DNA of 64,000 nt from Malacoraja senta. Taxonomy: Eukaryota. The notes beneath the pieces are model-generated. The model made no database searches and was not told the origin of the DNA. It saw nothing but the letters and a program-made list of their open reading frames with translations. The stretch is taken from NCBI GenBank assembly GCA_038087875.1, contig CM075994.1, positions 11,286,001 to 11,350,000 of the forward strand. The letters run 5' to 3'. Both the position numbers and the translations under genes were made by a program. Below, piece by piece: positions 1 through 64,000 of this stretch. How positions within the stretch are numbered: the first letter of the stretch is position 1; each line of letters opens with the position of its first letter.

Positions 1-445
1 CCCTCCACAGTCGCCGCTGCGGGCGTCCATATGTGTAGACAATGTAATGTTCAGGTAAGTCCTAAATCGGTGCTTCGCTAACGGAGACCGCGGCCTCAGG
101 TTGGTGTAGGCCGCAGGCCGGCGGTCGAAGATCAAAAGTCCACGCCGCACCGCATGAGGAAGCACCGCAGACCGCATGGCCCGCGGTCGGAGCTCCGCTC
201 CAGGGGTCCCCGGCGAGGGACCCCGCTCCTGATGGTAAGTCCACGCCGCGCCCGCGGTAGAAGTTGGCCGCGGGCCGGCGGTCGGAGCTCCTCTCCTCCC
301 GGGTCCCCAACAAGGGATCCCAGGCCCAGGACGCCGCGCCGGCTGGAGCTCTGCAAACCGCGGCTTCAGGCTGCCGCGGGCCAGCGATCGGAGCGCTTCT
401 CTCCTGCGACCCCCGGCGAGAGCTCGCAGCTCCGCGACGAATTAT
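1..445. repeat. CpG/GC-rich segment, probably part of an interspersed repeat running off the window start
   Basis: Abrupt GC/CpG-rich block against AT-rich flank; composition resembles the inserted element at 21938-22795; ORFs over it are unrecognisable. Confidence 0.35.
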
Positions 446-2269
446 CAATCTGGCTGACCGAATTCGTCAAGAGGCAGCCAAGATGCATGAAACAAGATGA
501 TAATAGGAGGAGTACGTTGTCTCTGCGGGGATGTCGAAAGGGATGGTTGGGATTGATAGGGATCTGTTTGATGCAAGGTTTAATTTTTCTCGTTACCATC
601 AGCCGAGTGTTGTTTGTTTATTATGCGCTTCTGAAATGTCGCTGTGTGAGGAAGATGGAGCGAAGTAACCCTTTTTTTTCTAAGTCACGTTCCCTGAACA
701 TCAAGATGGTTTCGGGACATGTATATTTAGAGGTTTTTCTATTTTCTTGACTTCAAAAGATACTGGCAGTGGAAGATCGTTGAATTTTAACTGTGTTCGG
801 GAGGCAATTGATGTCGGGAACAGGATTTCCCGTAAAGGTAATTGAGAGATTGGAATTATTATGTGTCATGGGGCCATGGGCACATACAACACAGAAGCAC
901 GTCAGTCGACCCATCCTGAGCGCACCGACCATCGGTGATGGCAACACTGCGAAGAACGCGATGCCCAGATGCTTCTCATCATAGACAGAGTTCCAAGTTA
1001 TTTCGGTAAAATTAGCAGATTATGCGTAAAGGTAACGCACAATTGTTGCTTCTGTGAAGGACCAGGTACTTGTACTTGTTCACTTAATCCAGTTTGATCT
1101 CTGCCATAACTGATCCTGATGGTTGCATTAATTCACATTAACAGATAAGGCTATTTTATTACACTCATTGCCATCACGTTTCAACTCTACTACAGAGACA
1201 AATATCCCTTCTTTTTTTCCGCAGTTCTGGGGAACTGGGCCAAGGGTATCGGACACGAAATATTAGCTACTTCTATTGCACCATTTTCTGTCACTATTTC
1301 AGATTTCCAATTAACACGTTGTTATTGTTTAGATTGTGTTGCTCTGCATCGGGAGGCGTGTAGGTTTGCCCTGGTCCTAATAGTTTCCTGAGCCGAACTC
1401 ACCATTGTACATCTCAACAGATGCAGAATTTAGGATTTCAATACGAATACATTGCACATATTCACAACTACAATAACACTGGTACAATATTCCAAGCATC
1501 TCAATCAGTCTGTTATTTACCAACATAGCACAGTTTCAACATATCTGAATCATTATAGATTTCAGGTGTATGTTTAAACCTCCGTATCTCAATTAGCAAA
1601 AACGAATGAAGAGCAACAGTTGTTCAACTAAAGAAGTGAATAAGAGTTCACAAGAAATTAGTGAATGTCTTCGCCAAGAATGCTTTGTGGGAAAATAACT
1701 AAAACATAATGTATTGCTTCTCGTTTTAAGTTGATTGCAAAATGTGTTAACGACAGTTATCCATAAGAATAACGACAAAATATTACATTAAAAAGAAACC
1801 ACTCATAATTCCTTTATTTTGCAATGCTCATAGCAGCATTAAGGTTTCCATGAGATATTATTAGACTTCAGTAGGTGACTGGGGTGTTTGCTAAATTTAA
1901 GCAGAAAATAGATTTTGTCCGACTGAAGGATCCGCACAGGATCCCGCTTAAAAAAATATTTGCCGTTCTAGATTCAAATCCTTGACCTTCCTGTTAGCCT
2001 GCCTATTAAAAGACATTATGGATATATTTGGAATTTGGATATAAATGTTTACATCACTCCCGAAATGTGAAGTGCAACGATATTCGCACAGAGTCGGCGA
2101 TCCAATTTGTTTGGTTTATTAAAATACGGATTGTAATTCAGAAAACGCCTCTTACGCGCATAGAACAAGGACGACGGAGATAATCTTCTTAAAAGGTTTT
2201 TTTAAAAGTAAATGTAATTTGACCGGGCAACTAATGGATAATTAGAAAAACGCTAAAGGACGCAGACAT

Positions 2270-2362
2270 ATTGACATTTCGGGTCGGGATCATTCTTCAA
2301 ACTATCTGAAGAAGAGTCTCTACCCGAAACGTCAACTCCATCCCCAGATGCTGGTTGACCCG
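2270..2362. repeat. Short inverted pair of Penelope-type terminal repeat fragments containing a hammerhead-like motif
   Basis: gacatttcgggtcgggatcattcttcaaac followed by ctgaagaagagtctctacccgaaacgtc, an imperfect reverse complement; same family as 16428-16520, 30479-30551 and 36725-36945. Confidence 0.55.
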
Positions 2363-2529
2363 AAATTGGTCGGATATCAGTAATCAGTTAGATATAACAT
2401 TATTATTGCAAAAAGAACAACATTCACTGTAGGAACAACTACATTTTTGAAAATAATTGAATGGTTTTAAGAAATAGATAAATCGGAATTTCGCAATCTC
2501 ATATCCCGTCTCACCATTTAGATATAGCT

Positions 2530-2676
2530 GTTAGGGCTAACTGAATCAAGGGATATGGAGGGGAAAGCAGGAACGGGGTACTGATTCTGGATGATCAGCC
2601 ATATTTGTATTGAATGGCGGTGTTGGCTCAAAGGGCTTAATGGCCTACTCCTGTATATATTGTCTATGTTTCTATG
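2530..2676 (+). mobile_element. CR1 LINE 3' end fragment
   Basis: Matches CR1 3' ends at ~16000-16135 and ~24060-24190 (gatcagccat...gaatggcggtg...ggcctactcctg...tctatgtttctatg tail). Confidence 0.75.
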
Positions 2677-3329
2677 CTTAGACTGATTTCACTTGATCTG
2701 CACTCGTGCAATCTCAGTCCGGATGAAGGATCTCGATCCGTCAATCTCCAAACTCAATCTTAATCTCCGGTGTCTGTGTTTTCTGAAACATTTGTCCTCG
2801 AAACATTGAACACAAAAATAGACAGTACACCATAATCCGCTTACTGCGCTGTTACTTTCGAATTTATCATATTGCGTGCGTGCGGAGTACTATCGGCAAT
2901 GACAATTGTTGCAAGCAAAATAAATAATTAAGATAACGTGAAAATTAAATCTTACTGTGCCGTTGCTGGGAATTGCAGTTAGGCTGCCCTTCAGAAACCA
3001 AAATAATCACGTTCCATATAAAGGTGGAAAGAGAATTCCTGCCAGGATTTTTATTTGAGTATCCTTCACAGTCATCATGGATACGTGATATTGTGTGGCC
3101 ATTTTTTGGCGACAATGCAGGTGATTGTTGTGATACAAATTAATGAATCGACATTAAGGCCATGAATGCCGAGAGATATCATTAGCTGAGGAAGCATGGT
3201 AATCTTATAGATGTTTCTAGGGAAGTGTGTATCACGATATTCCTCATCAGTAATGTCACCCGAAATATAGACGAGAACCTTGACTATTCAATCCCTATAA
3301 GACTGCAGACTGATTAACAGTTTTCTGGT

Positions 3330-3676
3330 TTAAAAGCATTATATATGAATACGCGATGTATAAGAAATAAAGTGGATGAACGAGGCTCAGTTAGAGATTG
3401 GTATATATGACATTGTGGGGATTACAGATACATGGCTGCAGGAGGACTAGGGTTGTGAACTGAGTATTCAGGGTTATACGTCCTTCAGAAAGGACAGGCG
3501 GGTGGGCAGAGGAGGTGGGGTAGCTCTGTTGGTGAGGGATGAAAAGTAGACCCTTGCGAGGGACGACATAGGGACTGGAAATGAGGAATTGTAAAGGTAA
3601 GAAGACACTAATGGGAGCTATTTACAGGCCCCCACGCAGTAGCCGGGATATAGGGTACAAGTTGCAGCAGGAGTTA
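3330..3676 (+). mobile_element. CR1 LINE (host copy 1), endonuclease part, decayed; first of three segments
   Basis: Decayed APE motifs LYMNTRCIRNKVDE, DIVGITDTWL, RKDR..GRGGGVALLVR, GAIYRPP; homologous to 17560-17760; continues at 9979. Confidence 0.85.
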
Positions 3677-3847
3677 GACTAACAGACGTGCACCCAGCTC
3701 CTCTCCCGAAAAACTTCACGATTTATCGTGTAAAACGGGTCCGAAAATCGGGATTGTTTTTAAAAACCTTACCGGAGCTTCTGGTTACCGCGCTGATGAC
3801 GTCATCGTTAAACGCGATGTTTTAAACGGTGGTTTGAAGCCCTTTGA

Positions 3848-4918
3848 ATGAGTAAATTGACTCCAGCTGTGAGCCCTCAGAGAGCTGTGAATAAACTGTC
3901 GAAACAGTTTGAAACTGAAGTTACCTCTGAAGTCTCTGAAGTGGCTGCAGAAATGGATACAAGATCTAAGAAAGACTTTGATGACTTGAAAAAATCAATG
4001 AAAAATTTGAAAGATGAGATCTCGGATAATAGGGTGGAAGATAAGAAGGAAATGAAGGAAAATTCGGCAAAAATGATGGAAGGAATGCAGAAGATGATGA
4101 AGGATTTAAATGCTGGTAACCAGAAGAATATGACGGATTTACTGGACACTATGAATAAACGAATTGATGAGGTGAAAGATGGACTATCAGAGAAAATGGA
4201 TAAGATGGATGTAATTACTACGGATAAGTTCACGGCTGTACTTGAAACAGTAGCTGCAAGTATGCAGACAATCACGGAATTGGAGAAAAATACGGCACGA
4301 CTTGTTGAAGACATGGCGAAACTGAGGCAAGAACATGAGCAAATGAGGCGAGAAAACGAACAAGCATCACTACAAATGGGGACTCAATTAGAGAAAGTCT
4401 CATTCAAATGCCTGGACCTGGAAGCTCGTTCTAGACGCCAGAATCTGAGGATTCTTGGTGTTTCAGAGGGGGCAGAAGGGGAACAGGTACGTGAATTTGC
4501 CATGGGCTTGTTGAAACAACTGTTGAATCTTCCCAAGGAACCGAAAATCGAAGTGGCTCATCGTGTCCCAAGATTTGGAAAAAGATTTGATGCGGGAAAA
4601 GCTTATCCACGACATATTATAGTGAAATTTCGAGATACTGCAGAACTGGAATATGTTATGACCCATATCAAATATGGTGTACAATTACGGCTGGACAAAG
4701 ACACTATTAAGATATTCAGGGACTACCCACATGAAATTGTGCAAAAAAGAAACAAATTTGATAAGGTTAAAGATCTTTTAAGAGGGAGAGAAGGGGTCAG
4801 ATTCGGGGTTTTTTATCCCGCTAAAATGCGTATTTCTTTTAATGGTCTTGAAAAGTCATTTGTTAAGCCTGAAGACGCTTTCAAATATGCCCAAACGATT
4901 GTTGAAAGACAGAAATAA
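3848..4918 (+). CDS. L1 ORF1 protein (coiled coil + RRM + C-terminal domain), 356 aa
   Basis: Heptad-rich N-terminal half, then DLEARSRRQNLRILGVSEG, IEVAHRV, PRHIIVKF, IFRDY, YPAKMRI motifs typical of L1 ORF1p. Confidence 0.93.
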   Translation: MSKLTPAVSPQRAVNKLSKQFETEVTSEVSEVAAEMDTRSKKDFDDLKKSMKNLKDEISDNRVEDKKEMKENSAKMMEGMQKMMKDLNAGNQKNMTDLLDTMNKRIDEVKDGLSEKMDKMDVITTDKFTAVLETVAASMQTITELEKNTARLVEDMAKLRQEHEQMRRENEQASLQMGTQLEKVSFKCLDLEARSRRQNLRILGVSEGAEGEQVREFAMGLLKQLLNLPKEPKIEVAHRVPRFGKRFDAGKAYPRHIIVKFRDTAELEYVMTHIKYGVQLRLDKDTIKIFRDYPHEIVQKRNKFDKVKDLLRGREGVRFGVFYPAKMRISFNGLEKSFVKPEDAFKYAQTIVERQK

Positions 4919-5723
4919 AAGGGAGCTTTGGCAGATCCGAATAATTCTCAGCTATGTTTTGTCTGGGGATAGTTACACTGTTATCTCCGGAATGTTGAAG
5001 CAAGGACATTTTCTGTTCAAAACGTGTAAACAACTTTATAACGGGATATGAATTAGAAAATAATTGCTTATTGATTAAAATGTTATAACCAATTGTAAGA
5101 ACTTATCCTATTAACAACTTTAAAAGTTATGCAGGTTAGATTAGAATACTAACAAAAAAAACAAAAAAATAATGAACTAACATACTAATATGAATTTTTA
5201 ATAAATTGTAACCTTGTCTATAAGCAGGAGGAGGGGATGAGAAACGAGCTCCTGGCTTATGTCCAGGAGCACGTCTCGTTAACCCCTTCAACCAACAGCT
5301 GATTCTGATTGAAATCAAAAATATTGGTTTAATAATTAAACTCTGATATATATATATGTTATAAGGAAATATCAGGGTAAAATTGTATTATATATATGAA
5401 TGTGAGGCCTCGTTTTAATATTTTAATATGTTATGATTAACTAAGAGAGCGGAGCGAGTTGAGCAACAACGCAATGGAAGTCAAAATAAGGTTTTTTCCC
5501 ACCTACAGGTGGGTCACTTGCTACAGTGCCGACTATAGACACTGTAGCCTCACTCTTTTAGTTTTTTTTTTATTACATAAAATCACTTGTTTGTGTTTTG
5601 TGTTTAGTGATAAGAATAATATGGACATACCAACAAAAGTTAATAATTCAAAAACTCCCCCAATACCTAAAGACCTGGGATATGGACGCACCACAAGATT
5701 CAAAGGTACTATAATTATTCAAA

Positions 5724-8700
5724 ATGCATGACACCACACAAAAGAACCTAGGAGGAGTCTCATTTTGTAGTTGGAATATAAGAGGCATTAATGAACCTAT
5801 CAAAAGGGGTAAGATATTAGCTCAGCTAAAAATGTATAATTCTGACATTACCTTCCTACAAGAAACACACCTAAAACCTCAGGACCAAGTTAGGCTGAGG
5901 GCGAAATGGATAGGTCAAACATACCACTCTTCATTCACTTCAAAATCTAGAGGCACGTCAATTATCATAAGAAAAGGTATACCATTTAAAGCAAAGAATA
6001 TTATAACAGATATAGAAGGGAGATACCTAATAGTTAATGGAGAAATCCATGACACTCCACTTACTTTGGTAAATATATATGCCCCTAACTTTGATAACCC
6101 CCACTTTTTCAATAAAATCTTCAATATAATTGCAGAGTCAAACTATCAAAATGTTATAATAGGCGGAGACTTTAATTGTGTTTTAGACCCGTACTTAGAT
6201 AAATCAAGTCAAAAACAGAGAGGGAATATGAAATCGAAAACTGGGGAACTCCTCAATACCTACATAAACAACACTAATATAGCAGATGTTTGGAGAATTG
6301 TGAACCCAACTGGCAGGGAATATTCGTTTTACTCAATGGTACATAAGACATACTCACGTATAGACTATTTTCTGCTGGATACAAAATTAATCCCCCAAAC
6401 ATCTAATGCAATATATCATACAAATTCAATTTCAGACCATTCTCCACTAACTTTCTTTTTAAAACTGGAAGGATTGTCTAAGAATAATTCATTCTGGAGA
6501 TTTAACTCTCAAATTTTAAAAGATCCACAAGCGAGTATATATTTAAAAGAACAAATGGAGGTCTTTTTTCAAACAAATGATACTTCAGATATATCGCCTA
6601 CTTTACTTTGGGAATCTTTTAAAGCATACATTAGGGGTATTATAATTTCATATCAAGCTTTTCAAAATAAAAAGAATAAGAATGAACAAAGACAGTTAGA
6701 AGAACTTATTAGACAAATGGATATAGATAATGCTAAAGATCCAACAATAGATAAACATAATAAAATAATAATTTTAAAATTTAAATTAAATAAATTATTA
6801 TCTGCCAAACTTATAAGACTTTTTCAAATTACAAAACAAGAGCACTTTGAATTTGGGGATAAACCGCATAAACTTTTGGCTCGCCAGCTAAAAAAACGAG
6901 AAAAGGAACATACTATACCAAAGATCAAATCAGATAAAGGGGAATTATTAACAACACCGAAGGATATTAATAAAAGATTTGCGCAATTTTACGAGAATTT
7001 GTATACATCTAAAACGATAATTGATTCCAATAATATCACAAAGTTCTTGGATACCTGTAATCTTCCAAAGTTAGAGCTGAAGGAACAAGAGGAACTGGGT
7101 GCACAAATCTCAATTAAGGAATTAGAAGATACAATAAACTCACTAAAAAATGGAAAAACACCAGGCCCTGATGGATTTACTAATGAATTTTATAAAAACT
7201 TTTATGAAAAAATAATACCAAGATTACAAAAAATGTACCAATACGCTTTTAAAAAACGAATACTACCTGATACATTAGCGGAATCAACGATTACATTAAT
7301 ACCTAAGAAAAATAAGGATTTAGAAGATCCTGGCTCATATAGAGCTATAGCATTGTTAAACACAGATCAAAAAATATTAGCGAAAACATTAGCCAGAAGA
7401 TTAAGTAAATACATTAGTAAATTAATAAACCCAGATCAGACAGGGTTTATCCCTAAGAGATACTCTTCTAATAATATGAGACGTCTACTCAACATAATGC
7501 ACTCACACAAATCTGAAGATCAAGAATTATCAATTATTTCGCTGGATGCTGAAAAAGCATTTGATCAAGTAGAATGGAATTATATGGATAAAGTATTACA
7601 AAAATTTCAACTGGGAGAGAATTTTATTTTATGGATTAAGTTACTATATAACAAACCTACAGCTAGAATACTTACTAATAACATATTATCCTCGAAATTT
7701 CAACTATCAAGGGGAAATAGACAAGGATGCTCATTATCACCACAGCTGTTTGCTCTCATTATTGAACCGCTAGCAGAAAAAATTAGAATACACCCTGATA
7801 TTCATGGATATAATACTAAAGACTCATATAATAAAATATCTTTATACGCGGATGATATATTATTGTATATTACAAAACCTCAAATCACTATACCAAATAT
7901 ATTAAATTTAATTGAAGACTTCGGATCTTTTTCTGGATATAGAATAAATTGGAATAAAAGTGAAATCATGTCAATAAAACCGAAAGATTCAACACATCTT
8001 TTAAAATTCCCTTTTAAAATAGCTACAGAAAAATTTAAATATTTGGGAATCGAAATTACCAGAGCATATCAAGGTATGCTCAGGGCAAATTTTGACCCCC
8101 TACTTAATAAACTGAATACATTAATTAAATTCTGGAAAACGCTTCCGATGTCTTTAATAGGCCGAATAAACGCAATAAAAATGATCTTTTTACCACAAAT
8201 TTTATACCTATTTCAATCAATTCCTATATACTTACCTAAGAAGTTTTTTAAAAAACTCGACTCAGATATCACTAATTTTATATGGGACTATAAATCACAT
8301 AGAATACAAAAAACCCATCTGAATAAATCTAAAGTATTGGGGGGTCTAGCACTACCCAATTTTATGTATTATTATTGGTCAGTAAATATTAAAAACATGA
8401 TTCAACTGATGGATAACTCCGCCCAGCAAGTAGACTGGATTGTAATGGAGAAAGAGGATTGCTCCTCTAGAAACATTGGAGCGATCCTCCTCTCTCCAAT
8501 GAAATTGAATAACATAAACTATAATAAGAACCCAATTATTCATAGTACAATCCGTATTTGGAAACAAATAAAACAAAATTTAAAATTAAGAAACTTATCA
8601 CTTTTATTACCTATAGTCAATAACCCTTCGTTTAGTCCTTCTATTATAGATAAAGCTTATACACAATGGGATAGACTAGGAATTAAAACGCTTGGTGACT

Positions 8701-9515
8701 TGTATGAAACTGGAAAATTACTTTCATTTCAACAATTACAAATAAAATATAAACTCGGAAATAATCAATATTTTAAATACTTTCAAATATGCGACTATTT
8801 GAAAAAATATATAAAAGATCATCATAATAACCCAGCAGATGTACTGGACGAGGCAATGCAGACAAAAGCGGAATCAGCAAACTTAATATCATATTTGTAC
8901 AATATTATCTTAAATGTACAAATACCATCTACGGAGGGTATCAGAAGAGACTGGGAACAAGAGTTAGCTATTAAAATTTCAAAGGAAAGTTGGAATGAAT
9001 ACTTATTAAAAGTACATAAATGCTCGATTAATGCAAGACACACTTTAATACAATTTAAAATTTTACATAGATTATATTATTCGAAAACTAAAATTCATAA
9101 AATTTTCCCAAACGTATCATCTATTTGTGATAAATGTCAATCCCAAGAAGCAACTATAGCGCACTCATTTGTCTTCTGTACAAAAATTCAAAAATTTTGG
9201 AATGAAATTTTTGAAATTTTTACAAAGTTATTTAAAACAAGACTGATACCCAAAGCAGAATGGATTATCTTCGGAATAACGGAAGATGATCCAGAACTAA
9301 ATGTGTTTCAAAAGAAATTAATGGATTATGGGTTAATAACTGGAAAAAAGCTAATTCTAAAATTTTGGAAGAAGGCTCCAATACCAACTATAAATATGTG
9401 GATTTCAAATATGTTTGAAACACTACACCTTGAAGAGATAAGACTCCTCCTAGCAGGTAAACCAGATCACTTCCACCTGACGTGGTCTGCATTTATAGAA
9501 TTATTACAAACATAG
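5724..9515 (+). CDS. L1 ORF2 protein (APE endonuclease, reverse transcriptase, C-terminal Cys-rich motif), 1263 aa
   Basis: SWNIRG, LQETH, GGDFN, SRIDY, SDHSP (endonuclease); PGPDG, SLDAEKAFD, RQGCSLSP, LYADD, KYLG (RT); CDKC..H..FC; uninterrupted. Confidence 0.96.
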   Translation: MHDTTQKNLGGVSFCSWNIRGINEPIKRGKILAQLKMYNSDITFLQETHLKPQDQVRLRAKWIGQTYHSSFTSKSRGTSIIIRKGIPFKAKNIITDIEGRYLIVNGEIHDTPLTLVNIYAPNFDNPHFFNKIFNIIAESNYQNVIIGGDFNCVLDPYLDKSSQKQRGNMKSKTGELLNTYINNTNIADVWRIVNPTGREYSFYSMVHKTYSRIDYFLLDTKLIPQTSNAIYHTNSISDHSPLTFFLKLEGLSKNNSFWRFNSQILKDPQASIYLKEQMEVFFQTNDTSDISPTLLWESFKAYIRGIIISYQAFQNKKNKNEQRQLEELIRQMDIDNAKDPTIDKHNKIIILKFKLNKLLSAKLIRLFQITKQEHFEFGDKPHKLLARQLKKREKEHTIPKIKSDKGELLTTPKDINKRFAQFYENLYTSKTIIDSNNITKFLDTCNLPKLELKEQEELGAQISIKELEDTINSLKNGKTPGPDGFTNEFYKNFYEKIIPRLQKMYQYAFKKRILPDTLAESTITLIPKKNKDLEDPGSYRAIALLNTDQKILAKTLARRLSKYISKLINPDQTGFIPKRYSSNNMRRLLNIMHSHKSEDQELSIISLDAEKAFDQVEWNYMDKVLQKFQLGENFILWIKLLYNKPTARILTNNILSSKFQLSRGNRQGCSLSPQLFALIIEPLAEKIRIHPDIHGYNTKDSYNKISLYADDILLYITKPQITIPNILNLIEDFGSFSGYRINWNKSEIMSIKPKDSTHLLKFPFKIATEKFKYLGIEITRAYQGMLRANFDPLLNKLNTLIKFWKTLPMSLIGRINAIKMIFLPQILYLFQSIPIYLPKKFFKKLDSDITNFIWDYKSHRIQKTHLNKSKVLGGLALPNFMYYYWSVNIKNMIQLMDNSAQQVDWIVMEKEDCSSRNIGAILLSPMKLNNINYNKNPIIHSTIRIWKQIKQNLKLRNLSLLLPIVNNPSFSPSIIDKAYTQWDRLGIKTLGDLYETGKLLSFQQLQIKYKLGNNQYFKYFQICDYLKKYIKDHHNNPADVLDEAMQTKAESANLISYLYNIILNVQIPSTEGIRRDWEQELAIKISKESWNEYLLKVHKCSINARHTLIQFKILHRLYYSKTKIHKIFPNVSSICDKCQSQEATIAHSFVFCTKIQKFWNEIFEIFTKLFKTRLIPKAEWIIFGITEDDPELNVFQKKLMDYGLITGKKLILKFWKKAPIPTINMWISNMFETLHLEEIRLLLAGKPDHFHLTWSAFIELLQT

Positions 9516-9927
9516 GGTGCAAAAGTACTTTAAAAAAATAAAAAATTGAGGTCGGGTAAGGGGGGATGATAGTTGAAGAGTTGGTATGTCCTATTTACGT
9601 GATGCTCAAAAAAAAAAACATTTGTTTTTCTTTTTTTCTCTCTCTCTTTTCTTTTCTTAGGGCCTATTTCTTAACTCTTTTTTTTTTTGTTTTTAATTTC
9701 GCTTTCATAGGGTCCTCGTCCTTTTTTTTTTTGTTGTTACATTTTCTACACTTTTCTACACTTGCACTTTTTCCTTCACTTTCTTCTCTCTTTCAATCTT
9801 TTCTTTCTTTAGCGTAAAAAAAATAAATAAAGGGAGTACATTAATTGTAAGAAGATATAAATGACGAGTATTAATGTATGTGGCTGTGATGTAATGTACT
9901 TCTAATAAATAAAAATTAATAGATAGA

Positions 9928-9973
<46 letters not shown>

Positions 9974-9978
9974 AGTTA

Positions 9979-11640
9979 AAAATGTCATGTGACAAAGGTA
10001 ATGCCACTTTGGTTATGGGAGATATCAATATGCAGACTGGGAATATCAGGTTGAGTCTGGACCCCAAGAAAGGGAGTTTGTAGAGTGCCTCCGAGATGGG
10101 TTCTTAGAGCAGCTTGTTTTGGAGCCTATCTGAGAGAAGGCAATTCTGGATTTAGTGTTGTCTAATGAGCCAGATTTAATAAGGGAACTCAAGGTAAAGG
10201 AATCGCTCGCGGGTAGTGACCCTAATATGATAAGTTGTATCTGCAATTCGAGAGGGAAAAGGTTAAATCAGAATTGTCAGTGTTGTATTTGAACAAATGG
10301 GACTATGAAGGCATGAGAGAGGAACTGACCAAGGTCGGCTTGAAAAGGATCCTAGCAGGAATGACGATGGAACAGCAATGGCAGGTATTTCTGGGCATAA
10401 TCCAGAAGATGCAGGATCATTTCATTCCAAAGAGGAAGAAAGATTCTAATGGGGAGTAATAGGCAACCGTGGCTGACAAGCGAAGTTAGGGACGGTAGAA
10501 AACTCAAAGAAAAGAAGTATAATATCGCAAAGAGTAGAGGAAAGCCAGAGGATTTGGAAACTTTCAAAGGATATCAGAAGGTAACTAAAAGGGCAATACG
10601 GGGTGAAAAGATGAAGTACGAAGTTAAGTTTGCCAATAATATAAAGAAGGATAGTAAAAAGCGTATTTAGGTGTGTTAAGCGAAAAAGATTAGTACAGAC
10701 AAATGTGGGTCCCTTGAAGACAGAAACAGGTGAAATTATTATGGGGAACAAGGAAATGGCAGAAGAGTTGAACAGGGACTTTGGTTCTGTCTTCAATAAG
10801 GAAGACACCAACAATCTCCCAGATGTACTAGATGACAGAGGATCTAGGAAGACAGAGGAACATAAATAAATGTGCATTAGACGAGAAATAATATTGGGTA
10901 GACTGATGAGACTGAAGGCTGTAAAATGCCCATGACCTGATGGTTTGGGCATCCTAGGGTACTAAAGTAGGTGGCTCCAGAAATCGTTGACGCATTGGTG
11001 ATCATTTCCCCATTTTCTTTTGATTCAGGAACTGTTCCTGTTGATGGAGGGTTGCTAAAATTATCACCATTTTCAAGAAAGGAGCGAGAGAGAAAACGGG
11101 GAATTATAGACCAGTTAGCCTGACATCGGTGGTTGGGGGTGAAGCTGGAGTCAATTATTTAAAAAGTAATAACGGCGCATTAGGATGATAGTAATAGGGT
11201 TGGTCGAAGTCAGCATGGATATATGAAGGGGAAATCCTGCTTGACTAATCTTCCGGAATTTTTTGAAGATGTGACAAGTAAAATGGATGAAGGAGAGCCA
11301 GTGAATGCAGTGTATCTGGACTTTCAAAACGCATTTGATAAGGTCCTACACAGGAGAATAGTGGGCAAAATTGGAGCACTTGGTATTGAGGGTAGGGTAA
11401 GCCATGGATTGAGAATTGGTTGGCAGGCAGGAAACAAAGAGTAGGAATTAACGGGTCCCTGTCAGAATGGCAGACAGTGCGAGAGGAGTGCCGCAAGGCT
11501 CGTTGCTGGGGCCACAGCTATTTACAATGTACATTAATGAATTGGATTATGGAATTAAAAGTAACATCAGCAAATTTGCAGATGACACAAAGCTAGGTGG
11601 CAGTGTGAAATGCGAAGAGGGTGTTAGGAAGTTGCAGGGT
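9979..11640 (+). mobile_element. CR1 LINE (host copy 1), middle segment, decayed ORF2
   Basis: Fragments PWLTSEV, NYRPVSLT, GKSCLTNL..FFE, YLDFQNAFDKV, GVPQGSLLGPQLF, KFADDTKLGG with stops and frameshifts. Confidence 0.9.
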
Positions 11641-14262
11641 CATAAAATTAGAACAGAGACAGGAGAATTATTAAAAATGCCCAAGGACAAAAATGATAGA
11701 TTTCTCCAATACTATCATAACCTTTATTCAACTAAAACCGAAGGACAATCAGAAGGAATAGCAGATTTTTTACTAAAATGTAATTTAAAATGTTTAGATT
11801 CAAACGATAGAGAATTATTAGAAAGGGAGATTACCATAAAAGATATTGAGGAGTCTATTGGCTCTTTAAAAAATGGTAAAGCAGTAGGACCAGATGGTTT
11901 AGGCTCTGAATTTTATTTAAAAAATTATGATTTGCTTTGGCCACGTTTACAAAGACTGTATGAGTATATCTATACTCAACAGAAACTTCCAGACACTTTA
12001 AATGAATCTATAATAACACTTATTCCTAAAGCTGATAAAGATCCGGAAGACCCGGGATCATATAGAGTAATTGCACTTTTAAATACAGATCAGAAAATAT
12101 TAACTAAAATACTAGCGCGTAGATTAAGTACAGTGATGAATAAATTAATACACCCTGACCAAACAGGCTATATTCTGAAACGGTACTCATATTATAATCC
12201 AAGAAGATTATTTAATATTATATATTCCAAGAGAATTATTAATGAAGATCTAGCAATAATCTCACTTGACGCTGAAAAAGCATTTGATCAGGTCGAATGG
12301 TCTTATTTATTTTCGGTGATGGAAAATATGCAGCTAGGGGAGAAATTCTGTACATGGATAAAACTGTTATATACAAATCCCACGGCTAGAATATTTACAA
12401 ACCAAAGGTTGTCATCTAAATTTAGCCTATCTAGAGGTTGTAGACAAGGATGCCCGTTATCTCCATTATTATTTGCGCTTGCTATTGAGCCACTTGCAGA
12501 AAGAGTCAGGGGGCATCCGGAAATACACGGATATAACACAAAGGACACAGTGAATAAAATTTCTCTATACGCAGATGATGTATTAATTTACATTGCAAAA
12601 CCAGAAATTAGTATTCCAAACTTATTAAAGCTAATAACCCAATTTGGTTCACTTTCAGGATACAGAATAAATTGGAATAAAAGTGCAATTATGCCAATAA
12701 GGGAACATAACAAACAGATAATACAACAATTTCCATTTAAAATAGTAAAGGAAAAATTTAAATATCTAGGTATTTATGTAACTAAGATATATACATCATT
12801 ATTTAAAGCAAATTTTCCACCATTACTGAATAAACTACATAAGAATATTAAATACTGGAAAACACTTCCTATCTCAATGGTTGGCAAAATTAATGCCATA
12901 AAAATGATTTTTTTACCGCAAATATTATACCTTTTTCAGACAATTCCGATATATCTGGCAAAAAACTTTTTTTTTAAACTGGACTCTATTGTTAATGATT
13001 TTATCTGGGATTATAAGAATCATAGGATAAACAAAAGACATTTGTGTAAATCAAAAATAAATGGAGGCTTGGTTTTACCCAACTTTTTGTTTTATTTCTG
13101 GGCAGTTAATATTAAAAATATGAATTTCTGGTTGGAAGAAATAGATCATCAACCAGACTGGTTAAAAATGGAAAAGGAAGATTGTTTACCTTTTGATATC
13201 GGTTCGATATTATTTGCTACGTCTAAATTAAACAAAAAAATTTATAGGGAAAACCCTATAATATTTAGTGCTATACGAATTTGGAAACAATTAAAAAAGA
13301 CATTAAAATTAGATAATTTATCACTTTTTCTTCCAATTGTGAATAACCCTTTGTTTAAGCCATGGTTGGACGGGGGTTTTACACAATGGAAGAATTATGG
13401 AATTAAAAATATGGGACAACTTTACAAGGAAGGCACTTTTCTGACATTTCAGGAGTTGCAACAGACTTATGGACTTCGAGGAAATGATTATTTCAGATAT
13501 CTTCAATTTAGAGATTATGTAAAATCGAATACTCAAAATTTTCGAATTAGAAATTCAGAAATTCTTGATGAATGTTGGAACAAACATCCTAATACAGAAA
13601 AATTAATATCTTATATATATAATATCTTATTAGACAGTGACATTCCATCGACGGACTTACACAGACAAACATGGGAAAAAGAATTAAATCAAATAATAAC
13701 CAAAGATACTTGGGAAGAAAGTTTGCAACACATACATCAATGTTCATTAAACGCTAGACATTCTCTAATACAATTTAAAGTAATACATAGGTTACATTAT
13801 TCAAAAACAAAACTACTTAAAAATGTTCAACATATCTCACCTATATGTGATAAATGTCAACATTTAGAAGCTACCTTATCTCATATGTTTGCAAACTGTA
13901 TAAAAATTAAAACGTTCTGGGTAAATATTTTCAGTATAATATCTAAAGTAACCAGCACACAATTGGACCCAGATCCAAAATTAATAATACTTGGAATATT
14001 AGAATTAAATCAAACATTTAGAACAACACAAAGAAACTTTATTGATTATAGTTTAATAACAGGAAAAAAATTAATTCTAAAATTTTGGAAAGGCCCTACG
14101 ACCCCCACAATCAAAATGTGGATTATAGAAATGACGGAGACCTTAAACGTGGAAAGAATCAGATTCTCCCTGTTGGACAAACAGGAATTATTCGTTGGAA
14201 CATGGTCTCCTTTTATTGATTACTTAAAGGGTCAGAACAGTTCAGCACAGGAACCTGACTAG
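11467..14262 (+). CDS. Chimeric open frame: 58 codons of CR1 RT fused in frame to truncated L1 ORF2 (RT + Cys-rich domain, no endonuclease)
   Basis: GVPQGSLLGPQLF..KFADDTKLGG..RKLQG (CR1), then from 11641 L1 sequence with SLDAEKAFD, RQGCPLSP, LYADD, CDKC; expression not supported. Confidence 0.6.
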   Translation: MADSARGVPQGSLLGPQLFTMYINELDYGIKSNISKFADDTKLGGSVKCEEGVRKLQGHKIRTETGELLKMPKDKNDRFLQYYHNLYSTKTEGQSEGIADFLLKCNLKCLDSNDRELLEREITIKDIEESIGSLKNGKAVGPDGLGSEFYLKNYDLLWPRLQRLYEYIYTQQKLPDTLNESIITLIPKADKDPEDPGSYRVIALLNTDQKILTKILARRLSTVMNKLIHPDQTGYILKRYSYYNPRRLFNIIYSKRIINEDLAIISLDAEKAFDQVEWSYLFSVMENMQLGEKFCTWIKLLYTNPTARIFTNQRLSSKFSLSRGCRQGCPLSPLLFALAIEPLAERVRGHPEIHGYNTKDTVNKISLYADDVLIYIAKPEISIPNLLKLITQFGSLSGYRINWNKSAIMPIREHNKQIIQQFPFKIVKEKFKYLGIYVTKIYTSLFKANFPPLLNKLHKNIKYWKTLPISMVGKINAIKMIFLPQILYLFQTIPIYLAKNFFFKLDSIVNDFIWDYKNHRINKRHLCKSKINGGLVLPNFLFYFWAVNIKNMNFWLEEIDHQPDWLKMEKEDCLPFDIGSILFATSKLNKKIYRENPIIFSAIRIWKQLKKTLKLDNLSLFLPIVNNPLFKPWLDGGFTQWKNYGIKNMGQLYKEGTFLTFQELQQTYGLRGNDYFRYLQFRDYVKSNTQNFRIRNSEILDECWNKHPNTEKLISYIYNILLDSDIPSTDLHRQTWEKELNQIITKDTWEESLQHIHQCSLNARHSLIQFKVIHRLHYSKTKLLKNVQHISPICDKCQHLEATLSHMFANCIKIKTFWVNIFSIISKVTSTQLDPDPKLIILGILELNQTFRTTQRNFIDYSLITGKKLILKFWKGPTTPTIKMWIIEMTETLNVERIRFSLLDKQELFVGTWSPFIDYLKGQNSSAQEPD

Positions 14263-15251
14263 CACCCGGGCTAAAGAATGGATGAAATGCTATATTTAGA
14301 AATGTACGAATATATCTCGAATGAAGTTTTCTATTTTAATAATTTTTTCCATTCTTCTTTAACTATCTTTTTTCTTTTTTCTTTATTTATTTATTTATTT
14401 TTTGTTTTTCTTCTCTTTCTTTTCTTTCTTTACTTCATCTTTCTCTTTAGTTCTATTTAGTTTTTTTTTTTAAAGGCAAAAGGTATTGGAGACAATGTAA
14501 TAATAATTGACAATATTATCAATTTAAAAATGTAAGACTGTAATGATGTAACTAGGTTGTGTACGTATCTCCAATAAAAAAATATTAAAAAAAACAAAAA
14601 AAAAACATTACATCATGGAATCAGGTCTTATATAATTGATTGCTAGATCATCTGAATGTATAGTCAGAGCCACTGGATACCATGGATACCAATATTACTG
14701 AACCTTCATCATGTCCATTTGCACGCTGATCTCAGATACGAGAGTTAGAACAAAGAGAGCTCTGGCGTAGGGGCACCGACAACAAAGAGGAACCATTGGG
14801 GATTGTAATGAATACTTTGCCTGCACCATATAGGTGGTACCTTGTGTATAGTATGCAAAATAAAGAATTTCACTGACACGTCAAAAATAAATTGCAAAGC
14901 TTCAAGAAGACAGTAAGGGATAGGTAGAGTGCTTATGACACTTACTGCAGTATACTTTAGTCCGATTCTGTTCTCTGTTGTCAAAGGACAAATGACAATC
15001 GTAGAACAATAAAATAAGGTGGAATTGAGCTGTGTTGTCTCTTTTGGAGGTGCATGATTTTCAATTGTTGTAAAATTATTCGGAGGAAGGAAAAATGCTT
15101 AAGTGCCTTACACAATAAACAACACATCAAAGAAAAATTCTATATATAAGTAGATGAATCGTTGTTTGTTGAGCAATCTCCAAGATTGCTCCCAGTATTC
15201 ACTGTATTTGACGCTGAAATAAAGTTTTGATTGCCTTGAAAAAAAAGAAGA

Positions 15252-15280
<29 letters not shown>
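11641..15280 (+). mobile_element. 5'-truncated L1 of a second subfamily with apparent 3' transduction
   Basis: L1 ORF2 from HKIRTETGELL to stop at 14262; AATAAA 14573 and A-tail 14587-14605; extra 14606-15238 segment; second AATAAA 15218 and A-rich tail 15239-15280; 15-bp TSD AGGAAGTTGCAGGGT at 11626-11640 and 15281-15295. Confidence 0.93.
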
Positions 15281-15282
<2 letters not shown>

Positions 15283-15295
15283 GAAGTTGCAGGGT

Positions 15296-16135
15296 GACCT
15301 GGACAGGTTGAGTGAGAGGGCAGATGCATGGCAGATGCAGTATAATGTAGATACATGTGAGGTTATCCACTTTGGAGGCAAGAACAAAGAGGCAGATTAT
15401 TATATCAATGGTGTCAGATTAGGAAAAAGGGAAGTGCAACGGGACCTGTGTTTCCTTGTACACCAGTCATTGAAACTAAACTTGCATTTACCGCAGGCTG
15501 CGAAGAAAGCTAATGGCATGTTGGCCGTCATAATGAGAGGATTTGAGTATAGGTCCTTCTGCAGTTTTACAGCGCCGTACTGAAACCACATCTGGAGTAT
15601 TGTGTGCACATTTGGTCTCCTAATTTGAGGAAGGACATCCTTGCTATTGAAGGAGTAGAGCGTAGGTTCACAAGGTTATTCCCGGGGGTGGCGGGACTGT
15701 CATAAGTGGAAAGATTGGAAAGACTGGGCTTGTATTGACTGGAATTTAGAAGGATGAGGGGGTATCTTGTAGAAACATATAAAATTATAAAAGGACTGGA
15801 CGAGCTAGATGCAGGAAAAATGTTCCCAATGTTGGGGAAGTCCAGAACCAGGGGCCACAGTCTAAGAATATAGGTGAGGCCATTTTAAACTGAGATGTGA
15901 AAAAGGTTTTGCATCGAGAAAGTTGAGAAATTCTCTGCCACGGAAGGCAGTGGAGGCCAATTCACTGGATGAATTTAGAATAAGATAGAGCTCGTGGAGC
16001 TGGCGGAATCAAGGGCTATGGGGAGAAGGCACTCATCTGATTGTGGATGATCAGCCATGATCACAATGAATGGCGGTGCTGTATCGAACGTCCGAATGGC
16101 CTCCTCCTGCACCTATTTTCTATGTTGCTATGTCT
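15296..16135 (+). mobile_element. CR1 LINE (host copy 1), 3' segment and 3' UTR
   Basis: Resumes DLDRLSERADAWQMQYNVDTCEVIHFG, PHLEYCV, TRGHSL; ends ggcctcctcctgcacctattttctatgttgctatg. Confidence 0.9.
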
Positions 16136-16427
16136 TTACCATAATCCTGAAAAGTTCACTGACAAATGCAGCCACCTGGAAAACCCAGGCGTTACACCTC
16201 TCCGCAGTCTACCGATAACAAACTGAACATTTAAGAATCAATTCTGGTATGAATATCGGGTGGAAGTTTGATTCGTCTAATCCCGCTGCACAAACTGGAG
16301 GGCTACGCCGGCAGCATTTACTGAGAAGCAACATCATAACATTCGCTTTTGGTCCGTATGATAAAAGCTTGTAAACGCAAACGTACAGTTGTTTGAAATT
16401 CACAAGTTGCTTAAAACATACAGAAGA

Positions 16428-16520
16428 CAGACACAAAATGCTGGAGTAACTCAGCGGGACAGGCAGCATCTCTGGAGAGAAGGAATGGGTGACGTTTCGG
16501 GTGGAGACCCTTCTTCAAAC
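16428..16520 (-). repeat. Penelope-type terminal repeat fragment
   Basis: gacacaaaatgctggagtaactcagcgggacaggcagcatctctggagagaaggaatgggtgacgtttcggg recurs at 30476, 36728, 52978 and 63613, and resembles the end of the GIY-YIG element at ~42950-43060. Confidence 0.65.
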
Positions 16521-16859
16521 ATACTGATCTCCGCGTTTCTGAAAAAGAAGCATTACTTGAGAGAATTTAAGCCCAGGTTTCTCTTTCTGCTTCAATATAT
16601 TGGAAAAGAGGAAATAACACAGATGTCAATCATGTGGCTGGAGTGCAGTGTCTCTGGCATCCACAATCATAACGAGTCTAGAGCCGGTGATCATGGTGCA
16701 CATTAGTCCAGCCTCAGAATCACCCTTGACACATTACATTTTGCCTACCGTTCTCGGACAATTCTTCGGACGGCATCTCTATGGCGCCACGGTACAGTCA
16801 TCTCCAGAACATCTGGAGAAGAAGGCCTCCTATTGTTTGTCTACAGATCCACAATCAGG

Positions 16860-17270
16860 ATCACAATCCTAACCAAACCCATCTCCATATTCCTGTAACT
16901 TGCAGACATCACGCCCTCTGCCACGGACTCCCTGACTCGCACACAAAATCAGAAAGGGTAAGCGACAAATCATCGTCCGCGATCATTTTCAACATCGGCG
17001 CACAGAAAAGCCGCGTCGTCCGCATCTCACTCTCTCCCTGTACACTTACTGCTGTGTGACCAGTTCTTGCTCCAACTACATTTACAGGTTTGTAGATAAA
17101 TACACCGTGGTCAGCCGGATCTTACAAGGAGATTGAGATCTCCGTAGCATGATGTGAATGCAACAGCCTCTTCCCTCGTGTCTGAAAGACGAAAGAGCTA
17201 GGAATTGGACTTAAGAAGAGGTGGAGTGCATGAATCAATCTGCATCAATAGTGCTGAGTTAGAAACTAGG
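16860..17270 (+). mobile_element. Ancient Rex1/Babar-like RT fragment
   Basis: Decayed frame RVSDKSSSAIIFNIGAQ...SLYT..CVTSSCSNYIYRFVD..TVVSRI, homologous to the RT at 39543-39833. Confidence 0.55.
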
Positions 17271-17554
17271 TAGGCAGGCAGATGTGTGAGAAGAGAGCAC
17301 GGGAATGAGAATCACATGAAATTGCAAAAGTCATCATTCGGTCCACTATCTCACAAGGTATCACTTGAAAAACCATAATTCAATCCGATGCAGAAATACT
17401 AAAACAATGACGATTTGTTAACGATGGTACAAAATTAACGATTCACACGTGTGCGAGTGCATTGGATCGCAGTAATTATAAACGGAACATTACAGTATTT
17501 ATAAATTGTAATTATAAATTCAACTGAACATTCAAGGGTAGACGTCTTATCGAA

Positions 17555-19312
17555 GACAGACCGGTGCACAGAGTGGGTGTGGTAGCTCTGTTGGTGAGAA
17601 ATGTAATTCAGTTCCTTGCGAGGGGTGACATAGATTCAGGAGATGTGTCAGTATGGATAGATCTGAGTAATTGTAAGGGTAAAACGACCCTAATGGGAGT
17701 TATCAACAGGCCCCCAAACGGTAGCTGGATATAGGGTGCAAGTTGAATCAAGAGTTAAAATTGGCATGTCATAAAGATAATGCAACGGTTGTTATTTGAG
17801 ATTTCAACATGCAGGTAGACTGGGAAAATCAGGTTGGTACTGGACCCCAAGAAAGGGAGTTTGAGGAGTGCCTCCGTGATGGTTTATTAGAGCAGCTTGT
17901 ATTGGAGCCTACCAGGGAGAAGGCAATCTTCGATTTAGTGTTGTGTAAGGAATCGGGTTTGATAAGTGAACTCGAGGTAATGGAGACATTACGAGGAAGT
18001 GAGCAAAATATGATAAGTTTTGATCTACAATTTGAGAGGGAGAAGGGTAAATCGGAGGTGTCAGTATTATAGTTGAACAAAGGGGACTATGGTGCCATGA
18101 GGGAGGAGCTGGCCAAAGTTGACTGGAAAGATACCCTAGTAGGGATGGGAGTGGACCAAAGATGACAGGTATTTCTGGGAATAATACAGAAGGTGTACAG
18201 AAGGTTCATTCCAAAGAGAAAGTCAGATTCTAAGGGGAGTAAAGGGCGGCCGTGGCTGACAAGTGAAGTCAGGGACAGTATAAAATTAAAAGAGAAGAAT
18301 TATAACATAGCATAGGTGAGCGGGAAGCCAGAGAATTGGGTAACTTTTAAAGAGCAACAGAATATAACTAAAAAGGCAATACGAGAAGAAAATATGAGGT
18401 ACGCGGATAAGCTAGCTACGAATATAAAGGAGGATAGTAAAAACTTCTTTAGGTATGAGAAGAGGAAACAAATAGTTAAGACCAAATTTGGAGAATTGAA
18501 GACTGAAAATGGTGAATTTATTATGGGGAACAAGGAAATGGCAGACGAGGTAAACAGGTACTATGGAACCGTCTTCACTAAGGAGGACACAAACAATCTC
18601 CCTGGTGTAATAGTGGCCATAGGATCTAGGGTGATGGAGGATCTGATGAAATGCACATTAGGCAGGACATGGTATTGGGTAGATAGATGAGACTGAAGAC
18701 TGATAAATCCCCAGGGCGTGATGGTCTGCATCCCAGGGTACTCAAGCAGGTGGCGCTGGAAATCGTGGATACATTGGTAATAATTTTCCAATGTTCTATA
18801 GATTCAGGATCAGTTCACGTGGATTAGAGGGTAGCTAATGTTATCCCACTTTAAAAAAAAAAGCGGGAAAGAAAAAACATGAAATGATAGACCAGTTAGC
18901 CTGACATCGGTGGTGCGGAAGATACTGGAGTCAATTGCAAAAGATCAAATAGCGGCACCCTTGGATAGCAGTAGCAGGATCGGTCCGAGTCAGCATGGAT
19001 TTATGAAGGGGAAATCATAGTTGACTAAATTTATGGAATTTTTTGAGGATGTAACTTGGAAAATGGACAAGAGAAAGCCAGTGGATGTAGTGTACTTGGA
19101 CTTTCATAAAGCATTTGATAAGGTCCCTCATAGGAGATTAGAGGACAACATTAGGGCACATGGTATTGGGGTAAAGAACTGACATGGATAGAAAATTGGT
19201 TGGCAGGCAGGAAACAAAGTGTAGGGATTAACGGGTCCCTTTGAGAATGACAGGCGGTGACTAGTGGGGTACCGCAAGGGTCTGTGCTGGGACCGCAGCT
19301 ATTTACAATAAA
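17555..19312 (+). mobile_element. CR1 LINE (host copy 2), 5' segment, decayed
   Basis: Homologous to 3490-3676 + 9979-11530; ends at GVPQGSVLGPQLFTI where the Helitron interrupts. Confidence 0.9.
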
Positions 19313-19514
19313 CTAGACTAAGTGGGATCCTTTGGGTCCCAGGTACACACGGGGGGCTGGTCCCCAAACGCAATATTCCACCTCTCCACCAATTCCAATA
19401 TTGGTGGCCAATTGGGGGGGTGGTCTTTCTGGAGCGCTAGCATGAGTGTTGTGGGCCGAAGGGACTGGTTTCCAGAGGGCTAGTATGGACATTGTGGACC
19501 GAATTGATTCCTGG

Positions 19515-19685
19515 GCTGTCAGTTCAGTCACTCAGTCACTCAGCTCTGGCAGTTCAGTCACTCAGGCCTGGCAGTTCAGTCACTCAGGCCTGGCGGGCTG
19601 GCAGCTCAGGCCTGGTGGGCTGGCAGCTCATTCACACAGAGCTGGTGGGCTGGCAGCTCAGGGCTGGTGGGCTGGCAGCTCAGAA
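19515..19685. repeat. Degenerate GGCAG(T/C)TCA / GGGCT minisatellite inside the Helitron
   Basis: Repeating ggcagttcagtcactcaggcct and ggtgggctggcagctca units. Confidence 0.8.
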
Positions 19686-20197
19686 ACTGCCAGAAATTCT
19701 GCTCAAATCAGGTGAGAGACTCTGTGAGAGAGTAGAGGGAGAGGGTGGAGAATCAACTTTAGACATTTTTCATCAGATCACAGCAATGAAGGAGGAAAGT
19801 CTGACCTGGAGTGGATCCCACTGTGAGCCAATGATGGGAGGGAGAAACATACTGGGGTGAGGTTTAATACTTACAGGGGGAATACTTACAGATGGGCCGA
19901 AGGAACTTCTTCTGGGCTATTACAGGCATGATGTGCCGAATGTACTCTTTAAATAAATCAGAGTGAAATCTCAGTTAAAGGCACTTTTTCTTGAATTGTC
20001 CAGGCCTGGCACATGCCATTTGGGCCAAAATACTCATCCTGGGCTAATACGGTCATTTTCGGCAAAGGGGACTCGTTTCTGGGCGAATAGGGGCCTTGTG
20101 GACCGAAATGAGTGGTTTTAGGTTGGCCAAAGGTGGGCAGTCATGTGAGCCACTCACTCGCGGCTGGTGGGCTGGCAGTTGACTCACGGCTGGCGGG

Positions 20198-20420
20198 CTC
20201 ACACACACACCCTCCATCACACACACATACCCTCCACCTCACACACACAATCCATCACACGCACACAGACACCCTCCATCACACACACACACACATTCAT
20301 ACATACACACACAGCCACACTCACACACACACAATATCCATCACACACTCACAGGCACACTCAGCCACCCTCCATCTCACACACACTGACTCACACACAT
20401 TCACTCAAACAGACACAAGA
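20198..20420. repeat. Degenerate (CA)n tract inside the Helitron
   Basis: cacacacac runs interspersed with ccctccat; paralogue at ~48820-49040. Confidence 0.85.
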
Positions 20421-20533
20421 TATATACGACAGTAAAATCTCTTGAATCTACTCACGCGGCTGAGCACGACCTCTCCATCGAGCGGGACTTCCGGAATGAG
20501 CGGGACATTTGGATCAACCGGAGGGCAGGGCCA

Positions 20534-22930
20534 ACAAGTCAAGTCAAGTCAAATCAAGTAAAGTCAAGTCAAGTCAAGCACAGTGAGTGCAGTGCCAACA
20601 ATCCATTTCAAGTCAAGTCAAGTCAATCCATTTCAAGTCAAGTCATGTCAATTCATTTCACATCAAGTCCAGTCAAGTCAAGTCAATCCATTTCAAGTCA
20701 AGTAAATCCAAGTCAATCCAAGTCACTCCAAGTCAATCCAAGGCAATCCAAGGCAATCCAAGCCAAGCCAAGTCAAGTCAAGTAAAGCCAAGCACATCGC
20801 AAGCGGGGCCAACAACACAATCCATTTGCCAACAAAGTCAATCCATTTCAAGTCAAGACAATCCATTTCAAGTAAAGTCAAGTCAAGTCAATCCATTTCA
20901 AGTCAAGTCAATCCATTTCAGGTCAAGTCAAGTCAAGTCAAGTCGTCCAGCCATTTCAAATCAAGTCAAGTCAATCCATTTCAAGTCAATCCAAGTCAAT
21001 CCATGACAATCCACGTCAATCAAAGTGAATCCAGTTCACTCCAAGTCACTCCAATTCTCTCCTAGTCACTCCACGTCACTCCAAGTCAATCCAAGTCAAG
21101 TCAATCCAAGTCAATTCAAGTCAAGTCAAGTCAAGTCAATCCAAGTCAATCCAAGTCAATCCAAGGCAATCCGAGTCAATCCAAGTCATCCAAGGCAATT
21201 CAAGTCAAGCCAGGTCAAGTCAGGTAAAGCCAAGCCAAACACAGGGCAGGCGGGGACAACAATAAAATCCATTTGCTTTCATTTCAGGTCAAGCAAAGCA
21301 AAGGCAAAGCAAAAGCAAAAGCAGAGGGCAGGCGGGGCCAGCCAACAATGGAATTCATTTGCTCTCATTTCAGGACAAGCAAATCAAAGGCAAAGCAAAA
21401 GCAAAAGCACAGCGCAGGCGGGGGCAACCAACAATACAATCCATTTGCTATCATTTCAGGTCAAGCAAAGCAAATCGTCAAGTCAAGTTAAGTCAATCGA
21501 TTTAAAGTCAAGTCAAGTCAAGTCAAGTCAGGTCAATCTATTTCAAGTCAAGTCAAGTCAAGTCAAGTCAAGTCAAGTAAATCGATTTCAAGTCATGTCA
21601 AGTCAAGTCAGGTCAATCCATTTCAAGTCAAGTCAAGTCAAGTCAATCCAAGTCAATCCAAGTCAATCCAATTCAAGCCAAGCCAAGTCAAGTAAAGCTA
21701 AGCCAAGCACGGGGCAGGCGGGGCCAACAATACAGTCCATTTGCTTTCATTTAAGGTCAAGCAAAGCAAAGGAAAAAGCACAGGGCAGGCGGGGCCAGTC
21801 AACAATACAATCATTTTGCTTTCATTTACGGTCAAGCAAAGCAAAGGCAAAGCAAACCAAAAGCACAGGGCAGACGGGGCCAGCCAACAATGCAATCAAT
21901 TTGCTTTCATTTCAGGCCAAGCAAAGCAAAGGCAAAAGAGATTAGAGATTAGAGAGATTAGAGATTCCTTTATTTGTCATTCAGACCTTTCGGTCTGAAC
22001 GAAATTTCGTTGCCTGCAGTCATACATATAATAATAAATGACAAAACACACAATAAACACAAATTAACATCCACCACAGTGAGTTCACCAGACACCTCCT
22101 CACTGTGATGGAGGCAAAAGTCTTAAAGTCTCTGTCTCTTCCCGCTTTCTTCTCCCTCTGCGCTGAGGCGATCCAGGCTTCTGATGCTGTGACCCCGCCG
22201 GGCGACGGTAAGCCAGTCCAGCGGCCGAATCCGTGCTCCGCGACGGGCCGGCTCAAACTCCGCGGCCCGGGGTGGTCGAAGCTGCCGAAGCTGCCGCCCT
22301 CCAGTCCAGCGGACGCAGCTGTAGTTGCGGGAGCCCCAGAAAAACAGGTCACCAACCTGTGACCTGCGCGCTCCCGACGATGTCGTCCACTGGGCCCGCG
22401 GCCGAGCCTCCGGATTCAGGTCGCCACCAGTGTCCTCGGTCGCCACCGCCGGAACGCCACCGCAGCCCCGAAGTTGGCCAGCCTCGCGGTGGTAAGTCCT
22501 GGCTCTGCCTCCGGAGCCTCGAGGTCGGTCGGTCGCAGTTGGAGTTGGAGGCCGGCAGCTCCGCCATTTTGGCCTCGGCGCAGACGGAGGCAGAGAAGGG
22601 GAACACGACAAGAAAAAGTCGCATTCCCCCGAAGGAAGAGACAAAAGTCATGTTTCACCCCCCCACCCCACACATACACAACCCAATAAACTAAAATTTA
22701 ACTGAAACAGGACAAAAGAAAACAACAAAAAAAGTAAAAACAGACGGACTGCAGGCGAGCCGCTGCTGTACGACAGCGCCGCCACTTCCGGAATTCCGAA
22801 AAAGCTCAGGGAAGGCGGGGCCAGTCAACAATACAATCCATTTGCTTTCATTTCAGGCCAAGCAAAGCAAAAGCAAAAGCACAGGGCAGGTCAAACAAGT
22901 CATTGCATTTTCATTTCATTTCCATTTCCA
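20534..22930. repeat. Compound (CAAGT)n / (CAAAG)n satellite with a longer ~60-75 bp unit, interrupted at 21938-22795
   Basis: Pentamer runs punctuated by aatccatttc, plus recurring aagcacagggcaggcggggccaacaatacaatccatttgctttcatttcagg. Confidence 0.9.
21938..22795 (-). mobile_element. ~860 bp non-coding retroposon (short Rex1-like derivative or SINE), present only in copy 1
   Basis: Absent from the paralogous array at 49150-50050; CpG-rich body; minus-strand 3' end gaaatttcgtt..hairpin..aatgacaaataaagg followed by a (tctctaa)n tail. Confidence 0.65.
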
Positions 22931-23433
22931 TTGAAGTTTCAAGCACAGGGCTGGCTAAACTACTCATTGCAGTTTCATTTAATTTCCATTTCCATTGCAG
23001 TTTCAAACACAGGGCAGGCCAAACAACTCATTGCATTTTCACTTTGGGCTAACAAATTATTTATTGCCAATACATTGCAGACTCTCAGTTCAGTTGAATC
23101 ACAGCTTAGAATCACAGTTGGGGACTCTCCCTCACAATTTTCCAGAGTGAGTGACTCACGTCCGGCATCCGGGGCTAAATACACGCGCCCCCCCCGGAAG
23201 AGGCGTTGCCTTCACCATGGTTAGAGGACCAATCAGCTAATCTCACGATTTTTTAAACATTCATATTCTTTTATTTTTCAGCGATCGGAAAAATCCTTGG
23301 GGCTGCTGCAGCGGAGGAGGACTGTGAGTAAGATGGCAAAAATCATAGCGATATAGGGTAGCGTTTTTTCTAAAAATCAATTAACTACTTAGAGAGGAAA
23401 TGGTCAAGATGAGACTTTTAGTATAATGACAGA

Positions 23434-24192
23434 TATTATTAATTCAGATGAATGGATTACAGGTAACATTAGCAAATTTGCACATGACACAAAGCTGGGT
23501 GGCAGCTGTGAGGAGGATGCTATGAGAATGGAGGGTGACTTGGACAGGTTGGTTGAGTGGGCAGATGGCATGGCAGATGCAGTTTAATTTGGATAAATAA
23601 ATTATCCTTCTTTGGTAGCAAAATAGGAAGGCAGATTATTCTCTAAATGGTGTCAAATTGTGAAAACTGGAAGTACAACGGGATCCGGGGGTCCTTGTTC
23701 ATCAGTCAATGAAAGTAAGCACGCAGTAAGTAATCAGTTCACATGATTAATTCCCGGGGTGGTGGGACTGTCATATGCTAAGAGAATGGAACGGCTGGGC
23801 TTGTATATTCTGGAATTTAGAAGGGTGAGAGGGGATCTTATTGAAACATATAAGATTATTAAGGGTTTGGACACGCTAGAGGCAGGAAACATATTCCCGA
23901 TGTTGGGGGACTCCAGAACCAGGGGGCACTGTTTAAGAATAAGGGGTAAGCAGTTTAGAATGGAGATAAGGAAACAATTATTTCACACAGAGTGTTGTGA
24001 GTCTGTGGAAGCCGGTTTTCTGGATACTTTCAACAGAGAGCTAGATAGGGTTCTTAAAGATAGCGGAGTTAGGGGATATGGGGAGAAGGCAGGAACGGGG
24101 TACTGATTGTGGATGATCAGCCATGATCACATTAAATGGCGTTGCTGGATCGAAGGGTCGAATGGCCTACTCGTGCACCTATTGTCTATTGC
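23434..24192 (+). mobile_element. CR1 LINE (host copy 2), 3' segment
   Basis: GNISKFAHDTKLGG, ERLGLYILEFRRVRGDLIETYKII, TRGHCLRI and CR1 3' UTR; lacks ~180 bp retained at 50838-51020. Confidence 0.9.
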
Positions 24193-24673
24193 CTTAACAG
24201 CCACTTTTTTGTTATGTGTTGTGCAATATTTCTGTCACATCTTCAGACTCATTCATAGTCTCGGTAAATTTGATTGTTCGCATAATCATAGATATCTCCT
24301 CAGATTTTAATTGCACATGATACTTGTAAAACATAAGAGAGGGTGCATATTGCAATTTATTGGTGCAGCTAATGGAGAAAATTCGAAAGAAACCGCATTA
24401 AAGCGTTTACCAAAATATTTAAGCTGATAACCGATGTTTGATGTATTGACGATTTCAACAGCAGAAACATGTCTGTACAGACTACAATTTTAACAGTGAT
24501 GAAGGGCATGAAACAAACAACCTAATTAACGTGATCGTGATTGAATAATACCAATCTCATAGCGTGTTCATTCCACCCTTGAGGTTTCTGTAAAGTATAA
24601 GTACGAGGTAACTTTGAAATCGGGAGATCCGTGAGCCTATTGAACTGACTAGAAAGGCATCTTCCAACTAACT

Positions 24674-24743
24674 ATGAACAAGCCTGCACTCCTGAAGACC
24701 GAGAGTATTTACTATCCTATTCTTGCAATCATTGGAGTCCCAG
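24674..24743 (+). CDS. GPR139/GPR142-like GPCR paralogue 1, exon 1 (MNKPALLKTESIYYPILAIIGVP)
   Basis: ATG, 70 nt, strong donor CAG|GTAGGT, phase 1; joins exon 2 in frame to give TM1 YYPILAIIGVPANLVAILIL; not in the ORF track. Confidence 0.88.
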
Positions 24744-24913
24744 GTAGGTGAGCCAGAGAATGGTTTTACAGATGTACGTTGATGTGCTTGACAGACGATA
24801 TTGAACATCATGGCAAACATCTGAAAACATTACAGATTTATATGAAATTATTATTGCAAAGTGCTGTCAAAAACAAAGTATCGTGCTGATCTCACTTGTG
24901 TACTGGATCTAAA

Positions 24914-27900
24914 ATTTTACTTCGGAGTCACGTGAGTGACTACGTGAAGAAGCCCGTCAGTGCGCCTGCGCGTCATTACGGCAGACGCCTTGACGCAAAC
25001 GGACGTGAGGAGCAGTGCTCCTCGAGTGGTTTGTAGTTTTTCAACTACAAGGTAAGTAAAAACTTTTTTACAGGTTTTCCAGGTCCGTTTACTGTGGGTC
25101 TATGGCGATTTTTTCCACAGACGCCATGGGAAAAAACGGACAGGGGGAAGAGGCGAGCGACATAGCCGACAGAAGTCGGGAAAGTCGGGAGTCCGCGGTT
25201 AGAGACCAACCGCCTCTAAACCCCGGTACAGTCGCCAGCGGTGAGCATAGCGACTGTGGACCTGGGGGCTGGTGAAAACACAGTCAGTGCCTGTCGGGCA
25301 AAAGACAAAGTTTAAATCCCAACGGAGGGTGTCCCAGGCAATGAAGAAGCTCCAGGGCTAGATACTGCTTTAAAGCGTATTGCCCAAATAGAAAGCCTTT
25401 TACACAGGCTGTTGGAGCAACGTTCACTCAGTGAGGAGTGTTCTGAAAGCCAAGCTGCTGGAAACAGCTCAAACAGCTCCTGGTACAGGGCTAGATACTG
25501 CTTTCGAGCGTATTGCCCAAATAGAAGCCTTTTTCATAGGTTGTTGGAGCAAAAGTTCACTCAGGAAGGAGTGTACTGTAATCCAAGCTGCAGGAGCAGC
25601 TTAACAGCACCTGGCTCAGGGCTGATGGAATGCACCCTCAGGAATGAGGAGCGTGCTACGGGTCATGAGATTTCAGACCCCGACTCTGACGGTGAGGCTG
25701 TACAAGGCGATGAAAGGCAGCTGCCAGATGTTCCAACCCTGGTAGTAGGATTCGCTGCCCCGTCAGGGTCAGGAGAGCCATTAGGAAGAACTGGCCTCCT
25801 TAATAAATTACTTGGTTTACCATTAGCTGGAACAGCATGAAATGGATGAGACTGCAAGAGTATCTGGAATCAGTTGCAGAGAATATTAAAGCTGCTGGGT
25901 TCTGAAATAACTGCTTTTACCAGAATAGCAGTTAACAACCAAAAGATGACGAAGTTGCATCAGCAAGCACTGGGGTTGCTATGCAGCACCCACTTCGAGA
26001 AGTGCTATACGGTCTACTATGAATCCGAAATTCGCAGCACTCTGCAAACCAAGTAATATACAAATTTCCCAACTTACTCTTTGGAGAGATCTCGGGAGAC
26101 ATATTAAAGAGTTGGAAGATGAAGCGAAAACAGGATTGATGAAGACATCAATGGTTGTGAAGTCTGTAAAGAGGAAGTATCCTTTCAGACATCATACGGA
26201 TCCTGGACCAAGTCGCTCATCAACGCAGGGACGTAGTTGGCGGCCTGCAGCGGGAGCAAGAACCAGTGGGCGTGCTTCCGGGAGAACCCAGGAATCTCAG
26301 GGTACTGAAATGACTCAAGAGGTAGGTGGACCTGGTTCTCATGGGAACATACTAACTGGATTAAGTCCAAAAGTTGGAGGCAGGTTACATTTCTTCTATA
26401 ATAATTGGAAGAAAATTACTTCAGATGTGGTAATCCTGAATAATATACAAGGATTTCGAATTGAATTCAATCCAAATTATGATTTGCCTGTTCAGCATGT
26501 TCCTAGCCGAACTCTGCACTTTGTACAAAAAGAAGTGATGGAGGTTCAGGTTGCAATTGAAACCCTATATAAAAAAAAGGGGTTATTGAAAAATCAGTCT
26601 ACCAAAGTCACCAATTTGTGTCAAAAATATTCCCTCGATCAAAAAAGGATGGAGGATGTAGGATTCTTGTAGATTTGATAAATCTGAATCCTTTTGTGCA
26701 ATTTAGACATTTTAAAATGGAAACATTTGTGATTGCCAAACAGCTTATTTCAGAAGCATGTTATATGGCAACCATAGACTTGAAAGATGCATATTATTCA
26801 GTGTCTGTTCATTCACAAGATAGGAAGTATCTTAAATTTAATGGATGAACCAGTTGTGGCAGTTCAAAGCTCTGCCTAATGGGTTAATATCTGCACTCAG
26901 AATATTCACAAAAATTGTTAAAACCAATTCTGGGCTTGCTGAGTAGCCAGGGGCATGTACTAATGGCATATTTGGATGATGTCTTGATTATAGGAAAGAC
27001 AAAACAGTCAACAGAAGTATCTGTTGCAGTTGTGAAATCAACTTTTGAAAAGTTGGGGTTTCTAATTCATCCACAGAAATCTAGGTTAACACCATGTACC
27101 TCTATTAATTATTTGGGGTTCACAATTGATTCAGTCCAAATGAATATCACTTTGCCCAGGGAAAAGGGTGGATTTGATTAAAGATTGCAGTAATCTCCTA
27201 AACGAGCAAAAACCTTCAATTAGACAGGTGGCTCGTGTACTGGGAAAATTAGTAGCAGCATTCCCAGCAGTCCAATTTGGACCATTACATTATCAACAGC
27301 TGCAGAGACTTAAAGAACAGGCACCGAGAATGCATGTTGGTCATTTTGATAGAACCATGCAACTAACAACAAATGCTGTTTCTGGTCTGCAGTGGTGGAT
27401 TCTACATGTCTCAAGCAGTTCCAGCAAAGTGCTGATTGAACAACCTTCCATGATATTACAAACTGATGCCAGTGCACCAGGATGGGGTGCAACTGACTTA
27501 ACGTCTAGCTGAGGAGGCAGATGGAATCAGGAAGAGTCATTGTTACTGCAGACATGGGGAATTAACTATTTGGAGCTGCTAGGATGGTTCTATGGGCTCC
27601 AAGCTTATTGTTCTAACACAACTAATAAGCATGTTCAAGTTCAAATTGATAACACAACAGTAGTTGTTTATATTAATGATATGGAATTAAGTCGGTGTCT
27701 TGTGACAAAATGGTTAATCAATTTTGGGCTTGGTGTATTGAAAAGAACATTTGGATTTCAGCTATCTATCTACCAGGTAGAATGAACGATAGCAGACACC
27801 AAGTCACGAAAAGTTCCATGATAATAAAGAATGGATGTTGAATCAAGAGGTATTCAAGGATATAGTCATCAGATTTGGAATGACCGACATCGACTTGAAT

Positions 27901-29707
27901 CATCAGCTATCGAGATATGTCTCATGGAAACCAGATCCAGGAGCAGTGGCGATTGATGCTTTCTCGCTACATTGGGGTGGTATGTTTTCATATATATTTC
28001 CACCTTTCTGCCTCATTAGCCAATGTTTGCTTAAAATCAGGCAAGATGCTGCTTCAAGGGTATTGGTACTACCAGATTGGCCTACACAGCCATGGTATCC
28101 GTTGATATTAGAATTAACAACACAAATGTTGATGAAAGTCCCAAAAAAGAGTAATTTATTGCTGCTCCCTGTACAGGGGAACAACATCCATTATATGATC
28201 GTTTGGATTTGTTGATTTGCAGGTTTTAAGAATGCCTTTTCTGGGACGAGGACTGTCTGAGCATACTGTGGACATGCTTACGGCAGCTTGGAGGAAGAGC
28301 ACTCAAAAACAGTACCTTTCTTATATTAAGAAATGGGAAAAGTTCTGGGTACAAAAGAATGTGCAATAAAGTACTGCAGATATTTCAAATGTTTAGAATT
28401 TCTGTCAAAACTTTATTATGATGAAGGTCTGAGTTGTAGTGTAATTAATTCAGCCAGAAGTGCATTGTCCTCATATTTGGTTCTGGATTCAGAAAGAAAC
28501 TCAATTGGGTCACACCCAATTGTTTTCAGAATAATGAAAGGAATCTTTAATTCCAAACCACCGAAACCTAGGTACGTGACAATCTGGGATGTAAGTGTGG
28601 TACTGAAACTACTTCGTGATGGTTATCAAGTGTGTCTTTACCTTTGGTCAAGCTCAGTATGAAAGTATTCATGTTTATGGCATGAGTGACAGCACAACGA
28701 GTGCAAACACTTGGAAAATTACAAATAGATAGTATGGAAGTAACTGAAGACGAGGTTACATTCTATATCTATGACCTAATAAAGGAAATTAGGCCAGGTG
28801 TGACAGGATTTAAAATTATGCTGGCAGCATATCCAAATGATCCAGGTCTTTGTATTAAGACATATTTATTACAATACATTGAGGTCACAAAGAATTTGAG
28901 AATACGGAAACTGGGTTTTTGATCACACACAAGAAACCACACAAGAGAGTTTCAATACAGACTATTTCCAGATGGATAAAAGAAGTCTTAACAACTGCTG
29001 GTATTAACACTTATGTTTTTACGTCTCACTCGGCTAGGGCAGCAGAAATGTCGGCGGCCAGGGCAAAAGACGGCCCCGTCGACCATATCCTCGCAGCCGC
29101 CGGGTGGTCCAATGAGTTGATGTTTCAACATTTTTACCATCGGCCTATAGTTAATGCGGGGTTGTTTGCAGAAACTATTTTAAGTTCTGTGTAAATTCCT
29201 CTGGTTTAAAGGGGATCTGATTCATTTCATTCTTGAAATGAATTACTGCATTTGTGGTACAAATGTTATTATGAATGCATGATTGATTATTCTCGTTCCG
29301 AGTCAATCTATGCAGTGAGAAGCCGGGATTGATCCACGGCATGAAATCACAAAGCTTTAAAATCTTCACGTAGTCACTCACGTGACTCCGAAGTAAAATA
29401 GTAAGATTAAACGAGAACTTACCTAAGTTTGAAGTTTGATCTTTATTTTATGAGGAGTTACGTAGGTGATTACGTGCCCGCCACGACCCTACCCTCTATC
29501 ATAAAGGTCAGATGGAAGTTCTTGTATTACTCGTTTTAGTATGAGACTATATTACTTCGGTTCTTGTTTTTGTGATTTCACACCGCTGCTTTGAAGATTG
29601 ACGCGCAGGCGCACTGACGGGCTTCTTCACGTAATCACCTACGTAACTCCTCATAAAATAAAGATCAAACTTCAAACTTAGGTAAGTTCTCGTTTAATCT
29701 TACTATT
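24914..29707 (+). mobile_element. DIRS1-type tyrosine-recombinase retrotransposon A, coding regions disabled, inside the GPCR intron
   Basis: Inverted terminal repeats (24941-24975 vs ~29600-29634); internal complementary region 29363-29476; gag-like, RT (IDLKDAYY, YLDD), RNase H (QTDAS, INYLEL, IDNTT), methyltransferase-like (DAFSLHW..YIFPPF) and YR (AQRVQTL, HSARAA, AGWS..FY) remnants; empty site at ~52205. Confidence 0.95.
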
Positions 29708-30478
29708 CATGTGGAAAAATGATTGAATTTCTCTGACGGTAAAATTATATATAAACGTTTTATAAGTAATATAATATTCTATATATTTTATATTAGTCAA
29801 GCCCACTGGACACAACAAGCCCTCCTTCTCCACCTCATACACAGTACACCTGAACAATGGCCGATTCAACGCTTCCAAAGAGGGGTCTGCATATGAACGC
29901 GATGGTTCAAGCACTTTCTATTTTCATTCCATGCAGTTGATTTTGCATAGCTTCATTATACGAAGAACAAGTAAACGTACGGCAGCTTGCTGCTGAGCAT
30001 TATCGATCATACCAGATTTTAACTTTAGACTTCACTGCCAAAATAAAAAAAACAACGGTTTGATGGACGCTGTTCTCTGTATTCTGTAACTCCCGCTAAA
30101 GAATGTCAGTCCTGTGTGCGAGTCCGTGTGCATGCTATGATCGCAGGTGCCTCATACGTCTGATAACTTACCGCGAAATAAAACATGCAAGTCGAGGGAT
30201 GCTGTCGGTGAGTTTCCATAAAACACACGTCTTTTTATTTCCATTGTGAATGCTCAGCTAAATTAGCTCACGGTTTACTAAGGCTGAGCAACGTGGTTTC
30301 TTTTAAAGCATTGTAACATTTAAATACAAGTTGCACAAAGTGAAACTGTCTAATGGTCCTGATTTGACCTAGATTTGACAGCAGGAAAAATATAATTCGC
30401 CGATGCATTTCAGGAAGATTTAATTTTTACATTCAGCAGACATTCAGAAGAAAGGTAAAACACTTGTTGCTTTTAGAC

Positions 30479-30551
30479 ACAAAATGCTGGAGTAACTCAG
30501 CGGGACAGGCAGCATCTCTGGAGAGAAGGAATGGGTGACGTTTGGGTCATC
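30479..30551 (-). repeat. 73-bp Penelope-type repeat insertion flanked by a 14-bp direct repeat
   Basis: TGTTGCTTTTAGAC at 30465-30478 and 30552-30565; same insertion in copy 2 near 52967-53068. Confidence 0.7.
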
Positions 30552-32194
30552 TGTTGCTTTTAGACTGTTTTGCCAGATTTAATCGCTAACATTTTTGTTC
30601 TTATCGCCGAGAGGTGATTAAAGTGTTGAGGATCCATCTGCAAACTGCGATGAGTTGTGTAGCGGAGATTATGGCATGCTCCAGGTTTAGTAGTTTGGGT
30701 CGAGACTACGCCTAATCACTTCCAAGAGCACGCTCTCTCTTTACTCATGATGTTGCTTATCACCAAAAGTGTATTAGATGCGGTACCTCGACATTATTGA
30801 GCTGAGATGTCGTATGTTCGCATTTAACCCATCAGACCTACAGCAGTCACAGCTCGAGAAATTGCATCGTGTTGCTTTTTTAAATGGTTACATATTTGCA
30901 AGTGTTCGAGATTATCAAACCGGAATTAAACCTCTTCCTAGAGCCCTTCAACACGTATTGTCACACGGCCAATAGGGTTATTCCGGGGATGCGCACGCAG
31001 ACCTCTAGCGGATGGGTCTTACATTTATGTTTCCCAATGAATCCGTCTTGCAGGATAGACAACGATCCCACGCATTTAGTGGTTTGCAAACTGCAATTTT
31101 TTAGCAGGAGAATGCTAACCTGTCAGTCAGTAGAGCGGGTCGGGATGTACATGTGTTGAAAGCCGATCATGACGGTTGGAGCTGTGAACTTATCGACAGG
31201 TTGTGCCTCTGCCGTTGAGTTGTGTTGTCTGTTTTTTGTTGGCTCTGGAGAAACTGTCTACCATCTGTGATTGACTGAATTTCAAAACGTCAAGACACCA
31301 CCGAGGGGAGCTGGCGGACTGATGCCGGCCTTTCTGTCGTTCACCTCTGTATCGGAAGCACACGTGTGTTTAGAATTGGAACTACGTATAGTGGGTATGA
31401 GCACAATTTGTGTCCGCAACCAATTTAATGCTGTGACGGCAGATAACAAAAGGTAGCGTGACAAAATTATTTGAATATGGTCCTGGTCGACGTGGCGGTA
31501 GTAATTAAAGCAAGCGATTGCCCTTCCATTTCTCAGTAAGTTTGAATTCTTTGGCAGGTGCTTCAGAAGTTTAAATTTAATCGGTGGTTTTATTGCTGAA
31601 GTTTTTCATTATTTGCTGTGTTCCAATATATTCTATAATCTATTCCAATAATTTCTAGCTTGCCTTGAGCCATGTGGAGATATTTCACAAATAAAGCTGG
31701 CGATAATTGTTGAGTATCAAAGGTTGTCTGGCTTTTCGAAAATCCTTACCTCGGTCCATGATATGTGTGCGAATTAAGGTGTGAATCGTATCCGCCGCAC
31801 AGCTTCTGTAGCGGATATCAGACGTCAGCCTGCTTGGTCCGCCCTATCGGAAAATAATGTGTGTACTTGGACTCCAAGGGGAGAGAAATGGACAACAGAC
31901 TGCCATAAAATGGTAAATATTGTCCTATGCTAATTTATTACAGTAGAAGAACAAACTTAGAAATGTGAGAAGTGTGTCTGCATAGGGGGGCAACAATTTA
32001 CATGCTGCTGTGAGATCTAAACGTCACATTTGCAGATAAGCTACGAAAATTACATCTGTGTGATTATCAGTGGGGAGGCGCGAGTGCAACGGTTTCCATG
32101 AGATAACATGAATGCCAAACACGTGACAATTAAAAGGTAACATGAGTTCCAAACACGTGAAAATAAAATCTGAAAATCTGAAACAAGGCTAGCC

Positions 32195-32960
32195 GACAAC
32201 ACTGCTACTGATCGGAGCTGTGTGCTTAGTCCATGCTCTACTCCAAATACACCCATGTGTGTTTGACCACGTACAACAGTAACTCGTCTTTATGTATGCC
32301 GATGATGCCACTGCTGACGGGCACTTCGACAAGAATGATGAGACGAAGTAAAGGAAGGAAATCCGGTACATATTGTCAATGAGTCAGGACACTATCTAGA
32401 CGTTAATATCTGGACGACACAGTTGCGTGTGAACCAAAGGAAGCGGAGAGGACAAACACGGCCCCATCTCATCTCTAAATGTGATCAACATTTCGTGTTA
32501 TGTGGCATCAATATCAACAGAACCATAGCTCGTCCCTTCACGGAGATGCGATAACAACAAAGCGCATCAGTGTGTTCACTTTATTAGAAGTCTCAGAATC
32601 TTCGACATGTCCTCGAGGATTTTTTGCAAACCAGATGCGCTGTACAAAGAATTTCGCTGTACAAAGAATTTCGACGGAGTGGTTATCAGGCAGGAACGGC
32701 CACTTCACAGTCCGTAACCGCCTGATGATGCAGAGGGCGGAGAAACACTGAATTATCTATCACAGAATAGCCGTTTTCTTCTACCCAGTCCAACGCGAAT
32801 GCAAGATGGCTGCCGCCCAGACCATTCTGTTAACCTTCTGGAACGTCCATATTTAAAGGAAGATTCTGCTCCACTGCTATCAATCTCCTTAACCAATCAT
32901 GAATTTCACACCACTTTCAGCGAGGCAGCGTCAGATACCGTTACTCTTAACACACCGTCA
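32195..32960 (+). mobile_element. Ancient Rex1/Babar-like RT fragment in the GPCR intron
   Basis: Decayed SCVLSP..YSKYTHVC..YNSNS..YADDAT motif; paralogue at ~54630-55155. Confidence 0.6.
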
Positions 32961-33443
32961 TTCTTTTATCTCGTTATTGTTACTTAGTGATTTTTTTTTG
33001 CAATTCCTCAAACTGAATTTGCAGTCGGTGTTACATTTTCTATTGCTTTTACCATTACCGTACGCCATTATCTCTATGAGCAACATGATGTCATTGCCTC
33101 CAGGTTTATTTGACAACAACGCAATGTGAACCTGGGGTATTTCGACTATATTTATTAAGAAACTTTATATTTTGCAAGGAGCAGTAAACACGAGGGCTTT
33201 TCAATTTGAAGTATTTTTTACCATAGGAATGTCTCGCTCGATGACCAAATATTTTTATTTTAGTGGAGCATCAGACCTGCTGAATTGAAAGGGGTCCAAC
33301 CGTAAACCTGTGCAATATAGTTTGTTATTCCAAAGTCTTAAAGGCAAGAAAAACTCGTACACGCATGACAAATTGAAGCAAATTAATATATATTTCGCGG
33401 GTTATTTCTCGTTCGTAATTCAATTTTCTTCTTTTGGTTGCAG

Positions 33444-34390
33444 CAAATTTGGTGGCAATCCTTATCCTGTCGTCTGGAAAGTGCGGGCTCACTAGATGTG
33501 TCATCCAGTATCTGAAATCAATGGCGGTAGCTGATCTAATGGTACTGGTTTCCGATGTAATTCTCTATGAGATTAAAGAGGCATATTTTCCGCATTCATT
33601 CCTCAATTACACCCCCATTTGCAGTTTTATTTTTGTACTGATTTATATTTCGCTCGATTGTTCCGTCTGGCTGACTGTCACTTTTACATTCGATCGATTT
33701 GTTGTTATATGTTGCCAGTCGTTGCGTTCAAAATATTGTACCATGAAGACTGCATTGAAGGTAATAACAGTGGTGTTTATGTTAAGTATTTTACAAAATA
33801 TTCCAGTCTACTTTATGTTTGAACCTCGTGAAGTAATTAATGATGTACCATGGTCCTGTTATGTAAACTCAAGTTTCTACACATCACCCACCTGGGTCGC
33901 GCTTTTATGGGTTGAAACACTCTTAACCCCATTTACGCCATTTGTGTTGATTCTTCTGCTTAATACCTTGACCATAAAGCATATTATCATGGCCAACAGA
34001 GTCAGGAGCAAGCTCCGAGGGAGTAATAGAGAGGCGTGTCAGACTGATCAAGAGACTGAGAACAGAAGGAAATCGATCATTTTACTCGTTGCAATATCAG
34101 GCAACTTTATTTTCTTATGGATGGTAAACCTTGTGTGCTTCATCTGTGTACAGTTGACAGATTCTCAATTTTTGGAAACAGATTACATCGACTCGTTCAC
34201 CATTGCGGAAAAAAGTGGCTTTATGCTGAGGTATTTGAGTACTTGCACAAACACTTTCATTTATGCAGTTTCTCAGAGACACTTCAGAGAGGAACTGAAG
34301 AATGTAATTTCACGTCCCTTTCTTGCCATTGCTAATATATTCAAACTTTTGAACACAAAACTAAATTTATCCAAATATGTAATCAAGTGA
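33444..34390 (+). CDS. GPR139/GPR142-like GPCR paralogue 1, exon 2 (spliced product 338 aa)
   Basis: Acceptor ttttcttcttttggttgcag; seven-TM pattern; YLKSMAVADL, SVWLTVTFTFDRFVVIC, NIP, PFVLILLLN, FIFLW, NTFIY..FREEL resemble the GPR139/142 group. Confidence 0.9.
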
Positions 34391-36093
34391 TAATTTGCGA
34401 GGCACACATATATATCTGTAACATGTAATAGGATTTGTCGTGGTATACCTTTCCACAATTTCTTGGGATTTTGTTTCCCTATTTAGTTACCATGAACCAA
34501 TACTAAACCAAAGTGATATTTTTGAAATATAATGTACGGTCATTGAAATAGTATATTTGTTTCCATTTACTCATCCCATTTATGACGACAACTTAGTTTG
34601 AAGTCCATTGTCTATCATCAGAAACAGGAAATCGTTCAAGTCAGTATAATATGGTTTATTATAAACCGGGCGGAATTAAAGACAGACGGAATTTAAAAAT
34701 AACGTTTTGTGGCCTGACGGACGCCAAGGGTAACTGAAAATTTAAATGATGTTCCTTCCCACTGAGCTGATGTAAACTTTTAACAACGATATCATCCAAC
34801 CTTAAACACAGTTCCTCTTATTTTTGCCTTTCAATTCTGCACGTGCCTCTTATAATTTCATATAACTGTATCAGTTCGTCCCGGTTTTCCCATTTCTCGG
34901 CATCCCTTGCCGCAATGCATTTGCCTTCTTTACCCACAAGTATTTGCTTTCGCAAAATTCCTCACTTCTCATATCTCGGTATAAAATTCACGTGCAATGT
35001 TCCGTCAAGGTTTCTATCTGTTCGATATTCAGCTGCAGGCTCATGTAATTTACCTCGCGGTCCACAACACCCATGTTTTCCTGTCATCCTCAAATTCGCT
35101 AATCATATATGCAACATACGCACCGAATTAGCAATTATATGAAAAAAAAGCAAAGATCCATCACCGATCTAAAGTCCACCGGTGGCCGCATATTTTCTAA
35201 TGAGATAATAAATCTTCCACCACCACCCCGGGGCCTTATCACAAAAATGACAACATTGCATTGATCTCCCTGTGAATTAGACTACTGGCCTGCTCTACAT
35301 AGTGAGATCTTGACACTTGCCTCAATAAAATTCATTTAGGCATTGTTCACTGCCTTCATCCATATTGTTAAATGCCGCAATATTTGTGAAGTGTTCCCAC
35401 GCACAATTACGTGCTGACTATACCTGATGAGACATTGATTCAGATTTAACGCTCCTTGGACCATAAGACTTTCAGACATTGGAGCACAATTAAGTTATTC
35501 GACCCGTCGACTCTGCCAGTCGATCATGGCGAATTTTCTTTCCTTCTCAACCGCATTCTCCTTCATTCTCTCGGTAGCTTTGGACGTCCTTACTGATCAA
35601 GGGCATTTATAATCAGTTATCGGTTTATAAAGTACCATATGTTCTGACCTCTACAGCCATTTGTGGCAAAGACTTTCAAATATGCACCGCGTTCTGGCTA
35701 ATCAATCTCCTCTTTTGACCACTATAATCCTTATTCATTCAATGAGTTCTAAGTGCACTTCATACCTTGATATGATCCATAATAGGTAAATAATCTTTTG
35801 TTACCCTGCTACAACATCATTAAATGTTTGCACAGTTGCCGGAAAGGAAAGTGCAAATTACTGTGATGGAATAAAAGAAAAACGTGGAAGCTAAAACCTT
35901 ATATATTTCTCCACCGGAACGTTGACTGTTGCTCGTCCCACAGTTAATGGTTCTCCAGCATTTACTGTTTCCAATCCAGATCAGCACATTTGTTACTTGA
36001 TCATCACCGTACTATCTGAATGAAGGTGGCAATTGTATAGTTTAACAACCTGCGACTCCTAAACTAGTATGAAGCAAAGAATAGGTTGTGTAA

Positions 36094-36330
36094 ACAGGCC
36101 CGTACGAAGCTTTACAAATCCTGGCATGACAGGATTACAAAAAAATTAATGTGAAATAATGTGTGCGCTGCGCACATCACGAGCGCGAAGCGTGAAGTCC
36201 CTCGAAGCCAGGGTCCAAGGCCCGCTTAAGGGCCCAGGAAGCTCAGGGGTGTTAGATGCTCTCTGATGCATCCTGAGCCTTATTTTGGAGCATTTATGCA
36301 GCAAATCTATGACCAATATTTCAGAAATTT
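36094..36330. mobile_element. Probable non-autonomous DNA transposon fragment
   Basis: Begins caggcccgtacg; CpG-rich core cgagcgcgaagcgtgaagtccc..ggcccgcttaagggccc; paralogue at 62974-63215; family not determined. Confidence 0.4.
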
Positions 36331-39230
36331 ACAGGAATCTGAGAGGTAGCCTTTACTCACAAAGGGTGGTGGGTGTATGGAACGAGCTGCCAGAGGAGGT
36401 AGTTAAGGCTGGGACTATCCTAATGTTTAAGAGACATTTGGACACGTACATGGATAGGACAGGTTTAGATGGATATAGGCCAAAAGCTTGTGAGTGGGTC
36501 TAGTGTAGATGGGACATGTTGGTCGGTGTGGGCAAGTTAGGCTGAAGGGCCTGTTTCCACACTGCACCACTCTATGACTAAAAAGTTAAGGAACAAAATG
36601 CATGTAGATAAGTAGAGCAGATTTGAAAGAGGAGTGAAATGTAAAGGCAGAGAGAGGTTTATGGGTGGAAAGGAACATAGGAAAGGAGGGGGAGGGTGGA
36701 CTTGGGCAGATGGGTAAAGGGAAAATAGACACAAAGTGCTGGAGTAACTCAGTGGGTCAGGCTGCATCTGTGGAGAACATGGATAGGTGATGTTTCATGG
36801 AGTGCTGGAGTAACTCAGCGGTTCAGGCAGCATATCTGGAGAACATGAATAGGTGACATGTCAGAGTGCTGGAATAACTCAGTGGGTCAGGCAGAATCTC
36901 TGGGAAAAGGTTTAGATTATATTTCGAGTCAAGCCCCTTCTTCAGTAATATGCATGATGTGACATGCATAGACATTCCTGCATGTTACCCAAACCATCGT
37001 GAACTACTTTCTGACGGTGCTTGCCCTTTCCTACAACGTCTCTGCTGCCTTGGGTGATGCAGGACAGGACACGAGCTTTGGGACATGGTGTGAAGCTGTT
37101 GCAGTCTGTCCCAGCCTGGTAAAAGCCAGGATGGAGTGGATGTGGAGAGGATGTTTCCACGAGTGGGAGAGTCTAGGACCAGTGGCCACAGCCTCAGAAT
37201 TAAAAGACGTTCCTTTAGGAAGGATATGGGCAGAGGGTGGTGAACTGTGGAATTCATTGCCACAGACAGCTGTGGAGGCAAGTGGACATTTTTTAGAAGG
37301 AGATTGATAGATTCGTGATTGATACGGGTGTCAGAGGTAATGGGGAGGGCAGGAGAATGGGTTTGAGAGGGAAAGATATATAGTCATAGAGTGATACAGT
37401 GTGGAAACAGGCACTTCGGTCCAGCATGTCCCATCTACACTAGTCCCACCTGCCCACGTTTGATCCATATCCCTCCAAACCTGTCCTATCCATGCACCTG
37501 CCTAACTGTTTCTTAAATGTTGCGGTAGTCCCTGCCTCAATTACCTCATCTGGCAGCTTGTTCCATACACCTACCACCCTTTGTGTGAAAAATATACCCC
37601 TCAGATTCCTATTAAATCTTTTCCCCTTCATCTTGAACTTATATCCTCTGCTCCTCGATTCACCTACTCTGGGCAAAAGACTCAAGAGAGTTCAAGAGAG
37701 TTTTATTGTCATGTGTCCCTGATAGGACAATGAAATGCTTGCTTTGCTTTAGCACACCAGAACATAGTAGGCACGAATACTGAACAGATCAGTGTGTCCA
37801 TATACAATTGCATAAATATATACACACATGAATAATTAAACTGATAAAGTGCAAATAAACAGATTATTGGCTATTAATGTTCAGAGTTTTGTCCGAGCCG
37901 AGTTTAACAGCCTGATGGCTGTGGGGAAGTAGCTGTTCCTGAACCTGGTCGTTGCAGTCTTCAGGCTCCTGTACCTTCTACCTGAAGGCAGTGGGGAGAT
38001 GAGTGTATGGCCCGGACCTGATCTATTTAAATAATGATTTTAAACACCTCTATTAGATCATCCCTCATCCTCCTGTGCTCCATTAAATAGATGTATGGAG
38101 TCAACCTGATCTATTCAAATCATGATTTTATACACCTCTATTAGATCATCGCTCATCCTCCTGTGCTCCATGAAATAGAGTCCCAGCCTACTCACCCTCT
38201 CCCTATAGCTCTGGCCCTCTAGTCCTTGCAACATCCTCGTAAATCTTCACTGTACCCTTTCCAGTTTGATTACATAATTCCTATAAAATGGTGCCCAGAA
38301 CTGAACACAATACTCTGCGGCCTCACCAACTTCTTATCCAAATGCAACATGACCTCCAACTTCTATACTCAGCCTGACCCGCTGAGTTACTCCAGCACTC
38401 TGCGAAACATCACAGAACAGGGCAAGATTAACAAGTTTGCTGATGATACAGAAGTGAGTGGTTTTGCAGTTAGTGGATGTGGTTGTGAAAGATTGCAGCA
38501 GGATCTGGATCAATTAGCCAGGTGGGCAGAGGAATGGTTGATGGTTGCATGGTTCCTTGAAGGTCGAGTCGCAGGTACATCAGGTGGTCAAAAAGTATTT
38601 TGGCACTTTGGCCTTCATCAGTCAGAGTATTGAGTAAAGAGGTTGGGAGATCATGTTGCAGTTGTATAAGACGTTCGTGAGACCGCATTTAGAATATTGT
38701 GTTCAGTTCTGGGCACGATGTTATAGGGAAGATGTCAAAGTGGAAGGAGTACAGAGACGATTTATGAGGATGTTGCCAGGACGAGATGGTGTGAGCTATC
38801 GGGAGAGTTTGAGTAAGTTGGGACTCTATTCCATGGAGCGCAGGAGGATGAGGGGAAATCTTATAGAGGTGTACAAAATCATTAGAGGAATAGTTCGGGT
38901 AGATGCACAGTCTTTTGCCCAGAATAGGGGAATCGAGGACCAGAGAACATAGGTTCAAGGTAAAGGGGTAAATATTTAATAGGAATCCGAAGGGTAACTT
39001 TTTCACACAAAGGGTGGTGGGTGTGTGGAACGAGCTGCCAGAGGAGGTAGTTGAGGTTGGGACTATCCCATCGTTTAAGAAACAGTTAGGCAGGTACATG
39101 GATAGGACAGGTTTGGAGGGATATGACCAAACGCAGGCAAGTGGAATTAGTGTAGTTGGGACATTGTTAGCCGGTGTGGGCAAGATGGGCCAAAGGGCCT
39201 GTTTCCACACTGTGTCACTCTATGACTATC
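36330..39230. mobile_element. Patchwork of CR1 3' fragments (+ 36330-36580, + 37125-37380, - 37380-37685, - 38017-38370, + 38420-39225), Penelope-type tandem repeats (36725-36945) and a Rex1-like 3' tail (- 37685-38015)
   Basis: Repeated FFTQRVVGVWNELPEEVVEAG, RPHLEYCVQFW and KFADDT motifs and gggccgaagggcctgtttcc 3' UTRs. Confidence 0.8.
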
Positions 39231-39259
39231 CATGTTCTCCAGAGATGCTGCCTGACCCA

Positions 39260-40700
39260 TTGTGGCAGATTGTGCTTCCTCAGCTGCCGTAGGAAGAACA
39301 TCCTCTGTTGTGCCTTTTTGACTGCGGAGTCAAAGGTAGCCCCCCACTTAATGTCATTGGAGATGATGGTTCCCAGCAACTTAAAAGACTCCACAGATGT
39401 GACTGTGGTGTTGTTGAGGGTGAGTTGGGGCGAGGGGAGGGCAAGCTCTCCTAAAGTCTGCAATCAATTCCACTGTCTTAAGAGCATTGAGCTCCAGGTT
39501 GTTGCTACGGCACTAGGACGCCAGCTGTGACACTTCCTGTCTTTAAGCAGATTCCTCCCCATCCTGGATCAGTCCCATCAGGGTTGTGTCGTCCGCAAAC
39601 TTGATAAGCTTGACAGATGTGTCTGTGGTGATACAGTCATTGGTGTAGAGAGAGTAGAGGAGAGGGTGGAGTACGCAGCCTTGCGGTGCTCCTATGCTGA
39701 GCGTTTGCGGGTCCGATATGTGCTTTCCCAGCCTCACACGCTGCTTCCTGTCTGTCAGAAAGTTGGTGATCCACCGACAGAGGGGTTCAGGCACAGTCAA
39801 CTCGGAAAGTTTGGAGTGTAGTAGCTCTGGCACAATGCAGAGCTAATATCAACAAATAAAATCCTCGCAAAGGTCCCCTGGCGTTCTAGGTGCTGGAGGA
39901 TGAAGTGCAGGCCCAGATTGACTGCGTCATCCACAGATCTATTGGGCCAATATGCAAACTGCAGGGGGATTGTGATATTTTTCAGCTTGGCCAGCACAAG
40001 CCTTTCGAGTGTCTTCATGACTACAGAGGTCAGTGCGACAGGCCTGTAGTCATTAAGACAAGTAATCCTTGCCTTTTTGGGTACAGGGACAATAGTGGGG
40101 ACTTTGAAACAGGCAGGGACAGTACATGTTTGCAGGGACTGGTAAAAATTGTCTGTGAGATTTCCGGCTTTTCTGTCTTCTGAAAAGCCTCTCCACCTCC
40201 TCTATTTTTATTGTTGATGAAGTGATGTTGTTCAGCAAGGAGGGAGTGGGTAATTGGGTGTGAAGTCGTGATTGGAGTGGGGTGGGTGTAGAAGGGTCCA
40301 GTCTTTGCAGACTGAGGTCAGGCTGTGAGTGGGTGTGAAGTGTTGGTTGGGGTGGGAAAGGGTCCAGTCTTTTCATACTGGAGTCTTGCCTTATGTAGGT
40401 GTGAAGTGGTGAATGGGAAGGAGAGGGTGCAGGGTCCATTCTTTGCAGACTGGGGTCTGGCTGTGTTTGTTGGGGAGGGGGTACCAGGGTTACGTTTCTG
40501 ATTTTCAAACCTGCAGTAAAATTCATTCAGTTCGTTGGTCAGCTGACGATTATCCAAAGAGCGGGTGGCTTTCCTCTAATAGCTGGTGATTTCTTGCATG
40601 CCCTTCCAAACTGAAGAAGAGTCACTGGCTGAGAACTTGCACCTCAACTTCTCAGAGTACCTTTTCTTGGCAGCTCTGATTCCTCTTCTCAGCTCTTTAT
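39260..40700 (-). mobile_element. Rex1/Babar-clade LINE fragment, decayed RT
   Basis: [65 protein letters not shown]; three ~70 bp degenerate repeats in the linker at 40255-40480. Confidence 0.85.
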
Positions 40701-40784
40701 CGATTAGGCTATCTTTTAACTTTAACGATTAGGCTATCGCCTTGACGCATATTTGCTTTCTCCTTTCTCCCTCCCACGCAACGT

Positions 40785-41050
40785 TGGAAGGCCCGCGGCG
40801 GCGGAGGGGGGGGAGAGGCGAGGGTCCGCGGCGGAGGGGGGGAGAGACGAGGGTCCGCAGCGGGGGGGGGGACAGGCGAGGCTCCGGGTGAGGCGGAAGG
40901 AGAGGCGAGGGTCCGCGTGAGGGGGAGAGGCGAGTGTCCGCGGGGGGGGGGAGAGGCGAGTGTTCGCGGCGGGGGGGGGGGTGAGAGGCGAGGGTCCGCG
41001 GCTGGGGAGAGGCGACGATCCGTGACGGGGGTGGGGGGTGACGTGGGCGG
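40785..41050 (+). repeat. G-rich minisatellite, unit ~GGGGGGGAGAGGCGAGGGTCCGCGGCG, about 8 copies
   Basis: Direct reading of tandem units with variable G-runs. Confidence 0.9.
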
Positions 41051-41434
41051 CAGATGGCGTGTGCCCGGTGTCTATTGTTGCGGGCTATATTTTCTTTCAC
41101 TGCGAGTTTTAAGTTACTGCCTCTGATGATTCTACTGTTGACCGGAAGGTGTCTGGTTGTCGGATTATTACAGGGAACAAACAGAACAATAGAAAGAAAA
41201 TTGTATTCAAATGACGCATTGTCATATATGCAATCATCTGGTTTTTTTTTTATTATCCGTGAACATCTTATTCATTAAGAAGTTTCGGTTCGCTCTAATG
41301 TACAATGATATATATTTTCATTATAATAACTGCAAAGGTCCGTTTCATGTGGTTATGGCGGTAGATATTTTATCTCACAAAAGTTTACGTATCGACATGA
41401 ATCAATCTTGATTGAAAGGTTGGATTAAAGGTTC

Positions 41435-41760
41435 GGACGGTCACGGTTGGTCTGCGACAGAGTTGCTGCCTTACAGCGAATGCAGCGCCGGGGACCCGGG
41501 TTCGATCCCGACTAAGGGCGCTGTTTGTACGGAGTTTGTACGTTCTCTCCGTGACCTGCGTGGGTTTTCTCCGATTTATTCGAGTTTCCTCCCACACTCC
41601 AAAGACGTACAGGTTTGTAGGTTAATTGGCTTGGAAAATGTGTTTTTTTTAAATTGTCCCTTGTCAGTGTAGGATCGTGTTCATGTGCGGGGATCGCTAG
41701 TTGGCACGGACCCGGCGGGCCGAAGGGCCCGTTTCCGCGCTCTTTCTCTAAAACTAAACT
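41435..41760 (+). mobile_element. tRNA-derived SINE (V-SINE / elasmobranch HE1-like)
   Basis: B-box GGTTCGATCCC; core ggagtttgtacgttctc..cctgcgtgggtttt..tttcctcccaca.tccaaagacgt; CR1-like 3' tail gggccgaagggcccgtttcc. Confidence 0.85.
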
Positions 41761-42029
41761 GTACAAATTAAAAAAATAATCTCTATTTCAATAACACACA
41801 CCATTCGCTTCATGTATTATTATGCAAAATTATGATTATTACTCTGGGGCAATGCAAGAAGGTATTTTGAGAGAAATGCCACATGCGTTTCTTGCAGACG
41901 ATAATTGTTATTTCGTATAAAGGTATTAAATATCGAAATGATTGTTCAAAATTGAATATATTTCCAAGGGAAGGATCATTGTAAAAAATGTTAGCATACG
42001 TTCTGAAATCTGTAACATAATGTTTGCAG

Positions 42030-43060
42030 CAAGGAGAAAGGAAAAGTTGTGCTTATGATGGACGTCCTCTTTCTTGAGTAACCGTAGTTTCCCCGCTGCT
42101 ATGATGGGTGCATCATCACCCACATCTACTCTGGGTCTTGCAGTTCTGCTCTCGCTCCCCTTGCCTTCGCACGGAACTACAAAATGGTTCCCCAGGTCCT
42201 TAAATTTCAGCCACCTGCCTCCTTATCCAACACATTATTCTCCATATCTACCCCACACATCTTCCCATCCCCACTACCTCTCGGCTTCCATAAAGACCGC
42301 TCTCCCTTATCCGTTTGCAGCCTAACCAGGTACCATCCCCTACAGCACAGGAGATGTAACACCTGCCATCATGCCTTACATCCGTCCAATGCCACCAGTA
42401 GTCGTTCTACGTGAGAGAGAGGTTCGCATGCACCTCCACTGACGTCATCTGCTGTTTTTGGTGCGCCCGATGTGGACGCTTTACTTCGGCAAGACCAAGC
42501 GTTGACGAGGCGACCATCTCACCGAATACTTGCTCTCGGTCGGGGAGGTGGTACACCATATTCCGGTTATTAAACATTAAAACTCGATTACCCATTCCCA
42601 CATGCATTCGTGTATTTGGCCTCCTTCATTGTTAGAGTAATGCCACACGTAAGTGTTGGAACACCATCTCATATTCCGCTTGAATATTTTACAAATTAAT
42701 GGTATGAGCACTGAACCCTTCAATATTTGGTAACTAACCGAAACTACTACTCCCCCCTTCGACCCCCACCCTCTACCCCCCCCCCCCCATGCAATTCGCC
42801 CCAACAGCCTTCGCACTCGTGTCTCCCTTCCCTCTATCCACGTGAAACCATCCGCCGATCAACCCCCTTCACCTATCCACCTACCATGCCAGACTTTGTC
42901 CCAATCTCAACTCTCTTCCATCTATCTACACAGGAACAAGCACAATCAGTGTGAAGAATTCCCTGACCAGAAGATTTAACGAACCATGTTCTCCAAAGGT
43001 ACTGTACGACGCCGTAAATTACACCAGCAATTTGTGTCTACAATATCTGCAGTTTCTTGT
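42030..43060 (+). mobile_element. Decayed Penelope-like element (GIY-YIG endonuclease region and terminal repeat)
   Basis: RERFACTSTDVICCFWCARCG..(frameshift)YFGKTKR..GDHLTEYL matches the Penelope GIY-YIG pattern; upstream RRCNTC. Confidence 0.75.
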
Positions 43061-43293
43061 GTCTTCATATGTGTGAACGTATTGGATTGGTTGTTAGCCC
43101 GCGTTAAACGAATCCAGATATAGCACCACCTTCCCTGATGATTTTCAACGTACACGACAATTGATATTCCCCTTTTTTCATCCCCCGTCTCTCTCGGGTA
43201 AGAGGATTGTTGCACCCCGATTTCCACAGTAATCTTGAACGTACCTCACAGCTTTCTATATATTCCCCCAATTAATTACGCTCTGTCACATTT

Positions 43294-43717
43294 GACATGA
43301 TAGAGGTCTTTAAAATTAAGAGCGGGTTAGACAGAGTGGACGTGGATAAGCTTTTCCCATTGAGAGTAGGGAAGATTCAAACAAGGGGACATGACTTGAG
43401 AATTAAGGGACAGAAGTTTAGGGGGAACATTAGGGGGAACTTCTTTACTCAGAGAGTGGTAGCTGTGTGGAATGAGCTTCCAGTGGAAGTGGTGGAGGCA
43501 GGTTCGATGTTATCCTTTAAAAATAGATTGGATGGGTATATGGACGGGAAAGGAATGGAGGGTTATGGTCTGAGTGCAGGTAGATGGGACTAGGAGGAAG
43601 TATTTATTTTTAATTAAAAAAAATAAAAATAAAAATGTTCGGCACGGACTTGAAGGGCCGAGATGGCCTGTTTCTGTGCTGTTATGGTTATATGGTTATA
43701 TGGTTATATGGTTATAT
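43294..43717 (+). mobile_element. CR1 3' fragment with (TATGGTTA)n tail
   Basis: MIEVFKI..TRGHDLRI..FFTQRVVAVWNELP then 3' UTR and an 8-bp tandem tail. Confidence 0.85.
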
Positions 43718-43834
43718 ATCTGATGACGATCATCTGCATCATATTTTTCACCGTATGACGACTCCCACCGCCTCCACACCAACTATCGATCACCCTGGCA
43801 AACTTGGTCTGTGTAGTCCCACTTTGTCCATTCA

Positions 43835-44030
43835 GATGCTACAAACAAGAGGCAACTTACAGATGCCAATTAACCTACCAACTTGAAAGTCTTTGTGATG
43901 TGGGAAGAAGTCGGAGCATCCAGTGGAAACTGCAGTACATTGAGGATGTGCAAATTCCAGACAGATATCATCCGAGGTGAATGTCAAACTTGGGTCAAGA
44001 GCTCGGTGAGGCAGCAACTCTCTTCCGCCC
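43835..44030 (-). mobile_element. Old V-SINE-like copy
   Basis: Reverse complement resembles 41450-41660 (gttgctgcctcac..gtttgcac..ttcccaca..aaagac..gtaggttaattggc). Confidence 0.6.
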
Positions 44031-44870
44031 ATTACTCAGCTCATCCACTCTGCGCAAAATACTGAATGTCGCATAGTCATATTGGAACGAGCCAGGCTAT
44101 GTAAATATCCATCTCCTTTTTCATTCTCTATACATTTACAGTATCGACAGGTTTTGCCAGGCTTTCCAAAGATGTCTGGAGTTCCCTTTCAATTTGAACG
44201 TACTGCGGGCATATTAAGGTGACATCTCGCCATACACCATTAATTACATTTCCTCGTTCCCTTTTCCATATTCATTTCCACCTGCTTCTATCTCCAATCA
44301 GCACCCTCAACATCCGATACCAATACCACGTCCGTCCGTGAGTCTCCCCTGCTCCTCATTTTACCATAAGCTCTCTCCGCTTAGTAGATTCGGTCATTGA
44401 GTCCACTATGGAACTGCAAATATGCAGACGTTCCAATGAGATTTCATTGACCTGAAACGCTTTCTCTGATGCACTCTCCTCGGATATTGCATGACATGCG
44501 AGTATTCTCAGTGGTTTCCATTTTCGCTCAAGAACCAGTGTTCCCACTGAACTTTGGACGAACATGTCCACTTCCCAAACCCCCGCTCTCCAACGCGCAC
44601 ACAAACGGACTAACACATCTTAAGTTGGTGTGAAAAATACTTTGTGTTAAAATAAACAAACATTTTCTGAAATATTTATTTCAAGTAAAACAAATTGCGA
44701 AATAGTGCCTGTGATTTGGATATGCTTTTTCGGGATACGAATATATATGGTAGCGATGTAAACAGGAAAAACGCGAATATATTACCCATTACAAATTTAG
44801 GTCTGTGCATCGTAAATTAAAATTCCAGTTGAATGTGCATATGTCCCCTGAGTTTATCAAGCTGTGTCTT

Positions 44871-45764
44871 TTACTTCAATAATTTAGAAAGTAAAACAAG
44901 AGGCCGTTTAATAATTTACTTCATTTCATCTCTGCCGTTTCGTTGAGACGCAGCATAAATGAATGTGTTTGGACAACGGCTTAAAACTCTTAACTGGAAT
45001 CCAGTTTCTTCTGCAACGGCGAATGGGTCTCTGTAATCAGATTTCATCAGTTGATTATCGGTAAAATGTAGAGCAACAAAGCAAGCAAAATTTACCGTCC
45101 ACAATAGAAGGAAACTACCAGATATCGCGAGTAGTAAAATGAGCGATTCTCAATTTCTTGATCCATCCGGTACTTCTCAATTTCGTTTCCCCGTAGTTTG
45201 TTTCTGATTCTGTTCGCCCGTATAATATGACTTATTGTTAAGGCGTCGAACAGGAAGATCCACACAAATGGTAGAAATGGTGTGAAGACGGTCTCTAACT
45301 ATAAGAATGCAGCCCAGATAGGTAAATTATAGAAGCTTGATTTTGCAGTGCAGTACCAGGGCACATTGTCAATTACTTCACGTGGTTCAAGTAAGAAGAA
45401 AACCGGCATATTTTCAACAATGCATAATAAACAAACGATCGTTATAACCGTTGTTGAATTTTTTTCAGTGCAGTACTTAGTTTTTAACGACTGACAACAA
45501 ATAGAGACAAATCGATCAAAGGTAAACGACACAGTCAACCAAACGGAACAATCAATAACAATATAAATCAAGGTCATATTGAGACGGCAGATTCGAGTGT
45601 AATCTAGGATTGAACGTGGAAAAACGCATCATTAATCTAAAAAAGTATTGGACCAAATATCAGATGCGATAGGTTAGCTGCCGCCATCCATACTAGATAT
45701 CGGGTGTTGCATATGGAGAGCCCACACTTTCCGGTGGACAGGATGGAGATTGTCAATATATTAG
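44871..45764 (-). pseudogene. GPR139/GPR142-like GPCR pseudogene, exon 2 only
   Basis: Acceptor ttctttgcag|CT AAT; ANILTISILSTGKCGL, DCSVWLTVSFTFDRFVSICCQSL, EPREVIDNVPWYC, NTFIYAASQR; stops at 45637, 45299 and 44916, a frameshift near 45620 and a deletion near 45145; no exon 1 found. Confidence 0.9.
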
Positions 45765-46254
45765 CTGCAAAGAATAAAGGGAATTGCATTAAAACGTATC
45801 TTGGTACCATGGTCAGCCGGATCTTCCAAGGAGATTGAGATCTTCGTAGCATGATGTGAATGCAACAGCCTCTTCCCTCGTGTCTGAAAGACGAAAGAGC
45901 TAGGAATTGGACTTAAGAAGAGGTGGAGTGCATGAATCAATCTGCATCAATAGTGCTGAGTTAGAAACTAGGTAGACAGGCAGATGTGTGAGAAGAGAGC
46001 ACGGGAATGAGAATCACATGAAATTGCAAAAGTCATCATTCGGTCCACTATCTCACAAGGTATCACTTGAAAAACCATAATTCAATCCGATGCAGAAATA
46101 CTAAAACATTGACGATTTGTTAACGATGGTACAAAATTAACGATTCACATGTGTGCGAGTGCATTGGATCGCAGTAATTACAAACGGAACATTCGAGTAT
46201 TTATAAATTGTAATTATAAATTCAACTGAACATTCAAGGGTAGACGTCTTATCG

Positions 46255-47947
46255 AAGACAGACCGGTGCACAGAGTGGGTGTGGTAGCTCTGTTGGTGAG
46301 AAATGTAATTCAGTTCCTTGCGAGGGGTGACATAGATTCAGGAGATGTGTCAGTATGGATAGATCTGAGTAATTGTAAGGGTAAAACGACCCTAATGGGA
46401 GTTAACAACAGGCCCCCAAACAGTAGCCTGGATATAGGGTGCAAGTTGAATCAAGAGTTAAAATTGGCATGTCATAAGGATAATGCTACGGTTGTTATTT
46501 GAGATTTCAACATGAGGTAGACTGGGAAAATCAGGTTGGTACTGGACCCCAAGAAAGAGAGTTTGAGGAGTGCCTCCGTGATGATTTATTAGAGCAGCTT
46601 GTATTGGAGCCTACCAGGGAGAAGGCAATCTTCGATTTAGTGTTGTGTAATGAACCGGGTTTGATAAGGGAACTCGAGGTAATGGAGACATTACGAGGAA
46701 GTGAGGAAAATATGATAAGTTTTGATCTACAATTTGAGAGGGAGAAGGGTAAATCGGAGGTGTCAGTATTATAGTTGAACAAATGGGACTATGGTGCCAT
46801 TAGGGAGGAGCTGGCCAAAGTTGACTGGAAAGATACCCTAGTAGGGATGGGAGTGGACCAAAAATGATAGGTATTTCTGGGAATAATACAGAAGGTGTAC
46901 AGAAGGTTCATTCCAAAGAGGAAGACAGATTCTAAGGGGAGTAAAGGGGGCCGTGGCTGACAAGTGAAGTCAGGGACCGTATAAAAATAAAAGAGAAACA
47001 TTATAACATAGCATAGATGAGCGGGAAGCCAGAGAATTGGGAAACTTTTAAAGAGCAACAGAATATAACTAAAAAGGCAATACGGGAAGAAAATATGAGG
47101 TATGCGGATAAGCTAGCTACGAATATAAAGGAGGATAGTAAAAACTTCCTTAGGTATGTGAAGAGGAAAAAAATAGTTAAGACCAAATTTGGAGAATTGA
47201 AGACTGAAAATGGTGAATTTATTATGGGGAACAAGGAAATGGTAGACGAGTTAAACAGGTACTATGGAACTGCCTTCACTAAGGAGGACACAAACAATCC
47301 CCCTGGTGTACTAGTGGCCATAGGATCTAGGGTGATGGAGGATCCCCAGGGCGTGATGGTCTGCATCCCAGGGTACTCAAACAGGTGGCGCTGGAAATCG
47401 TGGATACATTGGTAATAATTTTCCAATGTTCTATAGACTCAGGATCAGTTCACGTGGATTAGAGTGTAGCTAATGTTATCCCACTTTAAAAAAAAAAGCG
47501 GGAAAGAGAAAACATGAAATTATAGACCAGTTAGCCTGACATCGGTGGTGCGGAAGATACTGGAGTCAATTGCAAAAGATCAAATAGCGGCACCCTTGGA
47601 TAGCAGTAGCAGGATCGGTCCGAGTCAGCATGGATTTATGAAGGGGAAATCATAGTTGACTAAATGTATGGAATTTTTTGAGGATGTAACTTGGAAAATG
47701 GACAAGAGAAAGCCAGTGGATGTAGTGTACTTGGACTTTCAGAAAGCATTTGATAAGGTCCCTCATAGGAGATTAGAGGACAAAATTAGGGCACATGGTA
47801 TTGGGGTAAGGAACTGACATGGATAGAAAATTGGTTGGCAGACAGGAAACAAAGAGTAGCGATTAACGGGTCCCTTTGAGAATGACAGGCAGTGACTAGT
47901 GGGGTACCGCAAGGGTCTGTGCTGGGACCGCAGCTATTTACAATAAA
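46255..47947 (+). mobile_element. CR1 LINE 5' segment (duplicate of 17555-19312)
   Basis: Near-identical sequence and the same Helitron interruption point. Confidence 0.9.
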
Positions 47948-50538
47948 CTAGACTGTGGGATCCTTTGGGTCCCAGGTACACACGGGGGCCTGGTCCCCAA
48001 ACGCAATATTCCACCTCTCCACCAATTCCAATATTGGTTGCCATTTGGGGAGGGAGGTCTTTCTGGCGCGCTAGCATGAGTGTTGTGGGCCGAAGGGACT
48101 GATTTCCAGAGGGCTAGTATGGACATTGTGGGCCGAATGGATTCCTGGGCTGGAAGTTCAGTCACTCAGTCACTCAGGTCTGGCAGTTCAGTCACTCAGG
48201 CCTGGCAGTTCAGTCACTCAGGCCTGGCGGGCTGGCAACTCAGGCCTGGTGGGCTGGCAGCTCATTCACACAGAGCTGGTGGGCTGGCAGCTCACACAGG
48301 GCTGGTGGGCTGGCAGCTCAGAAACTGCCAGAAATTCTGCTCAAAACAGGTGAGAGACTCTGTGAGAGAGAAGAGGGAGAGGGTGGAGAATCAACTTTAG
48401 ACATTTTTCATCAGATCACAGCAATGAAGGAGGAAAGTCTGACCTGGAGTGGATCTCACTGTGAGCCAATGATGCGAGGGAGAAACATACTGGGGTGAGG
48501 TTTAATACTTACAGGGGGAATACTTACTGATGGGCCGAAGGAACTCCTTCTGGGCTAGTACAGGCATGATGTGCCGAATGTACTCTTTAAATAAATCATT
48601 GTGAAATCTCTCTTGAATTTTCCCGGCCTGGCACATGCCATTTGGGCCAAAATACTCCTCCTGGGCTAATACGGTCATTTTCGGCAAAAGGGACTAGTTT
48701 CTGGGCTAATAGGGGCATTGTGGACCGAAATGAGTGGTTTTAGGTTGGCCAAAGGTGGGCAGTCATGTGAGCCACTCACTCGTGGCTGGTGGGCTGGCAA
48801 TTGACTCACGGCTGGCGGGCTCACACACACACCCTCCATCACACACACCTACCCTCCACCTCACACACACAATCCATCACACACACACAGACACCCCCCA
48901 TCACACACACACTCATTCATACATACACACACAGCCACACACACTCACACAATATCCATCACACACTCACAGGCACACTCAGCCACCCTCCATCTCACAC
49001 ACACTGACTCACACACACTCACTCAAACAGACACAACATATATACGACAGTAAAATCTCTTGGATCTTGTCACGCGGCTGAGCGCGGCCTGTCCATCGAG
49101 CGGGACTTCCGAATGAGCGGGACATTTGGATCAACCGGAGTGCAGGGCCAACAAGTCAAGTCAAGTCAAATCAAGTAAAGTCAAGTCAAGTCAAGCACAG
49201 TGAGTGCAGTGCCAACAATCCATTTCAAGTCAAGTCAAGTCAATCCATTTCAAGTCAAGTCAAGTCAATTCATTTCACATCAAGTCCAGTCAAGTCAAGT
49301 CAATCCATTTCAAGTCAAGTCAATTCAAGTCAATCCAAGTCACTCCAAGTCAATCCAAGGCAATCCAAGGCAATCCAAGCCAAGCCAAGTCAAGTCAAGT
49401 AAAGCCAAGCACAGCGCAAGCGGGGCCAACAATACAATCCATTTGCCAACAAAGTCAATCCATTTCAAGTCAAGACAATCCATTTCAAGACAAGTCAAGT
49501 CAAGTCAATCCATTTCAAGTCAAGTCAACTCAATCCATTTCAGGTCAAATCAAGTCAAGTCGTCCAGCCATTTCAAATCAAGTCAAGTCAATCCATTTCA
49601 AGTCAATCCAAGTCAATCCATGACAATCCACGTCAATCCAAGTCAATCCAAGTCGCTCCAAGTCACTCCAATTCTCTCCTAGTCACTCCACGTCACTCCA
49701 AGCCAATCCAAGTCAAGTCAATCCAAGTCAATCCAAGTCAAGTCAAATAAAGTCAAGTCAAGTCAATCCAAGTTAATCCAATCCAATTCAATCCAAGTCA
49801 ATCCAAGTCAATCCAAGTCAATCCAAGTCATCCAAGGCAATTCAAGCCAAGCCAAGTCAAGTCAAGTAAGGCCAAGCCAAACACAGCTCAGGCGGGGACA
49901 ACAATACAATCCATTTGCTTTCATTTCAGGTCAAGCAAAGCAAAGACAAAGCAAAATCAAAAGCACATGGCAGGCGGGGCCAGACAACAATGCAATCAAT
50001 TTGCTTTCATTTCAGGCCAAGCAAAGCAAAGGCAAAGCAAAAGCAAAAGCACAGGGCAGGTCAAACAAGTCATTGCATTTTCATTTCATTTCCATTTCCA
50101 TTGCAGTTTCAAGCACAGGGCAGGCCAAACAACTCATTGCATTTTCACTTTGGGCTAACAAATTATTTATTGCCAATACATTGCAGACTCTCAGTTCAGT
50201 TGAATCACAGCTTAGAATCAGAGTTGGGGACTCTCCCTCACAATTTTCCAGAGTGAGCGACTCACGTCCGGAATCCGGGGCTAAATACTCCCGCCCCCCG
50301 GAAGGGGCGTTGCTTTCACCATGGTGAAAGGACCAATCAGCTAATCTCACGATTTTTTAAACATTCATATTTTTTTATTTTTCAGCGAGCGGAAAAAATC
50401 CTTGGGGCTGCTGCAGCGGAGGAGGACTGTTAGTAAGATGGCAAAAATCATAGCGATATAGTGTACCGTTTTTTCTAAAAATCAATTAACTACTTAGAGA
50501 GGAAATGGTCAAGATGAGACTTTTAGTATAATGACAGA
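47948..50538 (-). mobile_element. Non-autonomous Helitron, duplicate copy with a shorter satellite
   Basis: A|CTAG at 47948, same hairpin, GA|T at 50537-50539; CAAGT array ~49150-50100. Confidence 0.85.
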
Positions 50539-51480
50539 TATTATTAATTCAGATGAATGGATTACAGGTAACATTAGCAAATTTGCACATGACACAAAGC
50601 TGGGTGGCAGTGTGAACTGTGAGGACGATGCTATGAGAATGCAGGGTGACTTGGACAGGTTGGTTGAGTGGGCAGATGGCATGGCAGATGCAGTTTAATT
50701 TGGATAAATAAATTATCCTTCTTTGGTAGCAAAATAGGAAGGCAGATTATTCTCTAAATGTTGTCAAATTGTGAAAACTGGAAGTACAACGGGATCCGGG
50801 GGTCCTTGTTCATCAGTCAATGAAAGTAAGCACGCAGGTGCAGCAGGCAGTGAAGAATGCGAATGGCATGTTGGCCTTCATACAAGAGGAGTCGAGTATA
50901 GGAGCAGATAGGTCCTTCTGCAGTTGTACAGGCCCCTAGTGAGATCACACCTGAGTATTGTGTGAAGTTTTGATCTCCAAATTTGAGGAACGACATTCTT
51001 GCTATTGAGAGAGTGTAGCGTAGGTTCACAGGATTAATTCCCGGGGTGGTGGGACTGTCATATGCTAAGAGAATGGAACGGCTGGGCTTGTATATTCTGG
51101 AATTTAGAAGGGTGAGAGGGGATCTTATTGAAACATATAAGATTATTAAGGGTTTGGACACGCTAGAGGCAGGAAACATATTCCCGATGTTGGGGGACTC
51201 CAGAACCAGGGGGCACTGTTTAAGAATAAGGGGTAAGCAGTTTAGAACGGAGATAAGGAAACAATTATTTCACACAGAGAGTTGTGAGTCTGTGGAAGCC
51301 GATTTTCTGGATACTTTCAACAGAGAGCTAGATAGGGTTCTTAAAGATAGCGGAGTTAGGGGATATGGGGAGAAGGCAGGAACGGGGTACTGATTGTGGA
51401 TGATCAGCCATGATCACATTAAATGGCGTTGCTGGCTCAAAGGGTCGAATGGCCTACTCATGCACCTATTGTCTATTGCC
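50539..51480 (+). mobile_element. CR1 LINE 3' segment (duplicate of 23434-24192)
   Basis: Near-identical sequence, without the internal deletion seen in copy 1. Confidence 0.9.
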
Positions 51481-51960
51481 TAAACAGCCACTTTTTTGTT
51501 ATGTGTTGTGCAATATTTCTGTCACATCTTCAGACTCATTCATAGTCTCGGTAAATTTGATTGTTCGCATAATCATAGATATCTCCTCAGATTTTAATTG
51601 CACATGATACTTGTAAAACATAAGAGAGGGTGCATATTGCAATTTGTTGGTGCAGCTAATGGAGAAAATTCAAAAGAAACCGCATTAAAGCGTTTACAAA
51701 AATATTTAAGCTGATAACCGATGTTTGATGTATTGACGATTTCAACAGCAGAAACATGTCTCTACAGACTACCATTTTAACAGTGATGAAGGGCATGAAA
51801 CAAACAACCTAATTAACGTGATCGTGATTGAATAATACCAATCTCATAGCGTGTTGATTCCACCCTTGAGGTTTCTGTAAAGTATAAGTACGAGCTAACT
51901 TTGAAATCGGGAGATCCGTTAGCCTATTGAACTGACTAGAAAGGCATCTTCCAACTAAAT

Positions 51961-52030
51961 ATGAACAGGCATGCACTCCTGAAGACCGAGAGTATTTACT
52001 ATCCTATTCTTGCAATCATTGGAGTCCCAG
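51961..52030 (+). CDS. GPR139/GPR142-like GPCR paralogue 2, exon 1 (MNRHALLKTESIYYPILAIIGVP)
   Basis: ATG, 70 nt, donor CAG|GTAGGT, phase 1. Confidence 0.88.
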
Positions 52031-55000
52031 GTAGGTGAGCCAGAGAATGGTTTTACAGATGTACGTTGATGTGCTTGACAGACGATATTGAACATCATGG
52101 CAAACATATCTGAAAACATTACAGATTTCTATGAAATTATTATTGCAAACAAAGTGCTGTCAAAAACAAAGTATCGTGCTGATCTCACTTGTGTACTGGA
52201 TCTAAAAATCATGTGGAAAAATGATTGAATTTCTCTGACGGTAAAATTATATATAAACGTTTTATAAGTAATATAATATTCTATATATTTTATATTAGTC
52301 AAGCCCACTGGACACAACAAGCCCTCCTTCTCCACCTCATACACAGTCCACCTGAACAATGGCCGATTCAACGCTTCCAAAGAGGGGTCTGCATATAAAC
52401 GCGATGTTTCAAGCTCTTTCTATTTTCATTCCATGCAGTTGATTTTGCATAGCTTCATTATACGAAGAACAAGTAAACGTACGGCGGCTTGCTGCTGAGC
52501 ATTATCGATCATAACTGATTTTAACTTTAGACTTCGCGGTCGAAATTAAAAAAACAAGGGTTTGATGGATGCTGTTCTCTGTCTTCTGTAACTCTCGCTA
52601 AAGAATGTCAGTCATGTGTGCGAGTCCGTGCGCATGCTATGATCGCAGGTGCCTCATCTGCCTGATAACTTACCGCGAAATAAAACATGCAAGTCGAGGG
52701 ATGCTGTCGGTGAGTTTCCATAAAACATACGTCTTTTTATTTCCATTGTAAGCGCTCAGCTAAATTAGCTCGTGGTTTACTGAGGCTGAGCAACGTGGTT
52801 TCTTTCAAAGCATTGTAACATTTAAATACAAGTTGCACAAAGTGAAACTGTCTAATGGTCCTGATTTGACCTAGATTTGACATCAGGAAAAAGAAAATTC
52901 GCCGTTGCATTTCAGGAAGATTAAATTTTTACATTCAGCAGACATTCAGAAGAAAGGTAAAACACTTGTTGCTTTTAGACACAAAATGCTGGAGTAACTC
53001 AGCGGGACAGGCAGCATTTCTGGAGAAAAGGAATGGGTGACGTTTTGGGTCACCTGTTGCTTTTAGACTGTTTTGCCAGATTTAATCGCTAACATTTTTG
53101 TTCTTATCGCCGAGAGGTGATTAAAGTGTTGAGGATCCATCTGCAAACTGCGATGGGTTGTGTAGCGGAGATTAGGGCATTCTCCATGTTTAGTAGTTTG
53201 GGTCGAGACTACGCCTAATCACTTCCAAGTGCACGCTCTCTCTTTACTCATGATGTTGCTGATCACCAAAAGTGTATTAGATGCGGTTCCTCGACATTAT
53301 TGAGCTGGGATGTCGTATGTTCGCATTTAACCCATCAGACCTACAGCACTCACAGCTCGAGAAATTGCATCGTGTTGCTTCTTTACATGGTTACATATTT
53401 GCATGTGTTCGAGATTATCAAACCGGAATTCAACCTCTCCCTAGAGCCCTTCAACACGTGTTGTCAGACGGCCAACAGGGTTATTCCGGGGATGCGCACG
53501 CAGACCTCTTGCGCATGGGTCTTACATTTATGTTTCCCAATGAATCCGTCTTGCAGGATAGACAACGATCCCACGCATTTAGTGGTTTGCAAACTGCACA
53601 TTTTTAGCAGGAAAATGCTAACCTGTCAGTCAGTACAGCGGGTCGGGATGCACATGTTTTGAAAGCCGATCATGACGGTTGGAGCTGTGAACTTATCGAC
53701 AGGTTGTGCCTCTGCCGTTGAGTTGTGTTGTCCGGTTTTTGTTGGCTCTGGAGCAACGGTCTGCCATCTGTGATTCACTGAATTTCAAAGCGTCAAGACA
53801 CCACCGAGGGGAGCTGGCGGACTGATGCCGGCCTTTCTGTCGTTCACCACCTATCGGAAGCACACGTTTGTTTAGAATTGGAACTGCGTATAGTGAGTAT
53901 GAGCACAATTTGTGTCCGCAACCAATTTAATGCCGTAATGGCAGATAACAAAAGGTAGCGTGACAAAATTATTTGAATATGGTCCTGGTCGACGTGGCGG
54001 TAGTAATTAAAGCAACTGACTACCCTTCCATTTCTCAGTAAGTTTGAATTATTTAGCAGATGCTTCAGATGTTTAAATTAAATCGGTTGTTTTAATGCTG
54101 AAGTGTTTCATTATTTAGTGTGTTAAATCTATTCCAATATTTTCTAGCTTGCCTTGAGCCATTGGAGATATTTCTCAAATAAAACTGGCGATAAATGTTA
54201 AGTATCAAAGGTTATCTGGCTTTTCGAAAGTCTGGACCTCGGTCCATGATATGTGTGCCGAGTTAATGTGTGAATCGCATCCGCCGCACAGCCTATGTAG
54301 CGGATATCAGACGTCAGCCTGCTTGGTCAGTCATATCGGAAATTAATGTGTGTACGTGGACTCTAAGGGGAGAGAAATGGACAGCAGGTTGCCATGAAAA
54401 TGTTAACGATTGCCCCCTGCTAATTTATTACAGTAGAGGAACAGAATGAGGAATGTGAGAAGTGTGTATGCAGAGGGGGCAACAATGTACATGCTGCTGT
54501 GAGCTCTAAATGGCACATTTGCAGATAAGCTGCGAAAATTAAATTGTGTGATTATCAGTGGGGAGGCGCGGTTTCCACGAGATAAACTAAGGTAACATGA
54601 GTGCCAAACACATGACAAATAAAATCTGAAATTAATAAGCATCTCTAAACATCCTTGGTCGACGGGTATCCAGCTGCAAATGGGCTTTGGACTTCAGGCC
54701 AGGCAGGCTCCTATCACGTGGAATTGGTTTTACCGTCTCCACAAGGATAGCCCACAATACTGCTACTGCTCGGAGCTGTGTGCTCAGTCCATGCTCTACT
54801 CCAAATACACCAATGTGTGTTTGACCGCGTACAACGGTAACTCTGTGTTTAAGTATGCCGATGATGCCACTGTTGACGGGCACTTCGACAAGAATGATGA
54901 GACGAAATAGAGGAAGGAAATCCGGTACATAGTGTCATTAAGTCAGGACACTATCTAGCCGTTAACATCTCGGCGACACAGTTGCGTGTGAACTAAAGGA

Positions 55001-55316
55001 AGCGGAGAGGACAAACACCGCCCCATCTCATCTCTATATGTGATCAACATTTCGTGTTATGTGGCATTAATATCACCAACACAATAGCTGGTCCCTTCAC
55101 GGAGATGCGATAACAACAAAGCGCAACAGTGTGTTCACTTTATGAGAAGTCTGAGAATTAAAAGGGGTCCAACCGTAAACCTGTGTAATATAGTTTGTTA
55201 TTCCAAAGTGTTATAGGCAAGAGAAACTCCTACACGCATGACAAATTGAAGCAAATGAATATATATTTCGCGGGTTATTGCTCGTTCGTAATTCAATTTT
55301 CTTCTTTTGGTTGCAG

Positions 55317-56263
55317 CAAATTTGGTGGCAATCCTTATCCTGTCGTCTGGAAAGTGCGGCCTCACTAGATGTGTCATCCAGTATCTGAAATCAATGGCGG
55401 TAGCTGATCTAATGGCACTGGTTTCCAATGTAATACTCTATGAGATTAAAGAGGCATATTTTCCGCATTCATTTCTCAATTACACGCCTATTTGCAGTTT
55501 TGTTATTACACTGAATTATATTTCGCTCGATTGTTCCGTCTGGCTGACTGTCACTTTTACATTCGATCGATTTGTTGCTATATGTTGCCAGTCGTTGCGT
55601 TCAAAATATTGTACCATGAAGACGGCATTGAAAGTAATAACAGCGGTGTTTATGTTGAGTATTTTAGAAAATATTCCAATCTACTTTATATTTGAACCAC
55701 GCGAAGTAATTAATGATGTACCATGGTCCTGTTATGTAAAATCAAGTTTCTACACAGTACCCACCTGGGTCGCGTATTTATGGTTTGAAACACTCTTAAC
55801 CCCATTTGCGCCATTTGTGTTGATTCTTCTGCTTAATACCTTGACCATAAAGCATATTATCATGGCCAACAGAGTCAGGAGCAAGCTCCGAGGGAGTAAT
55901 AGAGAGGCGTGTCAGACTGATCAAGAGACTGAGAACAGAAAGAAATCGATCATTTTACTCGTTGCAATATCTGGCAACTTTATTTTCTTATGGATGGTAA
56001 ACCTTGTGTTCTTCATCTGTGTACAGTTTACAGATTTTCAATTTATGGAAACAGATCACATCGACTCGTTCACCATTGCGGAAAGAAGTGGCTTTATGCT
56101 GAGGTGTTTGAGTACTTGCACAAACACTTTCATTTATGCAGTTTCTCAGAGACACTTCAGAGAGGAACTGAAGAATGTAATTTCACGTCCCTTTCTTGCC
56201 ATTGCTAATATATTCAAACGTTTGAACACAAAACTAACTTTATCCAAATATGTGATCAAGTGA
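55317..56263 (+). CDS. GPR139/GPR142-like GPCR paralogue 2, exon 2 (spliced product 338 aa)
   Basis: Same acceptor, intact frame, about 26 amino acid differences from paralogue 1 in this exon. Confidence 0.9.
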
Positions 56264-57517
56264 TAATTTGCGAGGCACACATATATATCTGTAACATGTA
56301 ATAGGATTTGTCGTGGTACGCCTTTCCACAATTTCTTGGGATAGTATATTTGTTGACATTTACTCATCCCATTTATGACGACAACTTAGTTTGAAGTCCA
56401 TTGTCTATCATCAGAAACAGAAAATCGTTCAAGTCAGTATAATATGGTTTATTATAAACCGGGCGGAATTAAAGACAGACGGAATTTAAAAATAACGTTT
56501 TGTGGCCTGACGGACGCCAAGGGTAACTGAAAATGTAAATGATGTTCCTTCCCACTGAGCTGATGGAAGCTTTTAACAACGATATCATCCAACCTTAAAC
56601 ACAGTTCCTCTTCTTTTTGCATTTCAATTCTGCACGTGCCTCTTATAATTTCATATAACTGTATCAGGTCGTCCCGGTTTTCCCATTTCTCGGCATCCCT
56701 TGCCGCAATGCATTTGCCTTCTTTACCCCCAAATATTTGCTTTCGCAAAATTCCTCACTTCTGACGTCTCGGGATAAAATTCACGTGCAATGTTCCGTCA
56801 AGGTTTCTATCTGTTCGATATTCAGCTGCAGGCTCAGTTAATTTTCCTCGCGGTCCACAACATCCATGTTTTTCCTGTCATCCTCAAACTCACTAATGAT
56901 ATCTCCAACATACGCACCGAATTAGCAATTTTATGAAAAAAAGCAAAGATCCATCACCGATCTAAAGTCCACCGGTGGCCGCATATTTTCTAATGAGATA
57001 ATAAATCTTCCACCACCACCCCGGGGCCTTATCACAAAAATGACAACATTGCATTGATCTCCCTGTGAATTAGACTGCTGGCCTGTTCTACATTGTGAGA
57101 TCTTGACAAATGCCTGAATAAAATCCATTTAGGCATTGTTCACTGCCTTCATCCATATTATTAAATGCCGCAATATTTGTGAAGTGTTCCCACGTACAAT
57201 TACATGCTGACTATACACGATGAGACATTGCTTCAGATTTAACGCTCCTTGGACCATAAGACTTTCAGACATTGGAGCACAATTAAGTTATTCGACCCGT
57301 CGACTCTGCCAGTCGATCATGGCGAATTTTCTTTCCTTCTCAACCGCATTCTCCTTCATTCTCTCGGTAGCTTTGGACGTCCTTACTGATCAAGGGCATT
57401 TGTATCAGTTATCGGTTTATAAAGTACCATATGTTCTGACCTCTACAGCCATTTGTGGCAAAGACTTTCAAATATGCACCGCGTTCTGGCTAAACAATCT
57501 CCTCTTTTGACCACTAT

Positions 57518-60500
57518 AATAGTAAGATTAAACGAGAACTTACCAAGTTTGAAGTTTGATCTTTATTTTATGAGGAGTAACGTTGAGGGATTACGTGAAG
57601 AAGCCCCGTCCAGCTGCACACGCGTCAATCTTTCAAAGCAGCGGAGTGACAATCACAGACGATAATTACTGAAGTATGATAGTAAGATGCATAAAGACTT
57701 AGAACTACCAGCTTGATCCTTTTATGAGGGTGGGAGCGGAGGGCACGTAATCCCCCAACGTTACTCCTCATAAAATAAAGATCAAACTTCAAACTTGTTA
57801 AGTTCTCGTTTAATCTTACTATTTTACTTCGGAGTCACGTGAGTGACTACGTGAAGATTTCAAAGCTCTGTGATTTCACACCGTGGATTCAAATCCAGGT
57901 GTTCACTGCATCGATTGACTCTATTTGAGTAAGCACAATCAACAATGCATAACCACAACATTTGAATGTAATCAGTTAATGGTTTTATTTATTTTAATAA
58001 AAATAACAAAATTAGGCCCATTTATTATAATGGGGGATTTAATACTGTATCCAGCACGGCATTACCAAACCCTCTGAGATCTTTAATCTCCTTGTGGTAA
58101 TACTTGTGAAACATCTGTTCACTTGCCCATCCTGCGGCCACGAGAATAAGGTCTATTAGCACGTCTGAATCCCTGGCCGCTGATGTTGATGCCGCCCTGG
58201 TGGAATGAGATTTAAATTTATCAGTATCAATACCTGAATATCTCAACACCTGTTTCAACCATCGTGAAATTGTTTGTGTTGACACTTTCTTATGAGGCTT
58301 TTTATGACTAATAAAAAATGCCAATTCGGCGCCTCTTAAAACTTTTGTTGTTTCTATGTAACATTTCACATATGTTACTACACACAGTCGTGAATCTGTA
58401 GGATATGCTAAAAATTCCAACTTGCATCCTGTGAACCCAGGTCTACTTTGCTTAAGTAAATCATAGACATAGAATGTCACGGCATTTTGCCCTACTTTTA
58501 TTCTATCAATTCTGAGTTTCTGTAATGTTTGAACTCTCTGCGCTGAAACTAATCCCATGAGCATAACCAATTTCATGGTAATTTTGGATAATGACAGAGT
58601 TTCAACTGGATTACAATTCCTTAGGAACATCAGTACATCTTTTACATTCCAAATTTCTGTATACCTGGGTCTGGGAGGATTAGAGTTGAAAATTCCTTTC
58701 ATAAACCTACAGACCCAAGGATGTGCTCCAATTGGAGTTTGTTCTGATTCACTGCTTAAATATGCAGAGAGTGCACTTCGTGCAGTATTAATTGCACTAT
58801 AACTTAATTTCAATTCATAGTGTAGAGTTGAAAGAAACTCTATTACATCTGAAATTTCTGCTGTGTTATATGCAATATTCTTTCCTGAACAAAACACCTC
58901 CCATTTCTTTATATAGGAAATGTACTGCTTCTGGGTACTATTCCTCCAGGCTGCTGTCATAACATCCACCGTACGGTCTGATAATCTTTTACAAGATATG
59001 GCCTTCTTAGATCTGCAAATCAACAAACCAATACGATTATGTAAAGGATGTGATTCATTAGTCACAGGGTGTACAAGCAGTTTAATCTGCTTTGGAATAA
59101 CCATAAGGGTTTTTTTTTCTTGTTTTTCCCCCCCCATTTTTAACACCAGTGGGTACCATACCTGTGTAGGCCAATCTGGTACTACCAAAATCCCTGAGGC
59201 TGAATCTTGTTTAATTTTCTGTATGCATTTGTGGATTAAACAAAATGGTGGAAAAACATACAGAAACATACCACCCCAATGTAGCGAGAAAGCATCCACC
59301 ACTACTGCTCCAGGATCAGGTTCCCATGACACATACTTAGGCAACTGATGGTTCAATCTTGATGCAAACAGATCAATTTCTGGCATTCCAAATTGTGTGA
59401 TAATTTGTGTGAATATTTTCCGATTTAACATCCATTCTGTATTATCATTAAATTTACGTGATCTTTTGTCTGCAATTGTATTAATTTTTACCTGGTAAAT
59501 ATATTGCTGACAGCTACGTTTTTCTGGCAATACCCCAGGTCCAAATTTCATTTGCCAATTTATCACATGATTTTGATTTTATACCACCCATGTGATTTAT
59601 GTATGCTACAGCTGTAGTAGTGTCAACCTGTACCTGAACATGCACATTTCCCATATCAGTGCAATAAGCTCTAAGGCCGTAAAATGCGCCTAATAGCTCT
59701 AGGTAATTGATTCCCAGTTTTTCCAGCAAAGGTACTTCATTCACATTCCACCTACCTCCACAGCTGGAAATCATGTTAGTAGCGCTCCAACTCAGCGCAC
59801 TTACACCAGTCTGTCGAGTGACGGAAGGTGTTTCTACCAGAACTTTTCTGGAAGCATTAGAAACAATGTTAATCCACCATTCTATTTCTGTAATGGATGG
59901 AATTTGTTAATTTCATGGGCCTATCAAAATGCCCTCTATTCATTTTTAACGCTTGTACCTTAGCTCTCTGTAAACATTGATAATGCAATGGTCCAAACGT
60001 GACCGCTGGAAACCCTGCAATTAATTTGCCTAGCAAGCTTGCCACTTCTCTAATTGAAGGTGTGTCCTCGTTAATGAGTTTTATGCAACCTTCAATTAAC
60101 TGCAGCTTTTTATCTTTTGGCAAAGTGATTACCATGTGTTCGGAGTTAATTGTGAACCCTAGGTAATCAATCTTTTTGCTTGGTAACAATTTAGATTTTT
60201 GTAGGTGAATAATGAAACCTAATTTCTCAAAATGTATTTGACTGGATACTGACAATTTTGCAGCAGCCAAAGTGTCCCCTACAATGAGTATATCATCTAA
60301 ATAAGCCATTAATACATGGCCCTCAGCTCTTAACAGAGCAAAAATTGGTTTGAGCAATTTAGTGAATAATCTTGGTGCTGAAATCAGACCATTGGGCAAT
60401 GCTTTAAATTGCCATAACTGACTCATCCATCTAAATTTCAAATATCTTTGATCATTACCATGCATTGCCACAGAATAATATGCATTTTGCAGATCTATGC

Positions 60501-62608
60501 TTGCCTTGTAGCAATTCTTTGTGACTAGCTAAATGGCATTAGTAAATGTTTCCATTTTGAAATGTTTCTATTGTACATAAAGGTTAAGATTAGTCAGATC
60601 GGAAATGATTCTACGTCCACCATCCCTTTTCTAGGAGAATATTCCTAGGAGAATATTTGACACAAACTGATGGTGTTGTTCTACTGACATTTATATCATC
60701 CTTTTCTGCATAACATTTTTCAATTCTCCTTTGATCAACCCATTCTCTTCCTTTGAAAAAAATCTGTGACCAGTTTGAATTATGCTGAATTGGAGGATCC
60801 AAACGTGGAGAGAACTCAATTTTGAATCCTACAATGCTACATAGAATAAATGAATCATTTGTTATTGATTGCCATTCTTTTAGGAATAATCGTAACCTTC
60901 CCCCTATTTGTGAGTGTGAAACATTTGTTGTGTTTCTTACCAGACCAAGCCCCCTAACCTCGGGATTTGCCACCGGCAGTTGTTGTCCCGTTCTAGTAGG
61001 CACATTGTAACCTCCACGTATCCTCGGTGCAGCACATCAACGTGTATACGAGAATGATAGGATTGTTCCTTCTCCAGCACCACATTTCGCCTGTAGGGAT
61101 ACTGCCTTCTCACCGCTCTGCTCAGCATAGGTGATCCTTTAGTTTCTTTGTTAGATTTTCTCCAAAACAGATTTAGGCATTTGTATATTGGATGGTTTGC
61201 AGAGCCTGCATACTTAGGATGAATATTTGGTCTTATTGCATTTTTATGAATACAATTTATTTCAAAGTGCGCACTACACATGAGTGCTAAGGCATTTTGT
61301 TGTGAATACGACATATAACCTTCATCCAAACCACTGACCCCAGAAATTTCAGCACTTGTGTAATTTCAATTCTTGTGAGCGTAAACCACTGCTCAAATTA
61401 CCCATATCAAGTTATTCACTGCTGTAACTGCTACAATTTCCCGGGTCTCATATTTTTTAATAGTCTCGTCCATGGTTAATTCCTGGGGCTGATGGGAGAG
61501 TAGATAATTTATAGTCATAGCTATTTCCTCTCTCAAAGGTCCCCCTGTTACTCTGGGAACAGCAAAGTTTTGTGCCAGCCTTGGAACATTTGTGGCTCTG
61601 ATAATGGGCTCTGGTCCTCATTTAAATCATCATCTAAATCTAGATATTCATTTTTATGTTGGGTAATTTCTGGCTCCCCTGTTTCAGGTAAGTCTCTGCC
61701 AGATTCGCTCTGCGCGGGCTCACTTGTAGGCCCACGGACAGGCAGCCCTGCTTCAGGTGCTGCTGGCGCTGGCTCAATTCTAGGCCAACGCTTCATTATT
61801 TTTACTCTTTATATTTGTCGGTGCTGGCACATTTATCATTGCCCGTTTGTGCTGCCTTTTGTTCAGGCATTTCTAGTACTGGCTCTCCAATAGGCCAACA
61901 CATAACTTGCCTTTTTCCTGGCATTTTTGGGCACTGGCTCTGCTGTAGGCCAACCTCTTTAATGTTTCTGCACAGGCACTGATGGCTCTCCTGTAGGCCA
62001 CCCTTGTGCCTGTTCCAAGGCACCTCCTGTGCTATATTCATTCACCAACACCGACTTAAATCCTCCTGTGGGGGTTCTTTACAAATCATCTGCCCCATAA
62101 GGAGTTATAAAGTTTTTGCCCCTTGCAGTGTAATACTCTTTCCTGCCTGAGGAGGGCATACCTCCGGGTCTGACTCATCCGAGTCTACAGGTCGGGCCGA
62201 TTTTTTTTTCTCAGCCTTGCGCCCCGCCGCCGGCGGTTTAACGCACCTTCGACCACAACGGGAGTTAATGGCTTCGCTGCCACTGACTCCCCTGACTGGC
62301 GCCTGCTACCCTTAGGATTTGGGGTTTTACTACGGTACGTCCCTGGCCGCCTCTCCTTCCCATTTCTCCATAATAAACTTGAGTGGAGCTCCACCAAACA
62401 AGTCTAAACGGGAAGGAAACGCTCTTGTAAGTGAAAAGTAACCCACTTACCTTCCGACTTTTGTTTTACTTTTGTTTTACTCACCGGCTGGAGGAGCTCC
62501 TGCTCCTCCACACACGGTCATGAACGCTATGCGTCTAATCGATAATGACGCGTGTGCGGCTGGACTGGGGTTCTTCACGTAGTCACTCACGTGACTCCGA
62601 AGTAAAAT
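57518..62608 (-). mobile_element. DIRS1-type retrotransposon B (different subfamily); gag/RT/RNase H disabled, recombinase frame open
   Basis: ITRs at both ends; ICR 57744-57857; RT (ALPNGL..APRLFTK, YLDD), RNase H (INYLEL), MT-like and YR; AAT at both ends; empty site actat-AAT-ccttattc at 35726-35728. Confidence 0.95.
58025..59566 (-). CDS. DIRS methyltransferase-like domain plus tyrosine recombinase in one open frame (start codon unreliable)
   Basis: IDLFASRLN..DAFSLHW..YVFPPF followed by SAQRVQTL, KQSRPG, HSTRAAS, AGWASEQMFHKYY. Confidence 0.75.
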   Translation of the reverse strand: MINWQMKFGPGVLPEKRSCQQYIYQVKINTIADKRSRKFNDNTEWMLNRKIFTQIITQFGMPEIDLFASRLNHQLPKYVSWEPDPGAVVVDAFSLHWGGMFLYVFPPFCLIHKCIQKIKQDSASGILVVPDWPTQVWYPLVLKMGGEKQEKKTLMVIPKQIKLLVHPVTNESHPLHNRIGLLICRSKKAISCKRLSDRTVDVMTAAWRNSTQKQYISYIKKWEVFCSGKNIAYNTAEISDVIEFLSTLHYELKLSYSAINTARSALSAYLSSESEQTPIGAHPWVCRFMKGIFNSNPPRPRYTEIWNVKDVLMFLRNCNPVETLSLSKITMKLVMLMGLVSAQRVQTLQKLRIDRIKVGQNAVTFYVYDLLKQSRPGFTGCKLEFLAYPTDSRLCVVTYVKCYIETTKVLRGAELAFFISHKKPHKKVSTQTISRWLKQVLRYSGIDTDKFKSHSTRAASTSAARDSDVLIDLILVAAGWASEQMFHKYYHKEIKDLRGFGNAVLDTVLNPPL

Positions 62609-64000
62609 GCTTATTCATTCAATGACTTCTAAGTGCACTCCATACCTTGATATGATCCATAATAGGTAAATAAACTTTTGTTACCCTGCTACAACATCAT
62701 TAAATGTTTGCACAGTTGCCGGAAAGGAAAGTGCAAATTACTGTGATGGAATAAAAGAAAAACGTGGAAGCTAAAACCTTTTATATTTCTCCACCGGAAC
62801 GTTGACTGTTGCTCGTCCCACAGATAATGATTCTCCAGCATTTACTGTTTCCAGTTCAGATCAGCACATTTGCTACTTGATCTTCACCTTACTATCTGAA
62901 TGAAGGTGGCAATTGTATAGTTTAACAACCTGCGACTCCTAAACTAGTATGAAGCAAAGAATAGGTTGTGTAAACAGGCCCGTACGAAGCTTTACAAATT
63001 GGGGGGTGGCATGACAGGATTACAAAAAAAATATGTAAAATAATGTGCGCGCTGCGCACATCACGAGCGCGAAGCGTGAAGTCCCTCGATGCCAGGGTCC
63101 AGAGCCCGCTTAAGGACCCAGGAAGCTCAGGGGTGTTAGATGCTCTCTGATGCATCCCGAGCCTTATTTTGGAGGTTTTTTGCAGCAAATCTATGACCAA
63201 TATTTCAGAAATTTACAGGAATCTGAGAGGTAGCTTTTTCACACAAAGGGTGGTGGGTGTATGGAACGAGTTGCCAGAGGAGGTAGTTAAGGCTTGGACT
63301 ATCCTAATATTTAAGATACATTTTGACACGTACATGGATAGGACAGGTTTAGATGGATATGGGCCAAAAGCGTGTGAGTGGGTCAAGTGTAGATGGGACA
63401 TGTTGGTCGGTGTGGGCAAGTTAGGCTGAAGGGCCTGTTTCCACACTGCACCACTCTATGACTGAAAAAGTTAAGAAGAAAAATCCATGTAGATAAGTAG
63501 AGCAGATTTGAAAGAGGAGTGAAATGTAAAGGCAGGGAGAGGTTTATGGGTGGAAAGGAACATAGGAAAGGAGGGGGAGGGTGGGCTTGGGCAGATGGGT
63601 GAAGGGAAAATAGACACAAAGTGCTGGAGTAACTCAGTGGGTCAGGTAGCATCTGTGGAGAACATGGATAGGTGACGTTTAACGGAGTGTGGAGTAACAG
63701 CGGTTCAGGCAGCATATCTGGAGAACATGAATAGGTGACATGTCACAGAGTGCTGGAATAACTCAGTGGGTCAGGCAGAATCTCTGGAGAAAAGGTTTAG
63801 ATTATATTTCGAGTCAAGCCCCTTCTTCAGTAATATGCATGATGTGACATGCATAGACATTCCTGCATGTTACCCAAACCATCGTGAACTACTTTGTGAC
63901 GGTGCTTGCCCTTTCCTACAACGTCTCTGCTGCCTTGCGTGATGCAGGACAGGACACGAGCTTTGGGACATGGTGTGAAGCTGTTGCAGTCTGTCCCAGG

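Follow-up and report, generated by a model that had tools for sequence, protein, structure and literature searches.

An insert in the window, the 64,000-nucleotide stretch of Malacoraja senta DNA analysed here, is very probably best read as a partnered L1 3' transduction, in which a 5'-truncated L1 was copied together with 633 bp of non-L1 DNA, hereafter the tag. The observations behind this reading are a single target-site duplication (TSD) lying inside an old CR1 element, a tag that is not L1 3' UTR, and homologues of the tag that stand in other flanks; the source element, its RNA and the order of events we infer from them. The moved DNA looks inert and holds no exon, and a single event of this kind is of little biological weight. 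Its modest value lies in the lineage and in a hint of recent, perhaps polymorphic, L1 activity.

The L1 copy, its target-site duplication and the host CR1

The inserted L1 starts with the reverse transcriptase and C-terminal part of ORF2 (11641-14262, plus strand; 873 codons, 0 stops), the endonuclease part being absent through 5' truncation. This frame matches residues 393-1251 of human L1 ORF2p (E 2.7e-112) and RVT_1 (E 1.9e-38); the best five of ten PDB sequences are human L1 ORF2p at E 1e-102 or better, and R2-type proteins rank below, at E 1e-22 or weaker. By sequence similarity, the reverse transcriptase and C-terminal part being most L1-like, we assign the element to the L1 (LINE-1) clade, and its 3' end, with AATAAA, poly(A) and a TSD, is as that clade requires. 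Among the best 120 of 785 relatives of this ORF2, the nearest full-length sequences are about 50% identical, two partial ones are 75-76% identical, and those with names come from bony fishes. The 3' UTR that follows (14263-14572, plus strand) is T-rich (48% T, 25% GC) and of fish type, and it leads into the L1's own AATAAA at 14573 and first A-rich tail (14573-14605, plus strand).

Beyond this tail come the tag (14606-15238, plus strand; 37% GC), whose last AATAAA (15218-15223, plus strand) stands 15 nt upstream of a second A-rich tail, and that tail itself (15239-15281, plus strand), which is 43 nt long, 91% A and G-patterned, holding an 11-bp unit in 4.3 copies. Between 11561-11680 and 15201-15340 the longest exact match is 15 bp, AGGAAGTTGCAGGGT, found at 11626-11640 and 15281-15295 on the plus strand with 15/15 bases identical; a match of at least 15 bp between the junction regions arose in 2 of 5000 Markov-shuffled controls. 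The second tail ends on the very A with which the 3' copy starts, so the duplication measures 14-15 bp. This one TSD encloses everything: L1, first A-tail, tag, second AATAAA and second A-rich tail. Around the L1 alone there was no match of 6 bp or more, and around the tag alone the sole candidate matches were runs of 9-10 A. An all-A duplication around the tag alone may exist, but the tag as a separate element with its own TSD, a possibility raised by the initial annotation, finds no support beyond these pure A runs. TT stands directly before the 5' copy, and TT followed by a purine-rich target would be an L1-endonuclease-like site.

The host is an old CR1-like LINE. Its left part (9979-11625, plus strand), recognised by similarity to the window's CR1 copies, has many stops, is 77-78% identical to copies at 17779-19309 and 46482-47944, and has a piece of reverse transcriptase at 11452-11640; its right part (15296-16132, plus strand) carries on the frame from 11640. 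When the insert and one TSD copy are removed, the CR1 frame is open across the site without a stop, and the joined flanks are colinear, the joint being free of indels, with two CR1 copies that carry no insert, at about 50560-50740 and about 23450-23640. The initial annotation had described the L1's AATAAA and A-tail, a non-L1 segment after it, a second AATAAA with an A-rich tail, one 15-bp TSD around all of these and the exact resumption of the CR1 frame, and each of these features was borne out. The L1 also lies in frame with its host, which gives a 936-codon CR1-L1 frame at 11452-14262 (plus strand). A CR1-L1 fusion gene over this ORF was rejected as a one-in-three accident in a stop-filled host, whose joined pieces hold 50-68 stops per frame.

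The same host CR1 holds a second L1 at about 3677-9971 (plus strand), which is full length and belongs to a different subfamily (58% amino-acid identity between the two ORF2 frames). Its ORF1 (3953-4918; E 7.6e-8 against L1 ORF1p) and ORF2 (5724-9515) are both stop-free, an endonuclease domain is present, and it ends in a 43-A tail with an 8-bp TSD (3669-3676, 9971-9978) and no tag; by these features it is a candidate recently active element. Elsewhere the window holds a segmental duplication (17104-37114 against 45806-63999) with blocks 90-98% identical and insertions that differ per copy, and long, degenerate CAAGT 5-bp arrays at 20535-21938 and 49152-50060, which have repeat units of 85-86 bp and adjoin CA-rich tracts. 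A tyrosine-recombinase ORF (58025-59578) lies in an element at 57515-61400 (minus strand) that also has RT-like frames and, close to its end, short inverted repeats, presumably a DIRS-type retrotransposon, and an inverted relative of this element, 68% identical, is found at 26642-29707.

The tag and its depth in public sequencing runs

Within the window the tag has no similarity to L1 and no further copy: one 21-bp blastn match (E 0.033) and two nhmmer matches (E 2 and 4.1) were taken as chance. The longest sense-strand stop-free stretch is 48 codons, Rfam gave 0 matches in the window, tag included, and across the ORF scan, Rfam and 120 GPCR relatives no exon or coding sequence moved by L1 was found in the tag. 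It amounts to unremarkable genomic DNA in low copy, with pieces of old repeats in it and nothing that looks coding, and is probably non-coding passenger DNA without function. The earlier suggestion that L1 can shuffle flanking DNA in this lineage therefore does not extend to functional shuffling, the tag being without a coding or RNA-family match.

A GPR139-like exon in the tag was rejected, the best tblastn match of 120 relatives having E 0.003 and an internal stop; the GPR139-like first exons proper map to 24674-24745 and 51961-52032, away from the tag. The window carries a cluster of GPR139-like seven-transmembrane receptor genes at 33419-34390 and 55292-56263 (plus strand) and 44919-45791 (minus strand), in which two second exons are intact and a further copy is broken. 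Among the best 120 of 911 relatives of one receptor gene all visible species are shark, ray or skate, mostly labelled GPR139-like, which points to a cartilaginous fish as the host, and the cluster would by this measure belong to an expanded cartilaginous-fish family. One GPR139-like database protein model, P0112, has an initial peptide that matches CR1 ORF2 at 23504-23551 and 50612-50662, and its first exon was probably mis-annotated from CR1 ORF2.

Words of the tag were sought in 24 listed public runs, none recorded as RNA: 23 of them contain all or part of the tag, one contains at least half of its words, the share is small (0.03-0.12) in 21, and one has next to none. Contigs of four of the 24 runs were placed on 14050-15480 at 85% likeness, with the repeat stretches 14360-14440 and 15235-15288 masked. 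X1 and X2 come from organism A, the best-matching (shares 0.71 and 0.41), and X3 and X5, from organisms B and C respectively, belong to the small-share runs; X2 was 88% read, with 41% of sampled words. The contig view took in 32 of 41,315 pieces, 24 of 1,211 loose ends, 40 of 91 variant places and 15 of 28 joints.

Depth changes abruptly where the L1 ends. Summed contig depth, which is no copy number and whose coverage holes carry no meaning, is about 1e5 in X1 and 1-4e5 in X2 at the ORF2 end and 3' UTR, against 18 and 141-227, respectively, over 14626-14769. Six ORF2/3' UTR bins compared with the tag give ratios of 5290-10229 in X1 and 657-2355 in X2, that is, 657-10229 across 12 bin comparisons in two runs. 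Related subfamilies and overlapping contigs inflate the L1 depth, though hardly a thousandfold. Zero cover over 14626-14769 in X3 is an uninformative hole. The tag lies outside the normal 3' end of the family.

Two parts can be told apart within the tag. Its low-copy part (14606-14769, plus strand) has depths of 18 (X1), 141-227 (X2), 32-36 (X5) and 0 (X3), and the remainder up to 15213 (14770-15213, plus strand) is made of old medium-copy repeat pieces, with depth peaks to 507 (X1) and 8441 (X2), numerous diverged contigs and skip joints. A loose stretch that departs from the tag at 14875, among the 24 of 1,211 loose ends viewed, has a terminal short tandem tail, and the piece near 14800-14890 presumably resembles the 3' end of an L2/CR1-type LINE, tandem tail included. 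A medium-copy repeat family over 14884-15213 is common to organisms A, B and C, with deletions that vary and, in some copies, an extra piece of 37-40 nt at 15018-15020. The repeat-like depth stops near 15213, upstream of the tail, and in X2 it is back to 146 at 15217-15219, so the second AATAAA and tail do not form a shared terminus of that repeat family. Five AATAAA occur within the tag (14859, 14886, 15008, 15114 and 15218), which by density alone gives about a 15% chance of a terminal AATAAA at that distance; the one at 15218-15223 is weak evidence for polyadenylation and may have been the polyadenylation signal of a read-through RNA.

Tag homologues and the origin of the insert

Homologues of the tag, about 93-95% alike, occur in two other organisms and continue there into other DNA. 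In organism C (X5) one contig, 488 nt long and at depth 37, aligns with 14602-14907 starting at its base 187; 14 letters differ and 16 are gaps. Its first 186 letters fit neither the window nor its L1, and, lying in one unbroken contig, they would argue against a young high-copy L1 end at that site. The homologue begins precisely where the final four A's of the first tail do (14602-14605), as would be expected if the source L1 had hit an AAAA target and the tag were led by the downstream TSD copy; 5' microhomology could also produce this start. A 290-nt minus-strand contig from the same organism fits 15116-15234 with 177 letters left over, which would lie past the tag's 3' end, the coordinate convention being judged from another contig. 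In organism B (X3) an 822-nt contig at depth 10.3 fits 14884-15234, with 20 other letters and 8 gap letters, and then runs on for 479 letters more. Among the pieces viewed, neither contig has a second placement on the window's CR1. The tag thus has, per these contigs, a native locus that continues on both sides.

For organism A, an X1 contig of 334 nt (depth 18.2) matches the window with 0 differences from 14576, in the L1 tail, to 14909, in the tag, and is unbroken at 14602, so the joint between L1 tail and tag exists in public data. A second X1 contig covers 14965-15234 and differs there at 1 position; the 33 letters at its end fall in the masked stretch. The insertion is recent: two stretches compared with X1, which is possibly the window's own sample, show 0 differences in 334 bp and 1 in 270 bp, the TSD copies are identical and ORF2 is unbroken. 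With 4.7% of weighted substitutions creating a stop in ORF2, the unbroken frame bounds neutral divergence at about 2.4% or less (95%).

X2 is more varied. One of its contigs, at depth 137, begins at 14602, the boundary seen in organism C, as it would if the same species also had the site without the L1. A bubble at 14693-14807 has a form identical to the window at depth 113.6 and a form with 4 differences at depth 35.9. At 15061, 15074, 15085 and 15110 all X2 depth carries a non-window letter, and the window's form of 15048-15110 was not seen in X2 (88% read), which as a coverage hole proves nothing but sits awkwardly with a tidy reading. Joint contigs that look locus-like reach depths of 3.1-4.5 in three of four X1 rows, and over eleven X2 rows their median is 33. 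Tag depth seems to exceed the single-copy level by a factor of four to five in X1 and X2 and of two to four in X5. Behind this raised depth there may be sibling copies of the transduction, a dimorphic source, or a native site that lies in a duplicated block, of which the window itself has examples; a duplicated native site would blur the reading. Among the 32 of 41,315 pieces viewed, organism A showed no L1 tail followed by tag and a non-A continuation, which would be the direct mark of a source locus.

Under partnered transduction, a full-length L1 of the same subfamily would have entered low-copy DNA at an AAAA target once organism C had split off. Its transcript would have read through its own weak AATAAA, the A-tail and four further AATAAA, to be cleaved and polyadenylated 15 nt past the AATAAA at 15218-15223. 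ORF2p would then have opened a nick in the CR1 at TT/AGGAAG and begun target-primed reverse transcription at the new tail, halting after about 3.64 kb, at 11641, with 5' truncation and the 15-bp duplication as the outcome. The initial annotation had likewise read the insert as a read-through 3' transduction, and the TSD, the depth drop and the homologues in other flanks now support it. It is possible, if rather less likely than the alternative, that the tag flags a still-segregating active source L1 with several sibling copies in cartilaginous fish; this more tentative reading draws on the raised tag depth, on the L1-less break and 3:1 bubble in one sample, and on the intact L1 1.7 kb away.

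The most serious competitor to partnered transduction, unlikely in our judgement though not negligible, is that two RNAs were involved, either through a 5'-truncated retrocopy of a polyadenylated cellular RNA that later landed in the last A-run of the L1 tail with an all-A TSD or through a switch of the reverse transcriptase, within one insertion, from an RNA of that kind to the L1 RNA. Two RNAs would give the identical layout in the window and would equally predict that homologues in organisms B and C have other flanks; the four shared A's could be the 5' microhomology of such an event, the two tails share all-A matches of 9-10 bp, and the L1-less form apparently present in X2 suits it as well. 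For a retrocopy, however, a second insertion into a 10-base A-run would, going by human L1 rates, be far less likely than read-through, and a duplication reaching beyond the A-run would put the start of the outer TSD before the tag, where it is absent. In X1 the sole contig that covers 14626-14769 extends back into the L1 tail without interruption or branch at 14602, which speaks against two RNAs of either kind, although low coverage could hide a branch.

It also should be considered that the second tail is native, an A-rich microsatellite that followed the tag at its source and was taken along by internal priming or by a DNA-level break-repair copy. The repeating 11-bp unit would suit such a tract, and the comparison with the homologues ended at 15234, past which a native A-rich tract may lie. 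Against this, the clean 15-bp TSD at TT/purine, the AATAAA 15 nt upstream and the 5' truncation fit target-primed reverse transcription, and we hold a native tail to be very improbable; internal priming would itself count as a form of 3' transduction.

That the tag is simply an ordinary long 3' UTR of this L1 subfamily, a reading that the initial annotation had set against its own, is largely refuted and scarcely credible. From L1 3' end to tag the depth falls roughly 700- to 10,000-fold (at the boundary, from about 1e5 to 18 in X1 and from 1-3e5 to 141-227 in X2), the organism C homologues are without this L1 end upstream, and old repeat pieces lie inside the tag; the one point in its favour is that the window's other L1, being of a different subfamily (66.7% nucleotide and 58% amino-acid identity), is a weak control. 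An assembly chimera by way of the A-runs, which do stand at both ends of the tag and of which the second tail is crossed by no listed piece, is just as hard to credit, given that an X1 contig crosses the first joint with 0 differences and that the TSD and CR1 frame close the outer ends.

Comparison with known systems

The mechanism is textbook in humans and dogs, and the lineage is little studied for transduction. About 20% of human L1s are accompanied by 3' transduction, of up to 1.6 kb, according to the available text of PMC8232201, and polymorphic human L1 3' transductions measure 8-997 bp in the population map as given in the available text of PMC9311842; the partnered human form was described by Moran 1999, Goodier 2000 and Pickeral 2000, as cited in the available portions of PMC8232201 and PMC5381506. 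For dogs, the accessible part of PMC13756887 describes "parentless" 3' transductions from dimorphic source L1s. Section 13 of PMC5381506 gives zebrafish L1 3' UTRs as T-rich and ending in AATAAA and poly(A), and non-mammalian retrocopy numbers follow L1, as stated in the available text of PMC3136929. Of the cartilaginous fishes, elephant shark is dominated by L2 and CR1 (PMC5381603, available text), whale shark has LINE1 in introns of 56% of genes (10.1101/443036, available text), 14,081 retrocopies are counted for the group in the available text of a 2026 preprint (10.64898/2026.06.26.734816), and L1 of Chondrichthyes was scored as fragments only in a 2016 survey, by the accessible part of PMC5203782.

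A search by titles and abstract openings, a weak one in that most subscription journals lay outside it and 3' is unsearchable as a term, returned no report of L1 3' transduction in cartilaginous fish, and none is described for them in the available text of the fish and retrocopy papers cited above. In the accessible part of PMC5381506 transduction is mentioned for mammalian L1 only (2 occurrences) and sharks have 0 occurrences. If the transduction is real, read-through at the L1 poly(A) signal would be common to a very distant vertebrate lineage, and the tag would be a handle for tracing a recently active source L1 in cartilaginous fish. If the source were also still segregating, parent-offspring tracing of L1 would become feasible in a lineage that the survey in PMC5203782, to go by its available text, scored as holding fragments only.

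The insert resembles the dog "parentless" class in that the tag site has no upstream L1 in organism C, and perhaps none in organism A's X2. In dogs, by contrast, the source was found in another haplotype, whereas here we can only deduce it, and the native site may be multi-copy. With fish L1, as described in the available text of PMC5381506, it shares a T-rich 3' UTR, AATAAA and poly(A). It departs from the human system in its cartilaginous-fish host, in a fish-type L1 whose 3' UTR is T-rich, and in a source L1 that is deduced rather than seen. Like human partnered transduction, it combines a weak AATAAA and tail, a foreign tag, a second tail with an AATAAA 10-40 nt upstream of it, and a single TSD enclosing the whole, and the 633 bp of its tag fall inside the 8-997 bp range that the available text of PMC9311842 gives for humans.

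Follow-up and report, generated by a model that had tools for sequence, protein, structure and literature searches.

Members of a large chondrichthyan radiation of class A receptors, loosely related to GPR139, at a tandemly duplicated locus of Malacoraja senta

Results

The window, that is, the whole 64,000-nt stretch of Malacoraja senta DNA analysed here, carries two intact receptor genes, A and B, on the forward strand and a divergent pseudogene, C, on the reverse strand. Exon 1 of gene A (24674..24743, 70 nt) holds the ATG, a short N-terminus and the first half of TM1, and ends at a phase-1 donor, GTAGGT. It is followed by a GT-AG intron of 8.7 kb (24744..33443), which a DIRS-type retroelement has enlarged, and by exon 2 (33444..34390), which encodes the remainder of the seven-transmembrane receptor and the stop codon. 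In gene B, exon 1 (51961..52030) and exon 2 (55317..56263) flank a 3.3-kb intron (52031..55316) that is empty at the position matching the retroelement of A. Both genes are spliced in phase 1, within an alanine codon after the GVP of TM1, and each two-exon product is an open 338-aa protein. The two proteins are 92% identical, with 28 residues and 43 of 1017 bases different; around 11 residues precede TM1, and both carry the motifs DRF, FLWMVN and NTFIY. A TATA-like TATAA word lies 78 bases upstream of the ATG of A (24596..24600, forward strand) and likewise of B (51883..51887, forward strand), marking candidate promoters, although this common word matches 196 times within the window. The Pfam model 7tm_1 matches A and B with E-values of 6e-18 and 7e-19 (65.7 and 68.7 bits; curated cut-off 30.5), and it alone matches all 98 aligned family members, among which the olfactory and taste models of Pfam find no match. 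A and B are class A (rhodopsin) GPCRs.

Pseudogene C (45764-44871, reverse strand) consists of exon 2 only and is about 68% identical to A and B in DNA. Its frame is broken by three premature stops (at 45639, 45301 and 44918) and by frameshifting deletions of 1 base near 45624 and 10 bases near 45148. The intron acceptor is kept, in the same position and phase as in A and B, while exon 1 is absent from the window, where tblastn with the exon-1 peptide found nothing credible. These structures bear out a preliminary description of the locus as two intact paralogues and one divergent pseudogene within 32 kb, the intact pair having an N-terminus of about 10 residues and the three motifs given above. 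Its statement that all three genes have the same phase-1 intron in TM1 holds fully for A and B, and for C as regards the acceptor alone.

A and B are the products of one recent 28.7-kb tandem duplication. Matching blocks of 90-98% identity join 17104-37114 to 45806-63999; the first copy of the unit (17104..45805, forward strand) contains A and ends about 40 bases into the intron of C, and the second (45806..64000, forward strand) contains B and extends beyond the window. A and B are therefore not independent births but the outcome of a single event. The breakpoint is found about 40 bases above the acceptor of C, and we strongly infer that the duplication producing A and B severed C from its exon 1. 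We predict that another copy of C, complete with intron and exon 1, follows about 8 kb beyond the end of the window. A decayed DIRS-type (tyrosine recombinase) element, with terminal inverted repeats and an internal complementary region, occupies 24915..29706 (forward strand) in the intron of A and is absent from B; a second one, 68% identical to it, lies downstream of B (57521..62602, reverse strand, ends approximate) and is absent at the matching site of A.

The high identity of the two copies over more than 18 kb could also mean that two haplotypes of one locus were assembled in tandem, and none of the contigs listed crosses the junction at 45805; the four runs compared, on the B side only, consist of contigs that cover every repeat and so behave as DNA. 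Such an artefact, which would concern the pair and not the family, is very improbable: non-coding divergence is 2-6% except in one of the eight blocks, which spans 171 bases and diverges by 0.6%, the proteins differ by 28 amino acids, each copy carries a different DIRS insertion, and the junction is sharp and cuts an old LINE fragment in two.

A family search at E<=1e-3 returned 1,692 homologue protein clusters. Among the best 120, all 111 named entries are from sharks or rays, including, as counted by eye, 21 from Heterodontus, 16 from Heptranchias and 14 from Rhinoraja, each genus on one contig; a member was also found in chimaera. Family size is thereby estimated from other species and not from the whole Malacoraja senta genome. 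In a quick tree of 83 rows, A, B and C nest inside a chondrichthyan radiation whose subclades are common to sharks and rays, so that copies have been retained over long times. In a careful tree of 38 rows, the radiation groups with an amphibian/sturgeon clade with support of 100/99, and the chondrichthyan set alone is monophyletic with 91/79; the order of deep clades is unsure because this tree was built without a mixture model and gave a long-branch warning at its root. Judged by the search and the trees, A, B and C are part of a large chondrichthyan GPCR radiation. The suggestion that the locus samples a family expanded in this lineage, and does not hold the GPR139 orthologue, is thus supported by homologue search, profile and trees, in an analysis where human GPR139 and GPR142 stood outside the trees. 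The literature searched, mostly without subscription journals, gave no paper on the expansion among the matches listed. A survey of GPCRs across chordates reportedly exists and may include it. Separately, an Atlas search gave two 'probable GPR139' chordate clusters and some invertebrate 7tm_1/Srw clusters, which we record as a lead only.

By profile comparison, GPR139 is nearest to the family among human receptors of solved structure, being its best PDB match at 65.5 bits, with the next at 51.8; the comparison with human receptors covers those in the PDB only. GPR139 is also the best PDB match for coelacanth clade II and amphioxus sequences, but not for an invertebrate-type control. When A is compared singly with the PDB, GPR139 reaches only E 5e-5, below the best chains of six other receptor entries, and the prolactin-releasing peptide, neuromedin U, galanin and vasopressin receptors outrank it. 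Moreover, human GPR139 scores lower against the family profile than do several chordate clades outside the mammals and certain unnamed receptors of invertebrate type, so the label 'GPR139/142-like' is apt as the best PDB profile match, but only loosely. Placed by profile and tree, A and B are not GPR139 orthologues, and their sister is an amphibian and sturgeon gene that is apparently single-copy, with one cluster per species or species group. This gene (e.g. XP_069092602.1, Pleurodeles) shares with A and B the short N-terminus, the disulfide and the DR motif; unlike them, it keeps K6.51, N7.39 and P6.50 in a basic, nearly invariant pocket (pairwise identity 0.94).

Human GPR139 (PDB 7VUG) and GPR142 resemble A and B in being class A, in GxPAN of TM1 and SxW of TM3, in the aromatic residue at 3.33, in W6.48 and in having no P7.50. 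The intron of GPR139 presumably lies at the same TM1 codon. The GPR139 gene has two exons (PMC7318219). NTFIY in place of NPxxY had been taken to set the intact pair apart; we reject it as a distinguishing mark, since GPR139 has F at 7.50 (PMC8807744). There are also differences: GPR139 and GPR142 are single conserved genes whereas the A/B family is a large radiation, GPR139 shows 23% identity in the structural alignment, its R6.51, N7.39, H187 and P6.50 are absent from A and B, and it is without the TM3-ECL2 disulfide present in the family (PMC5430874). Shark, ray and chimaera RefSeq/UniRef models called 'probable G-protein coupled receptor 139' belong to the same family (48-79% identity) and have the motifs and short N-terminus of A and B in common. 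The automatic names are inconsistent, other members being 'sex peptide receptor-like', 'capa receptor-like' or 'vasopressin V2 receptor-like', and no paper on the 'probable G-protein coupled receptor 139' models was found in the literature searched. 'NMOGPR' and 'Orphan 139-like' are non-mammalian orphan families placed beside GPR139/142, with members unclear (PMC5207463 Table 1); that paper has no sequences and no mention of a chondrichthyan expansion. Matched by description only, the single-copy clades may correspond to them.

In GPR139 a positive charge at 6x51 is critical (PMC8807744), the basic residue being needed for agonist activation and docking Trp/Phe, and activation also requires F109 (3.33), H187 (TM5), W241 (6.48) and N271 (TM7). 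Five pocket residues of GPR139 have been linked to the action of agonists or of Trp/Phe; A and B keep two of them in kind, namely an aromatic 3.33 (Y91) and W6.48 (W249). Residue 6.51 is N252, N271 (7.39) aligns with F283, and H187, which aligns with A176 or, if gaps are placed otherwise, with E181, has no His counterpart. R or K occurs at 6.51 in 1 of the 120 best homologues and 8 of 70 family representatives, and in 21/21 amphibian/sturgeon, 119/119 clade II, 3/3 amphioxus-type and 1/5 clade III sequences. Loss of the basic 6.51 argues against aromatic-amino-acid sensing by the family. That the family is a multiplication of GPR139/142-type receptors sensing aromatic L-amino acids, amino-acid sensing being one of the modes first proposed for the locus, is therefore hardly credible: the top profile match, the retained Y91 and W249 and the database name 'probable GPR139' speak for it, but the replaced R6.51 and N7.39, the missing histidine, the additional disulfide and the poor score of A as a single sequence weigh against it.

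Net pocket charge has a median of -4 in the best 120 homologues and +3 in the amphibian/sturgeon clade; A and B themselves have -2. The pocket of the A/B subfamily is acidic (D3.37, E4.56, E/D5.42 and E7.35), which would suggest amines or basic peptides as ligands. We rejected an acidic pocket as a family-wide trait, since across 64 wider representatives the charge has a median of 0.

Variation in the radiation is concentrated in the pocket. The entropy ratio between 37 pocket and 158 other helix positions is 1.41 (p=0.003) and 1.58 (p=1.5e-6) in two chondrichthyan sets and 0.28 and 0.71 in two single-copy clades, a test that compares paralogues in the radiation with orthologues in the single-copy clades. 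We take the 37 positions to be general pocket positions of class A receptors, numbered from anchor residues and not from a measured cavity. A and B differ at 10 of the 37 pocket positions against 18 of 301 others (p=2e-4), and within exon 2 at 19 of 130 positions in the outer half and 7 of 184 in the inner half (p=8e-4). Higher pocket variability in the radiation, and lower in the single-copy clades, supports ligand diversification, as the preliminary description had supposed. The signalling core is constant: D3.49, W6.48 and both disulfide cysteines (Cys3.25-ECL2) are present in 120/120 best homologues, and R3.50, N7.49 and Y7.53 are invariant in the 98-row alignment.

For this one coding pair, dN/dS is 0.73 overall and about 0.8 in the outer half, both short of the omega above 1 by which positive selection is recognised. 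There pN/pS is 0.071/0.089, with synonymous changes raised too, and it is about 0.42 in the inner half. Because of the dN/dS of 0.73 and the raised synonymous changes, relaxed constraint or gene conversion could yield the same pattern. Genomic drift would then explain the family, repeat-rich and duplication-prone clusters multiplying the genes, and pocket variation reflecting relaxed constraint and not new ligands. The single large segmental duplication amid LINE, DIRS and satellite sequence and the multiply broken pseudogene between A and B agree with it; we consider it unlikely, however, given the focus of variation on pocket positions beside an invariant core in the best 120, the inner-half pN/pS and the subclades shared by sharks and rays.

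An AlphaFold model of exon 2 of A, in which TM1 is accordingly partial, has a mean pLDDT of 89.5 and matches the helical bundle and helix 8 of solved class A receptors with an rmsd of about 3 A over 245-277 residues. All 50 rows of the structural comparison score Z 25-27, tied across class A; GPR139 is not among the 50 matches listed by Foldseek with this model, and in VIA-align it has a Z of 25.5, again tied with others. Fold similarity was thus rejected as a pointer to the ligand. These ties also weaken the case for diversified endogenous peptides, whether hormones, chemoattractants or pheromones of the animal itself. ECL2 of the A model forms a beta-hairpin and the fold matches the NTSR1, CCK1 and galanin receptors; in addition, ACTH and MSH peptides act on GPR139 (PMC7318219) and protostome MIP receptors cluster with the GPR139/142 group (PMC11004728). 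Yet hundreds of receptors would require a matching expanded peptide family, and we regard endogenous peptides as improbable ligands.

Discussion

What might such a family do? Its predicted pocket varies between copies and the basic 6.51 has been lost, and for these reasons we favour, as fairly probable, a sensor repertoire of broad range, directed at foreign small molecules or short peptides and not at Trp/Phe. It has the many clustered paralogues and pseudogenes of a sensor repertoire. In tandem clusters, pseudogenes, short N-terminus and variable pocket it is like the OR, TAAR, T2R, V1R, FPR and MRGPR families, although its different origin and the lack of an olfactory or taste Pfam match show that it is a member of none of them. 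FPR and MRGPR, which serve immunity, have these traits as birth-and-death sensor families.

In such a repertoire, the ancestral single-copy gene would have had a nearly invariant pocket with K6.51, as it apparently still does in amphibians and sturgeon. In cartilaginous fishes it would have been freed from its one conserved ligand and then multiplied in tandem. With no ligand-binding N-terminus, every copy would hold its small ligand within the helix bundle, beneath the disulfide-tied ECL2 hairpin, and would couple to a G protein; the analogy with GPR139 suggests Gq or Gi.

As to the tissue, immune, gut or skin barrier cells are a possible site for this repertoire, and the nose or taste organs a more doubtful one. 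A role in smell or taste, as a repertoire so far overlooked in sharks and rays, would fit the clusters, pseudogenes, minimal N-terminus and variable pocket typical of chemoreceptor families. The catshark has 34 V2R/OlfC genes and 4-9 genes in each other olfactory family (PMC10116579), and such small known repertoires leave room for a further one. On the other side, catshark olfactory neurons are nearly all microvillous Go/TRPC2 cells, many V2Rs are expressed in them, and the nose shows no expression of OR genes (PMC10116579). GPR139 has 0 occurrences in that paper, which for this reason neither tests nor excludes the family.

More tentatively, the family may be an undescribed chemical-sensing repertoire of cartilaginous fishes, far larger than the known olfactory families. 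It would derive from a GPR139-related gene of which other jawed vertebrates keep one conserved copy or which they have lost; it would have discarded the amino-acid-binding arginine and diversified its pocket, and might serve as an innate-immune or olfactory array.

The comparison also opens a way to finding ligands. In the single-copy amphibian/sturgeon sister and in clade II the pocket is conserved and 6.51 is basic, so that one findable ligand is probable; A and B, whose differences are mostly at pocket positions, form a natural matched pair. Sharks and rays have been thought poor in chemoreceptor genes (PMC10116579). This family lies hidden under the automatic name 'probable GPR139'. If our reading is true, an extra large and pocket-variable GPCR family would give a new view of chemical sensing or innate immunity in sharks and rays.

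Results

The two intact receptor genes, A and B, have open two-exon frames on the forward strand encoding 338 residues each, and both products match Pfam 7tm_1. In gene A, a 70-base exon 1 (24674-24743) is separated from exon 2 (33444-34390) by a predicted 8.7 kb GT-AG intron, and gene B follows the same plan (exon 1, 51961-52030; exon 2, 55317-56263), the phase 1 split lying within TM1. The genes differ at 43 bases and 28 residues. Structure prediction for exon 2 of A gave, with good confidence, a class A bundle carrying an ECL2 hairpin, and fold searches with it resolved nothing finer than 'class A'. The motifs reported in the preliminary description are present, and its observation is confirmed with small corrections. 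The phase-1 TM1 intron ascribed to all three genes holds in full for A and B; pseudogene C (45764-44871, reverse strand) retains the acceptor, at the same position and phase, and a search for its exon 1 did not find it. The frame of C is interrupted by three premature stop codons and shifted by two deletions. In the stretch 45405-45803, contigs of two independent DNA sequence runs, X1 and X2, align through the 45624 frameshift with no gap, and this lesion is therefore common to other samples. An extra one-base deletion in C, at 45027, appears in X2 at about half depth.

In a self-comparison of the window, 17104-37114 recurs at 45806-63999 in blocks 90-98% identical, from which it follows that A and B arose by one tandem duplication, with an offset of 28.7 kb. 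Outside the coding sequence, the copies have diverged by 2-6% in seven of eight blocks. An old LINE shows the direction of the event: its reverse-transcriptase motif is continuous over 17104 (tblastx against a copy at 39662-39555, E 0.008) and only the right half of it is found at 45806, directly after the intron of C. This places the new junction at ~45805, some 40 bases upstream of C's acceptor; exon 1 of C was thus very probably lost there. Could the pair be an assembly artefact? None of the contigs listed spans the junction, so some chance of an artefact is left; DNA contig records in X2 and X3 stop at 45803, and a 491-base record of a further run, X5, matches as far as 45803, after which 218 letters fail to fit. 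These independent contigs fit a junction at ~45805, and we consider an artefact unlikely. A second copy of C would be expected ~8 kb beyond the window end.

Each duplicate unit carries its own DIRS-type insertion (24915-29706 and 57521-62602), and the A/T-rich target site of each insertion is vacant in the other unit; both elements therefore either transposed after the duplication or underwent clean loss. They are 68% alike overall, yet their 37-base terminal repeat is identical. An apparently intact LINE-1-like element occupies 3848-9515 on the forward strand (ORF1, 356 aa; ORF2, 1266 aa, with endonuclease, reverse transcriptase and zinc-binding domains), and a broken relative lies at ~11452-14262. 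Short tandem arrays with units of 22, 26 and 52 bases lie upstream of exon 1, 5.0 kb away in A (19516-19684) and 3.6 kb in B (48150-48320), and none was found within 1.6 kb of either ATG. Long degenerate CAAGT arrays interspersed with an 85-86-base repeat (20535-21938 and 49152-50060), upstream of both genes, yield spurious Ser/Gln-rich ORFs.

With A as query, 1,692 protein clusters were retrieved at E<=1e-3 among 3,328 candidates. Species names accompany 111 of the best 120, and all 111 are sharks or rays: 28 Heptranchias, 24 Heterodontus, 16 Pristiophorus, 15 Rhinoraja and 28 in ten further genera. Entries that share one contig number, among these 120, at least 21 in Heterodontus, 16 in Heptranchias and 14 in Rhinoraja, the genus and contig tallies, made by eye, being lower bounds for one subfamily. 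Copies in these genera are thus not few, and the locus is a slice of a lineage-expanded family, as had been proposed. When 50%-identity representatives were searched with a profile, 136 matches reached E<=1e-30; of 87 representatives (P0121-P0207), 16 were checked for species, 15 being chondrichthyan, a chimaera among them, and one nameless, and the remainder were assumed chondrichthyan. Eleven residues precede the TM1 start motif in 52 of the 58 top matches with the motif in their first 60 residues.

Against the PDB, the family profile matched human GPR139 best (65.5 bits; runner-up, 51.8). Closer non-mammalian relatives are an amphibian/sturgeon clade (21 of the 25 matches in its search listing), clade II, which extends from sharks to turtles, lizards and snakes (the named matches of 120 listed include neither mammals nor birds), the teleost/bichir clade III, and amphioxus genes. 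Judged from the listings, the amphibian/sturgeon gene and clade II look single-copy. In two trees, both built without GPR139 and GPR142 sequences, the window genes fall inside the chondrichthyan radiation with ray sequences as neighbours, and the amphibian/sturgeon clade joins that radiation (100/99 in the careful tree; SH-aLRT 92 in the quick one). An invertebrate-type control preferred the ghrelin receptor over GPR139 which, together with the PDB match and the closer clades, argues that A and B belong to a wider GPR139-related group and are not GPR139 or GPR142. The earlier doubt about GPR139 orthology agrees with this tree position and with the scores against GPR139, 26 bits for A, below a coelacanth (70 bits) and an amphioxus member (93 bits). 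As far as seen, the radiation would be confined to sharks, rays and chimaeras, its sister gene surviving in amphibians and sturgeon. Clade II (P0219, P0285-P0402) is a conserved GPR139-like gene with Ser/Cys replacing W6.48; two of its models are labelled TMEM183A isoform, which suggests that the gene adjoins TMEM183A.

GPR139 activation requires F109, H187, W241 and N271 (PMC5430874), and R244 (6x51), described as confined to GPR139 and GPR142, is critical and docks the Trp/Phe carboxyl (PMC8807744). A/B retain W6.48 and have Tyr at 3.33, whereas R at 6.51 and N271 are Asn and Phe in A/B, and the alignment offers no His equivalent to H187. Amino-acid sensing of GPR139 type is therefore improbable, and Trp/Phe sensing, despite the shared W6.48, is most improbable. 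R/K at 6.51 is found in one of 120 top matches and in 8 of the 70 representatives that have a residue at this position, against 21/21 in the amphibian/sturgeon clade, 119/119 in clade II (all R), 3/3 amphioxus-type and 1/5 clade III sequences. Present throughout the two single-copy-looking clades and rare in the radiation, the basic residue is likely ancestral and lost in the latter.

The 37 positions that we take to be the pocket (the standard class A list, numbered from anchor residues) exceed 158 other helix positions in variability in two chondrichthyan sets (ratios 1.41 and 1.58) and fall below them in the single-copy clades (0.28 and 0.71), and the signalling core is fixed, in keeping with the proposed ligand diversification. 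A and B differ at 10/37 pocket and 18/301 other positions (p=2e-4). Pocket charge is acidic in their subfamily (median -4; A and B, -2); the wider family has a median of 0 (64 rows, 13 gappy rows dropped), which rules out acidity as a family-wide trait. For this one pair dN/dS is 0.73, and pN/pS is 0.071/0.089 in the outer half and 0.017/0.039 in the inner half. As synonymous changes are raised in the outer half too, the ratios do not point to positive selection, and the differences could owe something to gene conversion or to relaxed constraint. Drift, with which such a ratio might be reconciled, is unlikely given the pocket variability around a fixed core. Within TM3, A and B differ at four of five consecutive residues (codons 86-90), a cluster that gene conversion from another paralogue over a short tract could explain.

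Discussion

What might these receptors do? Beyond the structure, duplication, family size, tree position and residue patterns, which are established, we infer that each receptor would bind a small ligand inside the helix bundle and, once bound, signal via a G protein, different copies recognising different ligands, probably foreign small molecules or short peptides; on balance we favour this reading. In the subfamily of A and B, the ligands may be amines or basic peptides. Receptors for endogenous peptides seem quite improbable.

Database entries for the family carry automatic names. GPR139, a two-exon gene with Trp/Phe and MSH as agonists (PMC7318219), clusters with GPR142 and protostome MIP receptors (PMC11004728), and in a review table the families 'NMOGPR' and 'Orphan 139-like' are entered as non-mammalian, with unclear membership (PMC5207463). 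The passages of PMC13113109 and PMC5818035 consulted hold nothing on the chondrichthyan family. No paper on the expansion was found in the main texts of the literature searched. A chordate-wide GPCR survey reportedly gave the name 'short peptide and free amino acid receptors' to an expanded GPR139/142-related family, and is said to have tied such expansions to innate immunity; a search for that wording found nothing. The survey makes us less sure of the novelty of the expansion and, with the catshark nose, inclines us slightly away from an olfactory role. That organ is made up of microvillous neurons that express V2Rs, and its ORs are silent (PMC10116579). Immune or barrier cells are thus a tentative site for the reading we favour, and nose or taste a rather doubtful one.

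The pocket of the amphibian/sturgeon sister gene (P0211, P0416-P0435) is basic (net +3 in 21/21) and hardly varies (pairwise identity 0.94), which would make the gene a good target for an ancestral-ligand hunt. The idea that the chondrichthyan family is a birth-and-death sensor repertoire of unusual origin is partly supported, the support being for expansion and ligand diversification.

Follow-up and report, generated by a model that had tools for sequence, protein, structure and literature searches.

The window analysed here, a stretch of 64,000 nucleotides from a cartilaginous fish, contains two intact receptor genes on the forward strand and a broken third copy on the reverse strand. The intact genes, denoted copy A and copy B, each consist of two exons that encode a 338-residue class A (7tm_1) receptor. 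The first exon of copy A (24674–24743, forward strand) is 70 nucleotides long, carries the start codon, a short N-terminus, and the first half of TM1, and ends in a phase-1 GT donor. Its second exon (33444–34390, forward strand) runs from the middle of TM1 to the stop codon with the frame intact. Copy B has a first exon of 70 nucleotides (51961–52030, forward strand) and a second exon (55317–56263, forward strand) whose frame is also intact; this paralogue, with which copy A is compared throughout, is 95.7% identical to A. The first exons were placed by tblastn of relatives together with sequence and family alignment. Between them, two amino acids of the extracellular N-terminus are changed, and there is no synonymous difference.

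The two genes lie in a head-to-tail duplication of ~29 kb recovered by self-BLAST. Together with the divergence profile, this search pairs a block with copy A (17104–37114, forward strand) with a block with copy B (45806–63999, forward strand) that reaches the end of the window. The two copies stem from a recent tandem duplication of a class A GPCR gene with two exons. It is very improbable that they are instead divergent haplotypes of one locus misassembled in tandem, in which case their differences would be allelic and possibly under balancing selection, because the pooled substitution divergence of the blocks is 3.8% (394 of 10,447 bases), 56 indels separate them, and each block carries a different retrotransposon insertion of 5 kb.

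Copy C (44919–45764, reverse strand) is represented by exon 2 only, and no first exon for it was found within the 64-kb window. It is interrupted by two frameshifts and by stops, shares about 68% nucleotide identity with A and B, and is an older member of the family. A relative, P0053, is 84–91% identical and unbroken. The block of copy B starts about 40 bases upstream of the copy C splice acceptor, and the duplication junction may have separated copy C, a pseudogene, from its own first exon.

Several other elements occupy the window. Two insertions, at ~24915–29706 and ~57521–62602, are retrotransposons with terminal repeats and a reverse transcriptase; they are about 68% alike, and the latter also has a tyrosine-recombinase-like open reading frame; both are taken here to be DIRS-like. 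Each is found in one duplicated block only, and one of them sits inside intron 1 of copy A. A 686-base segment of the same intron (~32595–33281) is missing from copy B. Long open ORF1 (356 residues) and ORF2 (1266 residues) frames are found at 3848–9515, and another ORF2, partial and 936 residues long, at 11452–14262; these elements are presumably LINE-1-like. Both blocks also hold a degenerate short-period satellite of differing length (~20200–21950 and ~48800–50100).

Receptor Class

The assignment to class A is secure, with 7tm_1 scores of 65.7 and 68.7 bits against a Pfam cut-off of 30.5. An AlphaFold model (pLDDT 86.7) has the seven-helix fold with helix 8 and reaches TM-scores of 0.6–0.75 to peptide receptors. 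The model was built on 107 sequences, whose alignment comprised 105 of the best 120 matches after 15 over-long gene models of 395–543 residues were excluded. Residues D2.50, C3.25, and W6.48 and the DRF motif are present, while P6.50 and the proline of NPxxY are replaced. The cysteine pair joining TM3 and ECL2 is invariant in the family, and ECL2 forms strands in the model.

When the family profile was compared with solved structures, the human orphan receptor GPR139 (7vug, 9m42) came first of 36 (E=9e-18), the next match having E=1e-12, and motifs in TM1, TM2, TM3, and TM7 align in common with it. Matches in the ESM Atlas were 7tm_1 clusters only, and of the top three clusters two bear the name GPR139. 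In the fold search GPR139 stood outside the top 50 and no subfamily was singled out. Judged by sequence comparison, the gene is a predicted member of the GPR139/GPR142-related branch in the broad sense.

Orthology with GPR139 was rejected, since in phmmer GPR139 reaches E=5e-5 and ranks 10–11 of 26, below several peptide receptors. The agonist-binding residues of GPR139 described in excerpts of PMC8807744 are not conserved: the equivalents, mapped by hand, of E3.32, F3.33, R6.51, H5x43, and N7x38 are here I/N, Y, N, E, and F, respectively. The A/B family invariably has cysteine at 3.25 and in ECL2, whereas the aligned residues of GPR139 are not cysteines. GPR139 is also described as highly conserved across vertebrates in part of a review (PMC12208981), unlike the A/B family, which is multi-copy and includes pseudogenes. 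The initial annotation had proposed GPR139 as the basis for modelling; it is the right structural template without being the orthologue. L-Trp, L-Phe, and alpha-MSH elicit responses from GPR139, whose signalling goes mainly through Gq/11 (excerpts of PMC8807744).

Membership in the OR, TAAR, V1R/ORA, V2R, or T2R families was also rejected, as 7tm_1 alone passes its Pfam cut-off, with no 7tm_4, and none of the 111 named matches among the best 120 bears the name of a chemoreceptor family. In its mode of evolution, the A/B family resembles the ORs and V1Rs, which are birth-and-death families; MRGPRs and formyl-peptide receptors (FPRs) are further examples. It is also like the tertiary-amine receptors TAAR5–9, for which excerpts of PMC4786312 describe frequent tandem duplication, pseudogenes, an excess of change and positive selection near the pocket, and conserved low-copy relatives. 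It differs from TAAR5–9 in that no sequence kinship was found between them and in that its pocket is not hypervariable. With many lineage-specific tandem copies and pseudogenes, the family has the appearance of a birth-and-death receptor repertoire.

A further, putative kinship is with the MIP/sex-peptide and FMRFamide-type receptors of protostomes. These are reported to have a common origin with GPR139/142, and no homologue of the MIP peptide system is said to have been described in vertebrates (both from excerpts of PMC8514136). The automatic names of some relatives read “sex peptide receptor-like” or “FMRFamide receptor-like”.

Differences between the Two Copies

Exon 2 of A and B differs at 41 of 945 nucleotides; 26 of the affected codons alter the amino acid and 12 are synonymous. 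The initial annotation had arrived at about 26 and a dozen by eye, and had placed most of the changes in the predicted ligand-facing half of the receptor. Both claims hold. With helices numbered from the motifs D2.50, C3.25, R3.50, P5.50, W6.48, and N7.49, whose helix limits match the AlphaFold model, changed codons number 20 of 132 in the outer half and 6 of 182 in the inner half (Fisher P=2.6e-4), and the synonymous changes are divided six and six (P=0.57). The outer bias persists when the boundaries are shifted by up to three residues (P≤1.2e-3 in all seven settings), and 8 of 314 circular shifts attain 20 outer changes. The intracellular loops, said beforehand to be almost invariant, have no change at all in the 27 residues of ICL1–3.

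The outer changes fall into four groups, all on the forward strand. Outer TM2 (33542–33556) has 2.53 V/A and 2.57 D/N, and outer TM3 (33629–33643) has 3.28 I/V, 3.29 F/I, 3.30 V/T, and 3.32 I/N. The stretch from outer TM4 through ECL2 to outer TM5 (33794–33913) carries Q/E, V/I, M/I, N/K, S/V, L/Y, and V/F. Outer TM6, ECL3, and outer TM7 (34136–34234) carry C/F, L/F, S/F, L/M, Y/H, K/R, and Y/C, with no synonymous change among them. Every substitution named beforehand is thus present, and the earlier list was incomplete only on the inner side, where it left out six changes (3.53, 4.48, 5.49, 6.31, and two in the C-tail). Negative BLOSUM62 scores apply to 7 of the 20 outer changes and to 1 of the 6 inner ones. 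The pocket of copy A has an acidic group on TM2 (D2.57, Q4.56), that of copy B on TM4 (N2.57, E4.56). Three codons with two changes do exist, as had been pointed out, but three adjacent pairs are no more than expected by chance (P=0.25), and double-hit codons were dropped as a signal of selection.

Divergence of the Flanks and Possible Gene Conversion

Non-coding divergence between the blocks is 2.8% upstream, 5.7% in intron 1, and 3.5% downstream. In 300-base windows it ranges from 1% to 11% and is heterogeneous (chi-square P=1e-12), a patchiness that points to a mosaic history of the duplicated block. Because non-coding divergence is this uneven, the neutral rate is uncertain. Within intron 1, divergence peaks at 7–11% where 31490–32555 is aligned with 53992–55114, about 1–2 kb upstream of exon 2; the peak may reflect the edge of an earlier conversion event, or else selection on the sequence. 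Around exon 1 and in the kilobase upstream of it, windows of A and B differ by 0.7–2.3%. With a difference of only 1–2% immediately ahead of exon 1, A and B are probably expressed in the same cells.

The initial annotation had offered gene conversion from other paralogues as an alternative to diversifying ligand specificity. Such conversion, or unequal crossing-over, would involve close paralogues that are not seen here, which either patched tracts into the outer half or homogenised the rest, so that the differences predate the duplication. The swing of non-coding divergence from 1–2% near exon 1 to 7–11% at 31.5–32.5 kb agrees with exchange of this kind, and synonymous changes do flank the TM3 and TM4 groups. 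The exon itself offers no direct support. No significant cluster of differences marks a tract in exon 2 (scan P=0.17; fixed windows P=0.05–0.20), and synonymous changes there are not nearer to amino-acid changes than random (P=0.37). The TM5 and TM6–TM7 groups together comprise 11 amino-acid changes and no synonymous one. Of the 41 differing sites, copy C shares 16 with A, 15 with B, and 10 with neither of them, without a long run, and it was rejected as a donor. Exon dS is about 5%, within the range of the flanks. The proposed comparison with flanking divergence gives a divided answer, with no tract in the exon and patchy flanks around it. Conversion as the source of the exon differences is improbable, and even then the placement of tracts on the ligand side would still require selection.

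Selection on the Two Halves of the Receptor

Across the whole exon, dN/dS between A and B is 0.72–0.97, depending on kappa. This is near neutral, and the ratio of 26 to 12 was accordingly rejected as evidence of selection. The average arises because two regimes are combined, a constrained inner half and a faster outer half. Inner-half dN/dS is 0.26–0.39, with P<0.01 against each of four neutral baselines, and the inner, G-protein-facing half is under purifying selection. A uniform neutral pattern, which the initial annotation had set against its own proposal, does not describe the exon. Neutral decay of both copies, in which a whole-exon ratio near 1 would reflect early pseudogenisation, conflicts with this constraint on the inner half. 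It also conflicts with the intact frames, as neither a stop nor a frameshift is present although 4.2 frameshifts would be expected (P=0.014) at the rate of the aligned non-coding DNA (46 frame-shifting indels in 11,015 bases), and with the 23 invariant columns of the family, none of which differs between A and B. Decay is scarcely credible and largely refuted.

Outer-half dN/dS is 1.2–2.0, significantly greater than 1 in three of eight tests and compatible with 1 in the other five. Relative to the exon’s own synonymous rate it is 1.3–1.5 and not significant (P=0.14–0.27), and the direct contrast of N:S between the outer and inner halves gives P=0.13. The outer half as a whole is not reliably above 1. 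These values are compatible with the main rival to selection on ligand specificity, a relaxation of constraint confined to the outer half. Under relaxation, the ligand side of a redundant, multi-copy family drifts near-neutrally while folding and G-protein coupling are kept, and any excess in the pocket is a fluctuation.

The pocket positions argue against relaxation. Two lists of 40 and 26 positions, which we assumed from general knowledge of class A receptors, were placed by motif numbering, with the TM4 register uncertain by one. Changed positions number 10 of 40 and 8 of 26, and pocket dN/dS is 1.9–4.0 (1.9–3.2 for the 40-position list). Of 16 tests against four neutral baselines, all one-sided and uncorrected, 15 give P<0.05. 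Compared with other outer positions, the excess in the pocket is weak (P=0.035, 0.098, and 0.14). An independent set was formed from 17 ligand-contact or mutagenesis residues of GPR139 given in excerpts of PMC8807744, hand-mapped through the profile alignment with two ECL2 positions unreliable. Five of these 17 equivalents are changed, which is significant against the rest of the receptor (P=0.008) and not against other outer positions (P=0.14).

The proposal that ligand specificity is diversifying is thus carried by the pocket, which exceeds neutral expectation in nearly all tests, and not by the outer half as a whole. It is supported but unproven and, on balance, the likelier reading, with the case consisting of one pair and 41 changes in a pattern that was spotted before testing.

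Related Pairs and Clusters in Sharks and Rays

Among the best 120 of 1692 protein matches, 111 are species-named, and all of these come from sharks or rays, most being annotated “probable G-protein coupled receptor 139”. In the tree, rays supply the closest named relatives. The family tree contains species-specific subtrees, and a hand count of clusters at 90% identity among the same best 120 of 1692 matches gives 28, 24, 16, and 15 for four species. By this evidence, the family branch is strongly multiplied in sharks and rays.

The outer/inner ratio of the A/B pair, 5.1, is the highest of 33 sister pairs in the 107-sequence tree. The pair exceeds expectation from the site rates of 31 other pairs both in the outer half (20/24, P=0.003) and in the pocket (10/24, P=4e-4). 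A tilt towards the outer half is also found elsewhere in the family. Among same-species pairs with differences the ratio is above 1 in 12 of 14 (P=0.013), one further pair being identical. Young clusters of four other species have 160 outer and 89 inner changes, with a ratio above 1 in 9 of 10 clusters and a nominal P=4e-6 for clusters that are not fully independent. The ten multi-member clusters were hand-picked, and 50 of their 51 members were used after one from another species was removed. Median ratios of same-species and named between-species sister pairs are 1.27 and 1.05 (P=0.10, 13 named pairs), and P becomes 0.04 when four further pairs are added; the contrast is only suggestive.

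What the young clusters have in common with A and B does not extend to the pocket. Changes per site in the clusters are 0.105 in the pocket, 0.128 at other outer positions, and 0.067 in the inner half. A family-wide hypervariable pocket in the style of odorant receptors was sought and not found, the 40-position mean rate of 0.147 being about at or below that of the average site. The pocket focus is specific to the A/B pair and is not family-wide.

These comparisons bear in both directions on relaxed constraint of the outer half. A pocket no more variable than other outer sites in the other young clusters is what relaxation would give, and the pseudogene state of copy C fits with it. Certain young-cluster members carry damaging-looking changes, such as the loss of C3.25, so that relaxation may account for some of the signal in the family. 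Against it, the A/B pair lies above what the young clusters themselves predict, both in the pocket (10/24, P=0.004) and in the outer half (20/24, P=0.036). Relaxation as the explanation of the A/B differences is somewhat unlikely.

A second pair from one species, P0100 and P0118 of the horn shark, differs at 57 of 129 outer and 14 of 134 inner positions and at 17 of 40 pocket positions. It is a second candidate for diversification on the ligand side.

Relatives in Bony Vertebrates

The nearest relatives outside cartilaginous fishes are the GPR139-like receptors P0252, P0259, P0270, P0290, and P0322 of coelacanth, salamanders, bichirs, and teleosts (profile E from 2e-60 to 6e-28). They have two cysteines in common with the A/B family and yet are just 23–31% identical to A. 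Two of them, compared with human GPR139, gave E=2e-18 and 9e-17 and are equally distant from it; the branch is annotated GPR139 although these two are distant from the human receptor. No amniote was found among ten looked-up proteins of the branch. Subtypes GPR210A/B in coelacanth and fishes are placed under GPR139/142 in part of PMC6504862, and the bony-vertebrate relatives are possibly these receptors.

In six of seven bony-vertebrate pairs the outer/inner ratio is 0.32–1.0, the seventh having two changes against none. Three salamander pairs, which have sequences in common, show zero or one change at the 40 pocket positions. The outer half and the pocket are conserved between these species, unlike in the young copies of sharks and rays. 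With ratios at or below 1 in all but one of these pairs, the outer excess is not generic to this branch of receptors.

Interpretation and Significance

The best explanation of the A/B differences, held to be somewhat likelier true than false, is that both copies had their ligand preference altered by episodic positive selection, with the signalling output left unchanged. After the duplication, positive selection would have re-tuned the pocket of A and of B alike; the acidic group that lies on different helices in the two copies would be one example. A change in both copies is proposed because their terminal branches are equal (0.052 and 0.050, in an unrooted tree without GPR139/GPR142). The two receptors would then favour different ligands and yet signal into one and the same pathway inside the cell. 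More weakly, the ligands may be short peptides or aromatic amino-acid-like molecules, with signalling perhaps through Gq/11; the idea of peptide or amino-acid-like ligands is drawn from the kinship with GPR139 and the MIP/FMRFamide receptors, the disulfide, and the beta-hairpin ECL2.

The family concerned appears to be uncharacterised. Literature searches on GPR139 with sharks or cartilaginous fishes, and broader ones, with subscription papers mostly outside their reach, found no description of the expansion, and neither GPR139 nor GPR210 was found in the 40 listed of 2,198 matches of one of the GPR139 searches. In the main texts of a catshark sensory-organ paper (PMC11979771) and of a GPR139 review (PMC12208981), the family and the expansion, respectively, are not mentioned, and the family is not named in the main text of the Squalomix tandem-cluster preprint (10.1101/2025.06.08.657570).

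Pocket-directed divergence of duplicated GPCRs is already well known, and what matters is the family in which it is found here. A wider and less likely proposal is that the “probable GPR139” genes of sharks and rays are a large receptor repertoire with rapid turnover, so far unrecognised and directed at external or non-self ligands, with a chemosensory or innate-sensing role. In mammals, MRGPRs and formyl-peptide receptors have an innate-sensing role. If the proposal is true, the A/B pair would be a snapshot of a new specificity arising.

Cartilaginous fishes are called GPCR-poor and without MAS1-related receptors in excerpts of PMC8455134, and part of PMC6368271 describes them as having few olfactory receptors, with 5–8 genes each of OR, TAAR, and ORA in catshark. 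Their genomes nonetheless hold GPR139-related receptors by the dozen, and it is on the ligand side that the young copies of these vary. At least 15–28 distinct members per species were found among the nearest matches, which exceeds the catshark OR, TAAR, and ORA counts in that portion of PMC6368271. The pair described here, 92% identical and with ten pocket differences, is a natural experiment for the ligands of the GPR139/142 branch. Should these receptors prove to be expressed in the nose, skin, or leukocytes, the chemosensory or immune repertoire of sharks and rays would have to be seen differently.
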